Positions 1 to 64,000 of a stretch of DNA of 64,000 nucleotides are shown here, piece by piece. The stretch is taken from assembly GCA_038087875.1 (NCBI GenBank), contig CM075992.1, forward strand, positions 7,316,001 through 7,380,000, written 5' to 3'. A program made the position numbers and the translations under genes. Within the stretch, counting starts at the first letter, position 1, and every line of letters starts with the position of its first letter. Under the pieces are notes generated by a model. The model was not told the origin of the DNA. It was given only the letters and a program-made list of their open reading frames with translations, and made no database searches. Source of the DNA: Malacoraja senta (lineage: Eukaryota).

Positions 1-1084
1 CGGTGGTGAGTGAGTGCGAGGGTGGAAACGGGTCAGACGGACCAGGAGTCATTGTACCGGGGGTAAAGTGAAAAATCTTTGTTGCGTGCTAACCAGTCAG
101 CGGAAGGATAATACATGATTACAATCGAGCCATGATTACATTCGGACCAAAGACGTAGATAGTAGTTTAGGGCTTGTCTCTAGTTGTGGTGGATGATTCA
201 GTTGCTTCTGTATCTGTGATGGGGTGTGTTCGGGGGGGTGGGTGGTTGCTAAACTTGCCCAGCTACTCATCCTTTCTTACCAACGATACCAATGGCCCTT
301 GAAGGGAAGATTACATGGGTGGGCTAATGATAGAACTCCTGTGGAATGGAATTGGTTGCAGCTGCTTCGGGCTGGATCGGAGCTACTGGGCTGGCCAGTA
401 CCGTGAGAGTGAAAGGCAACCGTGTCCCCGTTTGTGTGCCCAACATGAGGGGAGTTTAAAGAGTGGGTTTCAGCCTTGGGAAGAGACCCTCTCAGCTCTA
501 TTCACTCAGTGACCTCTTATTCAATAGCCACATACGAGGTCCTTTGAACGACATGCCCAATATTCACTACACTGCGCAATCTGATCGCAATCTAAGCTGC
601 GTCCATTCCAGAGATTCATTAACAAAAGCACAAAGCGGGCTGATCGCATGCCAGAACAATTTATGCCAGATAGATGGAGAACAATGAATGAAACATCATT
701 ATATCTCGGGTTATCAACACACTTGGTTAAACATCCCACAGATAAAACAATCCCCAACATAGATATTTTTGTAGTAGCCACTTCCTTCCAATTCGGTTAT
801 CTGCGCATGCCAGATCAATTTATGGTCAATCCACTTAGTCCAATCCACTCTGCCCGTGGCCAACCCGAAATCTCTCCAACTGCAACCAGTGGTTCTCGGG
901 GCCCTGCTATATTCTTGCAGGGTGATGTGAATCATCGCAAATCGATTCAAATATCCCAGATTCTCAAACCTAAAGAAGCCGTAGACTTCAGATGAACTAT
1001 GGAAGGAACCTGGAATGCCGGCGTCGGAACAGCTTTAATCGAGAAACAGGCTCCGAACGATCTAACCTGTTGTCCCTTTTTCAG

Positions 1085-1150
1085 TTATAGAGAACATTGT
1101 GCAGGCAATTGCCCAACTCTACAAGCTCAATACTGAGATTCCACGGCAGA
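1085..1150 (+). pseudogene. Gene 1 neck exon (66 nt, phase 1-1)
   Basis: tgtccctttttcag acceptor, gtaagt donor; xIENIVQAIAQLYKLNTEIPRQ, amphipathic helix; phase matches next exon. Confidence 0.72.
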
Positions 1151-1656
1151 GTAAGTATGGTAATCATTGAAATGAGAAGAGGTTTCACAAATCGGAGATG
1201 CAAAGTGACTTGGGAGTGTTTGTGCAGGATTCCCAAAAGATGAATTTGAACGTTAAGTCGGTGGTGAGGAAGGCAATTGCAATATTGGCATTAATTTCGA
1301 GGGGACTAGAACATAAAAGCAAGGATGTAATCCTAAGGCTTTAAGAGGCGAAGGTCAGGCCACATTTGGAATATTGTGAGGAGTTTTGAGCTCTGTACCT
1401 GAGGATGGATATGTTAGCAATGGAGAGAGTCCAGGGGCTCTGCATTTTAGGATAAGGGAGATCGCATTGAAAAGCCGAGATAGAGTGGATGTAGAAAGCA
1501 TAGCGAGTTTCATCATTCTTATTAGATCTTTCCGCAGTCTTCGCCTTGTCCCTATAACAGCAATGACTGAGGTTATTCGTTGCTACCCCATAGTCTGGGA
1601 TGACACCTTTGTTCTGGCATCAACCTCACCCATATTTCCCACACGTTCCGCAATGC

Positions 1657-1903
1657 TTAGTTTAGTTTTGAGATATAGCGCGGGAACAGTCCCTTCGGCC
1701 CACCGTCTCAGCACCGACCAGCACACTAACAATATCCCACGCACACCAGGGACCATGCCAATTTACTCGAAACCTGTACGTCTTTGGAATGTGGGAGGAA
1801 ACCGAAGATCTCGGTGAAAACCCACGCGGGTCATGGGGAGAACGTATAAACTCCGTACAGACAGCACCCGTAGTCACGATCGAACCGGGTCTCTGGCGCT
1901 GTA
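1657..1903 (-). mobile_element. HE1/V-SINE-like tRNA-derived SINE (5'-truncated)
   Basis: B-box GGTTCGAT, conserved ggtttcctcccaca core, (TAAAC)n tail. Confidence 0.85.
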
Positions 1904-2506
1904 TAAGGGCTGTCTCACTGTGCGAGTTGACCCACGAGTGACCCCGAGTTTAAAACAAATTTAACTCGTGGTAATCACGTACAATTAACGTAGCAGAAAC
2001 GTCTGAACTCGTGGACGCAACTTGACAACTCTTGGTGCTAACGGGAGGTACACGTGAAACTTGTTAACTCTTGCAAAAGTACAAACATGTTTGAACTTTT
2101 CCACGAGTAAAATGTACTCTTGTGGTTAAAAATTGAAACATTTAAACTCGTTGTAAGAACGTAGTGGCCCGTGCGTTTAACTTTGTGACTCGTGATTCTA
2201 CCGTGGGAACTCTTTTTAGAAACAATAATCAGGGACAGAAATATCAGTTACTTAGACTTTTTAAAGACAAATTCTGCTTAACAAAGTTAAGCAAGTTATT
2301 GATAAGGTGACAGAGTGGCTCCCTGCTTTCTATTATTTAAAACGTTGATCTAAACTGGCCCAGGTTTTGTCCGGATGATTGTCTCGATAATTGAAACTGG
2401 AAGAGTAGTGAAGTTTTTTTTACCCTCGTCTCGATCATTCATATATGGCCGGGAATATTCCCGTCTGAAGCGGACTCCTCTGACATTTACCTCAATATCT
2501 TCACAG

Positions 2507-2652
2507 GTGTGCATTCTTGTCCCGAGGAATGGACCAAGTTCAAACAAAGCTGTTATGACTTTTCCTTAACCTCGGACACCTGGGTGGAGGCCCAAAGATC
2601 CTGTGCATCAGCCGACGCCCACCTTGTTGTCATTAATAATGCTGAAGAACAG
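2507..2652 (+). pseudogene. Gene 1 CTLD exon 1 (146 nt)
   Basis: SVHSCPEEWTKFKQSCYDFSLTSDTWVEAQRSCASADAHLVVINNAEEQ; ttcacag / gtagga. Confidence 0.95.
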
Positions 2653-2916
2653 GTAGGAGTTTTTCTGTGGTAACACCTGCAGACCACGTTCCCTGCTAAG
2701 TGATACTTTCGATCCATTACGAAAGCGCGTTGCTATTCCTACAAGAAATTAAAGTAATGTTTGACCCGGACAGATTGCGTTTACACGCGGGATAGTCTGA
2801 GCGCAATCACACACCACTTGTGGTTTCATGGAAATATCACCTGTTTCTTTGTATCGCATGTAATAGCGGTAGACATCTTGATCTGGATCTGGGTGTAATA
2901 CGCTGAAAAGCTCTAG

Positions 2917-3331
2917 GTGGAGCATCACTCAGCACTATGATGGTGATGGAAGTGTTAGTCGAGATGGAGATGCTTTTGGAGATGCATCTTTGTATGTGTT
3001 GATGTTTTGGAGATCTCTGATGCTGGCTGATAGGTTATTCCAATCTTGCTGTCTTGAAGACAAATGAGTTAGAAAGTGCTAATGATGTGTTGTGCGGAAT
3101 GAAGTAATTTCCAGGTTGGTAGCTTCTGGTTGACATGCCTATGGGTGCTTGGATTAACTGGATGTGATACTCCATCTTTAAATCAATGGTGGTATTCTTG
3201 ATCTTGTGGAATGTTGTCAGTCTGATGAACTTGCGACGAGTAGTAGGTGGATGAAGTTTAAGGCCCTTTATCATGCTGGAGACTGAGCTCTGCCACTTGT
3301 AGTTATTAAATATGAAACTTGCTGCTCTGTT
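2917..3331 (-). mobile_element. Non-LTR retrotransposon 3' fragment (CR1 group, different family); second copy at ~17714-18131 (+)
   Basis: RAARFI.NNY....SVSSM...L.L.....RR...RL..FHKI and SNSF.F.T.RDWN.LP motifs of ORF2 C-terminus. Confidence 0.75.
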
Positions 3332-3334
3332 ACA

Positions 3335-5785
3335 TAGAAACATAGAAACGTAGAAAATAGGTGCAGGGGGAGGCCATTCGGCCCTTCAAGCCAGCACCGC
3401 CATTCATTATGATCATGGCTGATCGTCCCCTATCAATAACCCGTGCCTGCCTTCTCACCATATCCCTTGACTCCACTTGCCCCCAGAGCTCTATCTAACT
3501 CTCTCTTAAATCCATCCAGTGATTTGGCCTCCACTGCCCTCTGTGGCAGGGAATTCCATAAAATCACAACTCTCTGGGTGAAAAAAAAAGTTCTCACCTC
3601 AGTCTTAAATGACCTCCCCTTTATTCTAAGACTGTGGCCCCTGGTTCTGGACTCGCCCAACATTGGGAACATTTTTCCTGCATCTAGCCTGTCCAGTCCT
3701 TATAAAATTTTATATGTTTCTATAAGATCCCCCCTCATCCTTCTAAACTCCAGTGAATACAAGCCTAGTCTTTCCAATCTTTCCTCATATGACAGCCCCG
3801 CCATCCCAGGGATCCTCGTGAACCTACGCTGCACTGCCTCAATTACAAGGATGTCCTTCCTCAAATTTGGAGACCGAAACTGTACACAATACTCCAGATG
3901 TGGTCTCACCAGAGCCCTATACAACTGCAGAAGAACCTCCTTACTCCGATACTGAAATCCTCTTGTTATGAAGGCCAACATTCCATTAGCTTTCTTCACT
4001 GCCTGCTGTACTTGTAAGCCAACTTTCAGTGACCGGTGTACAAGTACGCCCAGTCTCGCTGCACCTCCCCATTATCTAACCTAACCCCATTGAGATAATA
4101 ATCTGCCCCTTTGTTTTTGCCGCCAAAGTGGATAACCTCACAATTATCTATATTATACGGCATCTGCCACGCATCTGCCCACTCGCTCAACCTGTCCAGG
4201 ACACCCTGCAACCGCCTAACATCCTCTTGGCAGCTCACACTTCCACCCAGCTTTGTGTCATCTGCAAACTTGCTAGTGTTGCTCCTAATTCCCTCTTCCA
4301 AATCATTAATATATATGGTAAACAGTTGCGGCCTCAACACCGAGCCTTGCGGCACTCCACTCGCCACTGCCTGCCATTCTGAAAAGGACCCGTTCACTCC
4401 TATACTTTGCTTCCGGTCTGCCAACCAATTTTCCATCCATGTCAACACCCTACCCCCAATACCATGTGCTCTGATTTTAGTCACCAGTCTCCCGTGCGGG
4501 ACCTCATCAAAGGCTTTCTGAAAGTTTAAATACACCACTTCCACTGGCACCCCTTCATCCATTTTACTTGTCACATCCTCAAAAAATTCCAGAAGATTAG
4601 TCAAGCATGATTTCCCTTTCATAAATCAATGTTGACTTGGACTAATCATTTTACTGCTATCCAAATGCCCCATTATTACCTCTTTAATAATTGACTCCAG
4701 CATCTTTCCCACCACCGAAGTCAGGCTAACTGGTCTGTAATTCCCCGTTTTCTCTCTCGCCCCTTTCCTGAAAAGTGGGATAACATTAGCTATCCTCCAA
4801 TCCACAGGAACTGATCCTGAATCTATTGAACATTGGAAAATGATCACTATTTCTAGAGCCACCTCCCTGAGGACCCAGGGATGCAGACCATCAGGCCCAG
4901 GGGATTTATCATCCTTCAGTCCCATTAGCCTACCCAATACTATTTCTCGCCTAATGAAAATTTATTTCAGTTCCTCTACCCCCTTAGATCCTCTGTCCTC
5001 CAGTACATCTGGGAGATTGTTTATGTCTTCCTTAGTGAAGACAGATCCGAAGTACCTATTCAACTCTCCTGCCATTTCCTTGTTGCCCATAATAATTTCA
5101 CCCGTGTCTGCCTTGAAGGGACCCACATTTGACTTTGCTACTCCTTTTCCCTTAACATATCTAAAGAAGCTTTTACTGTCCTTCTTTATATTCCTGGCCA
5201 ATTTCCCTTCATACTTCATCTTTTCAGCACGTATTGCCCGTTTTGTTTCCTTCTGTTGTCATATGAAAGTTTCCCAATACTCTGCCTCCGGCTACTCTTT
5301 GCTGTGTTATATATATTTTCTTTTAGTTTTATTCTATCCGTAACTACTTTTGTCAGCCACGGTTGCCTCCTACTCCCCTTAGAATCTCTCTTCCTTTTTG
5401 GAATGAAATGATCCCGCGTCTTCCGGATTATGCCCAGAAATTCCTGCCATTGCCGTTCCACCGTCATTCCTGCTAGGGTTCCTTTCCAGTCTACTTTGGC
5501 CAGCTCCCCTCTCATGCCTTCATAGTCCCCTTTGTTCAACTGCATCACTGCCGCTTCCGATTTAACGTTCTCCTTCTCAAATTGCAGATTAAAACTAATC
5601 ATATTATGATCACTACCTCCAAGCGGTTCCTTTACCTCGAGTTCTATTTATCATATCTGGTTCATTGGACAACACTAAATCCAGAATTGCCTTTTCTCTG
5701 GTCGGCTCCATTACAAGCTGCTCCAAGAATCCATCTCGGAGGCATTCTACAAACTCTCTTTATTGGGGTCCTGAACCTTTACCTT
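3335..5785 (-). mobile_element. CR1/HER1-like LINE, 5'-truncated, frameshifted ORF2 (reverse transcriptase)
   Basis: ORF pieces with [49 protein letters not shown]; (TTTCTATG)n-type 3' tail at 3333-3356. Confidence 0.95.
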
Positions 5786-6164
5786 TGTTACACGGTTTTG
5801 CTGGTATTCACAGGACCAGGCTGAGCAACAAGGCACAGGAGGTAGTGGGGGTTGGTGTGGGAGGGTATTGTTGTGTGTGTGGTTCTTAGAGGCCGTTTGT
5901 GGGCCGTGTTCTACGAGTTAACCTCTAAATGCAGAAAGAGCTTTCCGCACACGAGCACCGCCATAAAAGACCTCGTGAAAGTCCTGCCTGATATTTAGGG
6001 CATCAGCTTTGTAACCAGGACATGTAAACATGGAAAATGCAAAACACATATCCCTCTCACCCTATATAGGATAAATATTACACGGGGTTGTACATACAAG
6101 TCATACAGTACTGTCATCAGCTATTGTTTCCACATGTACTGACATCCTGTCGTTTACATGACAG

Positions 6165-6274
6165 AGCTTTTTGAACTGACAAATTAATGTCCGTCGGTGG
6201 ATTGGCCTGAGTGATTCGGCCTCTAAAGGTGACTGGCGCTGGGTAGATGGAACCGATTATAATTCCACTGTAAA
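6165..6274 (+). pseudogene. Gene 1 CTLD exon 2 (110 nt) with premature stop
   Basis: SFLN*QINVRRWIGLSDSASKGDWRWVDGTDYNSTVK; WIGL motif; TGA 6177-6179; donor gtgagt. Confidence 0.93.
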
Positions 6275-7271
6275 GTGAGTTGCTTTCCGGTCGCACGTTC
6301 TGTTCAGTATCTGTCGTGTTGAATGTTGAAGAGAAAACACAATACTGTGTCAAAACCGTATAATCCACCTGGTGGCCTACAACCCAATGGCATGAACAAT
6401 GAATTTCTAATTTCGGGTGACCCTTAGGATTGCGAAGGAAAATCTCTCTTGTTGCAAAATCCTCCATTAGAATTGGACCCTAATTGACAATGCCTCTTCT
6501 TGTCCTTCTTAGAAAAATGTAACACTTCACCTTTCACTGTCTAGACTTTCAGATGAGGCACCGATCCACCCATGTCATGCATGTATCTCCTTAAAATTCA
6601 TTCGCCTCATCCTGTTGTGCTGATCTTTAGTAAGAGGATGGTGAATCTAGCGCATTGTTTGCCACAGAAGGCCGTGGAGGCCAAGTCAATGGACATTTTT
6701 AGGGCACAGATTGATAGATTCATGATCAGTACAGGTCAGAGGTCAACGGGAGAAGACAGGAGTATGGGTTTAGGAGGAGAGATAGATCAGCCATGATTGG
6801 ATGCCAGAGGAGACTTGATGGGCCAAATGGCCAAATTCTACTCATATTCCTAATGACCCCGTGATCAAAGGCAGTGACGGACAATCTACCAATTTCCGGG
6901 GGCTAATCCATCCACAATAATTCTCAGGGAGCACGACTCCACACAGGATAAAATAGACGTCTTTGGAGGCAGTTCATGACTATTCATCATCGTTAATTCC
7001 CCACCAGTTATGCACTGTGGCACCACCCACACAACAAACCACATTGACCTCCCAGGCGTATGACAATAGCTACACCCAAAGCCTTGTCGTCTTTCGCCAG
7101 AATATGGATAGAAAGAGGAAAGGGTCGCCACTAATTCCCTTATTCCCTTATCACGTATCTACACACTACAAATGGCTCGATTGTAATAATGTATTCTCAT
7201 TCTGCTGACTGCAAAGCACGCAGCAAAAGCTTTTCACTGTACCTCGGTACACGTGACAATAAACTAAATTG

Positions 7272-8090
7272 AGTGCAGTATAATGTGGATAAATGTGAGG
7301 TTATCCACTTTGGTGGCAAAAACGGGAAGGCAGACTATTATCTAAATGGTGGCCGATTAGGAAATGGGGAGGTGCAGCGAGACCTGGGTGTCATGGTACA
7401 CCAGTCATTGAAAGTAGGCATGCAGGTGCAGCAGGCAGTGAAGAAAGCGAATGGTATGTTGGCCTTCATAGCAAGAGGATTTGAGTATAGGAGCAGGGAG
7501 GTTCTACTGCAGTTGTGCAGGGTCTTGGTGAGACCACACCTGGAGTATTGCGTACAGTTTTGGTCTCCAAATCTGAGGAAGGACATTATAACCATAGAGG
7601 GAGTGCAGAGAAGGTTCACCAGACTGATTCCTGGGATGTCAGGACTTTCATATGAAGAAAGACTGGATAGAGTTGGCTTATACTCGCTAGAATTTAGGAG
7701 ATTGAGAGGGGATCTTATAGAAACGTACAAAATTCTTATGGGGTTGGACAGGCTAGATGCAGGAAGATTGTTCCCGATGTTGGGGAAGTCCAGGACAAGG
7801 GGTCACAGCTTAAGGATAAGGGGGAAATCCTTTAAGACCGAGATGAGGAAAAACTTTTTCACACAGAGAGTGGTGAATCTCTGGAACTCTCTGCCACAGA
7901 GGGTAGTTGACGCCAGTTCATTGGCTATATTTAAGAGGGAGTTAGATGTGGCCCTTGTGGCTAAAGGGATCAGGGGGTATGGAGAGAAGGCAGGTACGGG
8001 ATACTGAGTTGGATGATCAGCCATGATCATATTGAATGGCGGTGCAGGCTCGAAGGGCCGAATGGCCTACTCCTGCACCTATTTTCTATG
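7272..8090 (+). mobile_element. CR1/HER1-like LINE 3' fragment, young (uninterrupted 244-codon ORF2 C-terminus plus 3' UTR)
   Basis: ORF 7273-8007; ends cctgcacctattttctatg. Confidence 0.95.
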
Positions 8091-8357
8091 AAACTGAAAC
8101 CGAAACAACAGGTTTGAGATCAACACGCACTCCATCCTGTCTTGGAAATTCAATGCTGTTTCTTTATGGTCATTGAATCGAAATGCTGAAACGGAAAACG
8201 AAACACCTTTGTGGGAATACCTTCAGCAGACGGAATTCATAATAGCATCTAAACATTTGATGAGAAATGCAGGTCATGCTAGCGGCACCACAGGCTGTTA
8301 AGATTCAAGTAGGAATCCTTGTAATATTTATATTTTCCATGTTCTATTATATTATAG

Positions 8358-8508
8358 GTTTTGGAATAAAGGAGAACCCAATAATGATCACGGTGCGGAA
8401 ATCTGTGGGGAAATGAATGTTGATGTTGATGGCTGTCGGAATGGATGTTGAAATGATCAACCGTGTGACAATAATCAGAAGTGGATCTGTGAGAAACCAG
8501 CACAGTGA
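8358..8508 (+). pseudogene. Gene 1 CTLD exon 3 with premature stop in the WND motif
   Basis: FWNKGEPNNDHGAEICGEMNVDVDGCRNGC*NDQPCDNNQKWICEKPAQ*; EPN motif; TGA 8449-8451 replaces the Trp of WND. Confidence 0.93.
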
Positions 8509-11001
8509 TGTTCTCCTTAAATTCGAAGTTCGTGCAAGATGTGCAATGAACCGGCTTGCCAATGTTGAACATGTCGCCGGAATGTGATAGCAGTGTAGGA
8601 GGCCATTCGAATTACGTGGTCTTTGCTGACATTTTGCAAAATGCTTTAGAACCTTTTCGCACCTTTTCTCCAGTAGCGCTACCCAATATTTGCCATCGTG
8701 TTCTGAGCAGATGCCATTTCCAAATCCTTTAGTTGTCTGTTTCAGCCATTCCCGCAGCAGAATTTTCGATCAACACCTCTAGCAGTGAAAAGAGGTCTTT
8801 CTCCACCCCTCCACCCCCCCCCCCCCACACACACACACACGCACACCCTTATCAACCCCAAATCCTATGTGTATCACTTTGAATTAATCACTACCTCAGC
8901 TTAATCAAATCCACCAGAACCCCATGTATCTCATGGAATGCTCTACTCTGTGACCCCCCAAACTACTCTTCAGTATATATTCAGAGTTCGAAAGTCTCAG
9001 CCCCGGAGGCAGTCTAATTCACTACCATCCCACTCTGGGCCGTCCGACAAGATGGTTGATTACAGTCCCCTTGGACCTCCAGTGCAACTACTCACAGGCT
9101 ATGCCTCGTCCTTTAAAAATGCTCGAACGATTTTGGCTCTGCAAACATAACAACTATAAACATGCCTTGTTTCGCAACTGCAACTGAACCGCTGTAGGTT
9201 AAGCTGACTTATTTCCCATTCCATGGCATGGAATGGATTTGAAAACATTATTCCTATAATACTTCCACAGGAACTTCATCTCTTTAGACAGTCCTCTCTA
9301 CCTAACCTCGTCTTTCTCCTCCCCCACACACACTTCCCAATTCCTCCCCGTCTCAGGGGCAATTTAAAAAACTGTTTTGTAACTATAGGATTGTTCTCTA
9401 GATCTGAAAGTTTTTTCTCTTTATTTTGCTTTATTGAAGCTGATTCCTAAACAATAATTTGTTAGAGCTGGTTGTGGGGCTCCCGTTGTGTATTTGTCTG
9501 CAGTCGGTGAATTCGGAAGAATATAGTGAGATATTTGCGCCTAATGTTAATTTACATTACACTAGCAGCTTGTCCTAAAACACGAGGTATTGCAGATTCT
9601 GGGATCTTCAATAAACACTTCATTAATTCAGCGGGTCAGACAGCGTCTGTGTGTGTGTGTGTGTGTTTGTGTGTGTGTGGGTGTGGGGTGTGGATGGGTA
9701 GGCGGCGTTTCGCGCCTAACTCGGGTATTCGAGGTGAATGAGTACACACAGGTCGTTGATGGAATGGGAAGGACAATGGAATGTCATCCAACACGGAGCT
9801 CGGCATCACTATATTGCCGACAGAGAGTAACTGCTCTGCATATCGGATCTGTCTGGCCTACATTTGGTCTCACTGATACAGCGGAGGCCACACCGGGAGC
9901 ACCGAATATAGTATTCGAGGTTGGAGATGGTGCTCGTGAATCTTTGCTTCACCTGGAAAGGCAGTTATTACCCCAGATGGCGAGGAAGAATCATTGTCGA
10001 AACAGGTATTGCACCTCCAGCACTGATAATGTGAAGTGTGAGGGGCGGAGGAGTGGGTGAAGAGGGATCAGAGGGGTCGTGACGCCACGGACGGAATGGT
10101 CCCTGACGGAAGCGGAAATGTAGGGGGTTGGGAAGATGATGCTGGAGGTGGAATGTCATTGTAACTGGCAAATATGGTGAAGATGCAGGATCATGGCCCT
10201 TCCCTCTATTCATATCCACACCTCCCAGAACAGCAGGAATCCCTCGAGAATACATCGCTCTTCCCGTTAGGTTTCATGACAGACTAAATGAAACATTTAC
10301 TGCTATAATGACATCAAACCTCAAGCACGTAGTACCCAGAGCCTGGGTTTAGTAATGGGGAAGGAGTAAAACTACTGTTCCCCGCCATAATTTAATAACA
10401 TCATTCTTATATTGCCAGGTGAATAAATGGAGGCGATAGGTCTCCTGATTAAATTAAACTTACTTTCTATCCGCCATGACATCTCAGTCTGAAATTCCGC
10501 TGATTTACTCAAAGTTGTCCGTAAAGAGGAGCAACGAGATGCCGGGTGGATTAGTTGAGGCAGGTAAAATAACAATATTTAAAAGACATTTGAAGGAGGG
10601 GAGTGGATAAGGAAGGTTTTGAGGAATATTGGCCAGATTGCAGTTTGAGCTTGGATAGAGCACCATGATCGACATGAGTTGTGTTTGTCTGCTCCATGAC
10701 TCCACGTCTTTGTGACTTTAGCTCCTGTCTGCTTCCCAACGATCCGATTATGGTAATCCATCCAGATTTGCTATGATGCTCCTCTGACTGACTGAAATAG
10801 CATTGGCGAACAGGCCGATAGATTATCAACAAGATTGACGCCCACACATAACCAGCTCCAAAACAAGAGAACGTCATCAACTCCCCTGGATATTACATTC
10901 CTCCACCATCGCCAAGTCCCCCGTCGCCAACAATCTGATGTTACCTTTTACTACAAACACAACTAGGCCAGCGAAATAAATACCGTGGCTATAAGGACAA
11001 A

Positions 11002-11306
11002 GGGGTGGCACAGTGGTGCAGCGGAGGAGCTAGAGACCCGGGTTCGATCCAGACTACGGATGCTGTCTGTGCGGAGTCTGTACGTGCTCCCAGTCCCCAG
11101 CGTGGGTTTTCTCCGGGTTTTCCGGTTTCATCCCACACTCCAAGGACGTAGTTTGTAGGTTAATCGGATTCGGTAAAATTCGGTAAATTGTCCCCAGTGT
11201 GTGTAGGATATTGTAAGTGTGCGGGGATGGCTGGTGGGCGTGGACACGGTGGGCCGAAGGCGCTGCTTTCACGCTGTATCTCTAAACTAAACTAAACTAA
11301 ACTAAA
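11002..11306 (+). mobile_element. HE1/V-SINE-like SINE
   Basis: tRNA head gtggtgcagcgg...ggttcgatcc; core; (AAACT)n tail. Confidence 0.9.
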
Positions 11307-12269
11307 ACAGAGCCTGTGATGGCAACACATTCCACAATACCATATGGAAGCATAAGGTAGACAAAATTGCTGGAGAAACTCAGCGGGTGGGGCAACATGT
11401 AAGCATGTTCACTTCAAGGAATGCAGCGATTAAAGAAAGCTTATCATTACATCCTCAAGTGCAATTCTAGAATACTGAGTGTGCAGATACATGATAAGGG
11501 AATAACGTTTAGTGCAAAGTGGCATATGCAGAGGATAGACAGAAAGTGCTGAAGTAACTCCGCGGGTCGGGCAGCATCTTTGGAGAAAAAGGATAGGTGA
11601 CGTTTCGGGTCGGGACCCTTCAGACAGACGTTTCGAGTCGGGATCTTTCTTCGGTCTGAAGAATGGTCCCGCCCCGCAACGTTACCCATACGTTTTCACT
11701 AGAGATGCTGTCTGACCCGCTGAGTTACCCCAGCACGTTGTGTCTATCCACAATATCCTTCTGCGTTAAGTTGCCCTGCGCTTTCCGAACCTACTGAGCA
11801 AAGCTGGTGTGTGACTGTGCTGCTTGGGAGATGCGACATCAACTTTCCAGAGCTTCTGTCCTACCTATGGACTGCTACGACCAGGTGCCCCACGCAATAT
11901 AGCGCACACGCCTCGCCCACCAAAGATTACTCGGTCTTGACCCGAAACATCACCGTTTCCTTCTCCCCAGAGATGCTGCCTGTTCCGCTGATTTACTCCA
12001 GCTTTTTGTGTCTATCTTCGGTGTAAAGCGGCACCTGCAGTTCCTTTCAACATATTTCTGCATGTGGGCTTTTGCAATGCTGTGTTAGGAGAATGAAGCA
12101 AATCGGAACCTGAGTAGTGGGCTTTAAGGTGGATGCAGCGGGGAGAGGAAGGGAGGGAGAGCGCGGCCGACGCAGTCAAATGGCCAAACTTGGCTAATAT
12201 TTGCGCATCTAAGGATTACTGGACTCAGATGAATCCTATAATGGGGTTCACACATGTTATGGAAGCACT

Positions 12270-12670
12270 GCCATCACTCGCTGGAGTTTAGAAGAATGAA
12301 GGGGGACCTCTTTGAAACCCAGAATAGTGAAAGGCTTGGATAGAGTGGACGTGGAGAGGATGTTTCCACTAGTGGAAGAGACCAGGACTAGAGATCAGAG
12401 CCTCAGGATTAAAGAAAGTTCTTTTAGGAAGGAGATGAGGAGAATTTCCGTTCGTTAGAGGGTGGTGAATCTGTGCAATTCTTTGCCACAGAAGGCAAGT
12501 CAGTGGATATGTTTAAGGCAGAAAGATTGATTCTTGATTGGTGCAGGTGTCAGAGGTTATGGGGAGAAGGGATGAGAATGGGGTTAGGGGGAGAGATAGA
12601 TCAGCCATGATTGAATGACGGAGTAGACGATCGGCCGATTGGCTAATTCTACTCCTATCACTTATGACCT
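12270..12670 (+). mobile_element. CR1-like LINE 3' fragment (degenerate)
   Basis: ctcgctggagtttagaagaatg...gatagatcagccatgattgaatg, similar to 7680-8090. Confidence 0.85.
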
Positions 12671-13144
12671 CATGATGTGGCGGAGCTACGTGATAGAGAG
12701 TGGAAGAGAAAGCGAGAGTGTGGAGAATAATGGTAGAATGAGAGATTTTGAGCGTGTATGTGAAAGGACACAGCTCTAAATTTAGCACATGCCTGAGTAC
12801 ATTAATGGAGTGGTCAACATGTCCCAGCAACACTATCCCACCTGCCCGCGATTGGCTCATCTCCCCCTAATCCTATCGTATCCATGCACCTGTCTAACTG
12901 TTTCCCAATGTTTGAAGCATTGCTACCGCGTCCGAAGAGGATCGCCCCGCGCAATAAAGTCTCAGCTTATTACACCGATGACTCTCACAGTTCTGGTGTC
13001 TGAGATCTCGACTCCCCGGCAACCCACCTTCGGGGAGAATCAGCTGGGTATCGGTAACACTGGAGGTTCAACACTAGGAACCAGAAGTGACATCGCTCCC
13101 ACTGCCTGTCACAGTGTTGAGGGAGACACGGTTTGTGTAAGAAC

Positions 13145-13235
13145 ATGGAGTTTAATGAGGATTATCAAAATATCGATTCGCTTAATCCCAAGACAACAAG
13201 AAAAGGCAAAAGAAACCCAGAAGAGCTGAAACCAG
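13145..13235 (+). CDS. C-type lectin gene 2, cytoplasmic-tail exon (91 nt coding)
   Basis: AACATGG Kozak context; MEFNEDYQNIDSLNPKTTRKGKRNPEELKP; donor CCAG|gtaaac; same coding length and ME...P ends as gene 3 first coding exon. Confidence 0.8.
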
Positions 13236-13944
13236 GTAAACACCAGCAATATAATTTGTAGATTACAGTCAAACACGGAACGGCATTCGTTGGCATTTTA
13301 GCAGCAATCCGCAACGAGGAAAACTGACTTCTCACTGATTGAGATGAGGCGTTGGCACAAAAGACCCAGTAGCATTCCTCAAGAACTGAAACATACATTC
13401 CACATACTCATCTTAGTACCTCACTACCGCTTGTCCGATCGTTTTGAAGTATTTCAGAGTATTTGTTTAGAAATATCTGAAAGCATTGATATCTATATTT
13501 TTTAATGCGTTGAAGCTTTTAACAGATGTTGATTTTATTCCTATGTCTAAGTGGTTCAGAAGCATTTAGGGCGGCACGATGACGCAGAAAGAGATGCTGG
13601 CTCACCGAGCCAGAGACCCGGCTTTGATCTTAACCTCTAGTGCTGTCTGAGTGGTGTTTGCAAGTTGACCCTCTGACCGCGTGCATTTTTTCGGCGTCCT
13701 CCGGTTTCTCACTATGAGCTGCGTATGTGTCTTAATTATTCTCTGTAAATTCCCCCTCGTGTGCAGGGTTGTGGACGAGGAAGCGGGATTACTTAGGACT
13801 AGTGTGAATGGTGATAGAAGGTCGTCGTCGACTCAGTGGGCGGAACCGCCTGTTTCCATGTTATTTGTTTAATTTAAACCTGGGAGATGGTGGTGCGTTG
13901 CTCTCTTGAGCCACACTTGTAAGGCTGTAGTTATAACACAGGTT

Positions 13945-14150
13945 TATAGACACAACATGGTGGAGTAACTCAGCGGGACAGACAGCATCTCTGGTTAGAA
14001 GTAACGGGGTGATCTTTCGGGTCGAGCCCCTTCTTCAGACCCGAAACGTCACCCATTCCTTCTATCCACAGATGCTGCCTGACCCGCTGAGTTACTCCAG
14101 CATTGTGTGTCTATTTTCGGTGTAAACACGCATCTGCAGTCCCTTCCTAC
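13945..14150. repeat. Penelope-derived palindromic (tail-to-tail) repeat; similar copies at ~11540-11745, 19660-19880, 27680-27840, 29988-30195, 42838-43012, 45205-45440, 48745-48935, 51790-51985
   Basis: gacacaaaatgctggagtaactcagcgggacaggcagcatctctgg...gggtgacgtttcgggtc followed by its reverse complement. Confidence 0.85.
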
Positions 14151-15431
14151 ACGTCATGACAAAGGTGGTGGTTTACGGTTTAATTTTGAGGAGAAAATGT
14201 GACATTCAGTGATATTGTTGTGCAACTGACGTCACTTATAAGCTGGGCAAGAACGGTAGATTTCGCCCGACTGATCTTACACTGAGAGTGTGTATCTAGA
14301 CACACCGAGAAAAAACCGAGTCCGAGAGTGTGGTTCGGACAGAAATAACTTCTCGAGATTCATAGATCCGATTACTACCGTTAGAATCCGGCATCAAGAG
14401 GTACATTTTATGACATTCAGAACAGACTTGCAGTTGTATGTTTCTCAGAAAAAAATGCAATTGCACCAGGGGCGGTGTAAACAGGAACTTGAATCTCTCC
14501 GTTTGCAACCCCCCCCCCCCACCCCCTGCGGCAGAACCCCCCTACCCCTGTTAAAAAAAACATTCCAGCTGAGAGCACGGCGGTAACGTACGATCTGGAA
14601 ACACACATTGAAGTTCAACCTAATGAATAGAATCAAGGTAGATATTAGCCAAATGAACTGACGCCTGCTTCACATCAATGGCCGAGCTCGTTGGACCAGC
14701 TTGGACAAACTAGGGGTTAAGAAAATTCTAACTAAAGCTTCCTCTTTCTGCATTCTCTGCCCCGAATAATTGGCCGTGCGATGAGGTGCAGGCGAATGCT
14801 ATCCAACATGTGAGCACACGTGAGAGGGTCCAAGACTAGGTTTACAAGAATTATCCCAGTTCCAAAACGCTCTGGTGACCGGAGGCGTGGAGATCGAGGT
14901 ACCCAGTGCGTTACTGGCTTTTAGTTTAATTCAACTCAGAGATGCAGCATGGAAACTGACATTTCGGCACACCGAGTGCACGCCGACCACCGCTCACCCG
15001 ATCTTATTCATTCCACGCTATTCGATCCTTCGCACTCGGTGGGGGTTACAGCAGGCAACTAACCCACAAACCTGCACGCCTTTGGAGTGTGGGAGGAAAC
15101 CCTCGCGGTCACTGGGAGAACGAGCAAACTACACATAGACAGCACCCGAGGTCAGGATCGAGCCCGGATCTCCGGCGCTGTGAGGCAGCAGCTCCACCAC
15201 TGCGCCACTGTGCCGATCCCTGCAAATGGCCTACAGTGGAGCAGGTGGATCATGGTCACCAGCACCGAGGACGGGGCACTGGAGGGCGATGGGAAGATAA
15301 ATAATTACTAAGGCGAGTTTTCGAGGATGTGGGCTCAATGCACGAAACATCCACGTGGGGACCACGTGCGGTCAACGTTTTCAAATACATGAAAGGGAAT
15401 ACAGTAGTAACAGTCGTGCATTTTATTATTT

Positions 15432-15670
15432 NNNNNNNNNNNNNNNNNNNNNNNNNNNNNNNNNNNNNNNNNNNNNNNNNNNNNNNNNNNNNNNNNNNNN
15501 NNNNNNNNNNNNNNNNNNNNNNNNNNNNNNNNNNNNNNNNNNNNNNNNNNNNNNNNNNNNNNNNNNNNNNNNNNNNNNNNNNNNNNNNNNNNNNNNNNNN
15601 NNNNNNNNNNNNNNNNNNNNNNNNNNNNNNNNNNNNNNNNNNNNNNNNNNNNNNNNNNNNNNNNNNNNNN
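15432..15670. other. N run (gap or masked sequence); others at 23334-23547, 25833-26032, 45752-45922, 49113-49242
   Basis: Runs of n. Confidence 1.
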
Positions 15671-15848
15671 CCTCTCTCTCCGTCCCTCCATGTCTTTCTC
15701 CCCATCTGTCGCTATCTTTCACCCTCTCGCTTTCTTGTTGTCTCTCTCACTCTCCCACTCTCGGTCTCGGACCTTAATCCAAAGTCGGACGTATCTGGGC
15801 TGGACACAATCTTTCACCTTTTACGTAATGACCAATGTTCTGATGATG

Positions 15849-18131
15849 AGCAAATCTGGAGGCATTGCCATAATCGGCTCGTTGAGAAATAGACAGGAGC
15901 AAAAGTCACAAAGACATGGAGTCATAGAGCAGATAAACACACCCTTCGGCCAAACTCATGTCGATCAAGGTGCCCTATCCAAGCTCAAACTGCAACCTGG
16001 CCAATATTCCTCTAAACCTTTCTTATCCACCCTCCCCCTACTTCAAATGTCTTTTAAATATTTTTATTTTACCTGCCTCAGCAAATCGTTGCTCCTCTTC
16101 ACAGACAACTTTGAGTAAATCAACGGAATTTCAGACTGAGATGTCAAGGCGGATAGAAAGTAAGTTTAATTTAATCAGGAGACCTATCGCCTCCATTTAT
16201 TCACCCGGCAATATAAGAATGATGTAATTAAATTATGGCAGGGAACGGTAGTTTTACTCCTGCCCGGTTACTTAACCCGGGCTCTGGGTATTACCTGCTT
16301 GAGGTTTTATGTCATTACAGCAGTAAATGTTGTATTTCGTCTGTCATGAAACCTAACGAGAAGAGCGATGCATTCTCGAGGGATTCCTGCTGCTCTGGGA
16401 GGTGTGGATATGAACAGAGGGAAAGGCCATGCTCCTGCATCTTCGCCATATTTGCCATTTGCATTGACATTCCACCTCCAGCATCATCTTCCCAACCCCC
16501 TACATTTCCGCTTCCGTCAGGGACTATTCCGCCCGTGACGTCACGACCCCTCTGATCCCTCTCCACCCACTCCTCCGTCCCACACACTTCACATTATCAG
16601 TGCGGGAGTTGCAACACCTGTTCCGACAATGATTTTCCCCCGCCTCTAGAGCAATAACTGCCTTTCCAGGTGAAGCAAAGATTCACGAGTACCATCTCCA
16701 ACCTCGAAAACCACATTCGGTGCTCCCGGTGTGGCCTCCGCTGTATCAGTGAGACCAAATGTAGGCCAGACATCCGATATGCAGAGCAGTTACTCTCTCT
16801 CGGCAATATAGCGATGCCGAGCTCCGTGTCCTTCCCGTGTCCTTGAATTGTCCTTCCCATTCTAACAACGACCTGTACTCAGTCAGCTCCAATACCCGGG
16901 TCAGGCGCGAAACGCCGCCTACCCATCCCCCCCCCCCCCCCCACCACCCCCCCTCCCCGACACACACACACACAGACGCTGTCTGACCCGCTGAATTAAT
17001 CCCACACATTGTGTTTATTGAAGATCCAAGAATCTGCAATACCTCATGTTTTAGGACAAGCTGCTTGTGCAATGTAAATTAACATTAGGCGCAATATCTC
17101 ACTCTATACTTCCGAACTCTCCGACTGCGGACAAGTACACAACGGAGCCCGACAACTAGCTCTAAACAATTGTTGTATTAAGAATCAGCTTAGCGGTGCA
17201 AAATAAAGAGAAAAACACGTTCCAGTGGTTTATAAACTTTCAGATCTAAAGAACAATCCTATGGCTTTTTTTCTTCAAAAAGCCCTGTCATGGAAACGAA
17301 AGGATGTCAGTACATGTGGGAACAATAGCTGATGACAGTACTGTATTACTTGTATGTACAGCCCCGTGTAATAATTATCCTGCTCTATAACGCTCGATTA
17401 TTTATTAACAACTTACAAAATGAAACCCAGTTATAGGGTGAGAGGGATATGTGTTTTGCATTTCCATGTTTACATGTCCTGGTTATAAAGCTGATGCCCT
17501 AAATATCAGGCAGGACTTTGACAAGGTCATTTATGGCGGTGCTCGTGTACGGACAGCTCTTTCTGCATTTGGAGGTTAACTCGTAGAACACGGCTCACAA
17601 CCGGTCTCTAACAACCACACACACACACAACAAGACCCTCCCACACCAATCCCCTGCTACTGGGGCTACCTCCCGTGCCTTGTTTCTCAGCCTGGTGCTT
17701 TGAATACCAGCAAAACAGAGCAGCAAGGTTCATATCTAACAACTACAAGTGGCAGAGCTCAGTCTCCAGCATGTTAAAGAACCTTAAACTTCATCCACCT
17801 TCTACTCGTCGCAAGTTCGTCAGACTGACAAAATTCCACAAGATCAAGAATACCACCATTGATGTAAAGATGGAGGAGCACATCCAGTTAATCCAAGCAC
17901 CCATAGGCATGTCAACCAGAAGCTACCAACCTGGAAATTATTTCAATCCTCACGGCACTTCATCAGCACTTTCTAACTCATTTCTCTTCAAGACAGCAAG
18001 GGATTGGAATGTCCTACCAGCCAGCATCAGAGATCTCCAAAACATCAACACATACAAAGATGCAACTCCAAATGCATCTCCATCTCGACTGGCACGTCCA
18101 TCACCATCAAAGTGCTGAGTGATGCTCCACA
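15849..18131 (-). pseudogene. Inverted, internally deleted relic of a gene 1 paralog
   Basis: Reverse-complement similarity: 15849-17262 to 9385-10772; ~17274-17716 to 5795-6175 (includes CTLD exon 2 acceptor); ~17714-18131 to 2917-3331. Confidence 0.9.
16500..16790 (+). mobile_element. Penelope-like GIY-YIG fragment (inverted copy at ~9845-10115)
   Basis: FQVKQRFTSTISNLENHIRCSRCGLRCISETKCR, degenerate N.IY.I.C..C...YIGET motif. Confidence 0.7.
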
Positions 18132-18667
18132 TGGAGCATATAACAGTAACATGTTTTTACTGTTATATGCCTGATCCCTGGGTTGACGGGACTGTCATAT
18201 CAGGAAAGATTGAAAAGACTAGGGTTGTATTCACTGGAGTTTAGAAGATGGGGGATCTTATAGAAACATATAAAATTATAAAAGCACTGGACAAGCTAGA
18301 TGCTGGTAAAATGTTCCCAATGTTGGGCAAGTCCAGAACCAGGGGCCACAGTCTTAGAATAAAGGGGAGGCCACTTAAGACCCATGATGATCATGGGGTC
18401 TTAACGCTTGACAAGCTATTTTAAGCATTCTTTAAATACATTGAAAATTACTGCTGCTTTCAGGCAATATGTTCCACATTCAAACATCCTCAGGGTCGGA
18501 AGTTCGCAACTTCCTTGCAGCCCTTCACCAATTACCATTGCTATCTAGAGAGCGAACTAATACACAATCTGCATCAACGTAACAAATGAAGTCGATGCCA
18601 CTTAATGTATTCTTCGCTCAGACACTTATACTCCGAAAGTCACAATCACGCATCATTCTAAAGAGAT

Positions 18668-18781
18668 ACAGTTTCTCATTTCTGACAAACGTACGTGAAT
18701 CTTCTCCCCACATATTCCAATGCAACAGTTTCTCATTTCTGACAAACGTACGTGAATCTTCTCCCCACATATTCCAATGCA
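18668..18781. repeat. Perfect 57-bp tandem duplication
   Basis: acagtttctcatttctgacaaacgtacgtgaatcttctccccacatattccaatgca twice. Confidence 0.95.
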
Positions 18782-18990
18782 ATGATATATTTCCTTCACC
18801 GCGGTGATCAAAATTGTGCTCATTCTCCAAAGCTGTTTTCTAACTAGGGTCGTGTGAGTTTCTAGCAAATGCGCTCTGCTCTTATATGAAATGAATAGTC
18901 TAATCGCGACATGAGGGGTACATGGGTAGCAGGATGCAAATCCCATCTATTTAAACGTGAATGTGTGTGGTAACATTATTTCCATTTCAG

Positions 18991-19065
18991 TGACACAGTT
19001 GCTGAACGAAACGAAGACGTCAGTTGATGATATTTGGAGGCTCGCTTTGGAGATAAACATTATAG
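18991..19065 (+). CDS. Gene 2 neck-repeat exon (75 nt, phase 1-1)
   Basis: tttccatttcag acceptor, gtgcgt donor; xTQLLNETKTSVDDIWRLALEINII; same size and pattern as gene 3 repeats. Confidence 0.8.
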
Positions 19066-21134
19066 GTGCGTTTAAAATTCATTCTGTGCAAATCTACGTG
19101 ATTCCAATTCAGAGAGATTGCTACCTCGTTAATTGATCTTGTGGTTCTCCGGGCTTTTACCCACAAGATCGCCACAGATTAATCTCCAGTCTGGAGGATA
19201 GGAGATTCCTCGTGCGGATTGCAACAAAGGCATATTTCCTGCAGACGTTTAAGCGGCAGCGAACCTGTACCATATTCACGTTGCGCGGTTTATTTTCATG
19301 GAATTGAACGCACTGGAAAGTTATTGAACATAGTTCTGAGGAAAGGTTTTCTGCGGTCTGGCAGAGCTAGCCACTTCGCCTCCATTCCCCTCATCATTGC
19401 ATGAAGTCGCCCCCTACCGTGTGTCATTATATCCTTCAGTTGTACGGTGTCACTTCCCTACGGTGTGCTGCTAGCGTCGCTCTCTGTAATTGTATCTCAA
19501 CCGCGTGGCGTCATTCTCCACGCTGTGTTATATAAATGCCTCGTCAATCATTAGGTTCAGGAAATAGAATAAAATCTATGCAGAGAGCGCCTTTCTAGGA
19601 CGAACCTATTTTTGGATCTTAAACAATTAGGAATATAGGAGACTCGGTCAACGGGTGATGTGTAGGAATGAACCGCAAATGCTGGTTTGAACCGAAGATA
19701 GATCCAAAATGCTGGAGTAACTCCGCGAAACAGGCAGCATCTCCGGAGAGAAGGAATGGGTGACGTTTTTGGTTCGAGACGTCTGAAGAAGGGTCTCGAC
19801 CCGAAACGTCACCAATTCCTTCTCTCAGGAGATTCTGCCTGTCCCGCTGAGTTACTCCAGCATATTGTGTCTATCTTCGGTCAACGGTCATTGTGGTAAT
19901 CTTTCCAATTTACGAGAACCGGGTTCAGTTTAGAATGGAACTCATGGTTCTGGGGCACATGGAGTTGGGGAAGAGGGACTTGGAATCTGCCAGTGACTAT
20001 TTCTCGGAGAAGCAATATCTCTGCTGGAATTTGCACATCCAGAGATTTGGCAGGAAGAATAAGGCGGACAAGAACACACGGCAGTTGCGAGGCGGGAAGG
20101 ACTGGACAGGAAGAGAGTGAACAGAGATTCAAGGCATGCAGTAGTGAGGCGATGAAACGTTGTCTGATTTGGGCAAGGGTTCTGGAGGCGAGAGGATTCG
20201 TTTACTTTGGCTGAGGAGTTCAGTTGGACATTGCAAGAGTGGATGGTTTGGGTGGTAAACTTCGTGTGATGAACTCCAGATTCAAAAGAGAGCACTGATG
20301 AGCGGGGGCATGGAAGAGGGGGAGTGGGGGATTTGAAGAGAATGACGAGGGATATTAGAAGACAGTAATTAAGATATATTGAGAGGGTGAAGGAAAAAAG
20401 AGAGAGAGGCGGCGAGAAGTAGGAGATGGAAGGGGGAGGTCAGATTGGGTGACTGAAGGTACTGGTGATTGTAGAAGAGGAGGACGTGGAAGTGGGGTAA
20501 TAAGCGATTAGGTAAGGCTCGCCATATTTCAGCTGCCACGCCAAACGTAAGGCAAGCTCTTGGTGACCCCTCTTTCCCGGGGACCTCCTGTCCCCATTCC
20601 TGTCAGAACAACTAGGCGGCACTGTAAATGTAGGTGGAAGTATTTAGAATTGGCTCTGGCACTTGAAGCCCCGACTGATGTCAGTCCATGAAGATATCCT
20701 ACGAGTCCTTCCAGGTACAATGCTCAAAGAGGGAGATATGTGGATTGTCTGGTAAATGTCTCGCCTCGCTGTAGAATAAAACAGCCTAACTGGGGTGGCA
20801 CGCTGGCGCAGCAGTAGAGTTGCTGCCTGACAGCGCCAGAGACCCGGGTTCGACCCTGACAGTGTTTGTGCATTTTCCCCGTGACCGCGGAGGTTTTCTC
20901 CGGGTGTACCCGTTTACACTGCCGCACAGGTTTGTCGGTTAATTGACTTCTGTTAATTGATGCTGTCTGAAATACCCGTGAAATACCTGAAACACAAGGT
21001 TTCCATTTTTACATGATGATCACCGATACATCGGTGAGCATCATTGCGTTCTTACGGTAAATCGGGAGTGAAGGCGCGAACAAGTTCATTGAGAAGCAGG
21101 ACCTCGTGATAAAATGTATTGTCCCTTTTGACAG

Positions 21135-21206
21135 TTCAAGTGTGCTGCATGAGGAGATTCCCCTTGCCATGTCAACCCTGTCCTTTGATGCCACCTCAAA
21201 TATCAG
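21135..21206 (+). CDS. Gene 2 Cys/Pro-rich stalk exon (72 nt, phase 1-1)
   Basis: gtcccttttgacag acceptor, CAG|gtaagt donor; VQVCCMRRFPLPCQPCPLMPPQIS, in frame with CTLD exon 1. Confidence 0.62.
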
Positions 21207-21650
21207 GTAAGTTTAATGAACAACAGAGAGACATTTTGTACCCAAGCATTCTTCATTGAAACGATCTTAATTGGGACACAACGATTGCGAGTGGGGACCC
21301 ACTCAGCGGGTCAAGCAGCATTTCTTGAGAAAATGAATAGGTGAATAGGGGACTCTCAGTCTGAAGAAGGGTTTCGACGCAAAACGTCACCTATTGTCAA
21401 GAGATGCCGCTTACAGCCCTGAGTTACTCCAGCACCCTGTGACAATCTTCGGTGTAAATCAACACTTTCAGTTCCTTCCAACATACAATGTACCATTGGT
21501 AGCGCACTTATCATGGTACAGATTGAATGTGCCAAATTATATTTAAATGTCTGAATATGTTCAGCGTGCAACACCTGGACAGGTAAAGAGGACGTTGAAG
21601 GACTGTGAGTGTCCAAGTTGTTTCTAACTTAAATGTTGATGTCTTCGCAG

Positions 21651-21796
21651 ACCCAATTCTCCTTGTCGACCAGTGGATACGCTTCAATCAAACATGGTAT
21701 TATTTCTCATCAACTCGGGGAACTTGGAATGAATCTCAAACTTTCTGTGCCTCTATGAACTCCAACCTTGTGGTCATTAACAGTTTAGGGGAGCAG
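21651..21796 (+). CDS. Gene 2 CTLD exon 1 (146 nt)
   Basis: DPILLVDQWIRFNQTWYYFSSTRGTWNESQTFCASMNSNLVVINSLGEQ; same length as gene 1 counterpart. Confidence 0.95.
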
Positions 21797-22970
21797 GTAA
21801 AAGACCTTTGTTCGTTACATTCAGTTGTAACTAAGAAGGGTGATGAAGACGGGGCTGTAGATGTTGTCAATATATACTTTAGCAAAGCATTTTACAGGCA
21901 TTTTACATGGTTTAATATCCAGAAAGCTACTGTGTAAAGATCTAAGGCGAGCTGGCTAATTAGATCCAACATTGTTTTGCTGATAACAGCCCAAGTGTAG
22001 TTCGGCGTGGAACAGTGCTGGGAACTGTGCTTAATGTGACATATACATTAAGTTCATGGATGTGAGGTACGATTAATAGGGATTCATAAGGATGTGAATG
22101 AACGAGGTATGCCGAAAAAGTTGTACTGTTGTGGATAGAAAAGAAAGTGGTCTCTGGCTACATCAGAATGTGGATCAAACAGAAAGTTGAGTGAGGAATA
22201 TTCCTTTTCTCCGGAGATGCTGTCTGATCCGCTGAGTAACCCCAGCATTTTGTTGCCAGTCGTAGATCTCAGGTTCGATCTTAAGTGGAGGTCAGGTTTT
22301 AGCCACGCAGGCTAATTGTTAACACTGTAATGTCCCGGAAATCGCGGACAAACAGTTATTTTTCTCATATTGTGTTTACGTGAGGTGGGCATAGTTATAG
22401 CGTGGAAATAGGCCATTCGGCCCAACATGTCCACGCCGACCAACATGCCCCATCGACATTAATGGCACCTGCCAGCTTTTGGCCCATATCCCTCTAAACC
22501 TATCCAATGCAGGTGTCTAAACGTTTCTTAAATATTGCCATAGCACCTGCCTCAACTATCTCCTCCATACACCCACCACCCTTTGAGTAAAAGTCTTAAC
22601 CCTCAGGTTCCCATTAATTCCAACCTTCAGACTTCTATATTTTATCTTCGGTGTAAACCAGCATCTGCAGTTCCTTCCTACATAGAGATCCTCGTGGAGT
22701 GTTTTGAAGGAAGCATCTGCACACCTTATGACGTGACTTATAAGGTGGGAGCAATAAGGTGGGCATTGGAGCCTGGGAAGAGTTTGTACTAATTACGGCA
22801 TTTTTTTCTTCATCAAAGGAAGGCCAAATCGTCCACGTTAATAAATCTTGGCAAAGTAAATTAAATATTGTGGTTAACTCAGTCATGGGCCGATGGCAGT
22901 TGGAAACTCGACCTTTCTTCGTGCCACTAACACTGGGAAATCTATTCATAAACTGTCACTTTTTCCACAG

Positions 22971-23080
22971 GAATTCCTCTTTCGGAATCAAATCCTTCAC
23001 AGCTGGATTGGACTCCATGACCGTGAAAAGGAAGGAATATGGCGTTGGGTGGATGGCACAGATTATGAATCTAATGTCAA
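22971..23080 (+). CDS. Gene 2 CTLD exon 2 (110 nt)
   Basis: EFLFRNQILHSWIGLHDREKEGIWRWVDGTDYESNVK; ttttccacag / gtgagt. Confidence 0.95.
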
Positions 23081-24824
23081 GTGAGTGTTGTTTATCATGC
23101 GGCGAGGTACATACATCCAGGTTCCTACAGAGTTGAGCACCTATCAATTTTTATGTCCGCATTAAGTGCGGTCAGTCAAAAGAGCTTTGTGCGATAACAT
23201 ATGATACCATAGAACTTTATTTATCCCAGGAGGGATACTGGTCTGCCAACAGTCATAAAACACAACCAGATACCTGAAACATGAAATTAAAGTGACGAGT
23301 GGAAAGTCCAGGATTGGGGATGTGCAAAGATTGNNNNNNNNNNNNNNNNNNNNNNNNNNNNNNNNNNNNNNNNNNNNNNNNNNNNNNNNNNNNNNNNNNN
23401 NNNNNNNNNNNNNNNNNNNNNNNNNNNNNNNNNNNNNNNNNNNNNNNNNNNNNNNNNNNNNNNNNNNNNNNNNNNNNNNNNNNNNNNNNNNNNNNNNNNN
23501 NNNNNNNNNNNNNNNNNNNNNNNNNNNNNNNNNNNNNNNNNNNNNNNAAACAACTTCTAACCCCCTCTATCCTTCAGAATCCGGATTGCCCTGTAGATAA
23601 AAGCAGAACAGGATCACTCCTTGATCTTTGGCCTGTTCAACAAAAGACATCTCCCTGTAGAAGGGTCCCGGCCCGAAACATCGCCCATCCATTTTCTCCA
23701 GATCTGTAGAGATGCTGCCTGACTCGCTGAGTTACTCCAGCACTTTGTGTCTATCCCTGTCTGACCGGCCGAGTCACAGTGGTGCAGCGATATCCTGTCT
23801 CGTCGCTTGGGGAAGACCCAAATAAATAACATCGTTCAAATAGTTAAGAGAGCGGGGAGGGGAGGGGAGGGGGGGGGGTAGTCACGATTTCCGGGGACAC
23901 ATAGTCGTCGGTTGGGTAAACCCCGTGGTAAACTGTGAAAAACTTACAACCACACAGTCTAAACAAACTAAGATCGGAATTCGGAGAAAAATGTACCAAG
24001 ACACTGGACAGGTTATTTAGCCTCTTGGAGAAAGAAACGGAGAGTGGAAGAAAGTGTTTGGAGAAACGGGTAGACAGGTGGAAGAAAAAAAGGGAATGGA
24101 GAGATGTGGGGTAATATAGAGCAATAAAAAAGGGAATTTACAGTCATCAGAAGGTTGCCAACAGATATTGGGCTGGGACCTGGGCTCTAATGCACAAGTT
24201 AGCGCAGTGTAGCGAAGGAACCAAACTGGGCCACTCTTAAGAAATATGCTTACTTCTTCACAGGGTCTTTAACTGCGTATTTCAGTATTGAACCTTTCGG
24301 CCCACAGTCCAACTCTGTTTACGAGGTATGCCAATATTTGGGCTCAGGAAGCCACCTGCTTCATATTAGAGTGTTGTTGCGGGTAGAAACGCACATGGTA
24401 TTACGCACAGGGTGGTCAAACCGAACGGTGGTATTCTAGAGGGTACAATCTTGCTGTTAAATATATTTCCATCGTTCAATTATCCAATCTGACCAATCTG
24501 ACATAACCTGGTCAATACCGAGGTCAAATACCTCTGGGAATTATGTCTAAATTTTATATGACTGATGTTTTCCAACATCATTTCCAAATATAATTTGAAA
24601 AATCTATATATTTAAATTGTTCCCAGAATGTGAGAATATAGACCAGACAGGTACTGGGAAAATGGAGTAGGATGGGCTGTATCCATGCTGTATCTTTCAA
24701 CCAATTCAATTCATCAATGTAAGCTGAGGCATGGAGTGATGGTAACCATTTGAAGCTCACAAGGTAACCATTGGGGATTTTCTAGCCCTCGTCCAATCTG
24801 ACTCGTGCCTCTCTTCTCACTCAG

Positions 24825-24990
24825 GTTCTGGGGGATAGGGCAACCTCAAGGATCTACGGGGCCAGAGGAAGACTGTGCTGTGCTATCAGAACGTGGAACG
24901 TGGCACGATTGGCCATGCCGTTCCATACATCACCTCATATGCAAAAGACCTTTCACAATGATGTCTGAATCCATGACACCTGGCGACTAA
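24825..24990 (+). CDS. Gene 2 CTLD exon 3 (terminal coding exon)
   Basis: FWGIGQPQGSTGPEEDCAVLSERGTWHDWPCRSIHHLICKRPFTMMSESMTPGD*; core CTLD cysteines present. Confidence 0.95.
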
Positions 24991-26235
24991 CTTCGGTCAT
25001 GAAGCTCTTGGTAGATGTACCACAGACATAGATCGGGCGAGCAGCAGCCTAGTGCTGGGATTGATAGGAAAAAGCGCGATCGATCTGAGGTCTTCTGATC
25101 GCATCCACCCTCTAATCACTGTATCTGTCCAATGTTCAGTGCTTACATTAAGCTTTGCTCTTTTATCCTCACCTTACGGCTCAAAAGACTCAATACCCTC
25201 AATAACCTTTGCTGTGAAACCAAGATCCAATATTGCAGAATGAGGCAACGTATGCTCTGATGCTTCCGCTCCCTCACGTCGTCATCTCCGGCTATTTAGA
25301 ACCCAAGCTCTCCTGGGAAGTTCTATTCGCAATGCCCTTTCGTAACTGTATTCTCCAGCGTTCTCCTTTGAGCGATATATATACTTCTGTCCAGTTCCCG
25401 AAACCGCTGAAACTCGGAGCTCGCACTGACAACACGCGTTTCCGCTGTCATAAAACAAGTCTGTTTGATAGCGTATCCTCTCTATACACTCCTCGCACTT
25501 CCCTATAACTCCCCCCCTCGCCCTCCCCCTCCCCAACCCCTCCCTTCACCCCCCTTCCCCCCACCCACGCCTCCATCGCTTACGATCCCCGTAACATGTC
25601 ACCTCGTTTGTGCCACTTCAAATGAAAGCTTTGCCCGTAGTTCGACTGCTTCTACTGCGCTTGTGTGGGTCAAACCGCTGTTCCCAGCAGAGAATGACGT
25701 TGATAACACAAGACAAACATAGCATCCCCGAAATAAATCTCTTGCCTTTAATTATTACCACGTCCGCAAATCCTCTCCACCCAATATCACCCTCTTCCTT
25801 CCACCGACCACATGCCTACTTTCTTCCCAATCNNNNNNNNNNNNNNNNNNNNNNNNNNNNNNNNNNNNNNNNNNNNNNNNNNNNNNNNNNNNNNNNNNNN
25901 NNNNNNNNNNNNNNNNNNNNNNNNNNNNNNNNNNNNNNNNNNNNNNNNNNNNNNNNNNNNNNNNNNNNNNNNNNNNNNNNNNNNNNNNNNNNNNNNNNNN
26001 NNNNNNNNNNNNNNNNNNNNNNNNNNNNNNNNAACTCTCTGTGAGAAAAAGTGTTTCCTCGTCTCCATTCTAAATGGCTTACTCCTTATTCTCAAACTGT
26101 GGCCCCTGGTTCTGGACTCCCCCAACATCGGGAACATGTTTCCTGCCTCTAATGTGTCCAAACCTTTAATAATTCCTTATCTCCAGAGATGCTGCCTGTC
26201 CCGCTGAGTTACTCCAGCATTTTGTGTCTATCTTC

Positions 26236-26961
26236 TAGTTTAGTTAAGTAAATTTAGTTTAGTTTAGTTTAGTTTAGTTTAGAGATACAGCATAGAAACA
26301 GATCCTTCGACCCTGCAAGTCCACACTGACCACCAATCATACTTACACGAGTTCTATCCCACACACTAGAGACAATTTACACAAGCCAATTAATCTACAA
26401 ACCTGCAAATCTTTGGAATGTGGGAGGAAACCGGGGCACCCGGAGCAAACCTATGCGGTCACAGGGAGAACGTACAAACTCTGTACAGGCAGCACCTGTA
26501 GTTAGGATCAAACTCAGGTCTCTGGTGCTGTAAGGCAGCAGCTCTATTGCTGTGCCACAGTGCTGCTCTGTGCTGTGAATGAACATAAAACTCTTGACTT
26601 CTGGATCAGGTGTATCAACGCTAACTGGACCATGATTGACCATGGAGAGTTGGCAGGGTGCCATGGTGGCGTGGCGGTAGAGCTACTGCCTTACAGCGCC
26701 AGAGACCCGGGTTCGATCCTGACTATGGGTGCTTCTGTACGGAGTTTGTATGTACTCCCCATGATCTGCGTGGGTTTTCTCCGAGATCTCTAGTATCCTC
26801 TCACACTCCACAGACGTAGGTTAATTGTCTTGGTGTAAATGTAAAATTATTCCTAGTGTGTGTAGGATAGTGTTAATGTGTGGGAATCGCTGGTCGGTGT
26901 GGACTCGGTGGGCCAAAGTGGACCTGTTTCTTCACTGTATCTCTAAACTACACTAAACTAA
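26236..26961. mobile_element. Head-to-head pair of HE1/V-SINE-like SINEs (26236-26566 minus, 26657-26961 plus)
   Basis: Both have head, core and tail. Confidence 0.85.
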
Positions 26962-27229
26962 GAACTGAGGTCCTCCCACATCCCTTCTCTGAAGGAGATG
27001 AATCTCATGAGTTTAACAAACACCACGGTCGGGAAGCTGAACTCATCCACATGTGCAGGAAGGAACTGCAGATGCTGGATTAAACCGAAGATAGACACAA
27101 AAGCTGGAGTAACTCAGCGGGACAGGCAGCATCTCTGGAGAGAAGGAATGGGTGACGTTTCAGGTCGAGACCCAGCATCAGACGCATGTGCTCTCTTCCC
27201 AAAGGTGGATCGTTCTGCGGGCAGAAACC

Positions 27230-27320
27230 ATGGAGCTGGATGTCATCGGGGAGACCATCAGTGCATCGTGCCCTGATCAGCAGAGTGTGGAAGTGAAGGA
27301 GAGAAAGGAGAGCAGACCAG
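27230..27320 (+). CDS. Gene 3 cytoplasmic-tail exon (91 nt coding)
   Basis: ACCATGG Kozak; MELDVIGETISASCPDQQSVEVKERKESRP; CCAG|gtacac; upstream acceptor ctctcttcccaaag ends at 27204. Confidence 0.82.
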
Positions 27321-30300
27321 GTACACAGTGACAGCCAGCTCCTGGAATGGGATTAGGTTCCCTGAGAAGTCATTTGTTGAATAATTGACATCAGACTATA
27401 AACCTTCAGATCAATTACTGCAGTGAAAGCTCACTTTCTAATTGGATGCAAAGCTTTCTTGCCAAACAATCTCCCTTGTTGATTGATTGTAAGAAAAAGA
27501 GCCTTTGGCCCACTGAATCCAAGCCGAACATAGATAACCCGTTCACACTTGTTTTATGTTATCCCACTTTAGCATCCACTCCCTGCACACTAAGGCAGTT
27601 TACAGAGGGCCAATTCACTTATAACCCTGTAGAAATAAAAAGCTGCCGATGCTGGTTAATACACAGAAGGAGACAATGTGTTGGAGTAGCTCAGCAGGTC
27701 AGGCAGCATCTCTTGAGGACATGGATAGGTGAAATTTCAGGTCGAGACCCTTCGTCAGAATTCTTTTTCTGAAACGTCACCTATACATGTTCTCCAGAGA
27801 TGCTCCCTGACCTGCTGAGTTACTCCAGCATTTTGTGTCCTTTCGCCAAAAACCGATAGCCTGTAAATTACAACCCTGCATGTCTTTGTGATGTGGGAGG
27901 AAACTGAAGCACCCGCAGTAAACTCTCAGCTGGGAAAACGTGCAAACTCCGCACTGACAGCAGCCAAGATCACGATCGCACCCGGGTCTCTGGTGCTGTG
28001 AGGAGCAGTTCTACCAGCTGCGTCACTTCGTTTTTACAAAGACAGCACAGTTACACAATGAAAAAAGTGATGGTGTCAGAGGTTGTTCACATAACTCCAT
28101 TTTCCTGCTGGTGATTAACACAGAGTGAACGGGTTAACACAGAGTGAACAGAGTAATGGGGTCAGAAATCCTTCCAATTCCCTCTGTATAACTAGCAGTG
28201 ATACGCATGGTTAATCTGGTGAGACTGGCTTGAGTCTGTTTAGTGGGAGCTTGGTCCTGTTGTCAAAGCCCGACTAGATACAAAATCTATAACCTACTTC
28301 AGCAAGTCAAGTCATGTCAAGTCAAGAGAGTTTATTGTCATGTGTCCCAGATAGGACAATGAAATTCTTGCTTGCTGCAGCACAACAGAATATTGTAAGC
28401 ATAAATACAGATCAGTTCAGTGTGTCTATATACCATAGACCATATATATACACATAAATAAACTGATAAAGTGCAATAGGCTGTTATAGTTCAGAGTTTG
28501 TTTGATGGCGAGTTTAACAGCCTGATGGCTGTGGGGAAGTAGCTCTTCCTCAACCTGGATGTACCAGATTTCAGGCTCCTGTACCTTCTACCTGATGGCA
28601 GCGGAGAGATGAGTGCGTGGCCAGGATGGTGTGGGTCCTTGATGATGTTGGCAGCCTTTTTGAGGCAGCGACTGCGATAGATCCCTTCGATGATAGGGAG
28701 GTCAGAGCCGATGATGGACTGGGCAGTGGTCACAACTTTCTGCATTCTTTTCCGCTACTGGACGCTCAAGTTGCCGAACCAAGCCACGATGCAACCAGTC
28801 AGCACGCTCTCTAATGTGTACCTGTAGAAGTTCGAGAGAGTCCTCTTTGACATACCGACTCTCCGAAATCTTCTCAGGAGGTAGAGGCGCTGATGTGCTT
28901 TAGATTTAGCAGAAGATTTAGCTGGAACCTGAGGGACATCTTTTTCACACAGGATTGGCAGAATAAAATTATACGCAACTACCGCAACTTTCAACACCGA
29001 GCACGATTTCCAAACCACTTTCCTTGCTCCCTCCAGTCTTCATTTTGTCACTTTGCAGGTCGAAGATCAGAACCTGCCAGAGGATGCCGTCAGCCTTTTG
29101 TCATCTTTCTCTTGGGCCTCTCCATTCTGCTGTCTGCAGGCATTCTCGTCGCTGGAGTCTTCCTATGTAAGTACTGCGGCCTTCTGCGAAGGGAGGGAAC
29201 TGGCACAGGAATTTCTGGAGGACCATATGGAGATGGAGCTAGAGCTGGAGATGGTGATGGAGCTGGAGATGGAGCTGGTGATGGAGCTGGAGATGGAGCT
29301 AGAGCTAGAGCTGGAGATGGAGCTGGTGATGGAGCTGGAGATGGAGCTAGAGCTAGTGCTGGAGATGGAGCTGGTGATGGAGCTGGAGATGGAGCTAGAG
29401 CTAGAGCTGGAAATGGAGCTGGAGATGAAGATGGAGCTAGAGCTAGAGCTGGAGATGGAGCTGGAGATGGAGCTGAAGCTAGAGCTAGAGCTAGCTCCTG
29501 ACTACGGGTGCTGTCTGTACGGAGTTTGTACATTCTCCCTGTGACCACATGAGGTATTTCCTCTCAAACTCCAAAGATGGCCAGATTTGCAGATCGATTG
29601 TCGTCTGTAAAATTGTGAATTCTCCCTAGTGTATAGGATAGTGCTAGTGTACGGGGTGATCGCTGGTGGTGCGGACTCGATGGGCCGGAGGGCCTGTTTC
29701 CGAGCTGTATCTCTAAAGTCCAAAAGTCGAAAGAAAGAAGAATGACTGAGGAAATATAGGAGAAAAGGAAATGTAGAGAGGCAAGAAAAGATGAAAGATC
29801 ATTGGAGGCACAAGAGAAAAAATGCAGCAGGAGGAACAAAGTCCTTCAGCATCTGTGGAGTGAAATGGACAGTTGATGTTTTGTGTCAGGATCCTTCTGC
29901 TGGACTGAAAGACTAGAGGGTAAGCAGCTAGTGACCAGTATAATGAAGTAGAGAGAGGGGTGGGTTAAAGAGAGCAGGTAATAGGTGGATACAAAATGCT
30001 GGAGTAACTCAGTGGGACAGGCAGCATATCTGGAGAGAAGGAATGGGTGCCGTTTTGGGTCGAGACCCTTCTTCAGACTCGACCCGAAACATCACCAATT
30101 CCTTCTCTCCAGAGGTGCTGCCTGTCCCGCAGAGCTAAACCAGCATTTTGTGTCTACCGTCGATGTAAACCAGCATCTGCAGTCCTTTCCTACACATGTA
30201 ATAGGTGGATATAGAGCACAGAAGAATACGGCACAGCGATAGGCCCTTCAGCCCACAACGTCCATGGTGAACATGTTGTCAAGCTAATCTAAGTTAAACT

Positions 30301-33300
30301 TCTGCTGCACGTGATCCATATTCCTACATTCCCCGCATGTCCATGTGCCTATCCAAAAGCCTCTGAAATGCCACTGTTCAATGGTTGAATGATTCAATGA
30401 TTCAATGATACTCCATTGTCACATGTACCTGGGTACAGAGAAATTCTTTGCTTTTGCACGCAATACACAACGTGCACAAAATGGTCGCCACATTTCCGGT
30501 GCCAACAAAGTTACACAAGTACTGGTTACAGTGCTTGGATCTGCCGCCACCACCACCACCCCTGGTGATAAGGGGTTGATCCTGGCCGCTCTGTGCCACA
30601 GGATGGGGCTTAGATCTGGGATTTGCCAGCCAGTGCGAACACCAGGTCTCAGCCAGACATGGGGCTTTAGTGATCACCTTGAGGTCAGCAAAAGGGTTAA
30701 CTGGAAACAGGAACAATATCAAACCGTGTGAAAATGACCCTGTGTCAAACCGCCAACCCCCTCCAAAAAATGTCCAAATATTTTCCCCTCCATCCCTGTC
30801 TCCTTCACCATATTCCTTGCTCCCACCTTTCCTCATCACTTTTCCCCATTGTTTCGTTTCACATCTTTCTTTCCTTCTGTCCCTCCTTTATTTCCCCATT
30901 CCCACTATCCTCCATCCACTCTACCTCTCTTATCTCCACTCTTCCCTCATCCACTTTCCATTCCCCTCTCTGCACTGAACCTCCTCTGATTTCTCATTCA
31001 GTCTGAGGAAGGGTCTCGACCCGAAACGTCACCTGTCCATGTTCTCTAGAGATGTTGTCTGACCTGCTGATCTACTCCAGCACTTTGTGCCTTTTTCCCT
31101 GTGCCTCGTTCCATCGCCCCTCTCATCGCCTCCCATTCTCCTCCCACCCCGTGCCCTCTCTCTACATCCTCCAACTCTGCTCTACATCCTCTCTTTACCT
31201 TCCTCACCTCTTCTCTTTCTCTTTCCCCATGTTCCTCTCCTACCTCTCCCCTACTCTCGCCACCCCTTCCCCTTTCCCTCCCCGTCTCTCCCTCCGCCCT
31301 CTTCTCTCCTCTCTCCATTACCAGTGCTGCTTTATCTCGGAGTGTAACCTGACCGATTGTTTCTTGTCAGTTGGACGGAGATAAAATCTGAGTCTCTGGA
31401 GTTGATTACACCGGTTCCACTGCTGTGAACTCTAAATCTATTTTCCATTTCAGTTACACAAATGTTCAGTGAAATAAGAAACGCTCAAGTGGAACTGTCC
31501 CAGCTCAAGAACAACAGTAAGTGTTGAGCGACTGCAAAGGGGTTCTGTGTGGCAGCCTCACACTCAATCCTCAAAGCCATAGGGCATCAAGCTTTTCCAA
31601 GATGCAGATGGGACAGGAGATGTCCCTTTATCATGAGTTCCTGCAGGTGGAACGGGTTGGATATTTTTAAGGCAGAGATGGAGAGATTCTTGATCAGTAC
31701 GGGTGTTAGGGGACAGGGGGAGAAGGCAGGAGAATGGGGTTGAGAGGGAAAGATAGATCAGCCATGATTGAATAGCAGAGTAGACTAGATGGGCCGAATG
31801 GCCTAATTCTGCTCCTGTCACTTATGAACTTACGAACATGGTGACACAGCGGCGCATCAGGTAGAGCTGCTGCCTCACAGCGACACAAACCCGAGTTCAA
31901 TCCTGACCTCGGGTGCTATCTGTGCGGAGTTTGCACGTTCTCCCTGCAAGCATGTGGGTTAGCTCCACTGCTTGGGTTTCTTCCCACATTACAAAGGTTT
32001 GTGGGTTAATTGGCCTCTGTAAGATTACCCCGAGTGTGGAGGGTTGATGAGTAAATGGGATAATATAAAGTGACTGGGTGATCAGTGGTCAGCATGGACT
32101 CAGTGGGCCGAAGGGCCCGCTTCAAAGCTGCATCTGTAAACTGAAGTTAACTGAGCGTGAGGGGGGGGGGGTGTCAAACACAGTCACTGTGTAAAGGGAA
32201 GAGCAGGGTATTAGCTGCATTACCTCAGGCCAATGCACTACAGAGCTGCAACTCCAAGCATCCACCCTGCAGAACATAGAACAGCTCAACAAAGGAACAG
32301 GCCCTTCAGCCCACAATGTCCATGCCGACCATAATGCCAGATTAAATCAATTGATTCTGCCTGTACATGATCCATATCCCTCCGTTCCCTGCATATCTAT
32401 GTTCCTATCTAAAATCCTCTTCAATATCTGTTAAAATTGTTTAATTTGGCATCATATCTGCCTCCACCACTACCCCTGGCCCCCACCATCCTCTGTGCAA
32501 AGAACTTGCCCTGCACATCTACATCAAATTGTTCACCCTCTCATATTATAGATGTGGCCCCTACTGTTGGACATTTCCATCCTGGGAAAAGGATTCTGAC
32601 TGTCTACCCTATCTATGCCTCTCAGAATTTTACATAATTCTATGAAGTCTCCCTTCAACATCTGACCTTCCAGAGAAATCAATCTAACCTCTCCCTGTAA
32701 CAGAAACCCTTTGATCCAGAAGGCATTCAGGTAAACATCATCTTCACCCTCTGAAGAAGGGTCTCGACCCGAAACGTCGCCTATTTTCTTCGCTCCATAG
32801 ATGCTGCCTCACCCGCTGAGTTTCTCCAGCATTTTTGTCTACCTTCACCCTCTGTAAAGCCTCTTCATTATCATTGCCAATGGTTCCCATTCAAAATTCT
32901 CGTTCACGTGGTCTTGAGATCCAAAGTAGAACACATCAGAAGGGAACCCATGCACTTAGAGGAAGATTATGGCCATCACCCTGATTTTCCTATTTGAAGT
33001 TCTTTTTGCAAGTATGTTCAGAGACTTTCCACACCCAAACAAGATATTGTACTTTGCAGAGGTTTTGCCTGCTTCTCTCCAATCAACACATTCTGATTTA
33101 ATTTCTTCCTTGTTGCTTCATCATCACTGGGTCCAAAACCTGGTACAACGGGGCAGCACGGTGGTGCAGTGGTAGAGTTGATGCCTCTTAGCGCCAGAGA
33201 CCCGGGTTCGATCCTGACTACGGGTGCTGTCTGTACAAAGTTTGTACGTTTTACCCGTGACGTGCTTGGGTTTTCTCCAGGATCTCTGATTTCCTACCAC

Positions 33301-36300
33301 ATTCCAAAGACGTACAGGTTCGTAGGATACTTGGCTTGGTATAAATGTGAATTATCCCTAGTGTGCGTAGGATACTGTATGTGTGTGGGGATCACTGGTC
33401 TGCACGGACTCGGTGGGCCGAAGGGCCTGTTTCCGAGCTGCATCTCTAAACTAAGCTAAACTAAGCCTGGCCCAATAGCATTATGGAAACATCTTCCCCA
33501 CATGACCTCCAGTGGTTGAAGAAGATGGCTCAATATAACCTCCGTCAGGTCAGTTCGGAGTGGGTAATAGATGGTGGTAAGGTCCCCAAGGGAAGGGAAT
33601 GAAATAATCCTGGAATAAGTGGCCCATGCAGGGAATATCCCTGTGGTGAATTGGGTGGCGTTCGCCTGTGCAAGTCAGGGGTCTGTTTGGGGCGATGTTA
33701 GTCATGGAGTAATAGATTTGTACTGTATTGAAATAGGCCCTTCTGCCCATCACATCCATGCTGACCTTTTTGCCCATTTACACAAATGCCTGTATTAAGA
33801 CTACAGCTTTTTATGCCTTGCCTTATTCACCTATTCAAGTACTTGTCTAAATGCCTCTGGTTGAATCTGATCCCAACCCTTTCTCTGGCAGTGCATTCCA
33901 GATATTGAACACTCTCCGTGTATTCAATAGAGAGTTAGATTTAGCTCTTAGGGCTAATGGTATCAAGAGATATGGGGAGAAAGCAGGAACGGGGTACTGA
34001 TATTGGATGATCAGCCATGATCATATTGAGTGGCAGTGCTGGCTTGAAGGGCCGAATGGCCTACTCCTGCACCTATTGTCTATATTTCTATATATAAAAC
34101 CTTCCCCTCAGATCCTCTTTAAAACTCCTCCCCCTCACCTTCAATGTATCCCTTGTTTTTGATACCCAAACTATGGGAAAATAGATTCTAACTATCTACC
34201 CTATCTATGCCTCTCATTATTTTATGTACCTTTATCAGACAGCAGCTATCAATAATTAGTTCCTCTTTATGTTCCAGTATTGCAGATGTTCACCGAAATA
34301 AGAAGCTCAAACTCCAACTTTGTACTAGAACGCTCACAGATAAAAGACAAAGGTAAGTGTTGAATTCTGAAACAGTTAAAGTCAATCCTCATATAATTGA
34401 TGTGGGCTGTTGCCTTCCCTTCTAAATTATGAATGTTTGCGTCACTGCAGAACTAAAATGAATGTATTATCATTATATTAGATCCAGTCTCTTTGCTTGC
34501 ATTTTCTGCAAAACTTTACAATCCCTCTTTTACTGTGCCCTTACGGTAGCTTCTCAAAGGACAGTCATGTTGGATTTAATCAGGTATCATTTGAACTCTA
34601 CTGTATGGGCGGCAGGATGGCACAGCGGTAGAGTTGCTGCCTCACAGCACCAGAGACTCAGGTTCGATCCTGACTATGGGTGCGGTCTGTACGTTCTCTC
34701 CGTGATCTAATTTCAAGTAACCCTTGCATTCCCTCTCTCTCCATCACTTCCCCACCCTAGTTGTCCTACCAGTTTCACTCTTTGTATCTTTTCGTTATCA
34801 CCTCCTCCACAGCCAACAATGGACCATTGTGGGCTCTTTGGCTGTCTGTGACGTCTCTGATTTGTCCTGTACCTTTTCATAACTCTAATTACCCTCTCCC
34901 CTGACTCTCAGTCCGAAGAAGAGTCTCGACCAGAAACATCGCCTATTCCTTCTCTCCAGAGATGCTGCCTGACCCGCTGAGCTACTCTAGCATTTTGTGT
35001 CTATCTTCAGGGTATTTGTTCTATGGGCAATCCGTTCACTTTGGAACAGAGAAATCCTGAGAGAAACTGGTAAAGGGAGCTAGATAAACAACTGAAAGGA
35101 AAGACTTCATACTCAATGGGCAGTTGGTGGATGTTGAGATGACCCAACTTGATTTTACCCAGGTAGACAAAAATGCTGGGGAAACTCAGCGGGTGAGGCA
35201 GCATCTATGAAGCGAAGGAATAGGTGACGTTTCGGGTCGAGACCCTTCTTCAGACCTAGTATAGACATGAAAGGCTGAGTGGCCTTCCTCTACGCTGTTG
35301 TCATTCTGTAATTCCTCTGGGACATCTCCCCTGGTCCTTACCCAAGTGAGAACTTACATATTTTTCCTTTTCTAGCCTGGGACCCATCTGTTTGACCCAG
35401 ACCTCACTTTAGTAGAAGTAAATTTAACTTTAAACGGTTCAGCCTCAAATTTTAAATACATTTCAGTTCCAAATGTGTCTATCCTGAGGGTGATTACAAA
35501 AGCTCTGTTTTTATTTCAGTTTTGCAGATGTTCGGTGAAATAAGCACTTCCCAGGCCGGTTTTACCATCGAGCTTTCAAAGCTACAGAGCACCAGTAAGT
35601 GTGGTAATGGTATTGGTTCATGGTTGTCTCGTGTAGTGAGATACGGTGAAAAGCTACAAAATTGTACCATATCAAGCCAGACACAAGTACAACAGGTGTT
35701 GCAAAGAAAGAAATACCAGAGCAGCATATGGTGTTCCAGCTACAGAGAAAGTGTAGGGTCTACAATGAGGTTGGTTGGAAGATCGGAATTACACCTTAGC
35801 CCATGGGAGGAAAGTTCAGTAGTCTGGTAACAACGGGGAAGTCCAAATCTGGTCGCAATGGAAGCTTTTAAGCTTTTGTATCTACTGCCTGAGGGGAGAG
35901 GGGAGAAGAGGGAATGACTGGGGTGATAGTGGAGTCAGGGGATATGGGGAGAAGGGAGTAATGGGGTACTGATTGTGGATGATCAGCTATGATCACAGTG
36001 AATGGCGGTGCTGGCTCAAAGGGCCGAATGGCCTACTCCTGCACCTATGGTCTATTGTATATTGACATTATGGGAACATAGATGCAGTCCCTGTATCTTT
36101 GTTGCTCTAGACAAGCAGCGGAAATAGCCATCACAGTGTGATGCAGCAGAGGCTCCCTATAATCCCACAGAGCAAATTGTCCAGATTGGGAGTCATGGAG
36201 GCACTAAAATGCAAGGTGTGCAAGAGGCCAAAGCCCACTCCTGGATCTCCGCACAGAATGCAGGCTAACAGCACTGGGGTGCTGCCGAGGATTTGCTGCT

Positions 36301-39300
36301 AGTGGAACCCATAGAATCACAGACACATCGGAAGCATTTATTTGGTCATGACATGAGCCAAGTTGTTGTCAGAATAGGAGCAAAGTTGTGAGATTTTGTG
36401 TCCTCCCTCATCCCAAAGACGTGCGGGTTTGTAGGTTAATTGGCCACTGTATATGGGAGTGGATGGGAAAGTGGAATGACTAGTGTGAACGGGTGATCGA
36501 TGGTCAGCGTGGGCTCAGTGGGCCGAGGGGTTGTTTCCATGCTGTATCTTTAAACGAACATAAAGCCAAGTTTTTCTTTCTGAACTTTTAATTCCATTTC
36601 AGTCGTGCAGAGGTTTGGTGAAAAGAGACGGTCCCAGGATGATGACAAGATGGAAGTCTCAGAGATCAGGGATGTTGGTGAGTATTCCACATCATATCAA
36701 AGTCACATTTATATTGTGCCCTGGACTTCCTGTCCTCCCATCTTTCCGGGGAGAGCTCCATAGAACATTACATCCATTGCGGCTCGGGGGCGGGGAAATG
36801 CAGGAAAAACTCGGTAGGTCAGGCAGCATCTGTGGAAAGAGAGCAAGTCAAATTTTCAGGGCTGCAACAATTTGTTGGAGTTTGAGTTTAGTTTATTGTC
36901 ACGTGTACCGAGGTACAGTGAAAAGATTTTGTTGCGTGCCAACAAGTCAGCGGAAAGGCAATACATGATTACAATCGAGCCACCCACAGAGTACGGATAC
37001 ATGATGAAGGGAATAACATAAATAGAGGAGACTAAGAAGGGCATAGTTAAAGTAAGAAATGTTGCAGTCGGAGAAGAGATTTAAAGGAGTGGAGCGATTG
37101 TAATGCGTGATTGCAGATCAACTTTTGTGCCTTGCAGACAGAAGAGAATAGACAATAGACAATCGACAATAGATGCAGGAGTAGGCCATTCGGCCCTTCA
37201 AGCCAGCACCGCCATTCAATGTGATCATGGCTGATCATCCTCAATCAGTATCCCGTTCCTGCCTTCTCCCCATATCCCCTGACCACCTGGCTTGGGCACC
37301 ATCTTAGAGTCATAGAGTGTTACAGCGTGGAAACGGGCCCATCAGCCCAACTTGTCCACTCCGGCCAACATGTCCCATCTACACTAATCCCACCTGCCTG
37401 CATTTGGCCCATATCCCGCTAAACCTGTCCTATCCATGTACCTGTCTGGAGGTTTCTTAAACGTTGTCAGAACTTGGAAAGCAAGAGATGCAATTTAGTG
37501 TTCAGGAGGTGAAAAGAAGGTGGGAGGGATGTGTAGGACACAGGGAGAGGCTGTGATAGAATCAATCGACATGGCGTAATGGCAGCAGTTATCAGCACAT
37601 GAAGCTTCTTGTGTTGGATAATGCTTTGGTAATGGTGGCTGCTGGAGCTGCCCAGTCGAACAGTAATGAACAGAATGAAAAAACTAAGGCCAGCTGATAT
37701 ATAATGGAAAATTCTGGAAAAAATCCCAAATTAAGAATGTTCTTCACTTAATTACCTGGATAAATCCTCTCCCTATTCTGTTATCAAAGCTTTCTTCACT
37801 TTCAGTACATAATCTCAGAGTGTATTTTATAACCAGAGTGGCTGTTCTGAACATATTGTCTTCATAGTCATACAGCATAGAACCAGGCCCTTCTCCCCAA
37901 AGTCTACCAAAATACCCCAGCTAAGCTAGTCTCATTACCCCGTGTTTGACCCATATCCCTCTGAATCGTTCCAACACATGTACCTAACCGAATGTCTTTT
38001 AAATGTTGTTATTGTATCTGCTTCAAGCACGTCCTGAGGCAGCTGGTTCCATATATCCACCACGCTCTTCCCAGCATATTTTTGTAGGTGGCTTGTTGCA
38101 AGTCAGTGCAGCCCAAGGTTACCATCCCAGCTGTTGTTACAGCCAAATACTCTGACCTCCAGTCTACGTCAAATGACATTCCTTCACGGGCTTCAAGATG
38201 TGTCGGATCCTCTTGCCCAACAGCGACATCGTTCCAGTGAAGAAGGGTCTCGACCCTAAACGTCACCCATCCTTCTCTCCAGAGATGCTGCCTGTCCCGC
38301 TGAGTTACTCCAACTTTTCTATGTCTATCTCATCATATAGCATGTCCACCACCATGTAAACTGGTGTCAATGCCTTATTAATAATTATAATGGGGCGGCA
38401 CAGTGGCACAGCGGTAGAGTTGCAGCCTCACAGCGCCAGAGACCCGGATTCGATCCTGACTACAGATGCTGTCTGCGTGGAGTTTACACGTTCTACCTGC
38501 GACCGCATGGGTTTTCTCCGTGTGTGCCGGTTTCCTCCCACATTCCAAAGACGTGCCGGTTTGTAGGTTAATTGGCTTCTGTAAATTGTCCTGAGTGTGC
38601 AGGACAGTGTACGGGGTGATCGCTGGTCGGCCTGAACTCGATGGGCCGAAGGGCCTGTTTCCACACTGCATCTCTAAACTAATCATGACTCAATATGATG
38701 CAAACATTCCGGAGAAATGTGCAGGATACCTAGCTGGGGAGAACGTCCATTTCTGAGATCACAACTGAAGTCTTTGCCTTCTTCTCAGCAACACAGAGGT
38801 TCAGTCAAATCACCACCTCACAGGCTGATATCAAGACAATCTTATCACAGTTGAATGGTAAGGATGTGTCTGGTCTGAACCATCTATATATAACTCAAAT
38901 TTCTCTGTCATAAATGTCCAGAGGCTTAAACTTCATGTGTTTTCATGGCTGAATACAAAGCAACTGAGCAGTGGAATGGGGACAATCGATTAGCATAGGC
39001 TTCCCATTTGTTTCATCCTTCTATTGCCTCACCTGAACCAATCCTGGTCCACATAGCTGGTCCTGGCTCCAGGTTATGGGAGTGAAGGGGCACCAGTTGA
39101 ATTGGCTCCGAGCTCCTCTACTAAAGACCTTCATAAGTTCATAAGTGATAGGAGCAGAATTTGGCCATTCGGCCCATCAAGTGTATTCTACCATTCCATC
39201 ATGGCTGATCTATCTCTCCCTCCTAGCTCCATTCTCCTGCCTTCTCCCCATAACCCCTGACACCCGTACTAATCGAAGCAGGTAGGACGAGCCTGCAAGA

Positions 39301-42300
39301 GGTCCCAAAGTTGGTACAAGACTGGAAGGACCAAAGGGTGCAATCAAATACCCATGTCACTTCAGGAAGCCCCCTGAAGCAGCTAGTCTGGCTGTGTTTC
39401 TCCTGGAGTTGCCCACCTGTGAGAGTAGGATACTGTAAGACCCCCGCTCATCCTTCTAAATTCCAGTGAATTTGACAACCAAAGATGGAAGCAGAGCAAG
39501 GATCAATAACCTTTTCACTCACAACACTGTTATGAGGGATATGGGTGCGTACCCAACAAGCGTACGTGGGAAGCAAGTTCATAACTCATAGATAAAAATA
39601 CATTCTCCCCCTGTATTGCATTGTCCGGTCAGGGAGAGTAATCTTGGAATAGTATTGTCTTCATTCCGTGTTGTTGTTGGTGGGCCGATCATGGCTGGAA
39701 AGGTCGGCCGTACAGAGGTCCTCCCACCACAGGTGCAGTGCACAGCATGCGGCGACCTGTTCAGCAGAAAGGGTGAACTGGCGCGGCGCCTTGGCAGAGG
39801 CCAAGGTGGAGAGTAGTTTGGTGTAAAGTGCGATGTTGGGAATCCATTGGCGACTAAAGTTCACAAGGCCCAGAAATGCTCGCATCTGTTTAGGAGGGCA
39901 GGGGGTCTCATGGGCAATGACGGGGTCAATCCGTGTGGATGTCAAGGTGCTAGCATTGGAATGAGCAGTATGCCCAGGGATTTAACTTGTGACTGCCCCT
40001 GGCCAACTTTCCTTTTGGGTAGTATGTACCCCCAACAGAGGCGCGCCTTTGACAGTACCTTCGAGTCCTCATGGTTCTCTCTGGGGCCTATGTTGGCCAG
40101 GAGGAGATTGTCAACATATGGTATAACCGCGGAGCCATCGGGCAATTGGAGAGTTGTCAGCTGGCCGCTCAGAATCTGGGAAAAGATGGTGGGCGAATGG
40201 ATGTGCCCCTGGAGTAGACCTGGCCAGGTGTATTGTCGCCCCTCGTAGGTGAAGGCAAAAAGGTATTGGCTATCCAGATGCAGGGGCATGGCGAAAAAGG
40301 TGCGTTGCTAGTCAACGATAGTGAAGACGGTGGCTTCTGCTGGTACCTGACTCAAGATGGTCGCAAGATTTGGTCCAATGGCGTGCATGGGGATGACAAC
40401 ATCGTTGATGGCCCGTAGATCTTGTACCAGCCGCCATTCTGCGCATCCTGGCTTGGGAGCAGGGAACAAATATCCCAAAGATAGTCACAAAATGCTGGAG
40501 TATCTCAGTGGGTCAGGCCACATCTCTGGAGAAATGGAATGGGTGATGTTTTGGGTCGAGACCCTTCTTCAGACTGAGAGTCAGGGGAAAGGGAAATAAG
40601 AGATATAGAAGATACACAGAACAAATAAATGAAAGATATGTAGAAAGCATATTGGGGAGAGGGAAATTAGTGTTATGAAAAGGTACAGAACAAATCAGGG
40701 CCGGCAAGACAACCAAAGAGCCCACAATGGTCCATTGTTGGCTGTGGAGGAGATGATAATGAGGGGATACAAACAGAGGGAATGCAGGTGTTACTTGAAA
40801 TTACTGAAATCAATATTCATACCATTGGGTTGTAAGGTGCCCAAGCAAAATATGAGGTACTGTTCCTCCAATTTGCGTGAGGCCTCACTCTGACAATGGA
40901 GGAGGCCCAGGACAGAAAGGTCAGTGTGGGAATGGGGAGGGCAGTTGTTTAATAAAGAGCTTAAATATTAATGCCTATCATTGGTTTCAGTCACCCAGAT
41001 GTTCACTGAGATTAGAAACTCACAAGGCGTTGTCAAGATGGAACTGTCGCAGCTGAAAACAAACCGTGAGTAAAGAACTGTCTTTACGTTAGACTTTAGT
41101 CTTTAGACTTTAGAGATGCAGCGTGAAAACAGGACTGTGTTAAGTTTAGTTTAGTTATACAGCGCGGAAACTGGCACCAAATCCGCACTGACCAGCGATC
41201 CCTGCAGATTAACACTACCGTAAACATACACTAGGGACAATTTACAATTTACACTTATACCAAGCCAAATTTACCTACAAACCTGTACCTCTTTGGAGTG
41301 TGGGAGGAAACCGAAGATCTCGGAGAAAACCCAAGTTGTCATGGAGAGCATGTAGAAACTCCGTGCAGACAGCACCCGTGGTCGGAATTGAACCCAGGTC
41401 TCAGGCGCTGTAAGGCAGCAACTCTACCACTGCGCCACTGTGCTGCCCAGTTTCTTTAACTGCTGTGGTCCATATTGTGAAAGTACACTCATTTTATCGG
41501 CGATTGCAGTGGTGACTTTCAGCTTTGATGGTGAGGGGACAGCAAGGCACGGAGACATGATGGAAACTTCTTCTGGTTCGATACTGCATCTCTTGCACAG
41601 TATACTGATGTGTTCGGCAGATTAGCTGTAGTAACACACACATATAGAATGTGGATATTGTAAAGAGGAGTCGTGGGTTCGTTGGTCATGGGTTCGAATC
41701 CCACTTCTGACACCATGTAAAGAGGAGTCATAACACACTGTGTCTTTACTACTGTTTATTCATGATACACATACATTACTGCCCTAGCTGTTCGTGGTCT
41801 GTCACCGGAACCAGAGAGAGAGCACTGGGTGGGAAGGTTGTAATTATACTAGTGATGTGGGGAGTGGTTAGTAGTGGTGAGGTAGCTATGTTAAAGGTAC
41901 ATGCACATGTCATCTACAGATATTAACCTGCAGGGATCCTCAGTGTGTGTGCAGGGAATGCAGTAATCACTCTCTATTATATATTACTCATTATGCAGCT
42001 ACTATGGCAAGGTTTAAAAAAGGGCGGCACAGTGGCTAGCAGTAGACCTTCTCCCTTACAGTGCTAAAGACCTGGGTTCGATCCCGACTACCGGTGCTGT
42101 CTGTATGGAGTTTGTACGTTCTCCCCGTGACTGTGTGAGTTTTCTCCGAGATCGGTTTCCTCCCACACCAAAGACGTACACGTTTGTAGGTTAATTGGCT
42201 TGGTGTAAATGTAAATTGACCCTAGATTATCCGTTCACACTAGTTCCGTATTATCCTACTATCTCACATAGTGTGTGTGGGGTAGTGTTAGTGTGTGGGA

Positions 42301-45300
42301 ATCGCTGGTCGATGTGGACTCAGTAGGCCAAAGGGCCTGTTTCCGCACTGTATCTCTAAATGTAAACTAAACTAAATTTAGACAGGGACATGGATAGGAG
42401 AGGTTTAGAGGGATATGGGCCAAACGCATGCGGTTGCGACTAGCGTAGATGGGACATGTTGGTCGGTGTGGGCAAGTTTGACTAAAGTTTCTACACTGTA
42501 TCACTCTATGACTCTATGCTGATGCAACGTGCACGTGTATTCAATGCATCCTGACTGTGTTTTCGTGCAACACATTCCACAAACAAATGCCGTTTGTTAA
42601 TTGCAGTTAATCTCAAATACAACACATCCAGGAATCTGTCCTGATGCAGGGTCTCGACTCAATACATAAACCATCTCTTTGCCTGTACAGATGCTGGCTG
42701 GCCTACTGCGTTCCACCATCTCTTTGTTTTTGTTTTGTTCCAGGTTACAGCATCTGCAGTCATAGAGTCATACAGCATAGAAACAGGCCCTTTGGCCCAG
42801 CTTGCCCACAACTAGCAACATGTCCCATCTAGACTAGTAGACAAAAGTGCTGGAGAAACTCAGCGGGTGCAGCAGCATCTATGGAGCGAAGGAAATAGGA
42901 AACGTTTCGGCCCGAAACGTTGCCTATTTCCTTCGCTCCATAGATGCTGCTACACCCGCTGAGTTTCTCCAGCACTTTTGTCTACCTTCGATTTTCCCGC
43001 ATCTGCAGTTCCTTCTAAAACACCATCGACACTAGTCCCAGCTACACCAGTCCCACTTGCCGGCATTTGTTCCATTCCCTCCAGATCTGTCCTGTCCATG
43101 TACCTGTCTAACTGTTTCTTAAATGGTGTGATAGTCTCTGCCTCAACTACCTCCTCTGGTAGTGACCTTTGAGTCTCCAACCATGTCTGTGTTAGAAGAT
43201 AATGTTTGAAAATTACTATCTAATTGTTGCTGGAGAGATGGCTAAGGAAATTCCTTTATTTCAGTAACACAAAAACTTAACGACGTACGGAACTCTCAGG
43301 TGGATCTCAAACTTGGGATGACACTGATGAAGATGAACGGTGAGTGTGTAACCCCCACCCATCCCCCAACCTCCTCACCTGCCCTCACTCCATCAAAACA
43401 GTGACTATACCACACCCACTGTCAGCGGGGAATTGTCTCCAGCCACCCATCTCCAAGCTCGTTGACATCCAGGGATGGGTGGGTCACTGTAATGCAGTAT
43501 TTACCTTCAGCTAGTTCACAAGTTATAGGAGTAGAATAAGGCCATCGAGTCTACTCCGCTATGTAATGATGGCTGAGCTCTGAATCCTAATCCCATTTTC
43601 CTGCCTTCTCCCCATAACCCTTGATACCCGTTTATCCCAGCTCCTGCCACCTGCACCCATTTCAGCCATTTGGGCTCTGTCTGTCCCCAGCTCCTTCCAC
43701 CTGTGCACATCTACCTGTGTCCAGCTACTTCCGCATGTGCCCAGCTCCCTCCACCGCCCCTGTGCACATTGGAGTGTTCAGGGTAGTGGGTGTACTGCGA
43801 TTCTACGAGCGTTCAAAAGCTTGCCCCAATCTTGTGCAGAATTAATCTTGTCCCACCCTCCCGAGTTACTCGCGTATTCTCCCGAGTTTTCCCCTTGATT
43901 CAAACTCGGGGAATGTCCGTAGTGAATCCGTAGGAGGCCGTAGGAGTCCGTAGATATTTCGTAGCGGCTCGTAATGCCAGCCGTAGGTATTCGGGGCATC
44001 AGGCAAGTCGGGACGTTTTTTCAGCATGTTGAAAAATGTCCACGAGTAAAGGAAATAGCCCGGAGTACCTACGGCTGACATCTCCAAGTATGAATCAAGA
44101 GGAAAACTCGGGAGAATTCGTGAGTAACTCGGGAAAGTGGGACAGGGGCTTTATCTACCTACAGGTCTCTGGCGTTGCTCCTGAAAAGCATATTGGCTGG
44201 AGTTTGTGAACGATATTGGTCGGCAGCAGAAGCCACAGCCCTCCCCTCCCTTGCAGGGCCAGGGACAGGACCAAGTATTCACTGGGTGAGGGTAACATTC
44301 TGCTTCCCTTCCAGTTACCCAGCTGATGCCTGGTTTAAGGTGGCTGCAAGCTAACATGAACCTCGAACTTTCACAGATGAAGAACACAAGTAAGTAGTGT
44401 CAGAGCCTTTGGTCAGAACTGTTCCTATTTGATTTATGCTACCTAATATCATCAGATCACAAGACAGTGATGCAGAATTAGGCCATTCGGCCCATTGTGT
44501 CTGCTCCACCATTCAATCATGGCTGATCTATTTTTCCCTCTAAACCCCATTCTCCTGCCTTCTCCCCATAACCTTTGACACCCTTACTAATCAAGAATGT
44601 ATCAATCTCCACTTTAAAAGTACCCAATGACAGCCTCCATCGCTTTCTGTGGCAATAAATTCCACAGATTCACTCCCACTGGCTGCAGAAATTCCTCCTC
44701 ATCTCTATACTAAAGATACGCCCTTTAATTCTGAGGCTGTGCCCTCTGGTTCTGGACTCTCCCATTACTGGAAACATCCTTGCCACATCCATTCTATCCA
44801 AGCCTTTCATTATTCAGTAGGTTTCAATGAAATCCCCCTCATCCTTCTAAACTCCAGCAAGTACAGGCCCAGGTATTTTAACAATACTAAAATATTAAAA
44901 CCACTCTGCAGTCCAGGCAGCGACCATGGGAAGAGAAATAAAATTAATGCTTCAGGCTGAAGATGCTTTTATCAGAGTTATTCTGAAGTCATGCCGTGTA
45001 GATCTGATGAAGGATCTCCAAACTGAAACATCAAATCTGCTTTTCTCTCCACAATTACTCTCTGACCTGCTCAGTGTTTCCAGAATTTTGTGAATCCTTT
45101 CCTTGATTCCATTTGCATTCCAAATTATTTGCTGAATCTGCACATTGAATGTCTCTGTCAGTGAATATAACCAGATCTCTCTGTACCACAATACTTTGAT
45201 AGTCACAATATGCTGGAGTAACTCAGCAGGACAGGCAGCATCTCTGGATAGAAGGAATGGGTGATGTTTCAGGTCGAGACCCTTCTCCAGACTGATGGTC

Positions 45301-46742
45301 TGAATCAGTCTAAAGAAAGGTCTCGACCCAAAATGTCACCCGTTCCTTCTAGCCAGAGACGCTGATTGTCCTGCTGAGTTACTCCAGCACTTTGTGTCTA
45401 TCTTTGGTTTAAACCAGCATCTGCTGTTCCTTCCTACACAATACTTTGAAAGAGAGGGCATGGACTGGGGCCCCTTCGGCCCAATGAGTCCACGCTGACC
45501 ATTGATCACCCGTTCACACGGGTTCTATGTTATCCCACTTTCCCCTCCATTCCCTGCAGACTAGGGGCAATTGATAGAGGCCAATTAACCTACAACACTG
45601 ACATCTATTTACACTGAAAAGGATTTAGCAGAGATTAAACTAATACTCTTCTCCTTTCAGTTACACAGATGTTCAGTGAAATAAGTAGCTCACATGCAGA
45701 TTTGAAAATCGAGCTTTCACAGATGAAGTATAACAGTACGTATTTATCGATNNNNNNNNNNNNNNNNNNNNNNNNNNNNNNNNNNNNNNNNNNNNNNNNN
45801 NNNNNNNNNNNNNNNNNNNNNNNNNNNNNNNNNNNNNNNNNNNNNNNNNNNNNNNNNNNNNNNNNNNNNNNNNNNNNNNNNNNNNNNNNNNNNNNNNNNN
45901 NNNNNNNNNNNNNNNNNNNNNNAAGTTTAAAAACTTGTACTATCTTTGATCAGACTTTACTGGACTTTATCCATCACTAAAGATTATTCACATTATCCCC
46001 TTTATCATGTATCTGTACATTGTAGATAGCTTGATTGTAATCATGTATTGTCTCTCCGCTAACTGGATAGCACACAACAAAAGCTTTTCACTGTACCTCG
46101 GTACACGTGACAATAAACTAAACTGAAATTAAACCCCAAAAAAGTAATTTAAACAAATTTTATGATACCCTTCCCCACAGCAGTAATTTTGATGAGATAT
46201 TTGCTTGGGCGGGAATTACATTTTGTGGCATTGCAACTTAGACCTTTGTTTTGATTCCAGTCGCACAGATGTTCACTGAAATAAGAAACTCTCAGTCTGA
46301 CTTCAAGATCGAGTTTTCACCGCTGCAGCATAAGAGTGAGTTGTTCATCTTCAGGCATCCCTTAAAATGCCGCGATTTTATTTTGAACCATTCTGCCTCT
46401 CGAAGCTTCTGCGATTTTAACCTTCTGTTTGTTGTTGTGCAGTGTGGTGTGTTAAAAACAATGCACTGCAGTAATGCACCCTCACTGTGGCACAGTGGCA
46501 CAGGTGGTAGAGCTGCTGCCTCGCAGCGCCAGAGTCCCGGGCACGATCCTGACCTCGGTTGCTGTCTGTGTGAAATTTGCACGTTCTGCCTGTGACCACG
46601 TGGGTTTCATTGGCCTCTGTAACAGATTCTTCCCTACAGCCATCAGGCTATTAAACACTGCAACCTTCAAATAAGCTCTAAACAACATAGACTTGGGGGC
46701 ATTGGTTTTGTCTATTATTATTATTATTACTTTTAGTAATAT

Positions 46743-46799
<57 letters not shown>

Positions 46800-49700
46800 A
46801 TGTGTATCTATATCTATATTACTAAAAGTCTGATCTTGACCACTTCCTGTTGTTCTGTATATTGATTTTAGAAAAAACGCAGCCACTTACGGCTGTGATT
46901 TTTGGCCATCTTACTCAGATGTGCAGGACAAGAGGATTATTCCCATCGATGAAAAATAAAAGAGTTATTAGTGTTTAAAAAATGTTGAGATTCTCTCTCC
47001 TGAAGGCCACGCCCCTTCCGGAGGGACTATAAAACCTGGAAGTGTTGAGTGCCTCAGTCAGTCTCTGCAAGATGGGGGAGCGAGAGGGACACATCTCTCA
47101 GTCTGAGCTGTGAATGACACTGAACACATGTCTACTAAACTGTGGTTTGAAATAAAGCACAGCAAATGGTTGGTGGTGGTTGGTTTGAAATAAAGCACAT
47201 CAAATGGTTGGCGGTGGTTGGTTTGAAATAACGCACAGCAAATGGTTGGTGGTGGTTGGTTTGAAATGGCAAATGATTAAAAGTCTAAACTTGACAACTT
47301 CCTGTTTGCACTGTATATTGATTTTAGATAAAACGCTACCACTTACGGCTGTGAATTTTGGCCATCTTACTCAGTCCCCCTCCGCTCATCAGGTGCAGAG
47401 GATTCTTCCCATCAATGAAAAACAAAAGTGTTATTAATGTTTAAAAAATGTTGAGAATCTCTCTCCTGTCAATCACGCCATGAAGGCCACGCCCCTTCCG
47501 GTGGGAGGGGGAGGGATTATAAAACCCGGAAGTGTGGGTGTGGCTCAGTCTCTACAAGATGGGGGAGGGAAAGGTCATGACCCTGTCTGAGCTGTGAATC
47601 AACTGAACACACTGAATGTCTACTGAACTGTGAGTGTGGTGTTTATGTGGAGTTTTGTGGTGTTTTGTGTGGTTTTATGGTGGTTTTATGGTGGTTTCAC
47701 CCTGCTTGAAATGGTATGAAACTGCACTTGAATTTGGTAGCCTTGCACCCTGCTTGATGTGGTATGAAACTGCACTTGAATTTGGTGGCCTTGAACCCTG
47801 CATGAAGTGGTATGAAACTGCACTTGAATTTGGTGGCCTTGCACCCTGCTTGAAGTGGAATTTCAAGGAATAGCCGTGAGTCAACTGCCAGCCCACCAGC
47901 CATGAGTGAGCTGCCAGCACATCAGGCTTGAGTGACTGAGCTGCCACCCCAAGAATCCATTTGACCCACAATGTCCATACTAGCTCTCTGGAAACCAGTC
48001 CCTTCAGCCCACAACACCCATACTAGCGCTCCAGATATATATATATATATATATATACTGAGATTTTTTCCCCCGTTTATTATATTGTTTATAGAGTACT
48101 ATGTTTACATATACTGCTGCAAGTATATTGTTATAAGTATAATTTCATTGTTCTGTCTGGGACATATGGCAATGAAACACTCTTGGAATGTGTATGGGAA
48201 AGTGGGATAACATAGAACGAGTGTGAATGGATATTCAATGGCCAGCATGGACAGTGAGCCAAAGGGCTTTTTACATATTGTATCTCTAAACAAAATTAAA
48301 CGGTCCCACTCCCCCAATGGTTAAATTGTTAACTCACCTGCAACAGAAAAATATGGTTAATTCACTTTTCTCCATTAATTCGCAACAGAAACTTGAATTG
48401 GTAATTTCTCTTACAATGTTGTTTCCAACCCTGACACTCTAAAAGTACAATCAATTTACAACACTCACACTATTTCCTCTTTACTATTCTTGATATGTAC
48501 CTCAATGGCCCTTCACATTGGATGGTCACCTCGCCTGATATATGCTCTATAAATGCCCCGAGACACATTCTACACAGACCCATCTGATATGTTTTAAACC
48601 CTCCCTTGACTGGCGCTCAACCCATTGAATCTTCTACACGTACCTCCCGGTTGATGCGTGATCAACGTGACTGTTTCGCCCTATCACCAGATGTGCATTC
48701 CACATGTTTCTTTGCACATGATGGACAATCTTCAATATCTCTATAGATACAAGGAACTGCAGATGCTAGCTTACAAAAAAACACACACAAAGTGCTGGAG
48801 TAATCCAGCAGACCAGGCAGCTTCTCTGGAGAACACAGATAGGTGATGTTCCGGGTCGAACTGATCATCAGACTGAAGAACGGCCCCAACCCGAAACATC
48901 ACTTCTCCTTGTTCTCCAGAGATGCTGCCTGCCACACTGAACAAGTTACTAAGGAGGTCACCCAGACTGCGAGGAAACTCCTTACCAAAGGCCTTGCTAA
49001 AGTCCGTGCAGGCATCGTGACCAGCCTGCTCATATTAGTCCTCTTGATCATCTCCTCAAAAGCTTTGTGGGATTTGACTTGATTAAAAGATTGTGGGTGT
49101 GTATGTTTATGTNNNNNNNNNNNNNNNNNNNNNNNNNNNNNNNNNNNNNNNNNNNNNNNNNNNNNNNNNNNNNNNNNNNNNNNNNNNNNNNNNNNNNNNN
49201 NNNNNNNNNNNNNNNNNNNNNNNNNNNNNNNNNNNNNNNNNNGAGAGAAAGAGGGGGTGAGAAAGAGGGGGAGAGAGGGCAGGGAAAGAGGGACAGAGGG
49301 AGAGAGGGCAGGGAAAGAGGGAGAGAGGGAGAGAGGGAGAGAGAGCAGGGCACTGTCTAACATGAGCACCAGAGGGCAATGTACTGCCGTTCACCCTCCA
49401 TCAGTTTTCCATGGGGAGGTTTTGTGAAATCGGCAGCTTAAAAAGACCCAAGTCTGTGCTGTAGATTCTCTGCATGTGTAAATAATCATAGGAAACAACA
49501 ATTTGGGGCTAATGTAAACAAAAAACATTCTTTTGTTTCAGTCACACAGAAACTGAAGGAGATTGGGGATTCGCAGGCCGGGTGCTGGACAGAGTTGTCG
49601 CAGATGAAGAACGGCAGTGAGTTTAAACCAGTAGCTGGAGTAACTAACCCTGTGTGTGGCCCAACCTCAAGCACTGCACTGTACTGGTCCACAGCATGGA

Positions 49701-52700
49701 CATTCCCTGGGCACGGCATGACTCTACTCATTCACTCCAAACTATCATAGTAGCTCTGCCAAGAGCCCTTTCTATCCTGATATAAACTGGGTCTCATCCT
49801 TCCCAACACCCTCAACACCAAGCTTGGAGTCTGAAGAATGGTTTCAGCCTGAAACGTTGCCTATATCCTTCGCTCCGCAGATGCACCCGCTGAGTTTCTC
49901 CAACACTTTTGTCTATCAAGCTTGATGGCTCTTTATTTTAGTTTAGCTTAGTTTAGTTTAGTTTAGTTTAGTTTAGTTTAGTTTCATTTCATTTAGGTTA
50001 GTTTCATTTAATTTAGTTTAGTTTAGCTTAGCTTAGTGTAATTTAGTTTAGTTAGTTAAGTTAAGTAGTTTAGTTTAGTTAGTTTAGTTTAGTTACATAG
50101 ATACATAGAAAATAGGTGCATGAGTAGGCCATTCGGCCCTTCGAGCCTGCACCGCCATTCAATATGATCATGGCTGATCATCCAACTCAGTATCCCGTAC
50201 CTGCCTTCTCTCCATACCCCCACAAGGGCCACATCTAACTCCCTCTTAAATATAGCCAATGAACTGGCCTCAACTACCCTCTGTGGCAGAGAGTTCCAGA
50301 GATTCACCACTCTCTGTGTGAAAAAGTTTTTCCTCATCTCGGTCTTAAAGGATTTCCCCCTTATCCTTAAGCTGTGACCCCTGTGACCCCCTGTTTAGAG
50401 ATACAGCATGGAAACAGGCCCTTCAGCCCACCAAGTCCACTCCGACCAGGAATCACCCGTACACTAGTTCTATCCTACACGAGGGACAATTTGCTGAGGC
50501 CAAGTAACCTACAAACCTGCATGTCTTTGGAGTGTGGAAAGAAACCGGGGCACCCAGAGAAAACCCACACGGTCTAGGGATAACAAACGCCATACAGACA
50601 GCACCTGTAGTCAGGATCAAACCTGGGTCTCTGGCGCTGTAAGGCAGCAGCTCTACCGTTGCGCCACCGTCTGGTTTGAAGACACGGTGGAAGCATGTCC
50701 CCAGTTATATCTCTCACCGTAATGATGGACATTATCATTTTGGAGAAACATCAAAAAAAGTCTGAGAGCAGAGAGCCTCCTAACATACAGGGAACATCAT
50801 TTGGACACATAGATTGATAGGAAAGGTTAAGAGGGATATGGGACAAATGTAGGCAGGTCACAGTACTGTAGATGGGACATCTTGGTCAGCATGGGCAAGT
50901 TGGGCCGAAGGGCCTGTTTCCATATGGTTTGAGTTTATGACTCAAGGCGGCACAGTGGTAGAGTTGCTGCTTTACAGCGCCAGAGACCTGGTATCGATCC
51001 TGACTATGGGCGCTGCCTATACGTAGTTTGTACGTTCTCCCCGTGATCGCGTGGGTTTTCTCCGGGTGCTCTGGCTTTCTCCCACATTCCAAAGACGTGC
51101 AGGTTTGTAGGGTAATTGGCTTCTGTAAATTGTAAATTGTCCCTAGAGTGTGCATGATAGTGGTAGGGTACGGGGTGATCACCAATTTGCCAATTTACCC
51201 CCAACCCTTCCACGACTCCAAATCCCCACCTTCCCTCCCCTGCTACTAACTCACCGCGGGCCATTAACCTGCCAACTCGCACATCTTCGTGAAGTGTAAA
51301 CTCTACACCGACAGCAACAGAGGTCAGGAGTGAACCCGACAGGCAACAGCACTACCTGCTGCGACACTGTCTAACCAGCTCCCAGCACAGAAAGTCCACC
51401 GCAAGGTTGAACAATGGACCATATCTCAGATTAGTGACAGAATGGAGACTGTTTCCGTAAACTGAACCAAGGGTGATTTCTTACACATCAGTGCACAACA
51501 CATTTGCATCACTTCCAGCCTTGGGCAGCTCAACACTGTTTTAAAACCCACAGATTAATACCTTTGATAAAAGAGCCCCTTGAGGAAAATGAGGAAACAT
51601 TGGGAACTAACCCTTTATTTCCCTCCCTTGCAGTTGTGCAGAAGATCAACGAATTAAGAAACTCCCAGCCTGATTTGAAGGGAGCGATTTCCCACCTGGA
51701 GACAGAGAGTGAGTAAGAATTCTGCCCTGCAATTTCTCTGTAAAATGTGTCATTCTTCTGTCAAAATGGGGCAGAAGCAATTTCTCTGGTTTACACCACA
51801 TATAGACACAAAATGCTTGAGTAATTCAGCGGGACAGGCAGCATCTCTGGATAGAAGGAATTGGTGACCCGTTTCGGGTCGAGATGTCGGAAGAAGGGTC
51901 TTGACCCGAAACGTCACCCATTCCTTCTCTCCAGAGATGCTGCCTGTCCCGCTGAGTTACTCCAGCATTTTGTGTCTATCTTCAGAAGCCATTTCTACCA
52001 GCATTATGGCCCAATGCAGACACCAACTGAGGACAAGTGGTCTGGTTCGTTTTTACAATGTACAGGGATCAGTTATGAGGAGGGATGGAAACTGTGGGTG
52101 ATGTCAAGGTCATCACGATCGACCGTGTGAAGTGTCGATCGATGACTCGTTGGATAACTATCTACATCTTCTCAAACGCAAACAGATCTTCTATCACACT
52201 TATGGAATGCCATTCAGGGCTATCTTAAGAATTAAGAATAAGGAGAATAAAGTGGCGGCGCGGCACTGGCTGCAGCGGCTCATCGGCAGTCCTGTTTGTT
52301 TGTGTTTTTTGTGTTGTTTATTTCGTTTTGGTTAGTCTAGTTTTTGGTTTTTAGTTTGTGTTTTGGGGGGGTGGGGGGTTGTAACGGGGTTTGCAGTCTC
52401 TCCCTGCGGGGGAATGCGACTTTTTTGTCGTATTCCCATTCTCTGCCTCCGTCTGCGCTGAGGCCTAATGGAGGTGGCGACGGAGGAGGCGACGGAGGCA
52501 GAGCCCGTCAGGACTCGCCCTAAGCTCGCTCCCGTGAGGTTGATCCGGCTCAGGGCTGGAACAGTGCTCCCGTGAGCGCCCAAGTCGGGGCAGCCCGGCC
52601 CGATGGAGAAGCGACGCCCAAGTCGGGGCAAAAATGCCCGGCCCGAGAGAGGTTCGGCGCCCAAGTCGGGGCGGCCCGGCCCGGGGGAGGTTCGGCGCCC

Positions 52701-55700
52701 ATGTCGGGGCGGCCCAGCCTGAGGCTGAAGACGGCACGGTACTCACGTGAGGGTGGCTGGGACGGTGTTCTGGCGGTGGTGGCCTGAGTCCGGGGTTCGG
52801 CCGCGGGCCAGCGGCTGCGTCTGCAGGACTGGTGGGCGGCAGCTTCGACCACCCCGGGCCGCGGTGTTTGAGCCGCGGGAAACATCGCCCGGGGGGTGTC
52901 GCCTCAGCGCAGAGGGAGAAGAGGAGGGAAGAGACTGCAGACCTAAGACTTTTGCCTCCATCACAGTGAGGAGATGTTCGGTGGACTCACTGTGGTGGAT
53001 GTTAATATGTGTTTATTGTTGTTTTATGTATGACTTGCAATTTCGCAATTTCGTTCAGACTTCGGTCTGAATGACAATAAAGGCTAACTGATCTATCTGA
53101 TTTAGAACGGAGACGAGGAAACACTTTTTCTCACAGTTGTGAGTCTGTGGAATTCTCTGCCTCAGAGGGCGGTGGAGGCAGGTTCTCTGGATGCTTTCAA
53201 GAGAGAGCTGTGTAGGGTTCTTAAAGATAGCGGAGTCAGGGGATATGGGGAGAAGGCAGGAACAGGGTACTGATTGGGGATGATCAGCCATGATCACATT
53301 GAATGGCGGTGCTGGCTCGAAGGGCCGAATGGACTATTGTCTATTGTTTATCTTGAATGGGACAGGGGGAAAGATATGGGTGACGAGAGAGCTGCCCTGT
53401 GGAGAGCCTGAGTAAACACGATGGGCCGAATGGACCTTCTTCGGTGGTGTGACCATTCCACGATTCTGTCAACTGCCCATCGATTTCTGAGCAGTGCTAA
53501 TTTCACACTGAATTATTACACAAAGTGCACTGATTTTTTTCTTTATTTCAGTTGCAGAGAACTTCAGCAAAGTAGAGATGTCGCACGAAGAACTAAAGAG
53601 AGAAATTTCACAAGTGAAGATTCAAAGTAGGTTGTCAGCAATATCTTAATATTGGATCAGAGCTACAATATGAATGCGTTGGATCAGAGATATGATATGA
53701 TAGCATCGGGACATTATATCAGCAGATCAGAGGTACAATCTGATGGCATCAATGATACGATCTCACAGTGTCTGAGATGCAATCCACTGGCATCGATTGA
53801 CCTGCCAACCGGAAATCAACCGGAAATCAGAACACCCTGGGCAAACCCACGCAGTCACAGGGCGGACATGCAAACTCCACACAGACAGCATCCGGGATCA
53901 AGGATGAACCCAGGTCTCTGGAGCTGTGATAGACACAAAGTGTTGGTGTAACTCAATGAGTGAGGCAGCATCTCTGCTCGCTATAACGCCTGCTGCGTCA
54001 AAGGGTGCGAAACCGTGAAATAATGGGGCATGAAATGCAGTTGCTGGGGGATGTGCGATGGGAATGAAGGCCTTAATTTTCTAATTTCCTCTTAGTTCCA
54101 CAGCACCTTCGTGACATACGGACCTCCCAGACTGAGCTCAGAATGGACCAGTCTCAAATGAAGAGCCACTGTGAGTGTTGAACCCCCGTAAGAGATTCGG
54201 TGATCTTATCCTCGTGCTTTGTGGCCCCTCGCTCTGTGCGAAATTTACAGACACAGTTCAGTGTGGATTGTGACCCCTGCCCAGTGATCTATCTCCACCC
54301 TCATTTTGGTTACAATTGACAATAGACAATAGACAATATTGTCTTTGGAGGGTTCCCTCCATTACAATGGAGGGTTCCCTCCGGATGCAAGTCAAAAACA
54401 GGGACAAGAAGGGCGGCAAGGTGGTGCAGTGGTAGAGTTGCTGCCTTACAGCGCCAGAGACCCGGTTCGATTCTGACAACGGGTGCTATCAATACGGAGT
54501 TTGTAATTTCTCCCCGTGACCGCGTGGGTTTTTCCCGGGTACTCTGGTTCCCTCCCATTCTCCAAAGACGTACAGGTTTGTTGGCTTCGGTAAAGATTAT
54601 ATATTGTCCCCAATGTGTAGGATAGTGCCAGTGTATGGGGCTCTCTGGTCAGTGCGGACCCGGTGGGCCGAAGGGCCTGTTTCCATGCTGTATCTCTAAA
54701 CTAAATTAAACTAAACATGAAGTTGCACTGGTTGTTGGTGGATGTTGAGTGTGGGGAGAGAGAAGGAAAGGAGGGGCATTGACAAGTGAAGAAATGCATT
54801 GCCTGACATTGAAGCCCCCATTGTATGTAGAAAGGTGCTGCATAAAGGGGTGAATGGGCAGCAGACAAGAGAACATGTAGCAAAGTGGCGGAATAACTCA
54901 ACGGAGAACATGGATAGGTGACGTTTCGGGTTGAGACATTGGAATCAATTGAGAGTGGGATGAGGAAGAGGACAAGGTGAGGGTGATGCATGGCTGTGGG
55001 GAAACTGGGCGGTGTACTGGGTGTTTCATTAGTTTAATTTATTGTCATGTGTACCAAAGTATAGTGAAAATCTTTTTGTTGCATGCTACCCAGTCAGCGC
55101 AAAGATTATATATGATTACAATCAAGCAGTCCACAGTGTGTAGATATGTGATAAACAGAATTATTGCAAGATAAAGTCAGAAGAAGTACAATTAAAGATG
55201 TTTTCTTCTGTTGCAGCTGATCCCCAGGAGAGGTCCTCTGTCTCTTTCCAAGCGTGAGATTTTTAGTCTAGTTTTAGAGATACAGCACGTAAACAGGCCC
55301 ACCGAGTCCACGCCAACCAGCGATCCCCGCACATTAACACTATCCTACACCCACTAGGGACAATTTACACATACACCACGCCAAGTTACCCACAAACCTG
55401 TACGTCTTGGCAGTGTGGGAGGAAAGCGAAGATCTGGGAGGAAACCCAGGCAGGTCAAGGGGAGAACGACAAACTCCATACAGACAGCACCCGTCGTCGG
55501 GATCGAACCTGGGTCTCCGTCGCTGCAAGCGATGTAAGGCAGCAACTTTACCGCTGCGCCACCGTGCCACCAAGGGGTGTTCTGAAAGATGTTCGGAAAG
55601 AGATTGGGCAGGAGTTGGAGGACCTCAGGTCGCCTCATGGAGTGGGCTGAGGTTCAGCGGAGAGAAGCACCAACCTGCTGGTGCTTCTTCCTCAGTTTAA

Positions 55701-58700
55701 TATTTCTATTCATTTGACAATAGTCTTATCACTAAAACAATTTTTTTTCAATTATTGACAACAACTTTCAACATTGTTAAAACTGATTCGGGTGCAAGGT
55801 CCTGTTGGGATAGTGCCTGAGATCTGCTCGCCCAGGGTCTGATGGTGGGTCCTAGGATCGCTCAGCTCAGTCAGCTCTCTGTACATGGCACAGTGGAGGC
55901 AGGGGGACGGAGATCAGAGCAACATCGGGGCAGAGTCAGGACAGAAGGCTGAACCCGGCTCGGCTTGACTTATTACTCCCAGCCTGCTCTCCCACTGAAC
56001 CCAAACATGTACTGACCCCAAACACCTGCTGACCCCAAACACCTGCCGACCCCAAACACCTGCCGACCCCAAACACCTGCCAACCCCAAACACCTGCTGA
56101 CCCCAAACACCTGCTGACCCCAAACACCTGCTGACCCTAAACACCTGCTGACCCCAAACACCTGCTGACCCCAAACACCTGCTGACCCCAAACACCTGCT
56201 GACCCCAAACACCTGCTGACCCCAAAGATCTATTGAACCCAAAGAACTACTGACCCCAAACACCTGCTGACCCCAAACACCTAAGATAGACACAAAAGCT
56301 GGAGTAACTCAGCAGGTCAGGCAGCGTCGCTGGAAATAAAAGGAATAGGAGACGTTTCGGGTGGAGACCCTTCATCATCATCTCCAGCTTTTTATGTCTA
56401 TCTTCGGTGTAAACTAGCATCTGCAGTTCTTTCCTACACTAACCCAAACACTTACTGGACCCAATCACTGACAGTAGGATCATTGATGGTAACCCATTGG
56501 TAACTCTGATCACAAATTACTATTGTAAATATGTTCTCTTCCCGCAATCACTTTGAAAACTTTGCTTCTCTTTCAGTTTCTCAGATCTTCAATGAGATGA
56601 GGCACTCGCAGGCTGGTTTCAACATGGAACTTTCGCAGATGAACAGCAACAGTAAGCACTACAAGCTTGTCAAATACTCCTTTGTATCCTCAACTCAAGC
56701 AGCTCTTTGTGTTTTTTCGGAAGCCCCTGGTGCCTTTCCAATATCTGCCGTGGACAATCCTGTCCTTGCTCGAACAATCCTCGCTCTGTCTGACGGGCTC
56801 CTCATGACACCATCTCATGCGCCAACGCATTCCTTCCTGTGTTTCAACTTCACCTTCCTCAGTTAACGGCCGTTCGTGTCCACTGTTGATGCCAGCTATT
56901 TATGACTGCATGAGTTCTCCCACTCTTTTTCAACTTTGCGCACGCCCACGCGATGTCTATGGCCTCAGATCAAAGCGGAAATTGCAGAGGTGTTGCTGCT
57001 GACCTCTTGTTATGCCCTGAACAAGCCCATCAGTAGCCAGTGCCTTCCTCATCTGCCCAGTCACTGCTGAACTCCAATTGAATCTAAGTCAGTGAGTTCC
57101 CACAGTTACGAACAGGACTTTTGATCGGTACAAAGTGTTGGAATAATGTTTGTATGTTTGGGTTAGTTTAATTTAGTTTAGTTTAGTTTAGTTTAGTTTA
57201 ATTTGAACCCTGGTCTCTGGCGCTGTAAGGCAGCAACTCTACCGCTATGCCCCTGTGCTGCCCTTTGTTAATTTAGCCCTTTGTAAGTTTAGTTTAATTT
57301 AGTTTAGTTAAGTTTATTTTAGTTAGTTTAGTATAGTTTTATTCAGTTCGAACCCTCGTCTCTTGCGCTGTAAGGCAGCAACTCTACCGCTATGCCATGG
57401 TGCCGCCCTTTGTTGGTTCAGTTTAGTTCAGTTTAGATTGCACTTGGGTCACTGCCGCTGTAAGACAGCAATTGTACTGCTGGGTCACTGTGTCGCCCCT
57501 TGTTAGTTTAGTTTAGTTTAGTTTAGCTTAGTTTAGGTTTAATTTCGTTTTGGGATATAGCGTGGAAACAGGCCCTGAGACCCAGGGTGCAAAGATCCAC
57601 AGGAATGTTGCCTAGATTAGAAGGCTTGAGTTATAAAGAGAGACTGAATAATATGCTGTGACTGCTTTCACTGGAGTGAAGGAGAATGAGGGGTGATCTT
57701 ACGGTGATTTATAAAATTATGAGGGGCATTGCTATGAAAGATAGTCATAGTCTGTCCTAAACCAGAGGGCATACGTTTAAGCTGAGAGAGGAAATATTTA
57801 AAAGGGATCTGAGGGGCAGGTTTTTCACACAGAGGATAGCGTGTGCAGGATGTATGGAGTTTGTACATTCTCCCCGTGACCTGCGTGGGTTTTCTCTGAG
57901 ATCTTTGGTTTCCTCCCACACTCCAAAGATGTACTGGTTTGTAGGTTAATTGGCTGGGTAAATGTAAAAAATTGTCCCTAGTGGGTGTGGGATAGTGTTA
58001 ATATGCGGGGATCGCTGGTCGGTGCGGACCCGGTGGGCCGAAGGGCCTGTTTCCGCGCTGTATCTCTGAACTAAAAAAAAGTGGGCATTTGGAATAAGCT
58101 GTCAAAGGAGATTGCAGACTCGGGTATAATTGCAACATTTAAAAGATATTTGGATATGTGCATGGATGAAAGGTTTAGCAGGACATGGGCCAAATGCAGG
58201 GAAATGTAACTAGTGTAGAAAGGCATCTTGATCAGTGTGGACGAGTTGGGCTGAAGGCTTGTTTCCATGCTGTCTGCTTCTCAGAATCCATTTTCACGGG
58301 CAGTATTCCATTAACCTTCCAACAAATGTTTAATTAACTTTTTCTTTAAATGTTACACAGTAAACTAATAATGTTTCCAGTAAACCCAATAACTTTAAAG
58401 GCAGTAGTTTAGTTTAGTGTAGTTTATAGATACAACACGGAAACAGGCCCCATCAGTCAACCGAGTCCGCACCGACCAGCGATCCCCGCACACTAACACT
58501 ATCCTACACACTCAAGATACAATTTACATTTATACCAAGCCAATTAACCTACAAACCTGTACGTCTTTGGAGAGTGGGAAGAAACTCGGAGAAAACCCAC
58601 GCAGGTCACGGGGGAGAACGTACAGACAAGCACCCGTAGTCAGGATTGAACCCGGGTCTCTGACACTGTAAGTCAGTAGCTCTACCGCCACCGTGCCACC

Positions 58701-60818
58701 CAAGTACGGGAAACAGAACCAGGTTATGTTCAAGGAAGCAGAGCTACCAACCCAGGCGATTTAAAAAAAGTGAAGGAACCAGGGCCTTGGTGAGTGGAAG
58801 GAGGTGGGAAACTGGAGCTCGTCAAGTTGGATGGGAGTACAGAGAACAGAAGCTGGTGAGGCAGGTGTTGAAATGGAATGGATTATTGGAGTTTTACGCT
58901 AGTTGAGACACAAAATGCTGGTGTGACTCAGTGTCTGGAGAAAAGAGCCCCATATCTGAGGAAGGATGTGCTGGCGCTGGAGAAGGTCCAGAGGAGGTTT
59001 ACGAGAATGTTCCCAGGAATGAGTGGATTAACATATGATGAGCGTTTGACGGCACTGGGCCTGTACTCGCTGGAGTTTAGGATGACTCATTAGGGGACCT
59101 CATTGAAACTTACCAAATAGTAAAAGACCTGGATGCAGTGGATGTGGAGATGATGTTTCCACTAGAGGAAGAGTCTAGGACCAGAGGTCATAGCCTCAGA
59201 TCGTAGGACGTTCATTTGGGAAAGCGATGAGGAGGAATTTATTTCGTCAGACGGTGGTGAATCTGTGGAATTCATTGCCACAGAAGGCTGTGGAGGGCAG
59301 GTCAATAGATATTTTTAAGGCATAGATAGATAGATTCTTAATTAGTACAAGTGTCAGGGATTATGGGGAGAAGGCAGGAGAATGGGGTCAGGAGGGAAAC
59401 ATAGATCAGCCATGGTTGAATGGTGGAGTAGACTTGATGGGCTGAATGGCCTAATTCTGTTCCTATGAAAGCATGAAAAGGAATAGGTGACGTTTTGGGC
59501 CGAGACCCTTCTTCAGACTCTAGTTTGTTGTGGACGACTGCATATGACAATAATTCTGACAGTGGCTTGGTGCATGGATAGCAACAGCAAAAACACAGCT
59601 GTGGTGAAGCTTCCTTTTTGGTGACCGCAAGGAGGAGGAAGTGAGGGTGACCTCAGAACCAAACTCTCCACAGATGAGTCAAGTGCATCGAAGATATCTT
59701 CCTGTTGCCAGGCACTGTAATAGCGATACTCAAGATATATGTGCAGCAAGGAACTGCAGATGCTGGTTTATACCAAAGATAGGCACAAAGTGCTGGAGGA
59801 ACTCATTGTGTCAGTCAGTATTTCTGGAGATAAAGAATGTTTCGGGTCGGACTCCTTCAGTCTGTGGGCATGGTGATTTGAACATGTCTAAATTTGGAGA
59901 TGAAGTTTGTCCTCCAAGACATTTAAGGATAGCATAGCACATTGGTGCAGCTGGTAGATCTATTGACTCACAGTGCCAGAGTCCCAAGTTCGATCCTGAC
60001 CTCAGGTGCTATCTGTTACCTGTTTGCATCTTCGCCTTGTGACCTTACGTGTTTGATCCAGGCGCTCCGGTTTCCCCCCCACAACCCAAAGACACGAGGG
60101 TTTGTCGGTTAATTCTTTACATTACACCTAGTGTCTGGGGAGTCCTTGAGAAAGTGGGATAATATAGAACTAGTACGAACGGGTGATCAATATTCTGTGC
60201 GGGTTCTATGGGCCGAGGGGTCTGTTTCCATGCTATATCTTGCAATCGATCAAAGGCGACCCGAAACGTTACCCAATCCTTCTCTCCAGAGATGCCGCCT
60301 GTCCCGCAGATACAGTGAGTTACTCCAGCATTTTGTGTCTATCTTCGATACATTGACTGAGCTTGATCACCCCTACAAGGTCATTGAATTTCTGGTGCCT
60401 TTGGAGATAAGACCATGGCATTGACCTTAGGTCTATCTGCCCACCACCTACAGATGTTGTGAATTTTCCCTGTATTTCCTCCACTTCCTCCATTGACTTC
60501 TACTCTGTCTTATTCAGTTCCCCTCAGCATCCTCTTTCCTCCTGAAAGAACCCTACGTTCTTTACAATCACTAACTTCTCACCCTCCCCCACAATTTCTG
60601 CCCCATCCTCACAGCACCGCAGAACTTTTTCTATGGCAACCAGAGCTGTAAATAGTAAAGAATACTCAAACACCGGATGAGTTATTTCCCTAATTTGCGC
60701 CTCTAATGCCAGTGCTTTCACGACTTGTTTTCTGCTTTGCTTTCAGTGACTGGTTTCTCGGAAGAGATGAGGACCTCACTTTCTGGGTTCCGGGCTGACC
60801 TCACCCAGTTGAAGAACA
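27230..60818 (+). CDS. Gene 3: type II membrane protein with at least 16 exon-encoded coiled-coil neck repeats, probable CD209/CD23-like C-type lectin (3' end beyond window)
   Basis: 18 GT-AG exons forming one open frame: tail, TM, 16 neck exons. Tail and neck exons are homologous in size and pattern to those of adjacent lectin gene 2. Lectin identity is inferred since no CTLD exon is in the window. Confidence 0.88.
28440..28900 (-). mobile_element. Rex1/Babar-like non-LTR retrotransposon 3' fragment
   Basis: KAHQRLYLLRR...ESVLTGCIVAWFGN and IIKDPHHPGHALISPLPSGRRYRSL...SYFPTAIRLLN. Confidence 0.85.
29059..29166 (+). CDS. Gene 3 transmembrane (signal-anchor) exon (108 nt)
   Basis: GRRSEPARGCRQPFVIFLLGLSILLSAGILVAGVFL; basic residues before a hydrophobic run (type II topology); cactttgcag / gtaagt. 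Confidence 0.92.
29227..29496. repeat. Hexamer-based minisatellite (GGAGCT/GGAGAT/AGAGCT/GGTGAT)
   Basis: Direct inspection; starts 60 bp after the TM exon donor. Confidence 0.95.
31454..31516 (+). CDS. Gene 3 neck exon N1 (63 nt)
   Basis: FTQMFSEIRNAQVELSQLKNN; ttccatttcag / gtaagt. Confidence 0.92.
33150..33464 (+). mobile_element. HE1/V-SINE-like SINE
   Basis: gggcagcacggtggtgcagtggtagag...ggttcgatcc...ctctaaactaagc. Confidence 0.9.
34278..34352 (+). CDS. Gene 3 neck exon N2 (75 nt)
   Basis: ILQMFTEIRSSNSNFVLERSQIKDK; gttccag / gtaagt. Confidence 0.92.
35520..35594 (+). CDS. Gene 3 neck exon N3 (75 nt)
   Basis: VLQMFGEISTSQAGFTIELSKLQST; ttatttcag / gtaagt. Confidence 0.92.
36603..36677 (+). 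CDS. Gene 3 neck exon N4 (75 nt)
   Basis: IVQRFGEKRRSQDDDKMEVSEIRDV; ttccatttcag / gtgagt. Confidence 0.9.
38391..38681 (+). mobile_element. HE1/V-SINE-like SINE
   Basis: Full head, core, tail. Confidence 0.9.
38789..38857 (+). CDS. Gene 3 neck exon N5 (69 nt)
   Basis: ATQRFSQITTSQADIKTILSQLN; cttcttctcag / gtaagg. Confidence 0.9.
39730..40470 (-). mobile_element. pol: Endogenous retrovirus pol (RT) fragment, class I (gamma/epsilon-like), degenerate
   Basis: LFPAPKPG..EWRLVQDLRAIN, LHLDSQYLFAFTYEGRQYTW..L.QG..HSPTIF, YVDN (for YVDD), MRAFLGLVNFSRQWIPN. Confidence 0.88.
40482..40940 (-). mobile_element. Penelope-like element 3' end (GIY-YIG endonuclease C-terminus plus terminal repeat)
   Basis: Minus strand 40791-40920 reads LSVLGLLHCQSEASRKLEEQYLIFCLGTLQPNGMNIDFSNFK*, followed by the ctgaagaagggtctcgaccc repeat found throughout the window. 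Confidence 0.82.
40991..41065 (+). CDS. Gene 3 neck exon N6 (75 nt)
   Basis: VTQMFTEIRNSQGVVKMELSQLKTN; ggtttcag / gtgagt. Confidence 0.93.
41142..41448 (-). mobile_element. HE1/V-SINE-like SINE
   Basis: Reverse complement of family consensus. Confidence 0.88.
41659..41918 (-). mobile_element. Gypsy-type LTR (203 bp, 41716-41918) with tRNA-Leu primer-binding sequence and extra 14-bp LTR end; 5-bp TSD
   Basis: TGTA...TACA termini; minus-strand AATAAA at 41755-41760; TGGTGTCAGAAGTGGGATTCGAACCCA directly after the LTR; GATAT at 41654-41658 and 41919-41923. Confidence 0.85.
42021..42376 (+). mobile_element. HE1/V-SINE-like SINE
   Basis: Full head, core, tail. Confidence 0.88.
43265..43339 (+). 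CDS. Gene 3 neck exon N7 (75 nt)
   Basis: LTQKLNDVRNSQVDLKLGMTLMKMN; ctttatttcag / gtgagt. Confidence 0.92.
43845..44150. mobile_element. MITE with ~54-bp terminal inverted repeats, PIF/Harbinger-like; related one-ended copy at ~1906-2210
   Basis: tgtcccaccctcccgagttactcgcg...cttgattca versus tgaatcaag...gagtaactcgggaaagtgggaca; flanked by TAA/TTA. Confidence 0.75.
44315..44389 (+). CDS. Gene 3 neck exon N8 (75 nt)
   Basis: VTQLMPGLRWLQANMNLELSQMKNT; cccttccag / gtaagt. Confidence 0.92.
44465..44872 (-). mobile_element. CR1-like LINE 3' fragment
   Basis: Reverse complement of CR1 ORF2 end and 3' UTR (ctcatccttctaaactccagc; gaattaggccattcggccc). Confidence 0.85.
45661..45735 (+). CDS. Gene 3 neck exon N9 (75 nt)
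   Basis: ITQMFSEISSSHADLKIELSQMKYN; ctcctttcag / gtacgt. Confidence 0.93.
46261..46335 (+). CDS. Gene 3 neck exon N10 (75 nt)
   Basis: IAQMFTEIRNSQSDFKIEFSPLQHK; ttgattccag / gtgagt. Confidence 0.93.
46813..48033 (+). mobile_element. Putative non-autonomous Helitron-like element in a (TA)n tract, with internal duplication and minisatellites
   Basis: 5' TCTATATTACTAAAAG; ~46835-47143 repeated at ~47290-47632; ~39-bp and 48-bp tandem units; CTAG near the 3' end but no clear terminal hairpin. Confidence 0.55.
49542..49616 (+). CDS. Gene 3 neck exon N11 (75 nt)
   Basis: ITQKLKEIGDSQAGCWTELSQMKNG; ttttgtttcag / gtgagt. Confidence 0.92.
49935..50093. repeat. (TTTAG)n microsatellite, SINE-tail type
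   Basis: Direct inspection. Confidence 0.9.
50093..50375 (-). mobile_element. CR1-like LINE 3' end
   Basis: MRKNFFTQRVVNLWNSLPQ, near identical to 7810-8090. Confidence 0.9.
51634..51708 (+). CDS. Gene 3 neck exon N12 (75 nt)
   Basis: IVQKINELRNSQPDLKGAISHLETE; ctcccttgcag / gtgagt. Confidence 0.92.
52250..53085 (+). repeat. Unclassified GC/CpG-rich interspersed element with internal ~39-bp tandem units
   Basis: gcccaagtcggggc(a/g)gcccggcccg about 4 times at 52577-52717; ends gaatgacaataaagg. Confidence 0.55.
53552..53626 (+). CDS. Gene 3 neck exon N13 (75 nt)
   Basis: IAENFSKVEMSHEELKREISQVKIQ; ctttatttcag / gtaggt. Confidence 0.9.
54096..54170 (+). CDS. Gene 3 neck exon N14 (75 nt)
   Basis: IPQHLRDIRTSQTELRMDQSQMKSH; tttcctcttag / gtgagt. 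Confidence 0.9.
54411..54715 (+). mobile_element. HE1/V-SINE-like SINE
   Basis: Full head, core, tail. Confidence 0.9.
55263..55570 (-). mobile_element. HE1/V-SINE-like SINE
   Basis: Reverse complement of family consensus. Confidence 0.88.
55995..56282. repeat. 17-bp minisatellite (GACCCCAAACACCTGCT), about 17 units
   Basis: Direct inspection. Confidence 0.95.
56577..56651 (+). CDS. Gene 3 neck exon N15 (75 nt)
   Basis: FSQIFNEMRHSQAGFNMELSQMNSN; ctctttcag / gtaagc. Confidence 0.93.
58407..58701 (-). mobile_element. HE1/V-SINE-like SINE
   Basis: Reverse complement of family consensus. Confidence 0.88.
58945..59468 (+). mobile_element. CR1-like LINE 3' fragment
   Basis: PYLRKDVLALEKVQRRFTRMFPG...LGLYSLEFR plus 3' UTR. 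Confidence 0.9.
60747..60818 (+). CDS. Gene 3 neck exon N16 (72 nt)
   Basis: MTGFSEEMRTSLSGFRADLTQLKN; ttgctttcag / gtgagt. Confidence 0.9.
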
Positions 60819-61134
60819 GTGAGTGTTAACAGTCTCAGAAATCTCTGTGTCCCAAACTCCAGCAGAGCCTGGTCTTAACCTGGGGCAGTCATTGTTGGTG
60901 CTAAGCAAGCTGCTGCAGTAGTGGAAGAGATCAGGGGGAAGGAGGCATGGAAGTATACACATTGTAGGAGCAAAATGGAAAGGCCACGTGGAGTTGGTGT
61001 TTGAAGTAACGGGCGATTTATTAAACCTAGTGAGCACCAGGAGACCAGTCAAAGCTGATCTCCCAAGTGTGACTTTGGTACAGTTTTAATATTCTCAGAT
61101 GACAAAATCACTCCGACATTTGATGGTAAAATTA

Positions 61135-61426
61135 GGTCTTAATTACAGAAGGTAGACAAAAATGCTGGAGAGACTCAGCGGGTGAGGCATCATCTATGGA
61201 ACGAAGGAAATAGGCAACGTTTCGGATCGAGACCCTTCTTCAGACTGAATTACAGAAACTTGACTGACAATAAAACAAGCTCTGGCAGAGAAACTTTGAT
61301 TAAAAGAAAAAAACGAGGTCTTAATTATAGAAACTTGACTGACAATAATACAAGCTCTGGCAGAGAAACTTTGATTAAAAGTAAAACGAGGTCTTAATTA
61401 TAGAAACTTGACTAACAATAAAACAA
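61135..61426. repeat. 73-75-bp tandem repeat (about 2.5 units) interrupted by a Penelope-derived insert with 10-bp duplication
   Basis: ggtcttaatta(c/t)agaaacttgactgacaataa units; AATTACAGAA at 61141-61150 and 61248-61257. Confidence 0.85.
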
Positions 61427-61758
61427 TGTCTTGCACAGAATGGAACCCAGAAAGATTCAATTTGGTGACAACCTGAAAGAGATGGTCATTTAGGTGACCA
61501 CCTGAAAGAGATATCCACAAGTCTAACTTTGTTAACAGTAGATCCAATCTCTGTTACAATAATGGGTGTACACTATAACATAATTAATGAACTTTGTGAA
61601 ACTTGGGTGTCGTCACTGCAGCATTCCATGTCTTGACTTTAAGGCTTTGTCTGCGGTTCCCTGTCCCCACATTAGCACAATCCACATCCACATTTACTAG
61701 TCATTAGCCCTCACTATTCTCTACCCTACAACACATACAACACTACTTCACCCTACAA

Positions 61759-62048
61759 TGGGCGGCACGGTGGCGCAGCAGTAGAGTTGCTGCCTTACAG
61801 CGCTTGCAGCGCCCGAGACCCGGGTTCGATCCATCTACGGGTGCTGTCTGTATGGAGTCTGTACGTTCTCCCCATGACCTGCATGGGTTTTCTCCGAGAT
61901 CTTCGGTTTCCTCCCACACTCCAAAGAGAATGTAGGTAAATGTAAAAATTGTCCCTAGTGTTAGTGTTAACGTGCGGGGATCGCTGGTAGGCGTTGACGC
62001 AGTGGGCCGAAGGGCCTAATTCCACACTGTATCTCTAAACTAAACTAA
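61759..62048 (+). mobile_element. HE1/V-SINE-like SINE (further copies at ~13568, 14920, 20791, 29497, 31840, 50395, 50945, 57850, 59935)
   Basis: gggcggcacggtggcgcagcagtagag...ggttcgatcc...ctctaaactaaac. Confidence 0.9.
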
Positions 62049-62674
62049 ATAAACATACCATGTGCCTTTCCATCAGTAGTTAGAGGGTGTGAGAAGTGTC
62101 CATAATGATTCTATCACACTCTGTTTACCCAGACTTCTAACCCTGCAGTAAAATATTAAAGAGGAAATTGCATTCAAATTCATGGTTTCTTGTTTCATGA
62201 AATATGAGTCCATTCTGTGTGGGACCCCAGGATCTCACAATCCACAACAACTTGGCTCACAAACGGTGTTACATTCCTCACAGTGCCTGCACCTCATTAG
62301 ATGTCGGGATTCTGTCAGGGCTAGCTACATGGAATAATAAGTAAGTCGTAAGGCATAGGAGCAGAATTAGGCCTTTCGGCCCATCGAGTCTATTCCGCTA
62401 TTCAATCTATCTCTCCCTCTCAACCCCATTCTCCAGCCATCTCCCCATAATCCTTGACACCCATACAAGAATTTTGAGTGCAACCATGACAGGGACGTTG
62501 TGGAAAACGAGAATTCCGGAATGAACAGATGTCTTTCGACAGCACCAGATAGCATGTGCCAGAGGTGCTAAACCTTGAAGGGGTTTAAGGGTAAAATGAT
62601 TTCCATTATAAATATTCAACAGAAATTGTTGTTGAAAAGCAAGTTGACAGAAGATGTATATGCCAATGTATGAT

Positions 62675-63307
62675 GTTTGGCATGTTGGCCTTCATAACAA
62701 GAGTTGAGCATAGGAGCAAAGAGGTCTTTTTGCAGTTGTATAGGGCCCTGGTGAGACCACACCTGGAGTATTGTGTGCAGTTTTGGTCTCCAAATCTGAG
62801 GAAGGACATTCTTGCTATTGAGGAGTGCAGTGTAGGTTCACGAGGTTAATTCCTGGGATGGCAGGACTGTTGTATGTTGAAAAAAATGAGCGACTGCGCT
62901 TGTATACACTGGAATTTAGAAGGATGAGAGTGGATCTTATTGAAACATATAAGATTATTAAGGGATTGGACACGCTAGAGGCAGGAAACATGTTCCCGAT
63001 GTTGGGGGAGTCCAGAACCAGGGGCCACAGTTTAAGAATAACGGGTAAGCCATTTAGAACGGAGACGAGGAAACAATTTTTCACACAGAGAGTTGTGAAT
63101 CTGCCTCAGAAGGCAGTGGAGGTCGGTTCTCTGGATGCTTTCAAGAGAGAGTTAGATAGAGGTCTTAAAGATAGCGAAGTCAAGGATATGGGGAGAAGGC
63201 AGGAACGAGGTACTGATTGTGGATGATCAGCCATGATCACAGTGAATGGCGGTGCTGGCTCGATGGGCCGAATGGCCTAATCCTGCACCTATTGTCTATT
63301 GTCTATT
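62675..63307 (+). mobile_element. CR1-like LINE 3' fragment
   Basis: ORF 62825-63226 [12 protein letters not shown]...RTRGHSLRI; (CTATTGT)n tail. Confidence 0.92.
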
Positions 63308-64000
63308 TAATATTAAAACTCTCTGCCTTAAAAATACCCAATGAGTTGGCCTCCACTATTTGAGGTGATGCTGTTTAGGGGAGCTGATATGGGTAGGACA
63401 TGTGTCATGAATGGTAAGGAGTGAGATAATTATAGAGGAACAAAGGGACATGGGGTTTATTTATAAAGATCCCTTGAGTAACACAATGAAGCAGATCAGA
63501 ATGTTTAAAGAAATGTTTCCCTTTTTCTGCTGGTGATGTTTGAGTAATTCACACTCCCACTCGAACACATGCAACACACTTATTATTGGTGAGAAGTAAA
63601 GAAAGAGTGTGGCAATGAATGCCAGCCTGACAGTGTTTAGAATATGGATCTCATTAAGACAGGGAGTGGAGACTAGTCCCAAGATATCTTCGTAAGGAAA
63701 ATACAGACTTGAGAGAAAGAGAGATTGAGAATGTGGAACACATGATTAGTAAGTTTGCAGATGACATTAAAGTGCGTGGCATTGTAGATAGTGAAGATGG
63801 TTATCAGCAGGATCTTGATCAGTTGGACAAGTGGGCTGAGCAGTGGTTAATGGAGTTTAATGCAGATAATAATAATAATAATAATTCATTTTATTTGCTG
63901 GCGCCTTTCTAACACCCAAGGACACCTTACAAGGCATAGAATCACAAAAATACAAAACACATAATCGGAAAAAATTAAATATAAAAACACCACAGTACAC

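What the first reader, a model, noticed from the sequence alone, without database searches (positions are those of the whole stretch)
27230..60818. Type II lectin-like receptor with at least 16 one-repeat-per-exon neck cassettes: a candidate length-tunable stalk
Seen: after the tail and TM exons, 16 small exons lie over 29 kb among TEs, all with AG/GT, all phase 1-1, all stop-free, sized 75 nt (13 exons), 63, 69 and 72 nt. They share the consensus [VI]TQMFxEIRxSQxxLKxELSQ[ML]KxN and total 393 aa. Repeats are strongly diverged yet keep length, frame and hydrophobic register, which indicates purifying selection on an old array. Known: human CD209/CLEC4M neck repeats (23 aa) sit in a single exon; CD23/FCER2 has only a few 21-aa repeats on separate exons. 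Inference: at ~0.15 nm per residue the stalk would be about 59 nm or more, and because any subset of exons can be skipped in frame, splicing could set the reach and oligomer stability of the receptor. The neighbouring paralog (gene 2) has just one such 75-nt exon. I cannot tell from here whether this gene is already annotated.
Basis: partly seen in the sequence, partly recalled or inferred. Interest (0 to 1): 0.92.

Follow-up and report, generated by a model that had tools for sequence, protein, structure and literature searches.

The report
Long-stalk lectin-like receptor, 16 neck exons
A cartilaginous-fish gene in a cluster of C-type lectin receptor genes builds a very long (about 58 nm) helical stalk from at least 16 tiny one-repeat exons; the exons are real, old, conserved and spliced into RNA, but its sugar-binding head lies outside the window and the idea that splicing tunes stalk length is untested.

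Summary
Observation confirmed. On the + strand lie a tail exon (27230-27320), a transmembrane exon (29059-29166) and 16 neck exons (31454-60818). Thirteen are 75 nt; the others are 63, 69 and 72 nt. All have AG/GT boundaries, all are phase 1-1, and together they give an open 459-codon reading frame.

The repeats look old and constrained. Synonymous sites are saturated, replacement sites are conserved, and flanking introns are at random identity. The first six exons match whale shark exons one-to-one and in order.

Assembled contigs from two public runs join five consecutive exons base-exactly, including across the 45752-45922 gap.

Short-neck paralogs in sharks and rays carry the same 25-residue repeat between a similar transmembrane segment and a Pfam C-type lectin domain. 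Two such paralogs lie just upstream in the window.

Two points are not shown. First, this gene's own lectin domain: the window ends first, and none was found in three related shark loci. Second, exon skipping: only all-inclusive contigs were seen.

The closest known cases are the few-exon necks of CD23 and mouse LOX-1. I read this as a new variant of a known kind. Only fragmentary "uncharacterized protein" models exist for it in other species. The scan had not noted it on other DNA.

The parts
27230..27320 (+). Exon 1: start codon and 30-residue cytoplasmic tail, ending in phase 1 (donor gtacac)
   Evidence: It resembles the annotated N-terminus of whale shark model P0002 (tblastn E 0.04 and 0.006). 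It lacks the YQN[IV] motif found in the tails of the short-neck paralogs.
29059..29166 (+). Exon 2: basic juxtamembrane stretch plus a 24-residue transmembrane segment (signal anchor), phase 1-1
   Evidence: tblastn to the transmembrane region of P0013 gives E 1.7e-4. A counterpart exon lies at L001:15101-15190 in whale shark.
31454..31516 (+). Neck exon W1, 63 nt (21 aa)
   Evidence: Reciprocal best match to whale shark Rt1, which is also 63 nt.
34278..34352 (+). Neck exon W2, 75 nt
   Evidence: Reciprocal best match to whale shark Rt2, 15 of 24 residues identical.
35520..35594 (+). Neck exon W3, 75 nt
   Evidence: Collinear with whale shark Rt3.
36603..36677 (+). Neck exon W4, 75 nt (a weaker profile match)
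   Evidence: Collinear with whale shark Rt4.
38789..38857 (+). Neck exon W5, 69 nt. The only neck exon that does not begin with T.
   Evidence: Reciprocal best match to whale shark Rt5.
40991..41065 (+). Neck exon W6, 75 nt
   Evidence: Present in the spliced contigs of X1 and X2. Reciprocal best match to Rt6, 17 of 24 identical.
43265..43339 (+). Neck exon W7, 75 nt
   Evidence: It fills contig positions 97-170 between W6 and W8. Mismatches at 43296 and 43301 carry that contig's depth.
44315..44389 (+). Neck exon W8, 75 nt
   Evidence: Present in the spliced contigs of X1 and X2.
45661..45735 (+). Neck exon W9, 75 nt, donor gtacgt
   Evidence: In X2 contig positions 247-321, joined directly to W10. 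Its counterpart is whale shark Rt7, which has the same gtacgt donor.
45752..45922 (.). Assembly gap in the W9-W10 intron
   Evidence: The X2 contig bridges it: W9 is joined to W10 with nothing between them.
46261..46335 (+). Neck exon W10, 75 nt
   Evidence: X2 contig positions 322-396.
49113..49242 (.). Assembly gap in the W10-W11 intron. Not tested; it could hide an exon.
   Evidence: The stretch laid ended at 46400.
49542..49616 (+). Neck exon W11, 75 nt
51634..51708 (+). Neck exon W12, 75 nt
   Evidence: Reciprocal best match to a repeat of stingray model P0001, 15 of 24 identical.
53552..53626 (+). Neck exon W13, 75 nt
   Evidence: Reciprocal best match to the next repeat of P0001.
54096..54170 (+). 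Neck exon W14, 75 nt
56577..56651 (+). Neck exon W15, 75 nt
   Evidence: Best matches are in stingray (16 of 24) and horn shark (15 of 24).
60747..60818 (+). Neck exon W16, 72 nt, of the second repeat type (V/M-T-G-x-S-E-E). In short-neck paralogs this type directly precedes the lectin domain.
   Evidence: Reciprocal best match to whale shark Rt8, also 72 nt. The repeat type is seen in P0004, P0013 and P0015.

Best explanation
This is the 5' two-thirds or more of an expressed, conserved elasmobranch gene. It is a paralog of the CD209 / hepatic-lectin-like type II C-type lectin receptors that sit next to it.

A short cytoplasmic tail and a signal-anchor transmembrane segment are followed by a neck. 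Ancient exon duplication has expanded that neck to at least 16 one-repeat exons. As far as the evidence goes, the exons are spliced together constitutively.

Each 25-residue module carries seven core positions: 1, 5, 8, 12 (a conserved polar Gln), 15, 19 and 22. That is an 11+7+7 pattern, or 3.57 residues per core position. The 393 residues should therefore form one continuous, weakly supercoiled parallel helical bundle about 58 nm long. By inference this bundle oligomerises the receptor and holds its C-terminal head far from the membrane. The head is most likely a C-type lectin domain encoded beyond the window.

Shown: the exons, their phase, splicing of five of them, constraint, orthology, the helical periodicity, and paralogs that have lectin domains. 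Inferred: oligomer state, rod length, the lectin head and the function.
For: - Exon anatomy and an open 459-codon frame.
- Only + strand copies, with none elsewhere in the window except in the paralog.
- Constraint. Among the 13 full-length exons pS is 0.71 (saturated) and pN is 0.38. Identity is 0.59, 0.68 and 0.40 at codon positions 1, 2 and 3. Introns beyond the splice signals are at about 0.26-0.31 identity.
- Splicing. The X2 contig (1544 nt, depth 16) places W6, W8, W9 and W10 at positions 21-96, 171-246, 247-321 and 322-396, with W7 filling 97-170. A 678-nt contig in X1 agrees. Unique intron bins have depth 0.
- Family. Among 1.84 billion representatives the repeat profile hits only elasmobranch proteins. 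P0003, P0004 and P0012 combine tail, transmembrane segment, 2-5 of these repeats and Pfam Lectin_C (E 3.6e-23 to 9e-14).
- Context. Two lectin-domain genes lie upstream on the same strand.
- Orthology. The whale shark locus has the same tail exon, transmembrane exon and 11 neck exons. The collinear pairing W1-W6 with Rt1-Rt6 scores best of all 720 permutations.
- Helix. Hydrophobic periodicity is 3.59 residues, the core positions are tabulated, and AlphaFold2 gives an unbroken helix over residues 70-203 of P0002 with pLDDT 81-89.
Against: - No lectin-domain exon was found for this gene in 60.8-64 kb. None was found in the whale shark (71 kb), horn shark (114 kb) or cat shark loci either. The two long-neck gene models in public annotation (P0001, P0002) end without a lectin domain.
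- The tool labelled runs X1 and X2 'RNA? (probably DNA)', and their exon sequences differ from the window by 1-2 letters per exon. They may come from another individual or a close relative.
- Only 5 of the 16 junction sets were tested. Exon 1 and the transmembrane exon have no RNA support here.
- The structure model is a single-sequence monomer prediction of a relative, not of this protein.
Confidence: 0.7

Rival explanations
1. One reading: the array is a length-tunable stalk. Regulated in-frame skipping of subsets of the 16 cassettes sets the reach and oligomer stability of the receptor.
For: - Every exon is symmetric (phase 1-1) and a multiple of 3.
- 15 of 16 neck exons begin with T at codon position 2. 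Any exon-to-exon junction therefore encodes Phe, Leu, Ile, Met or Val at core position 1.
- Each 25-residue module holds a whole number (7) of core positions, so skipping keeps the register.
- Four of the five N-glycosylation sequons straddle exon junctions.
- The whale shark gene model P0002 omits two neck exons (Rt5, Rt6) and the transmembrane exon, all of which are present in its locus.
- Precedent: mouse CD23b transcripts lacking exon 5 or 6 (PMC3170794), and mouse Olr1 isoforms lacking the neck exons 3-5 (PMC5343826).
Against: - In two samples the only contigs over W6-W10 include all five exons. The depth in the bins holding W7, W9 and W10 is accounted for by those single contigs.
- Splice sites are uniformly strong.
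- Contigs drop rare variants, so this is weak evidence either way.
- A predicted gene model is not a transcript.
- The features listed in favour follow equally well from simple conservation of a duplicated coiled-coil module.
Confidence: 0.15
2. The gene has no lectin head. It encodes a type II membrane protein that is essentially only a long coiled-coil stalk, or a stalk with a different C-terminal domain. It would be derived from a lectin receptor gene that lost or replaced its lectin-domain exons.
For: - No lectin-domain exon was found downstream of the neck arrays in the window or in three related loci.
- The public models P0001, P0002 and P0005 have no lectin domain.
- The tail has lost the Tyr motif of the paralogs.
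Against: - Introns here are 0.5-4 kb, and up to 50 kb in horn shark. All fetched loci end while neck exons are still appearing.
- The X2 contig runs 1148 nt past W10. That leaves room for the remaining neck exons plus about 480-700 nt.
- Every complete family member seen ends in a lectin domain.
Confidence: 0.12
3. The array is a decaying relic or annotation mirage: duplicated exon-like pieces that are no longer a working gene.
For: - Several repeats are strongly diverged (W4, W12 and W16 score weakly).
- The adjacent gene 1 carries a stop codon in its lectin domain.
Against: - There is no stop codon in any of the 18 exons, and all 34 internal splice dinucleotides are intact.
- There is a purifying-selection signature.
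- Exons have one-to-one counterparts in a distant shark.
- Base-exact spliced contigs exist.
Confidence: 0.03

Closest known systems
CD23 / FCER2 (group II C-type lectin receptor)
   Same: Both are type II membrane proteins with an alpha-helical coiled-coil stalk marked by a heptad-repeat pattern that mediates oligomerisation (PMC6791321). Mouse transcripts lacking exon 5 or 6 give functional receptors (PMC3170794). From my own knowledge, not checked here: the CD23 stalk repeats are 21 residues long, each in its own 63-nt exon, with 3 in human and 4 in mouse.
   Different: Here there are at least 16 exons rather than 3-4. The module is 25 residues (11+7+7) rather than 21 (3 heptads). The stalk is 393 or more residues. 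The lectin head was not observed. No alternative isoform was observed.
DC-SIGN / L-SIGN (CD209 / CLEC4M)
   Same: Both are type II receptors with a repetitive helical neck whose repeat number matters for function. The elasmobranch short-neck paralogs of this gene are annotated 'CD209 antigen-like'.
   Different: The L-SIGN neck repeats lie within a single exon (exon 4) and vary as a DNA-level tandem-repeat polymorphism (PMC11945572 and PMC3261175, abstracts). Here each repeat is a separate exon, separated by 0.5-4 kb of repeat-rich intron. The repeats are old and diverged (mean 35% identity).
LOX-1 / OLR1 of mouse
   Same: Both are type II lectin-like receptors. The mouse neck is spread over exons 3-5, and isoforms lacking the neck exons exist (PMC5343826). 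One horn shark paralog isoform is even named 'oxidized low-density lipoprotein receptor 1-like'.
   Different: Mouse LOX-1 has three neck exons and human has one, against 16 or more here. The repeat units are not related in sequence.
Elasmobranch 'CD209 antigen-like / hepatic lectin-like' short-neck paralogs (P0003, P0013, P0015, P0017, P0041)
   Same: They share the same tail and transmembrane exon type and the same two neck repeat types. Each repeat sits in its own exon (great white shark locus L006). They lie in the same gene cluster.
   Different: They have 1-5 neck exons and a demonstrated lectin domain with EPN and WND motifs. The long-neck gene has 16 or more neck exons, a tail without the Tyr motif, and an unseen C-terminus.

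Membership tests
Group II (type II transmembrane) C-type lectin receptors, CD209/CD23/ASGR-like | N-terminal cytoplasmic tail followed by a single signal-anchor transmembrane segment (type II orientation) | tested here: met
   Exon 2 encodes a basic stretch followed by 24 hydrophobic residues. It matches the transmembrane region of CD209-like P0013 (E 1.7e-4) and of P0003, P0020 and P0025. Orientation is inferred from the positive-inside rule.
Group II (type II transmembrane) C-type lectin receptors, CD209/CD23/ASGR-like | Alpha-helical coiled-coil neck between the membrane and the head | tested here: met
   Hydrophobic periodicity is 3.59 residues over 393 aa. Core positions are conserved. 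The whale shark relative models as an unbroken helix. Oligomer state was not tested.
Group II (type II transmembrane) C-type lectin receptors, CD209/CD23/ASGR-like | C-terminal C-type lectin domain (Pfam PF00059: Cys framework, WIGL, Ca2+/sugar site EPN or QPD plus WND) | not testable with these tools
   None lies in 60.8-64 kb. The window ends there. None was found in the related loci L001, L002 or L005. It is present in paralogs that share the repeat.
Group II (type II transmembrane) C-type lectin receptors, CD209/CD23/ASGR-like | Location in a tandem cluster of such genes | tested here: met
   Two upstream genes on the same strand have three-exon lectin domains, at 2518-8505 and 21665-24951.
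CD23-type stalk (one repeat per exon) | Each stalk repeat encoded by its own symmetric exon | tested here: met
   16 exons, all phase 1-1.
CD23-type stalk (one repeat per exon) | Repeat unit of 21 residues (three heptads) | tested here: not met
   The unit is 25 residues with seven core positions (11+7+7). Only W1 is 21 residues.
CD23-type stalk (one repeat per exon) | Isoforms that skip stalk exons | tested here: inconclusive
   Only all-inclusive contigs were seen for W6-W10 in two runs, and contigs drop rare forms.
DC-SIGN/L-SIGN-type neck | Near-identical 23-residue repeats within one exon | tested here: not met
   The repeats are in separate exons, with mean pairwise identity of 35% protein and 56% DNA.

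The most novel reading that the evidence does not exclude
The exon array is a combinatorial length code. Regulated skipping of register-neutral 25-residue cassettes gives one gene a family of receptors with stalks from a few nm to about 60 nm or more. The N-glycan pattern would change with the junctions used, because four of the five sequons are created across exon junctions. Reach and avidity could then be set per cell type.
Probability: 0.15. Interest if true: 0.8.

Novelty: new variant of a known kind. Interest (0 to 1): 0.52.

Why it matters
If the C-terminus is a lectin domain, this would, to my knowledge, be the longest repetitive neck in a type II lectin receptor. The comparison with 3-4 exons in CD23 and about 7.5 single-exon repeats in DC-SIGN rests on my own knowledge. 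It would be roughly 58 nm of coiled coil built from modules that have kept their individual identity since before the lineages of this fish and the whale shark split.

It offers a natural test of how stalk length affects glycan capture and receptor spacing. It is also a clean case of a 25-residue (11+7+7) coiled-coil module.

There is a practical point as well. The gene is almost invisible to annotation. Only two fragmentary 'uncharacterized protein' long-neck models turned up among 1.84 billion representative proteins. Arrays of tiny exons in repeat-rich introns are therefore being missed in cartilaginous-fish genomes.

Tried and rejected
- Word-indexed homolog searches with the stingray model P0001 and the horn shark model P0005 returned only the queries themselves.
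- A search with the lectin-domain fragment P0016 returned 29 CD209-like proteins. None was from whale shark and none combined a long neck with a lectin domain.
- The stingray locus could not be fetched because the gene range is 118 kb.
- I looked for an orphan lectin-domain gene just downstream of a long-neck gene:
  - P0016 lies about 580 kb from the horn shark array.
  - P0018 lies about 100 kb away on the other strand in whale shark.
  - The P0041 locus in great white shark is a separate four-neck-exon paralog with no further repeats in its 10 kb upstream.
- The cat shark locus is 40% N.
- A second run search on a 661-nt stretch holding two exons listed only two runs of unknown kind, probably DNA, and not X1 or X2. 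It neither adds to nor detracts from the expression evidence.
- Pfam has no family for the repeat. P0001 and P0002 give only sub-threshold coiled-coil noise.
- The long open frame at 28933-29541 is a (TGGAGC)n tandem repeat in intron 2, not coding sequence.
- I did not submit the spliced 459-residue protein to any search or fold tool, because it has no reference and typing it was ruled out.

Full report
**What is in the sequence**

The window has five N runs. Two fall inside the finding, at 45752-45922 and 49113-49242.

I searched all six-frame open segments with one repeat and then with a profile of the first hits. This gave 13 strong and 3 weaker matches. All are on the + strand between 31.4 and 60.8 kb, and nothing comparable lies on the - strand.

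Every copy is preceded by a pyrimidine tract ending in [ct]ag. The donors are gtaagt (5), gtgagt (7), and gtaagg, gtacgt, gtaggt and gtaagc once each. A script confirmed AG before and GT after each exon.

- Sizes are 13 x 75 nt plus 63, 69 and 72 nt, giving 1179 nt or 393 residues. All are phase 1-1.
- Upstream lie an ATG exon (27230-27320) and an exon encoding a basic stretch plus a 24-residue hydrophobic segment (29059-29166). Both are in compatible phase.
- The 18 exons splice into an open 459-codon frame.
- A DNA profile of exon plus splice sites finds no further copies in the readable window. The one exception is a single neck exon in the upstream gene at 18991-19065.

**The gaps**

Both gaps lie in introns.

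- The first starts 16 nt after the donor of exon 45661-45735. A contig of run X2 joins that exon directly to 46261-46335. The two sides are therefore one transcript, in that order, with no hidden exon in that isoform.
- The second lies in the intron before exon 49542. It could not be tested, because the single read-laying run covered 40900-46400.

**Is it a working gene?**

*Constraint.* I compared the 13 full-length exons pairwise.

- Nucleotide identity is 56%.
- Synonymous sites differ at 0.71 (saturated) and replacement sites at 0.38.
- Identity by codon position is 0.59, 0.68 and 0.40.
- Intron flanks beyond the splice signals are at about 0.26-0.31, which is close to random.

This is the pattern expected of old duplicates kept by purifying selection.

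*Splicing.* Contigs from two public runs (organism A, two samples of one study) carry the exons joined base-exactly.

- The X2 contig is 1544 nt at depth 16. It places W6, W8, W9 and W10 at positions 21-96, 171-246, 247-321 and 322-396. W7 fills positions 97-170.
- A 678-nt contig in X1 shows the same arrangement.
- Unique intron bins have depth 0. Repeat-derived bins reach depths of 10^3 to 10^5.
- The tool flags these two runs 'RNA? (probably DNA)'. Exon-only coverage with exact junctions still means a spliced molecule existed. The alternative of a processed copy in DNA would also require that same spliced RNA.
- The contigs differ from the window by 1-2 letters per exon, so they may come from another individual or a close relative.

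**What family is it?**

A profile of the 16 repeats was run against 1.84 billion representative proteins. It gave 12 hits at E up to 0.001. I looked up eight of them by name, and all eight are from sharks and rays. I judge the other four (P0008-P0011) to be unrelated coiled-coil proteins.

- Two hits are long-neck models. One is stingray P0001 (10 stretches, gene range 118 kb). The other is whale shark P0002 (7 repeats). Both are named 'uncharacterized protein'.
- The others are short-neck proteins named CD209 antigen-like, hepatic lectin-like and similar.
- P0003, P0004 and P0012 combine a tail, a transmembrane segment, 2-5 of these 25-residue repeats and a Pfam C-type lectin domain. EPN and WND motifs are visible in P0003, P0013 and P0015.

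In the window, two such genes lie upstream on the same strand, with lectin-domain exons at 2518-8505 and 21665-24951. The transmembrane exon of the long-neck gene matches theirs.

The N-terminal two-thirds of a group II lectin-receptor architecture is therefore demonstrated. The defining C-terminal domain is not. Nothing lectin-like lies between 60.8 and 64 kb. None was found in the whale shark (71 kb), horn shark (114 kb) or cat shark loci either. All of those loci end while neck exons are still appearing.

The X2 contig runs 1148 nt beyond W10. That is enough for the remaining neck exons plus roughly 480-700 nt. This is compatible with a lectin domain but is not proof of one.

**Age and exon identity**

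The whale shark locus has the same tail exon, a transmembrane exon that its gene model omits, and 11 neck exons.

- W1-W6 pair with whale shark exons 1-6 in order. Even the 63-nt length of the first exon is shared.
- The collinear pairing scores highest of all 720 permutations. Orthologous pairs are 42-71% identical, against a mean of 35% among repeats within the window.
- W9 and its counterpart share the unusual gtacgt donor.
- W16 (72 nt, the second repeat type) matches whale shark exon 8. W12, W13 and W15 have clear counterparts in stingray and horn shark.
- Whale shark has no counterparts for W7, W8, W10, W11 or W14, so exon number differs between lineages.
- Whale shark has three more neck exons after the W16 counterpart. 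The gene in the window therefore probably continues past 64000.

**How the stalk is built**

- Hydrophobic periodicity over the 393 residues peaks at 3.59 residues, close to 25/7 = 3.57.
- Column counts give core positions 1, 5, 8, 15, 19 and 22. Position 12 is a conserved polar Gln, and position 11 is an almost invariant Ser.
- The spacing is 4-3-4-3-4-3-4, which is one 11-residue unit plus two heptads per exon.
- AlphaFold2 on whale shark P0002 (single sequence) gives an unbroken helix across residues 70-203 with pLDDT 81-89. There are no breaks at repeat boundaries in that segment.
- At 0.148-0.15 nm per residue the stalk would be about 58-59 nm. This length is an inference, as is the oligomer state.

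**The tuning idea**

The structure permits skipping.

- All exons are symmetric.
- 15 of 16 neck exons start with T at codon position 2, so any junction encodes a hydrophobic core residue.
- Each module carries a whole number of core positions.
- Four of the five N-glycosylation sequons span exon junctions.

Precedents exist in mouse CD23 (PMC3170794) and mouse Olr1 (PMC5343826). The whale shark model omits two neck exons.

These properties also follow from plain conservation of a duplicated module. The only transcripts seen here include every exon tested. I put functional tuning at about 0.15.

**Comparison and verdict**

The nearest known designs are the few-exon necks of CD23 and mouse LOX-1. 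The single-exon repeat neck of L-SIGN differs in kind (PMC11945572, abstract).

This gene differs in scale (16 or more exons), in module type (25 residues) and in the deep conservation of individual exons. Three literature searches found no description of it.

I class it as a new variant of a known kind. It is real, expressed and under-annotated. The lectin head and the splicing-tuning hypothesis are still open.

Noticed in passing
window 8356-8505 (stop at 8449-8451): The last lectin-domain exon of the most upstream gene has TGA where the Trp of the conserved WND motif should be. It also has an odd insertion before it. The gene is probably a pseudogene, or this is a base error.
   Followed up: partly
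window 13145-13234, 18991-19065, 21665-21799, 22968-23081, 24817-24951: The second gene is a short-neck paralog with a tail exon carrying a YQNI motif and a single 75-nt neck exon. Its lectin domain has QPQ in place of EPN/QPD and WHD in place of WND, which suggests a non-canonical or lost sugar site. Its transmembrane exon was not located and may lie in gap 15432-15670.
   Followed up: partly
window 29228-29494: A (TGGAGC)n tandem repeat with a 48-nt higher-order unit lies 62 nt downstream of the transmembrane exon donor. It creates a long spurious open frame (Met-Glu-Leu runs).
   Followed up: yes
L001:15101-15190, 28637 and 35339 (whale shark): The public whale shark model P0002 omits a transmembrane exon and two neck exons that are present, with good splice sites, in its own locus. 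Four more neck exons lie outside the model. This is either mis-annotation or real exon skipping.
   Followed up: partly
window exon junctions W5/W6, W6/W7, W7/W8 and W15/W16: Four of the five N-x-T sequons of the spliced protein are formed across exon junctions: Asn is the last full codon, x is the split codon, and Thr is the first full codon of the next exon.
   Followed up: no
window 55995-56282: A 17-nt tandem repeat with about 17 copies lies in the intron about 300 nt upstream of neck exon W15.
   Followed up: no
L006 (great white shark), 15491-52624: Another paralog (P0041) has four one-repeat neck exons separated by about 7-8 kb, an extra acidic linker exon and three lectin-domain exons. 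One repeat per exon therefore appears to be the rule across this elasmobranch family.
   Followed up: partly
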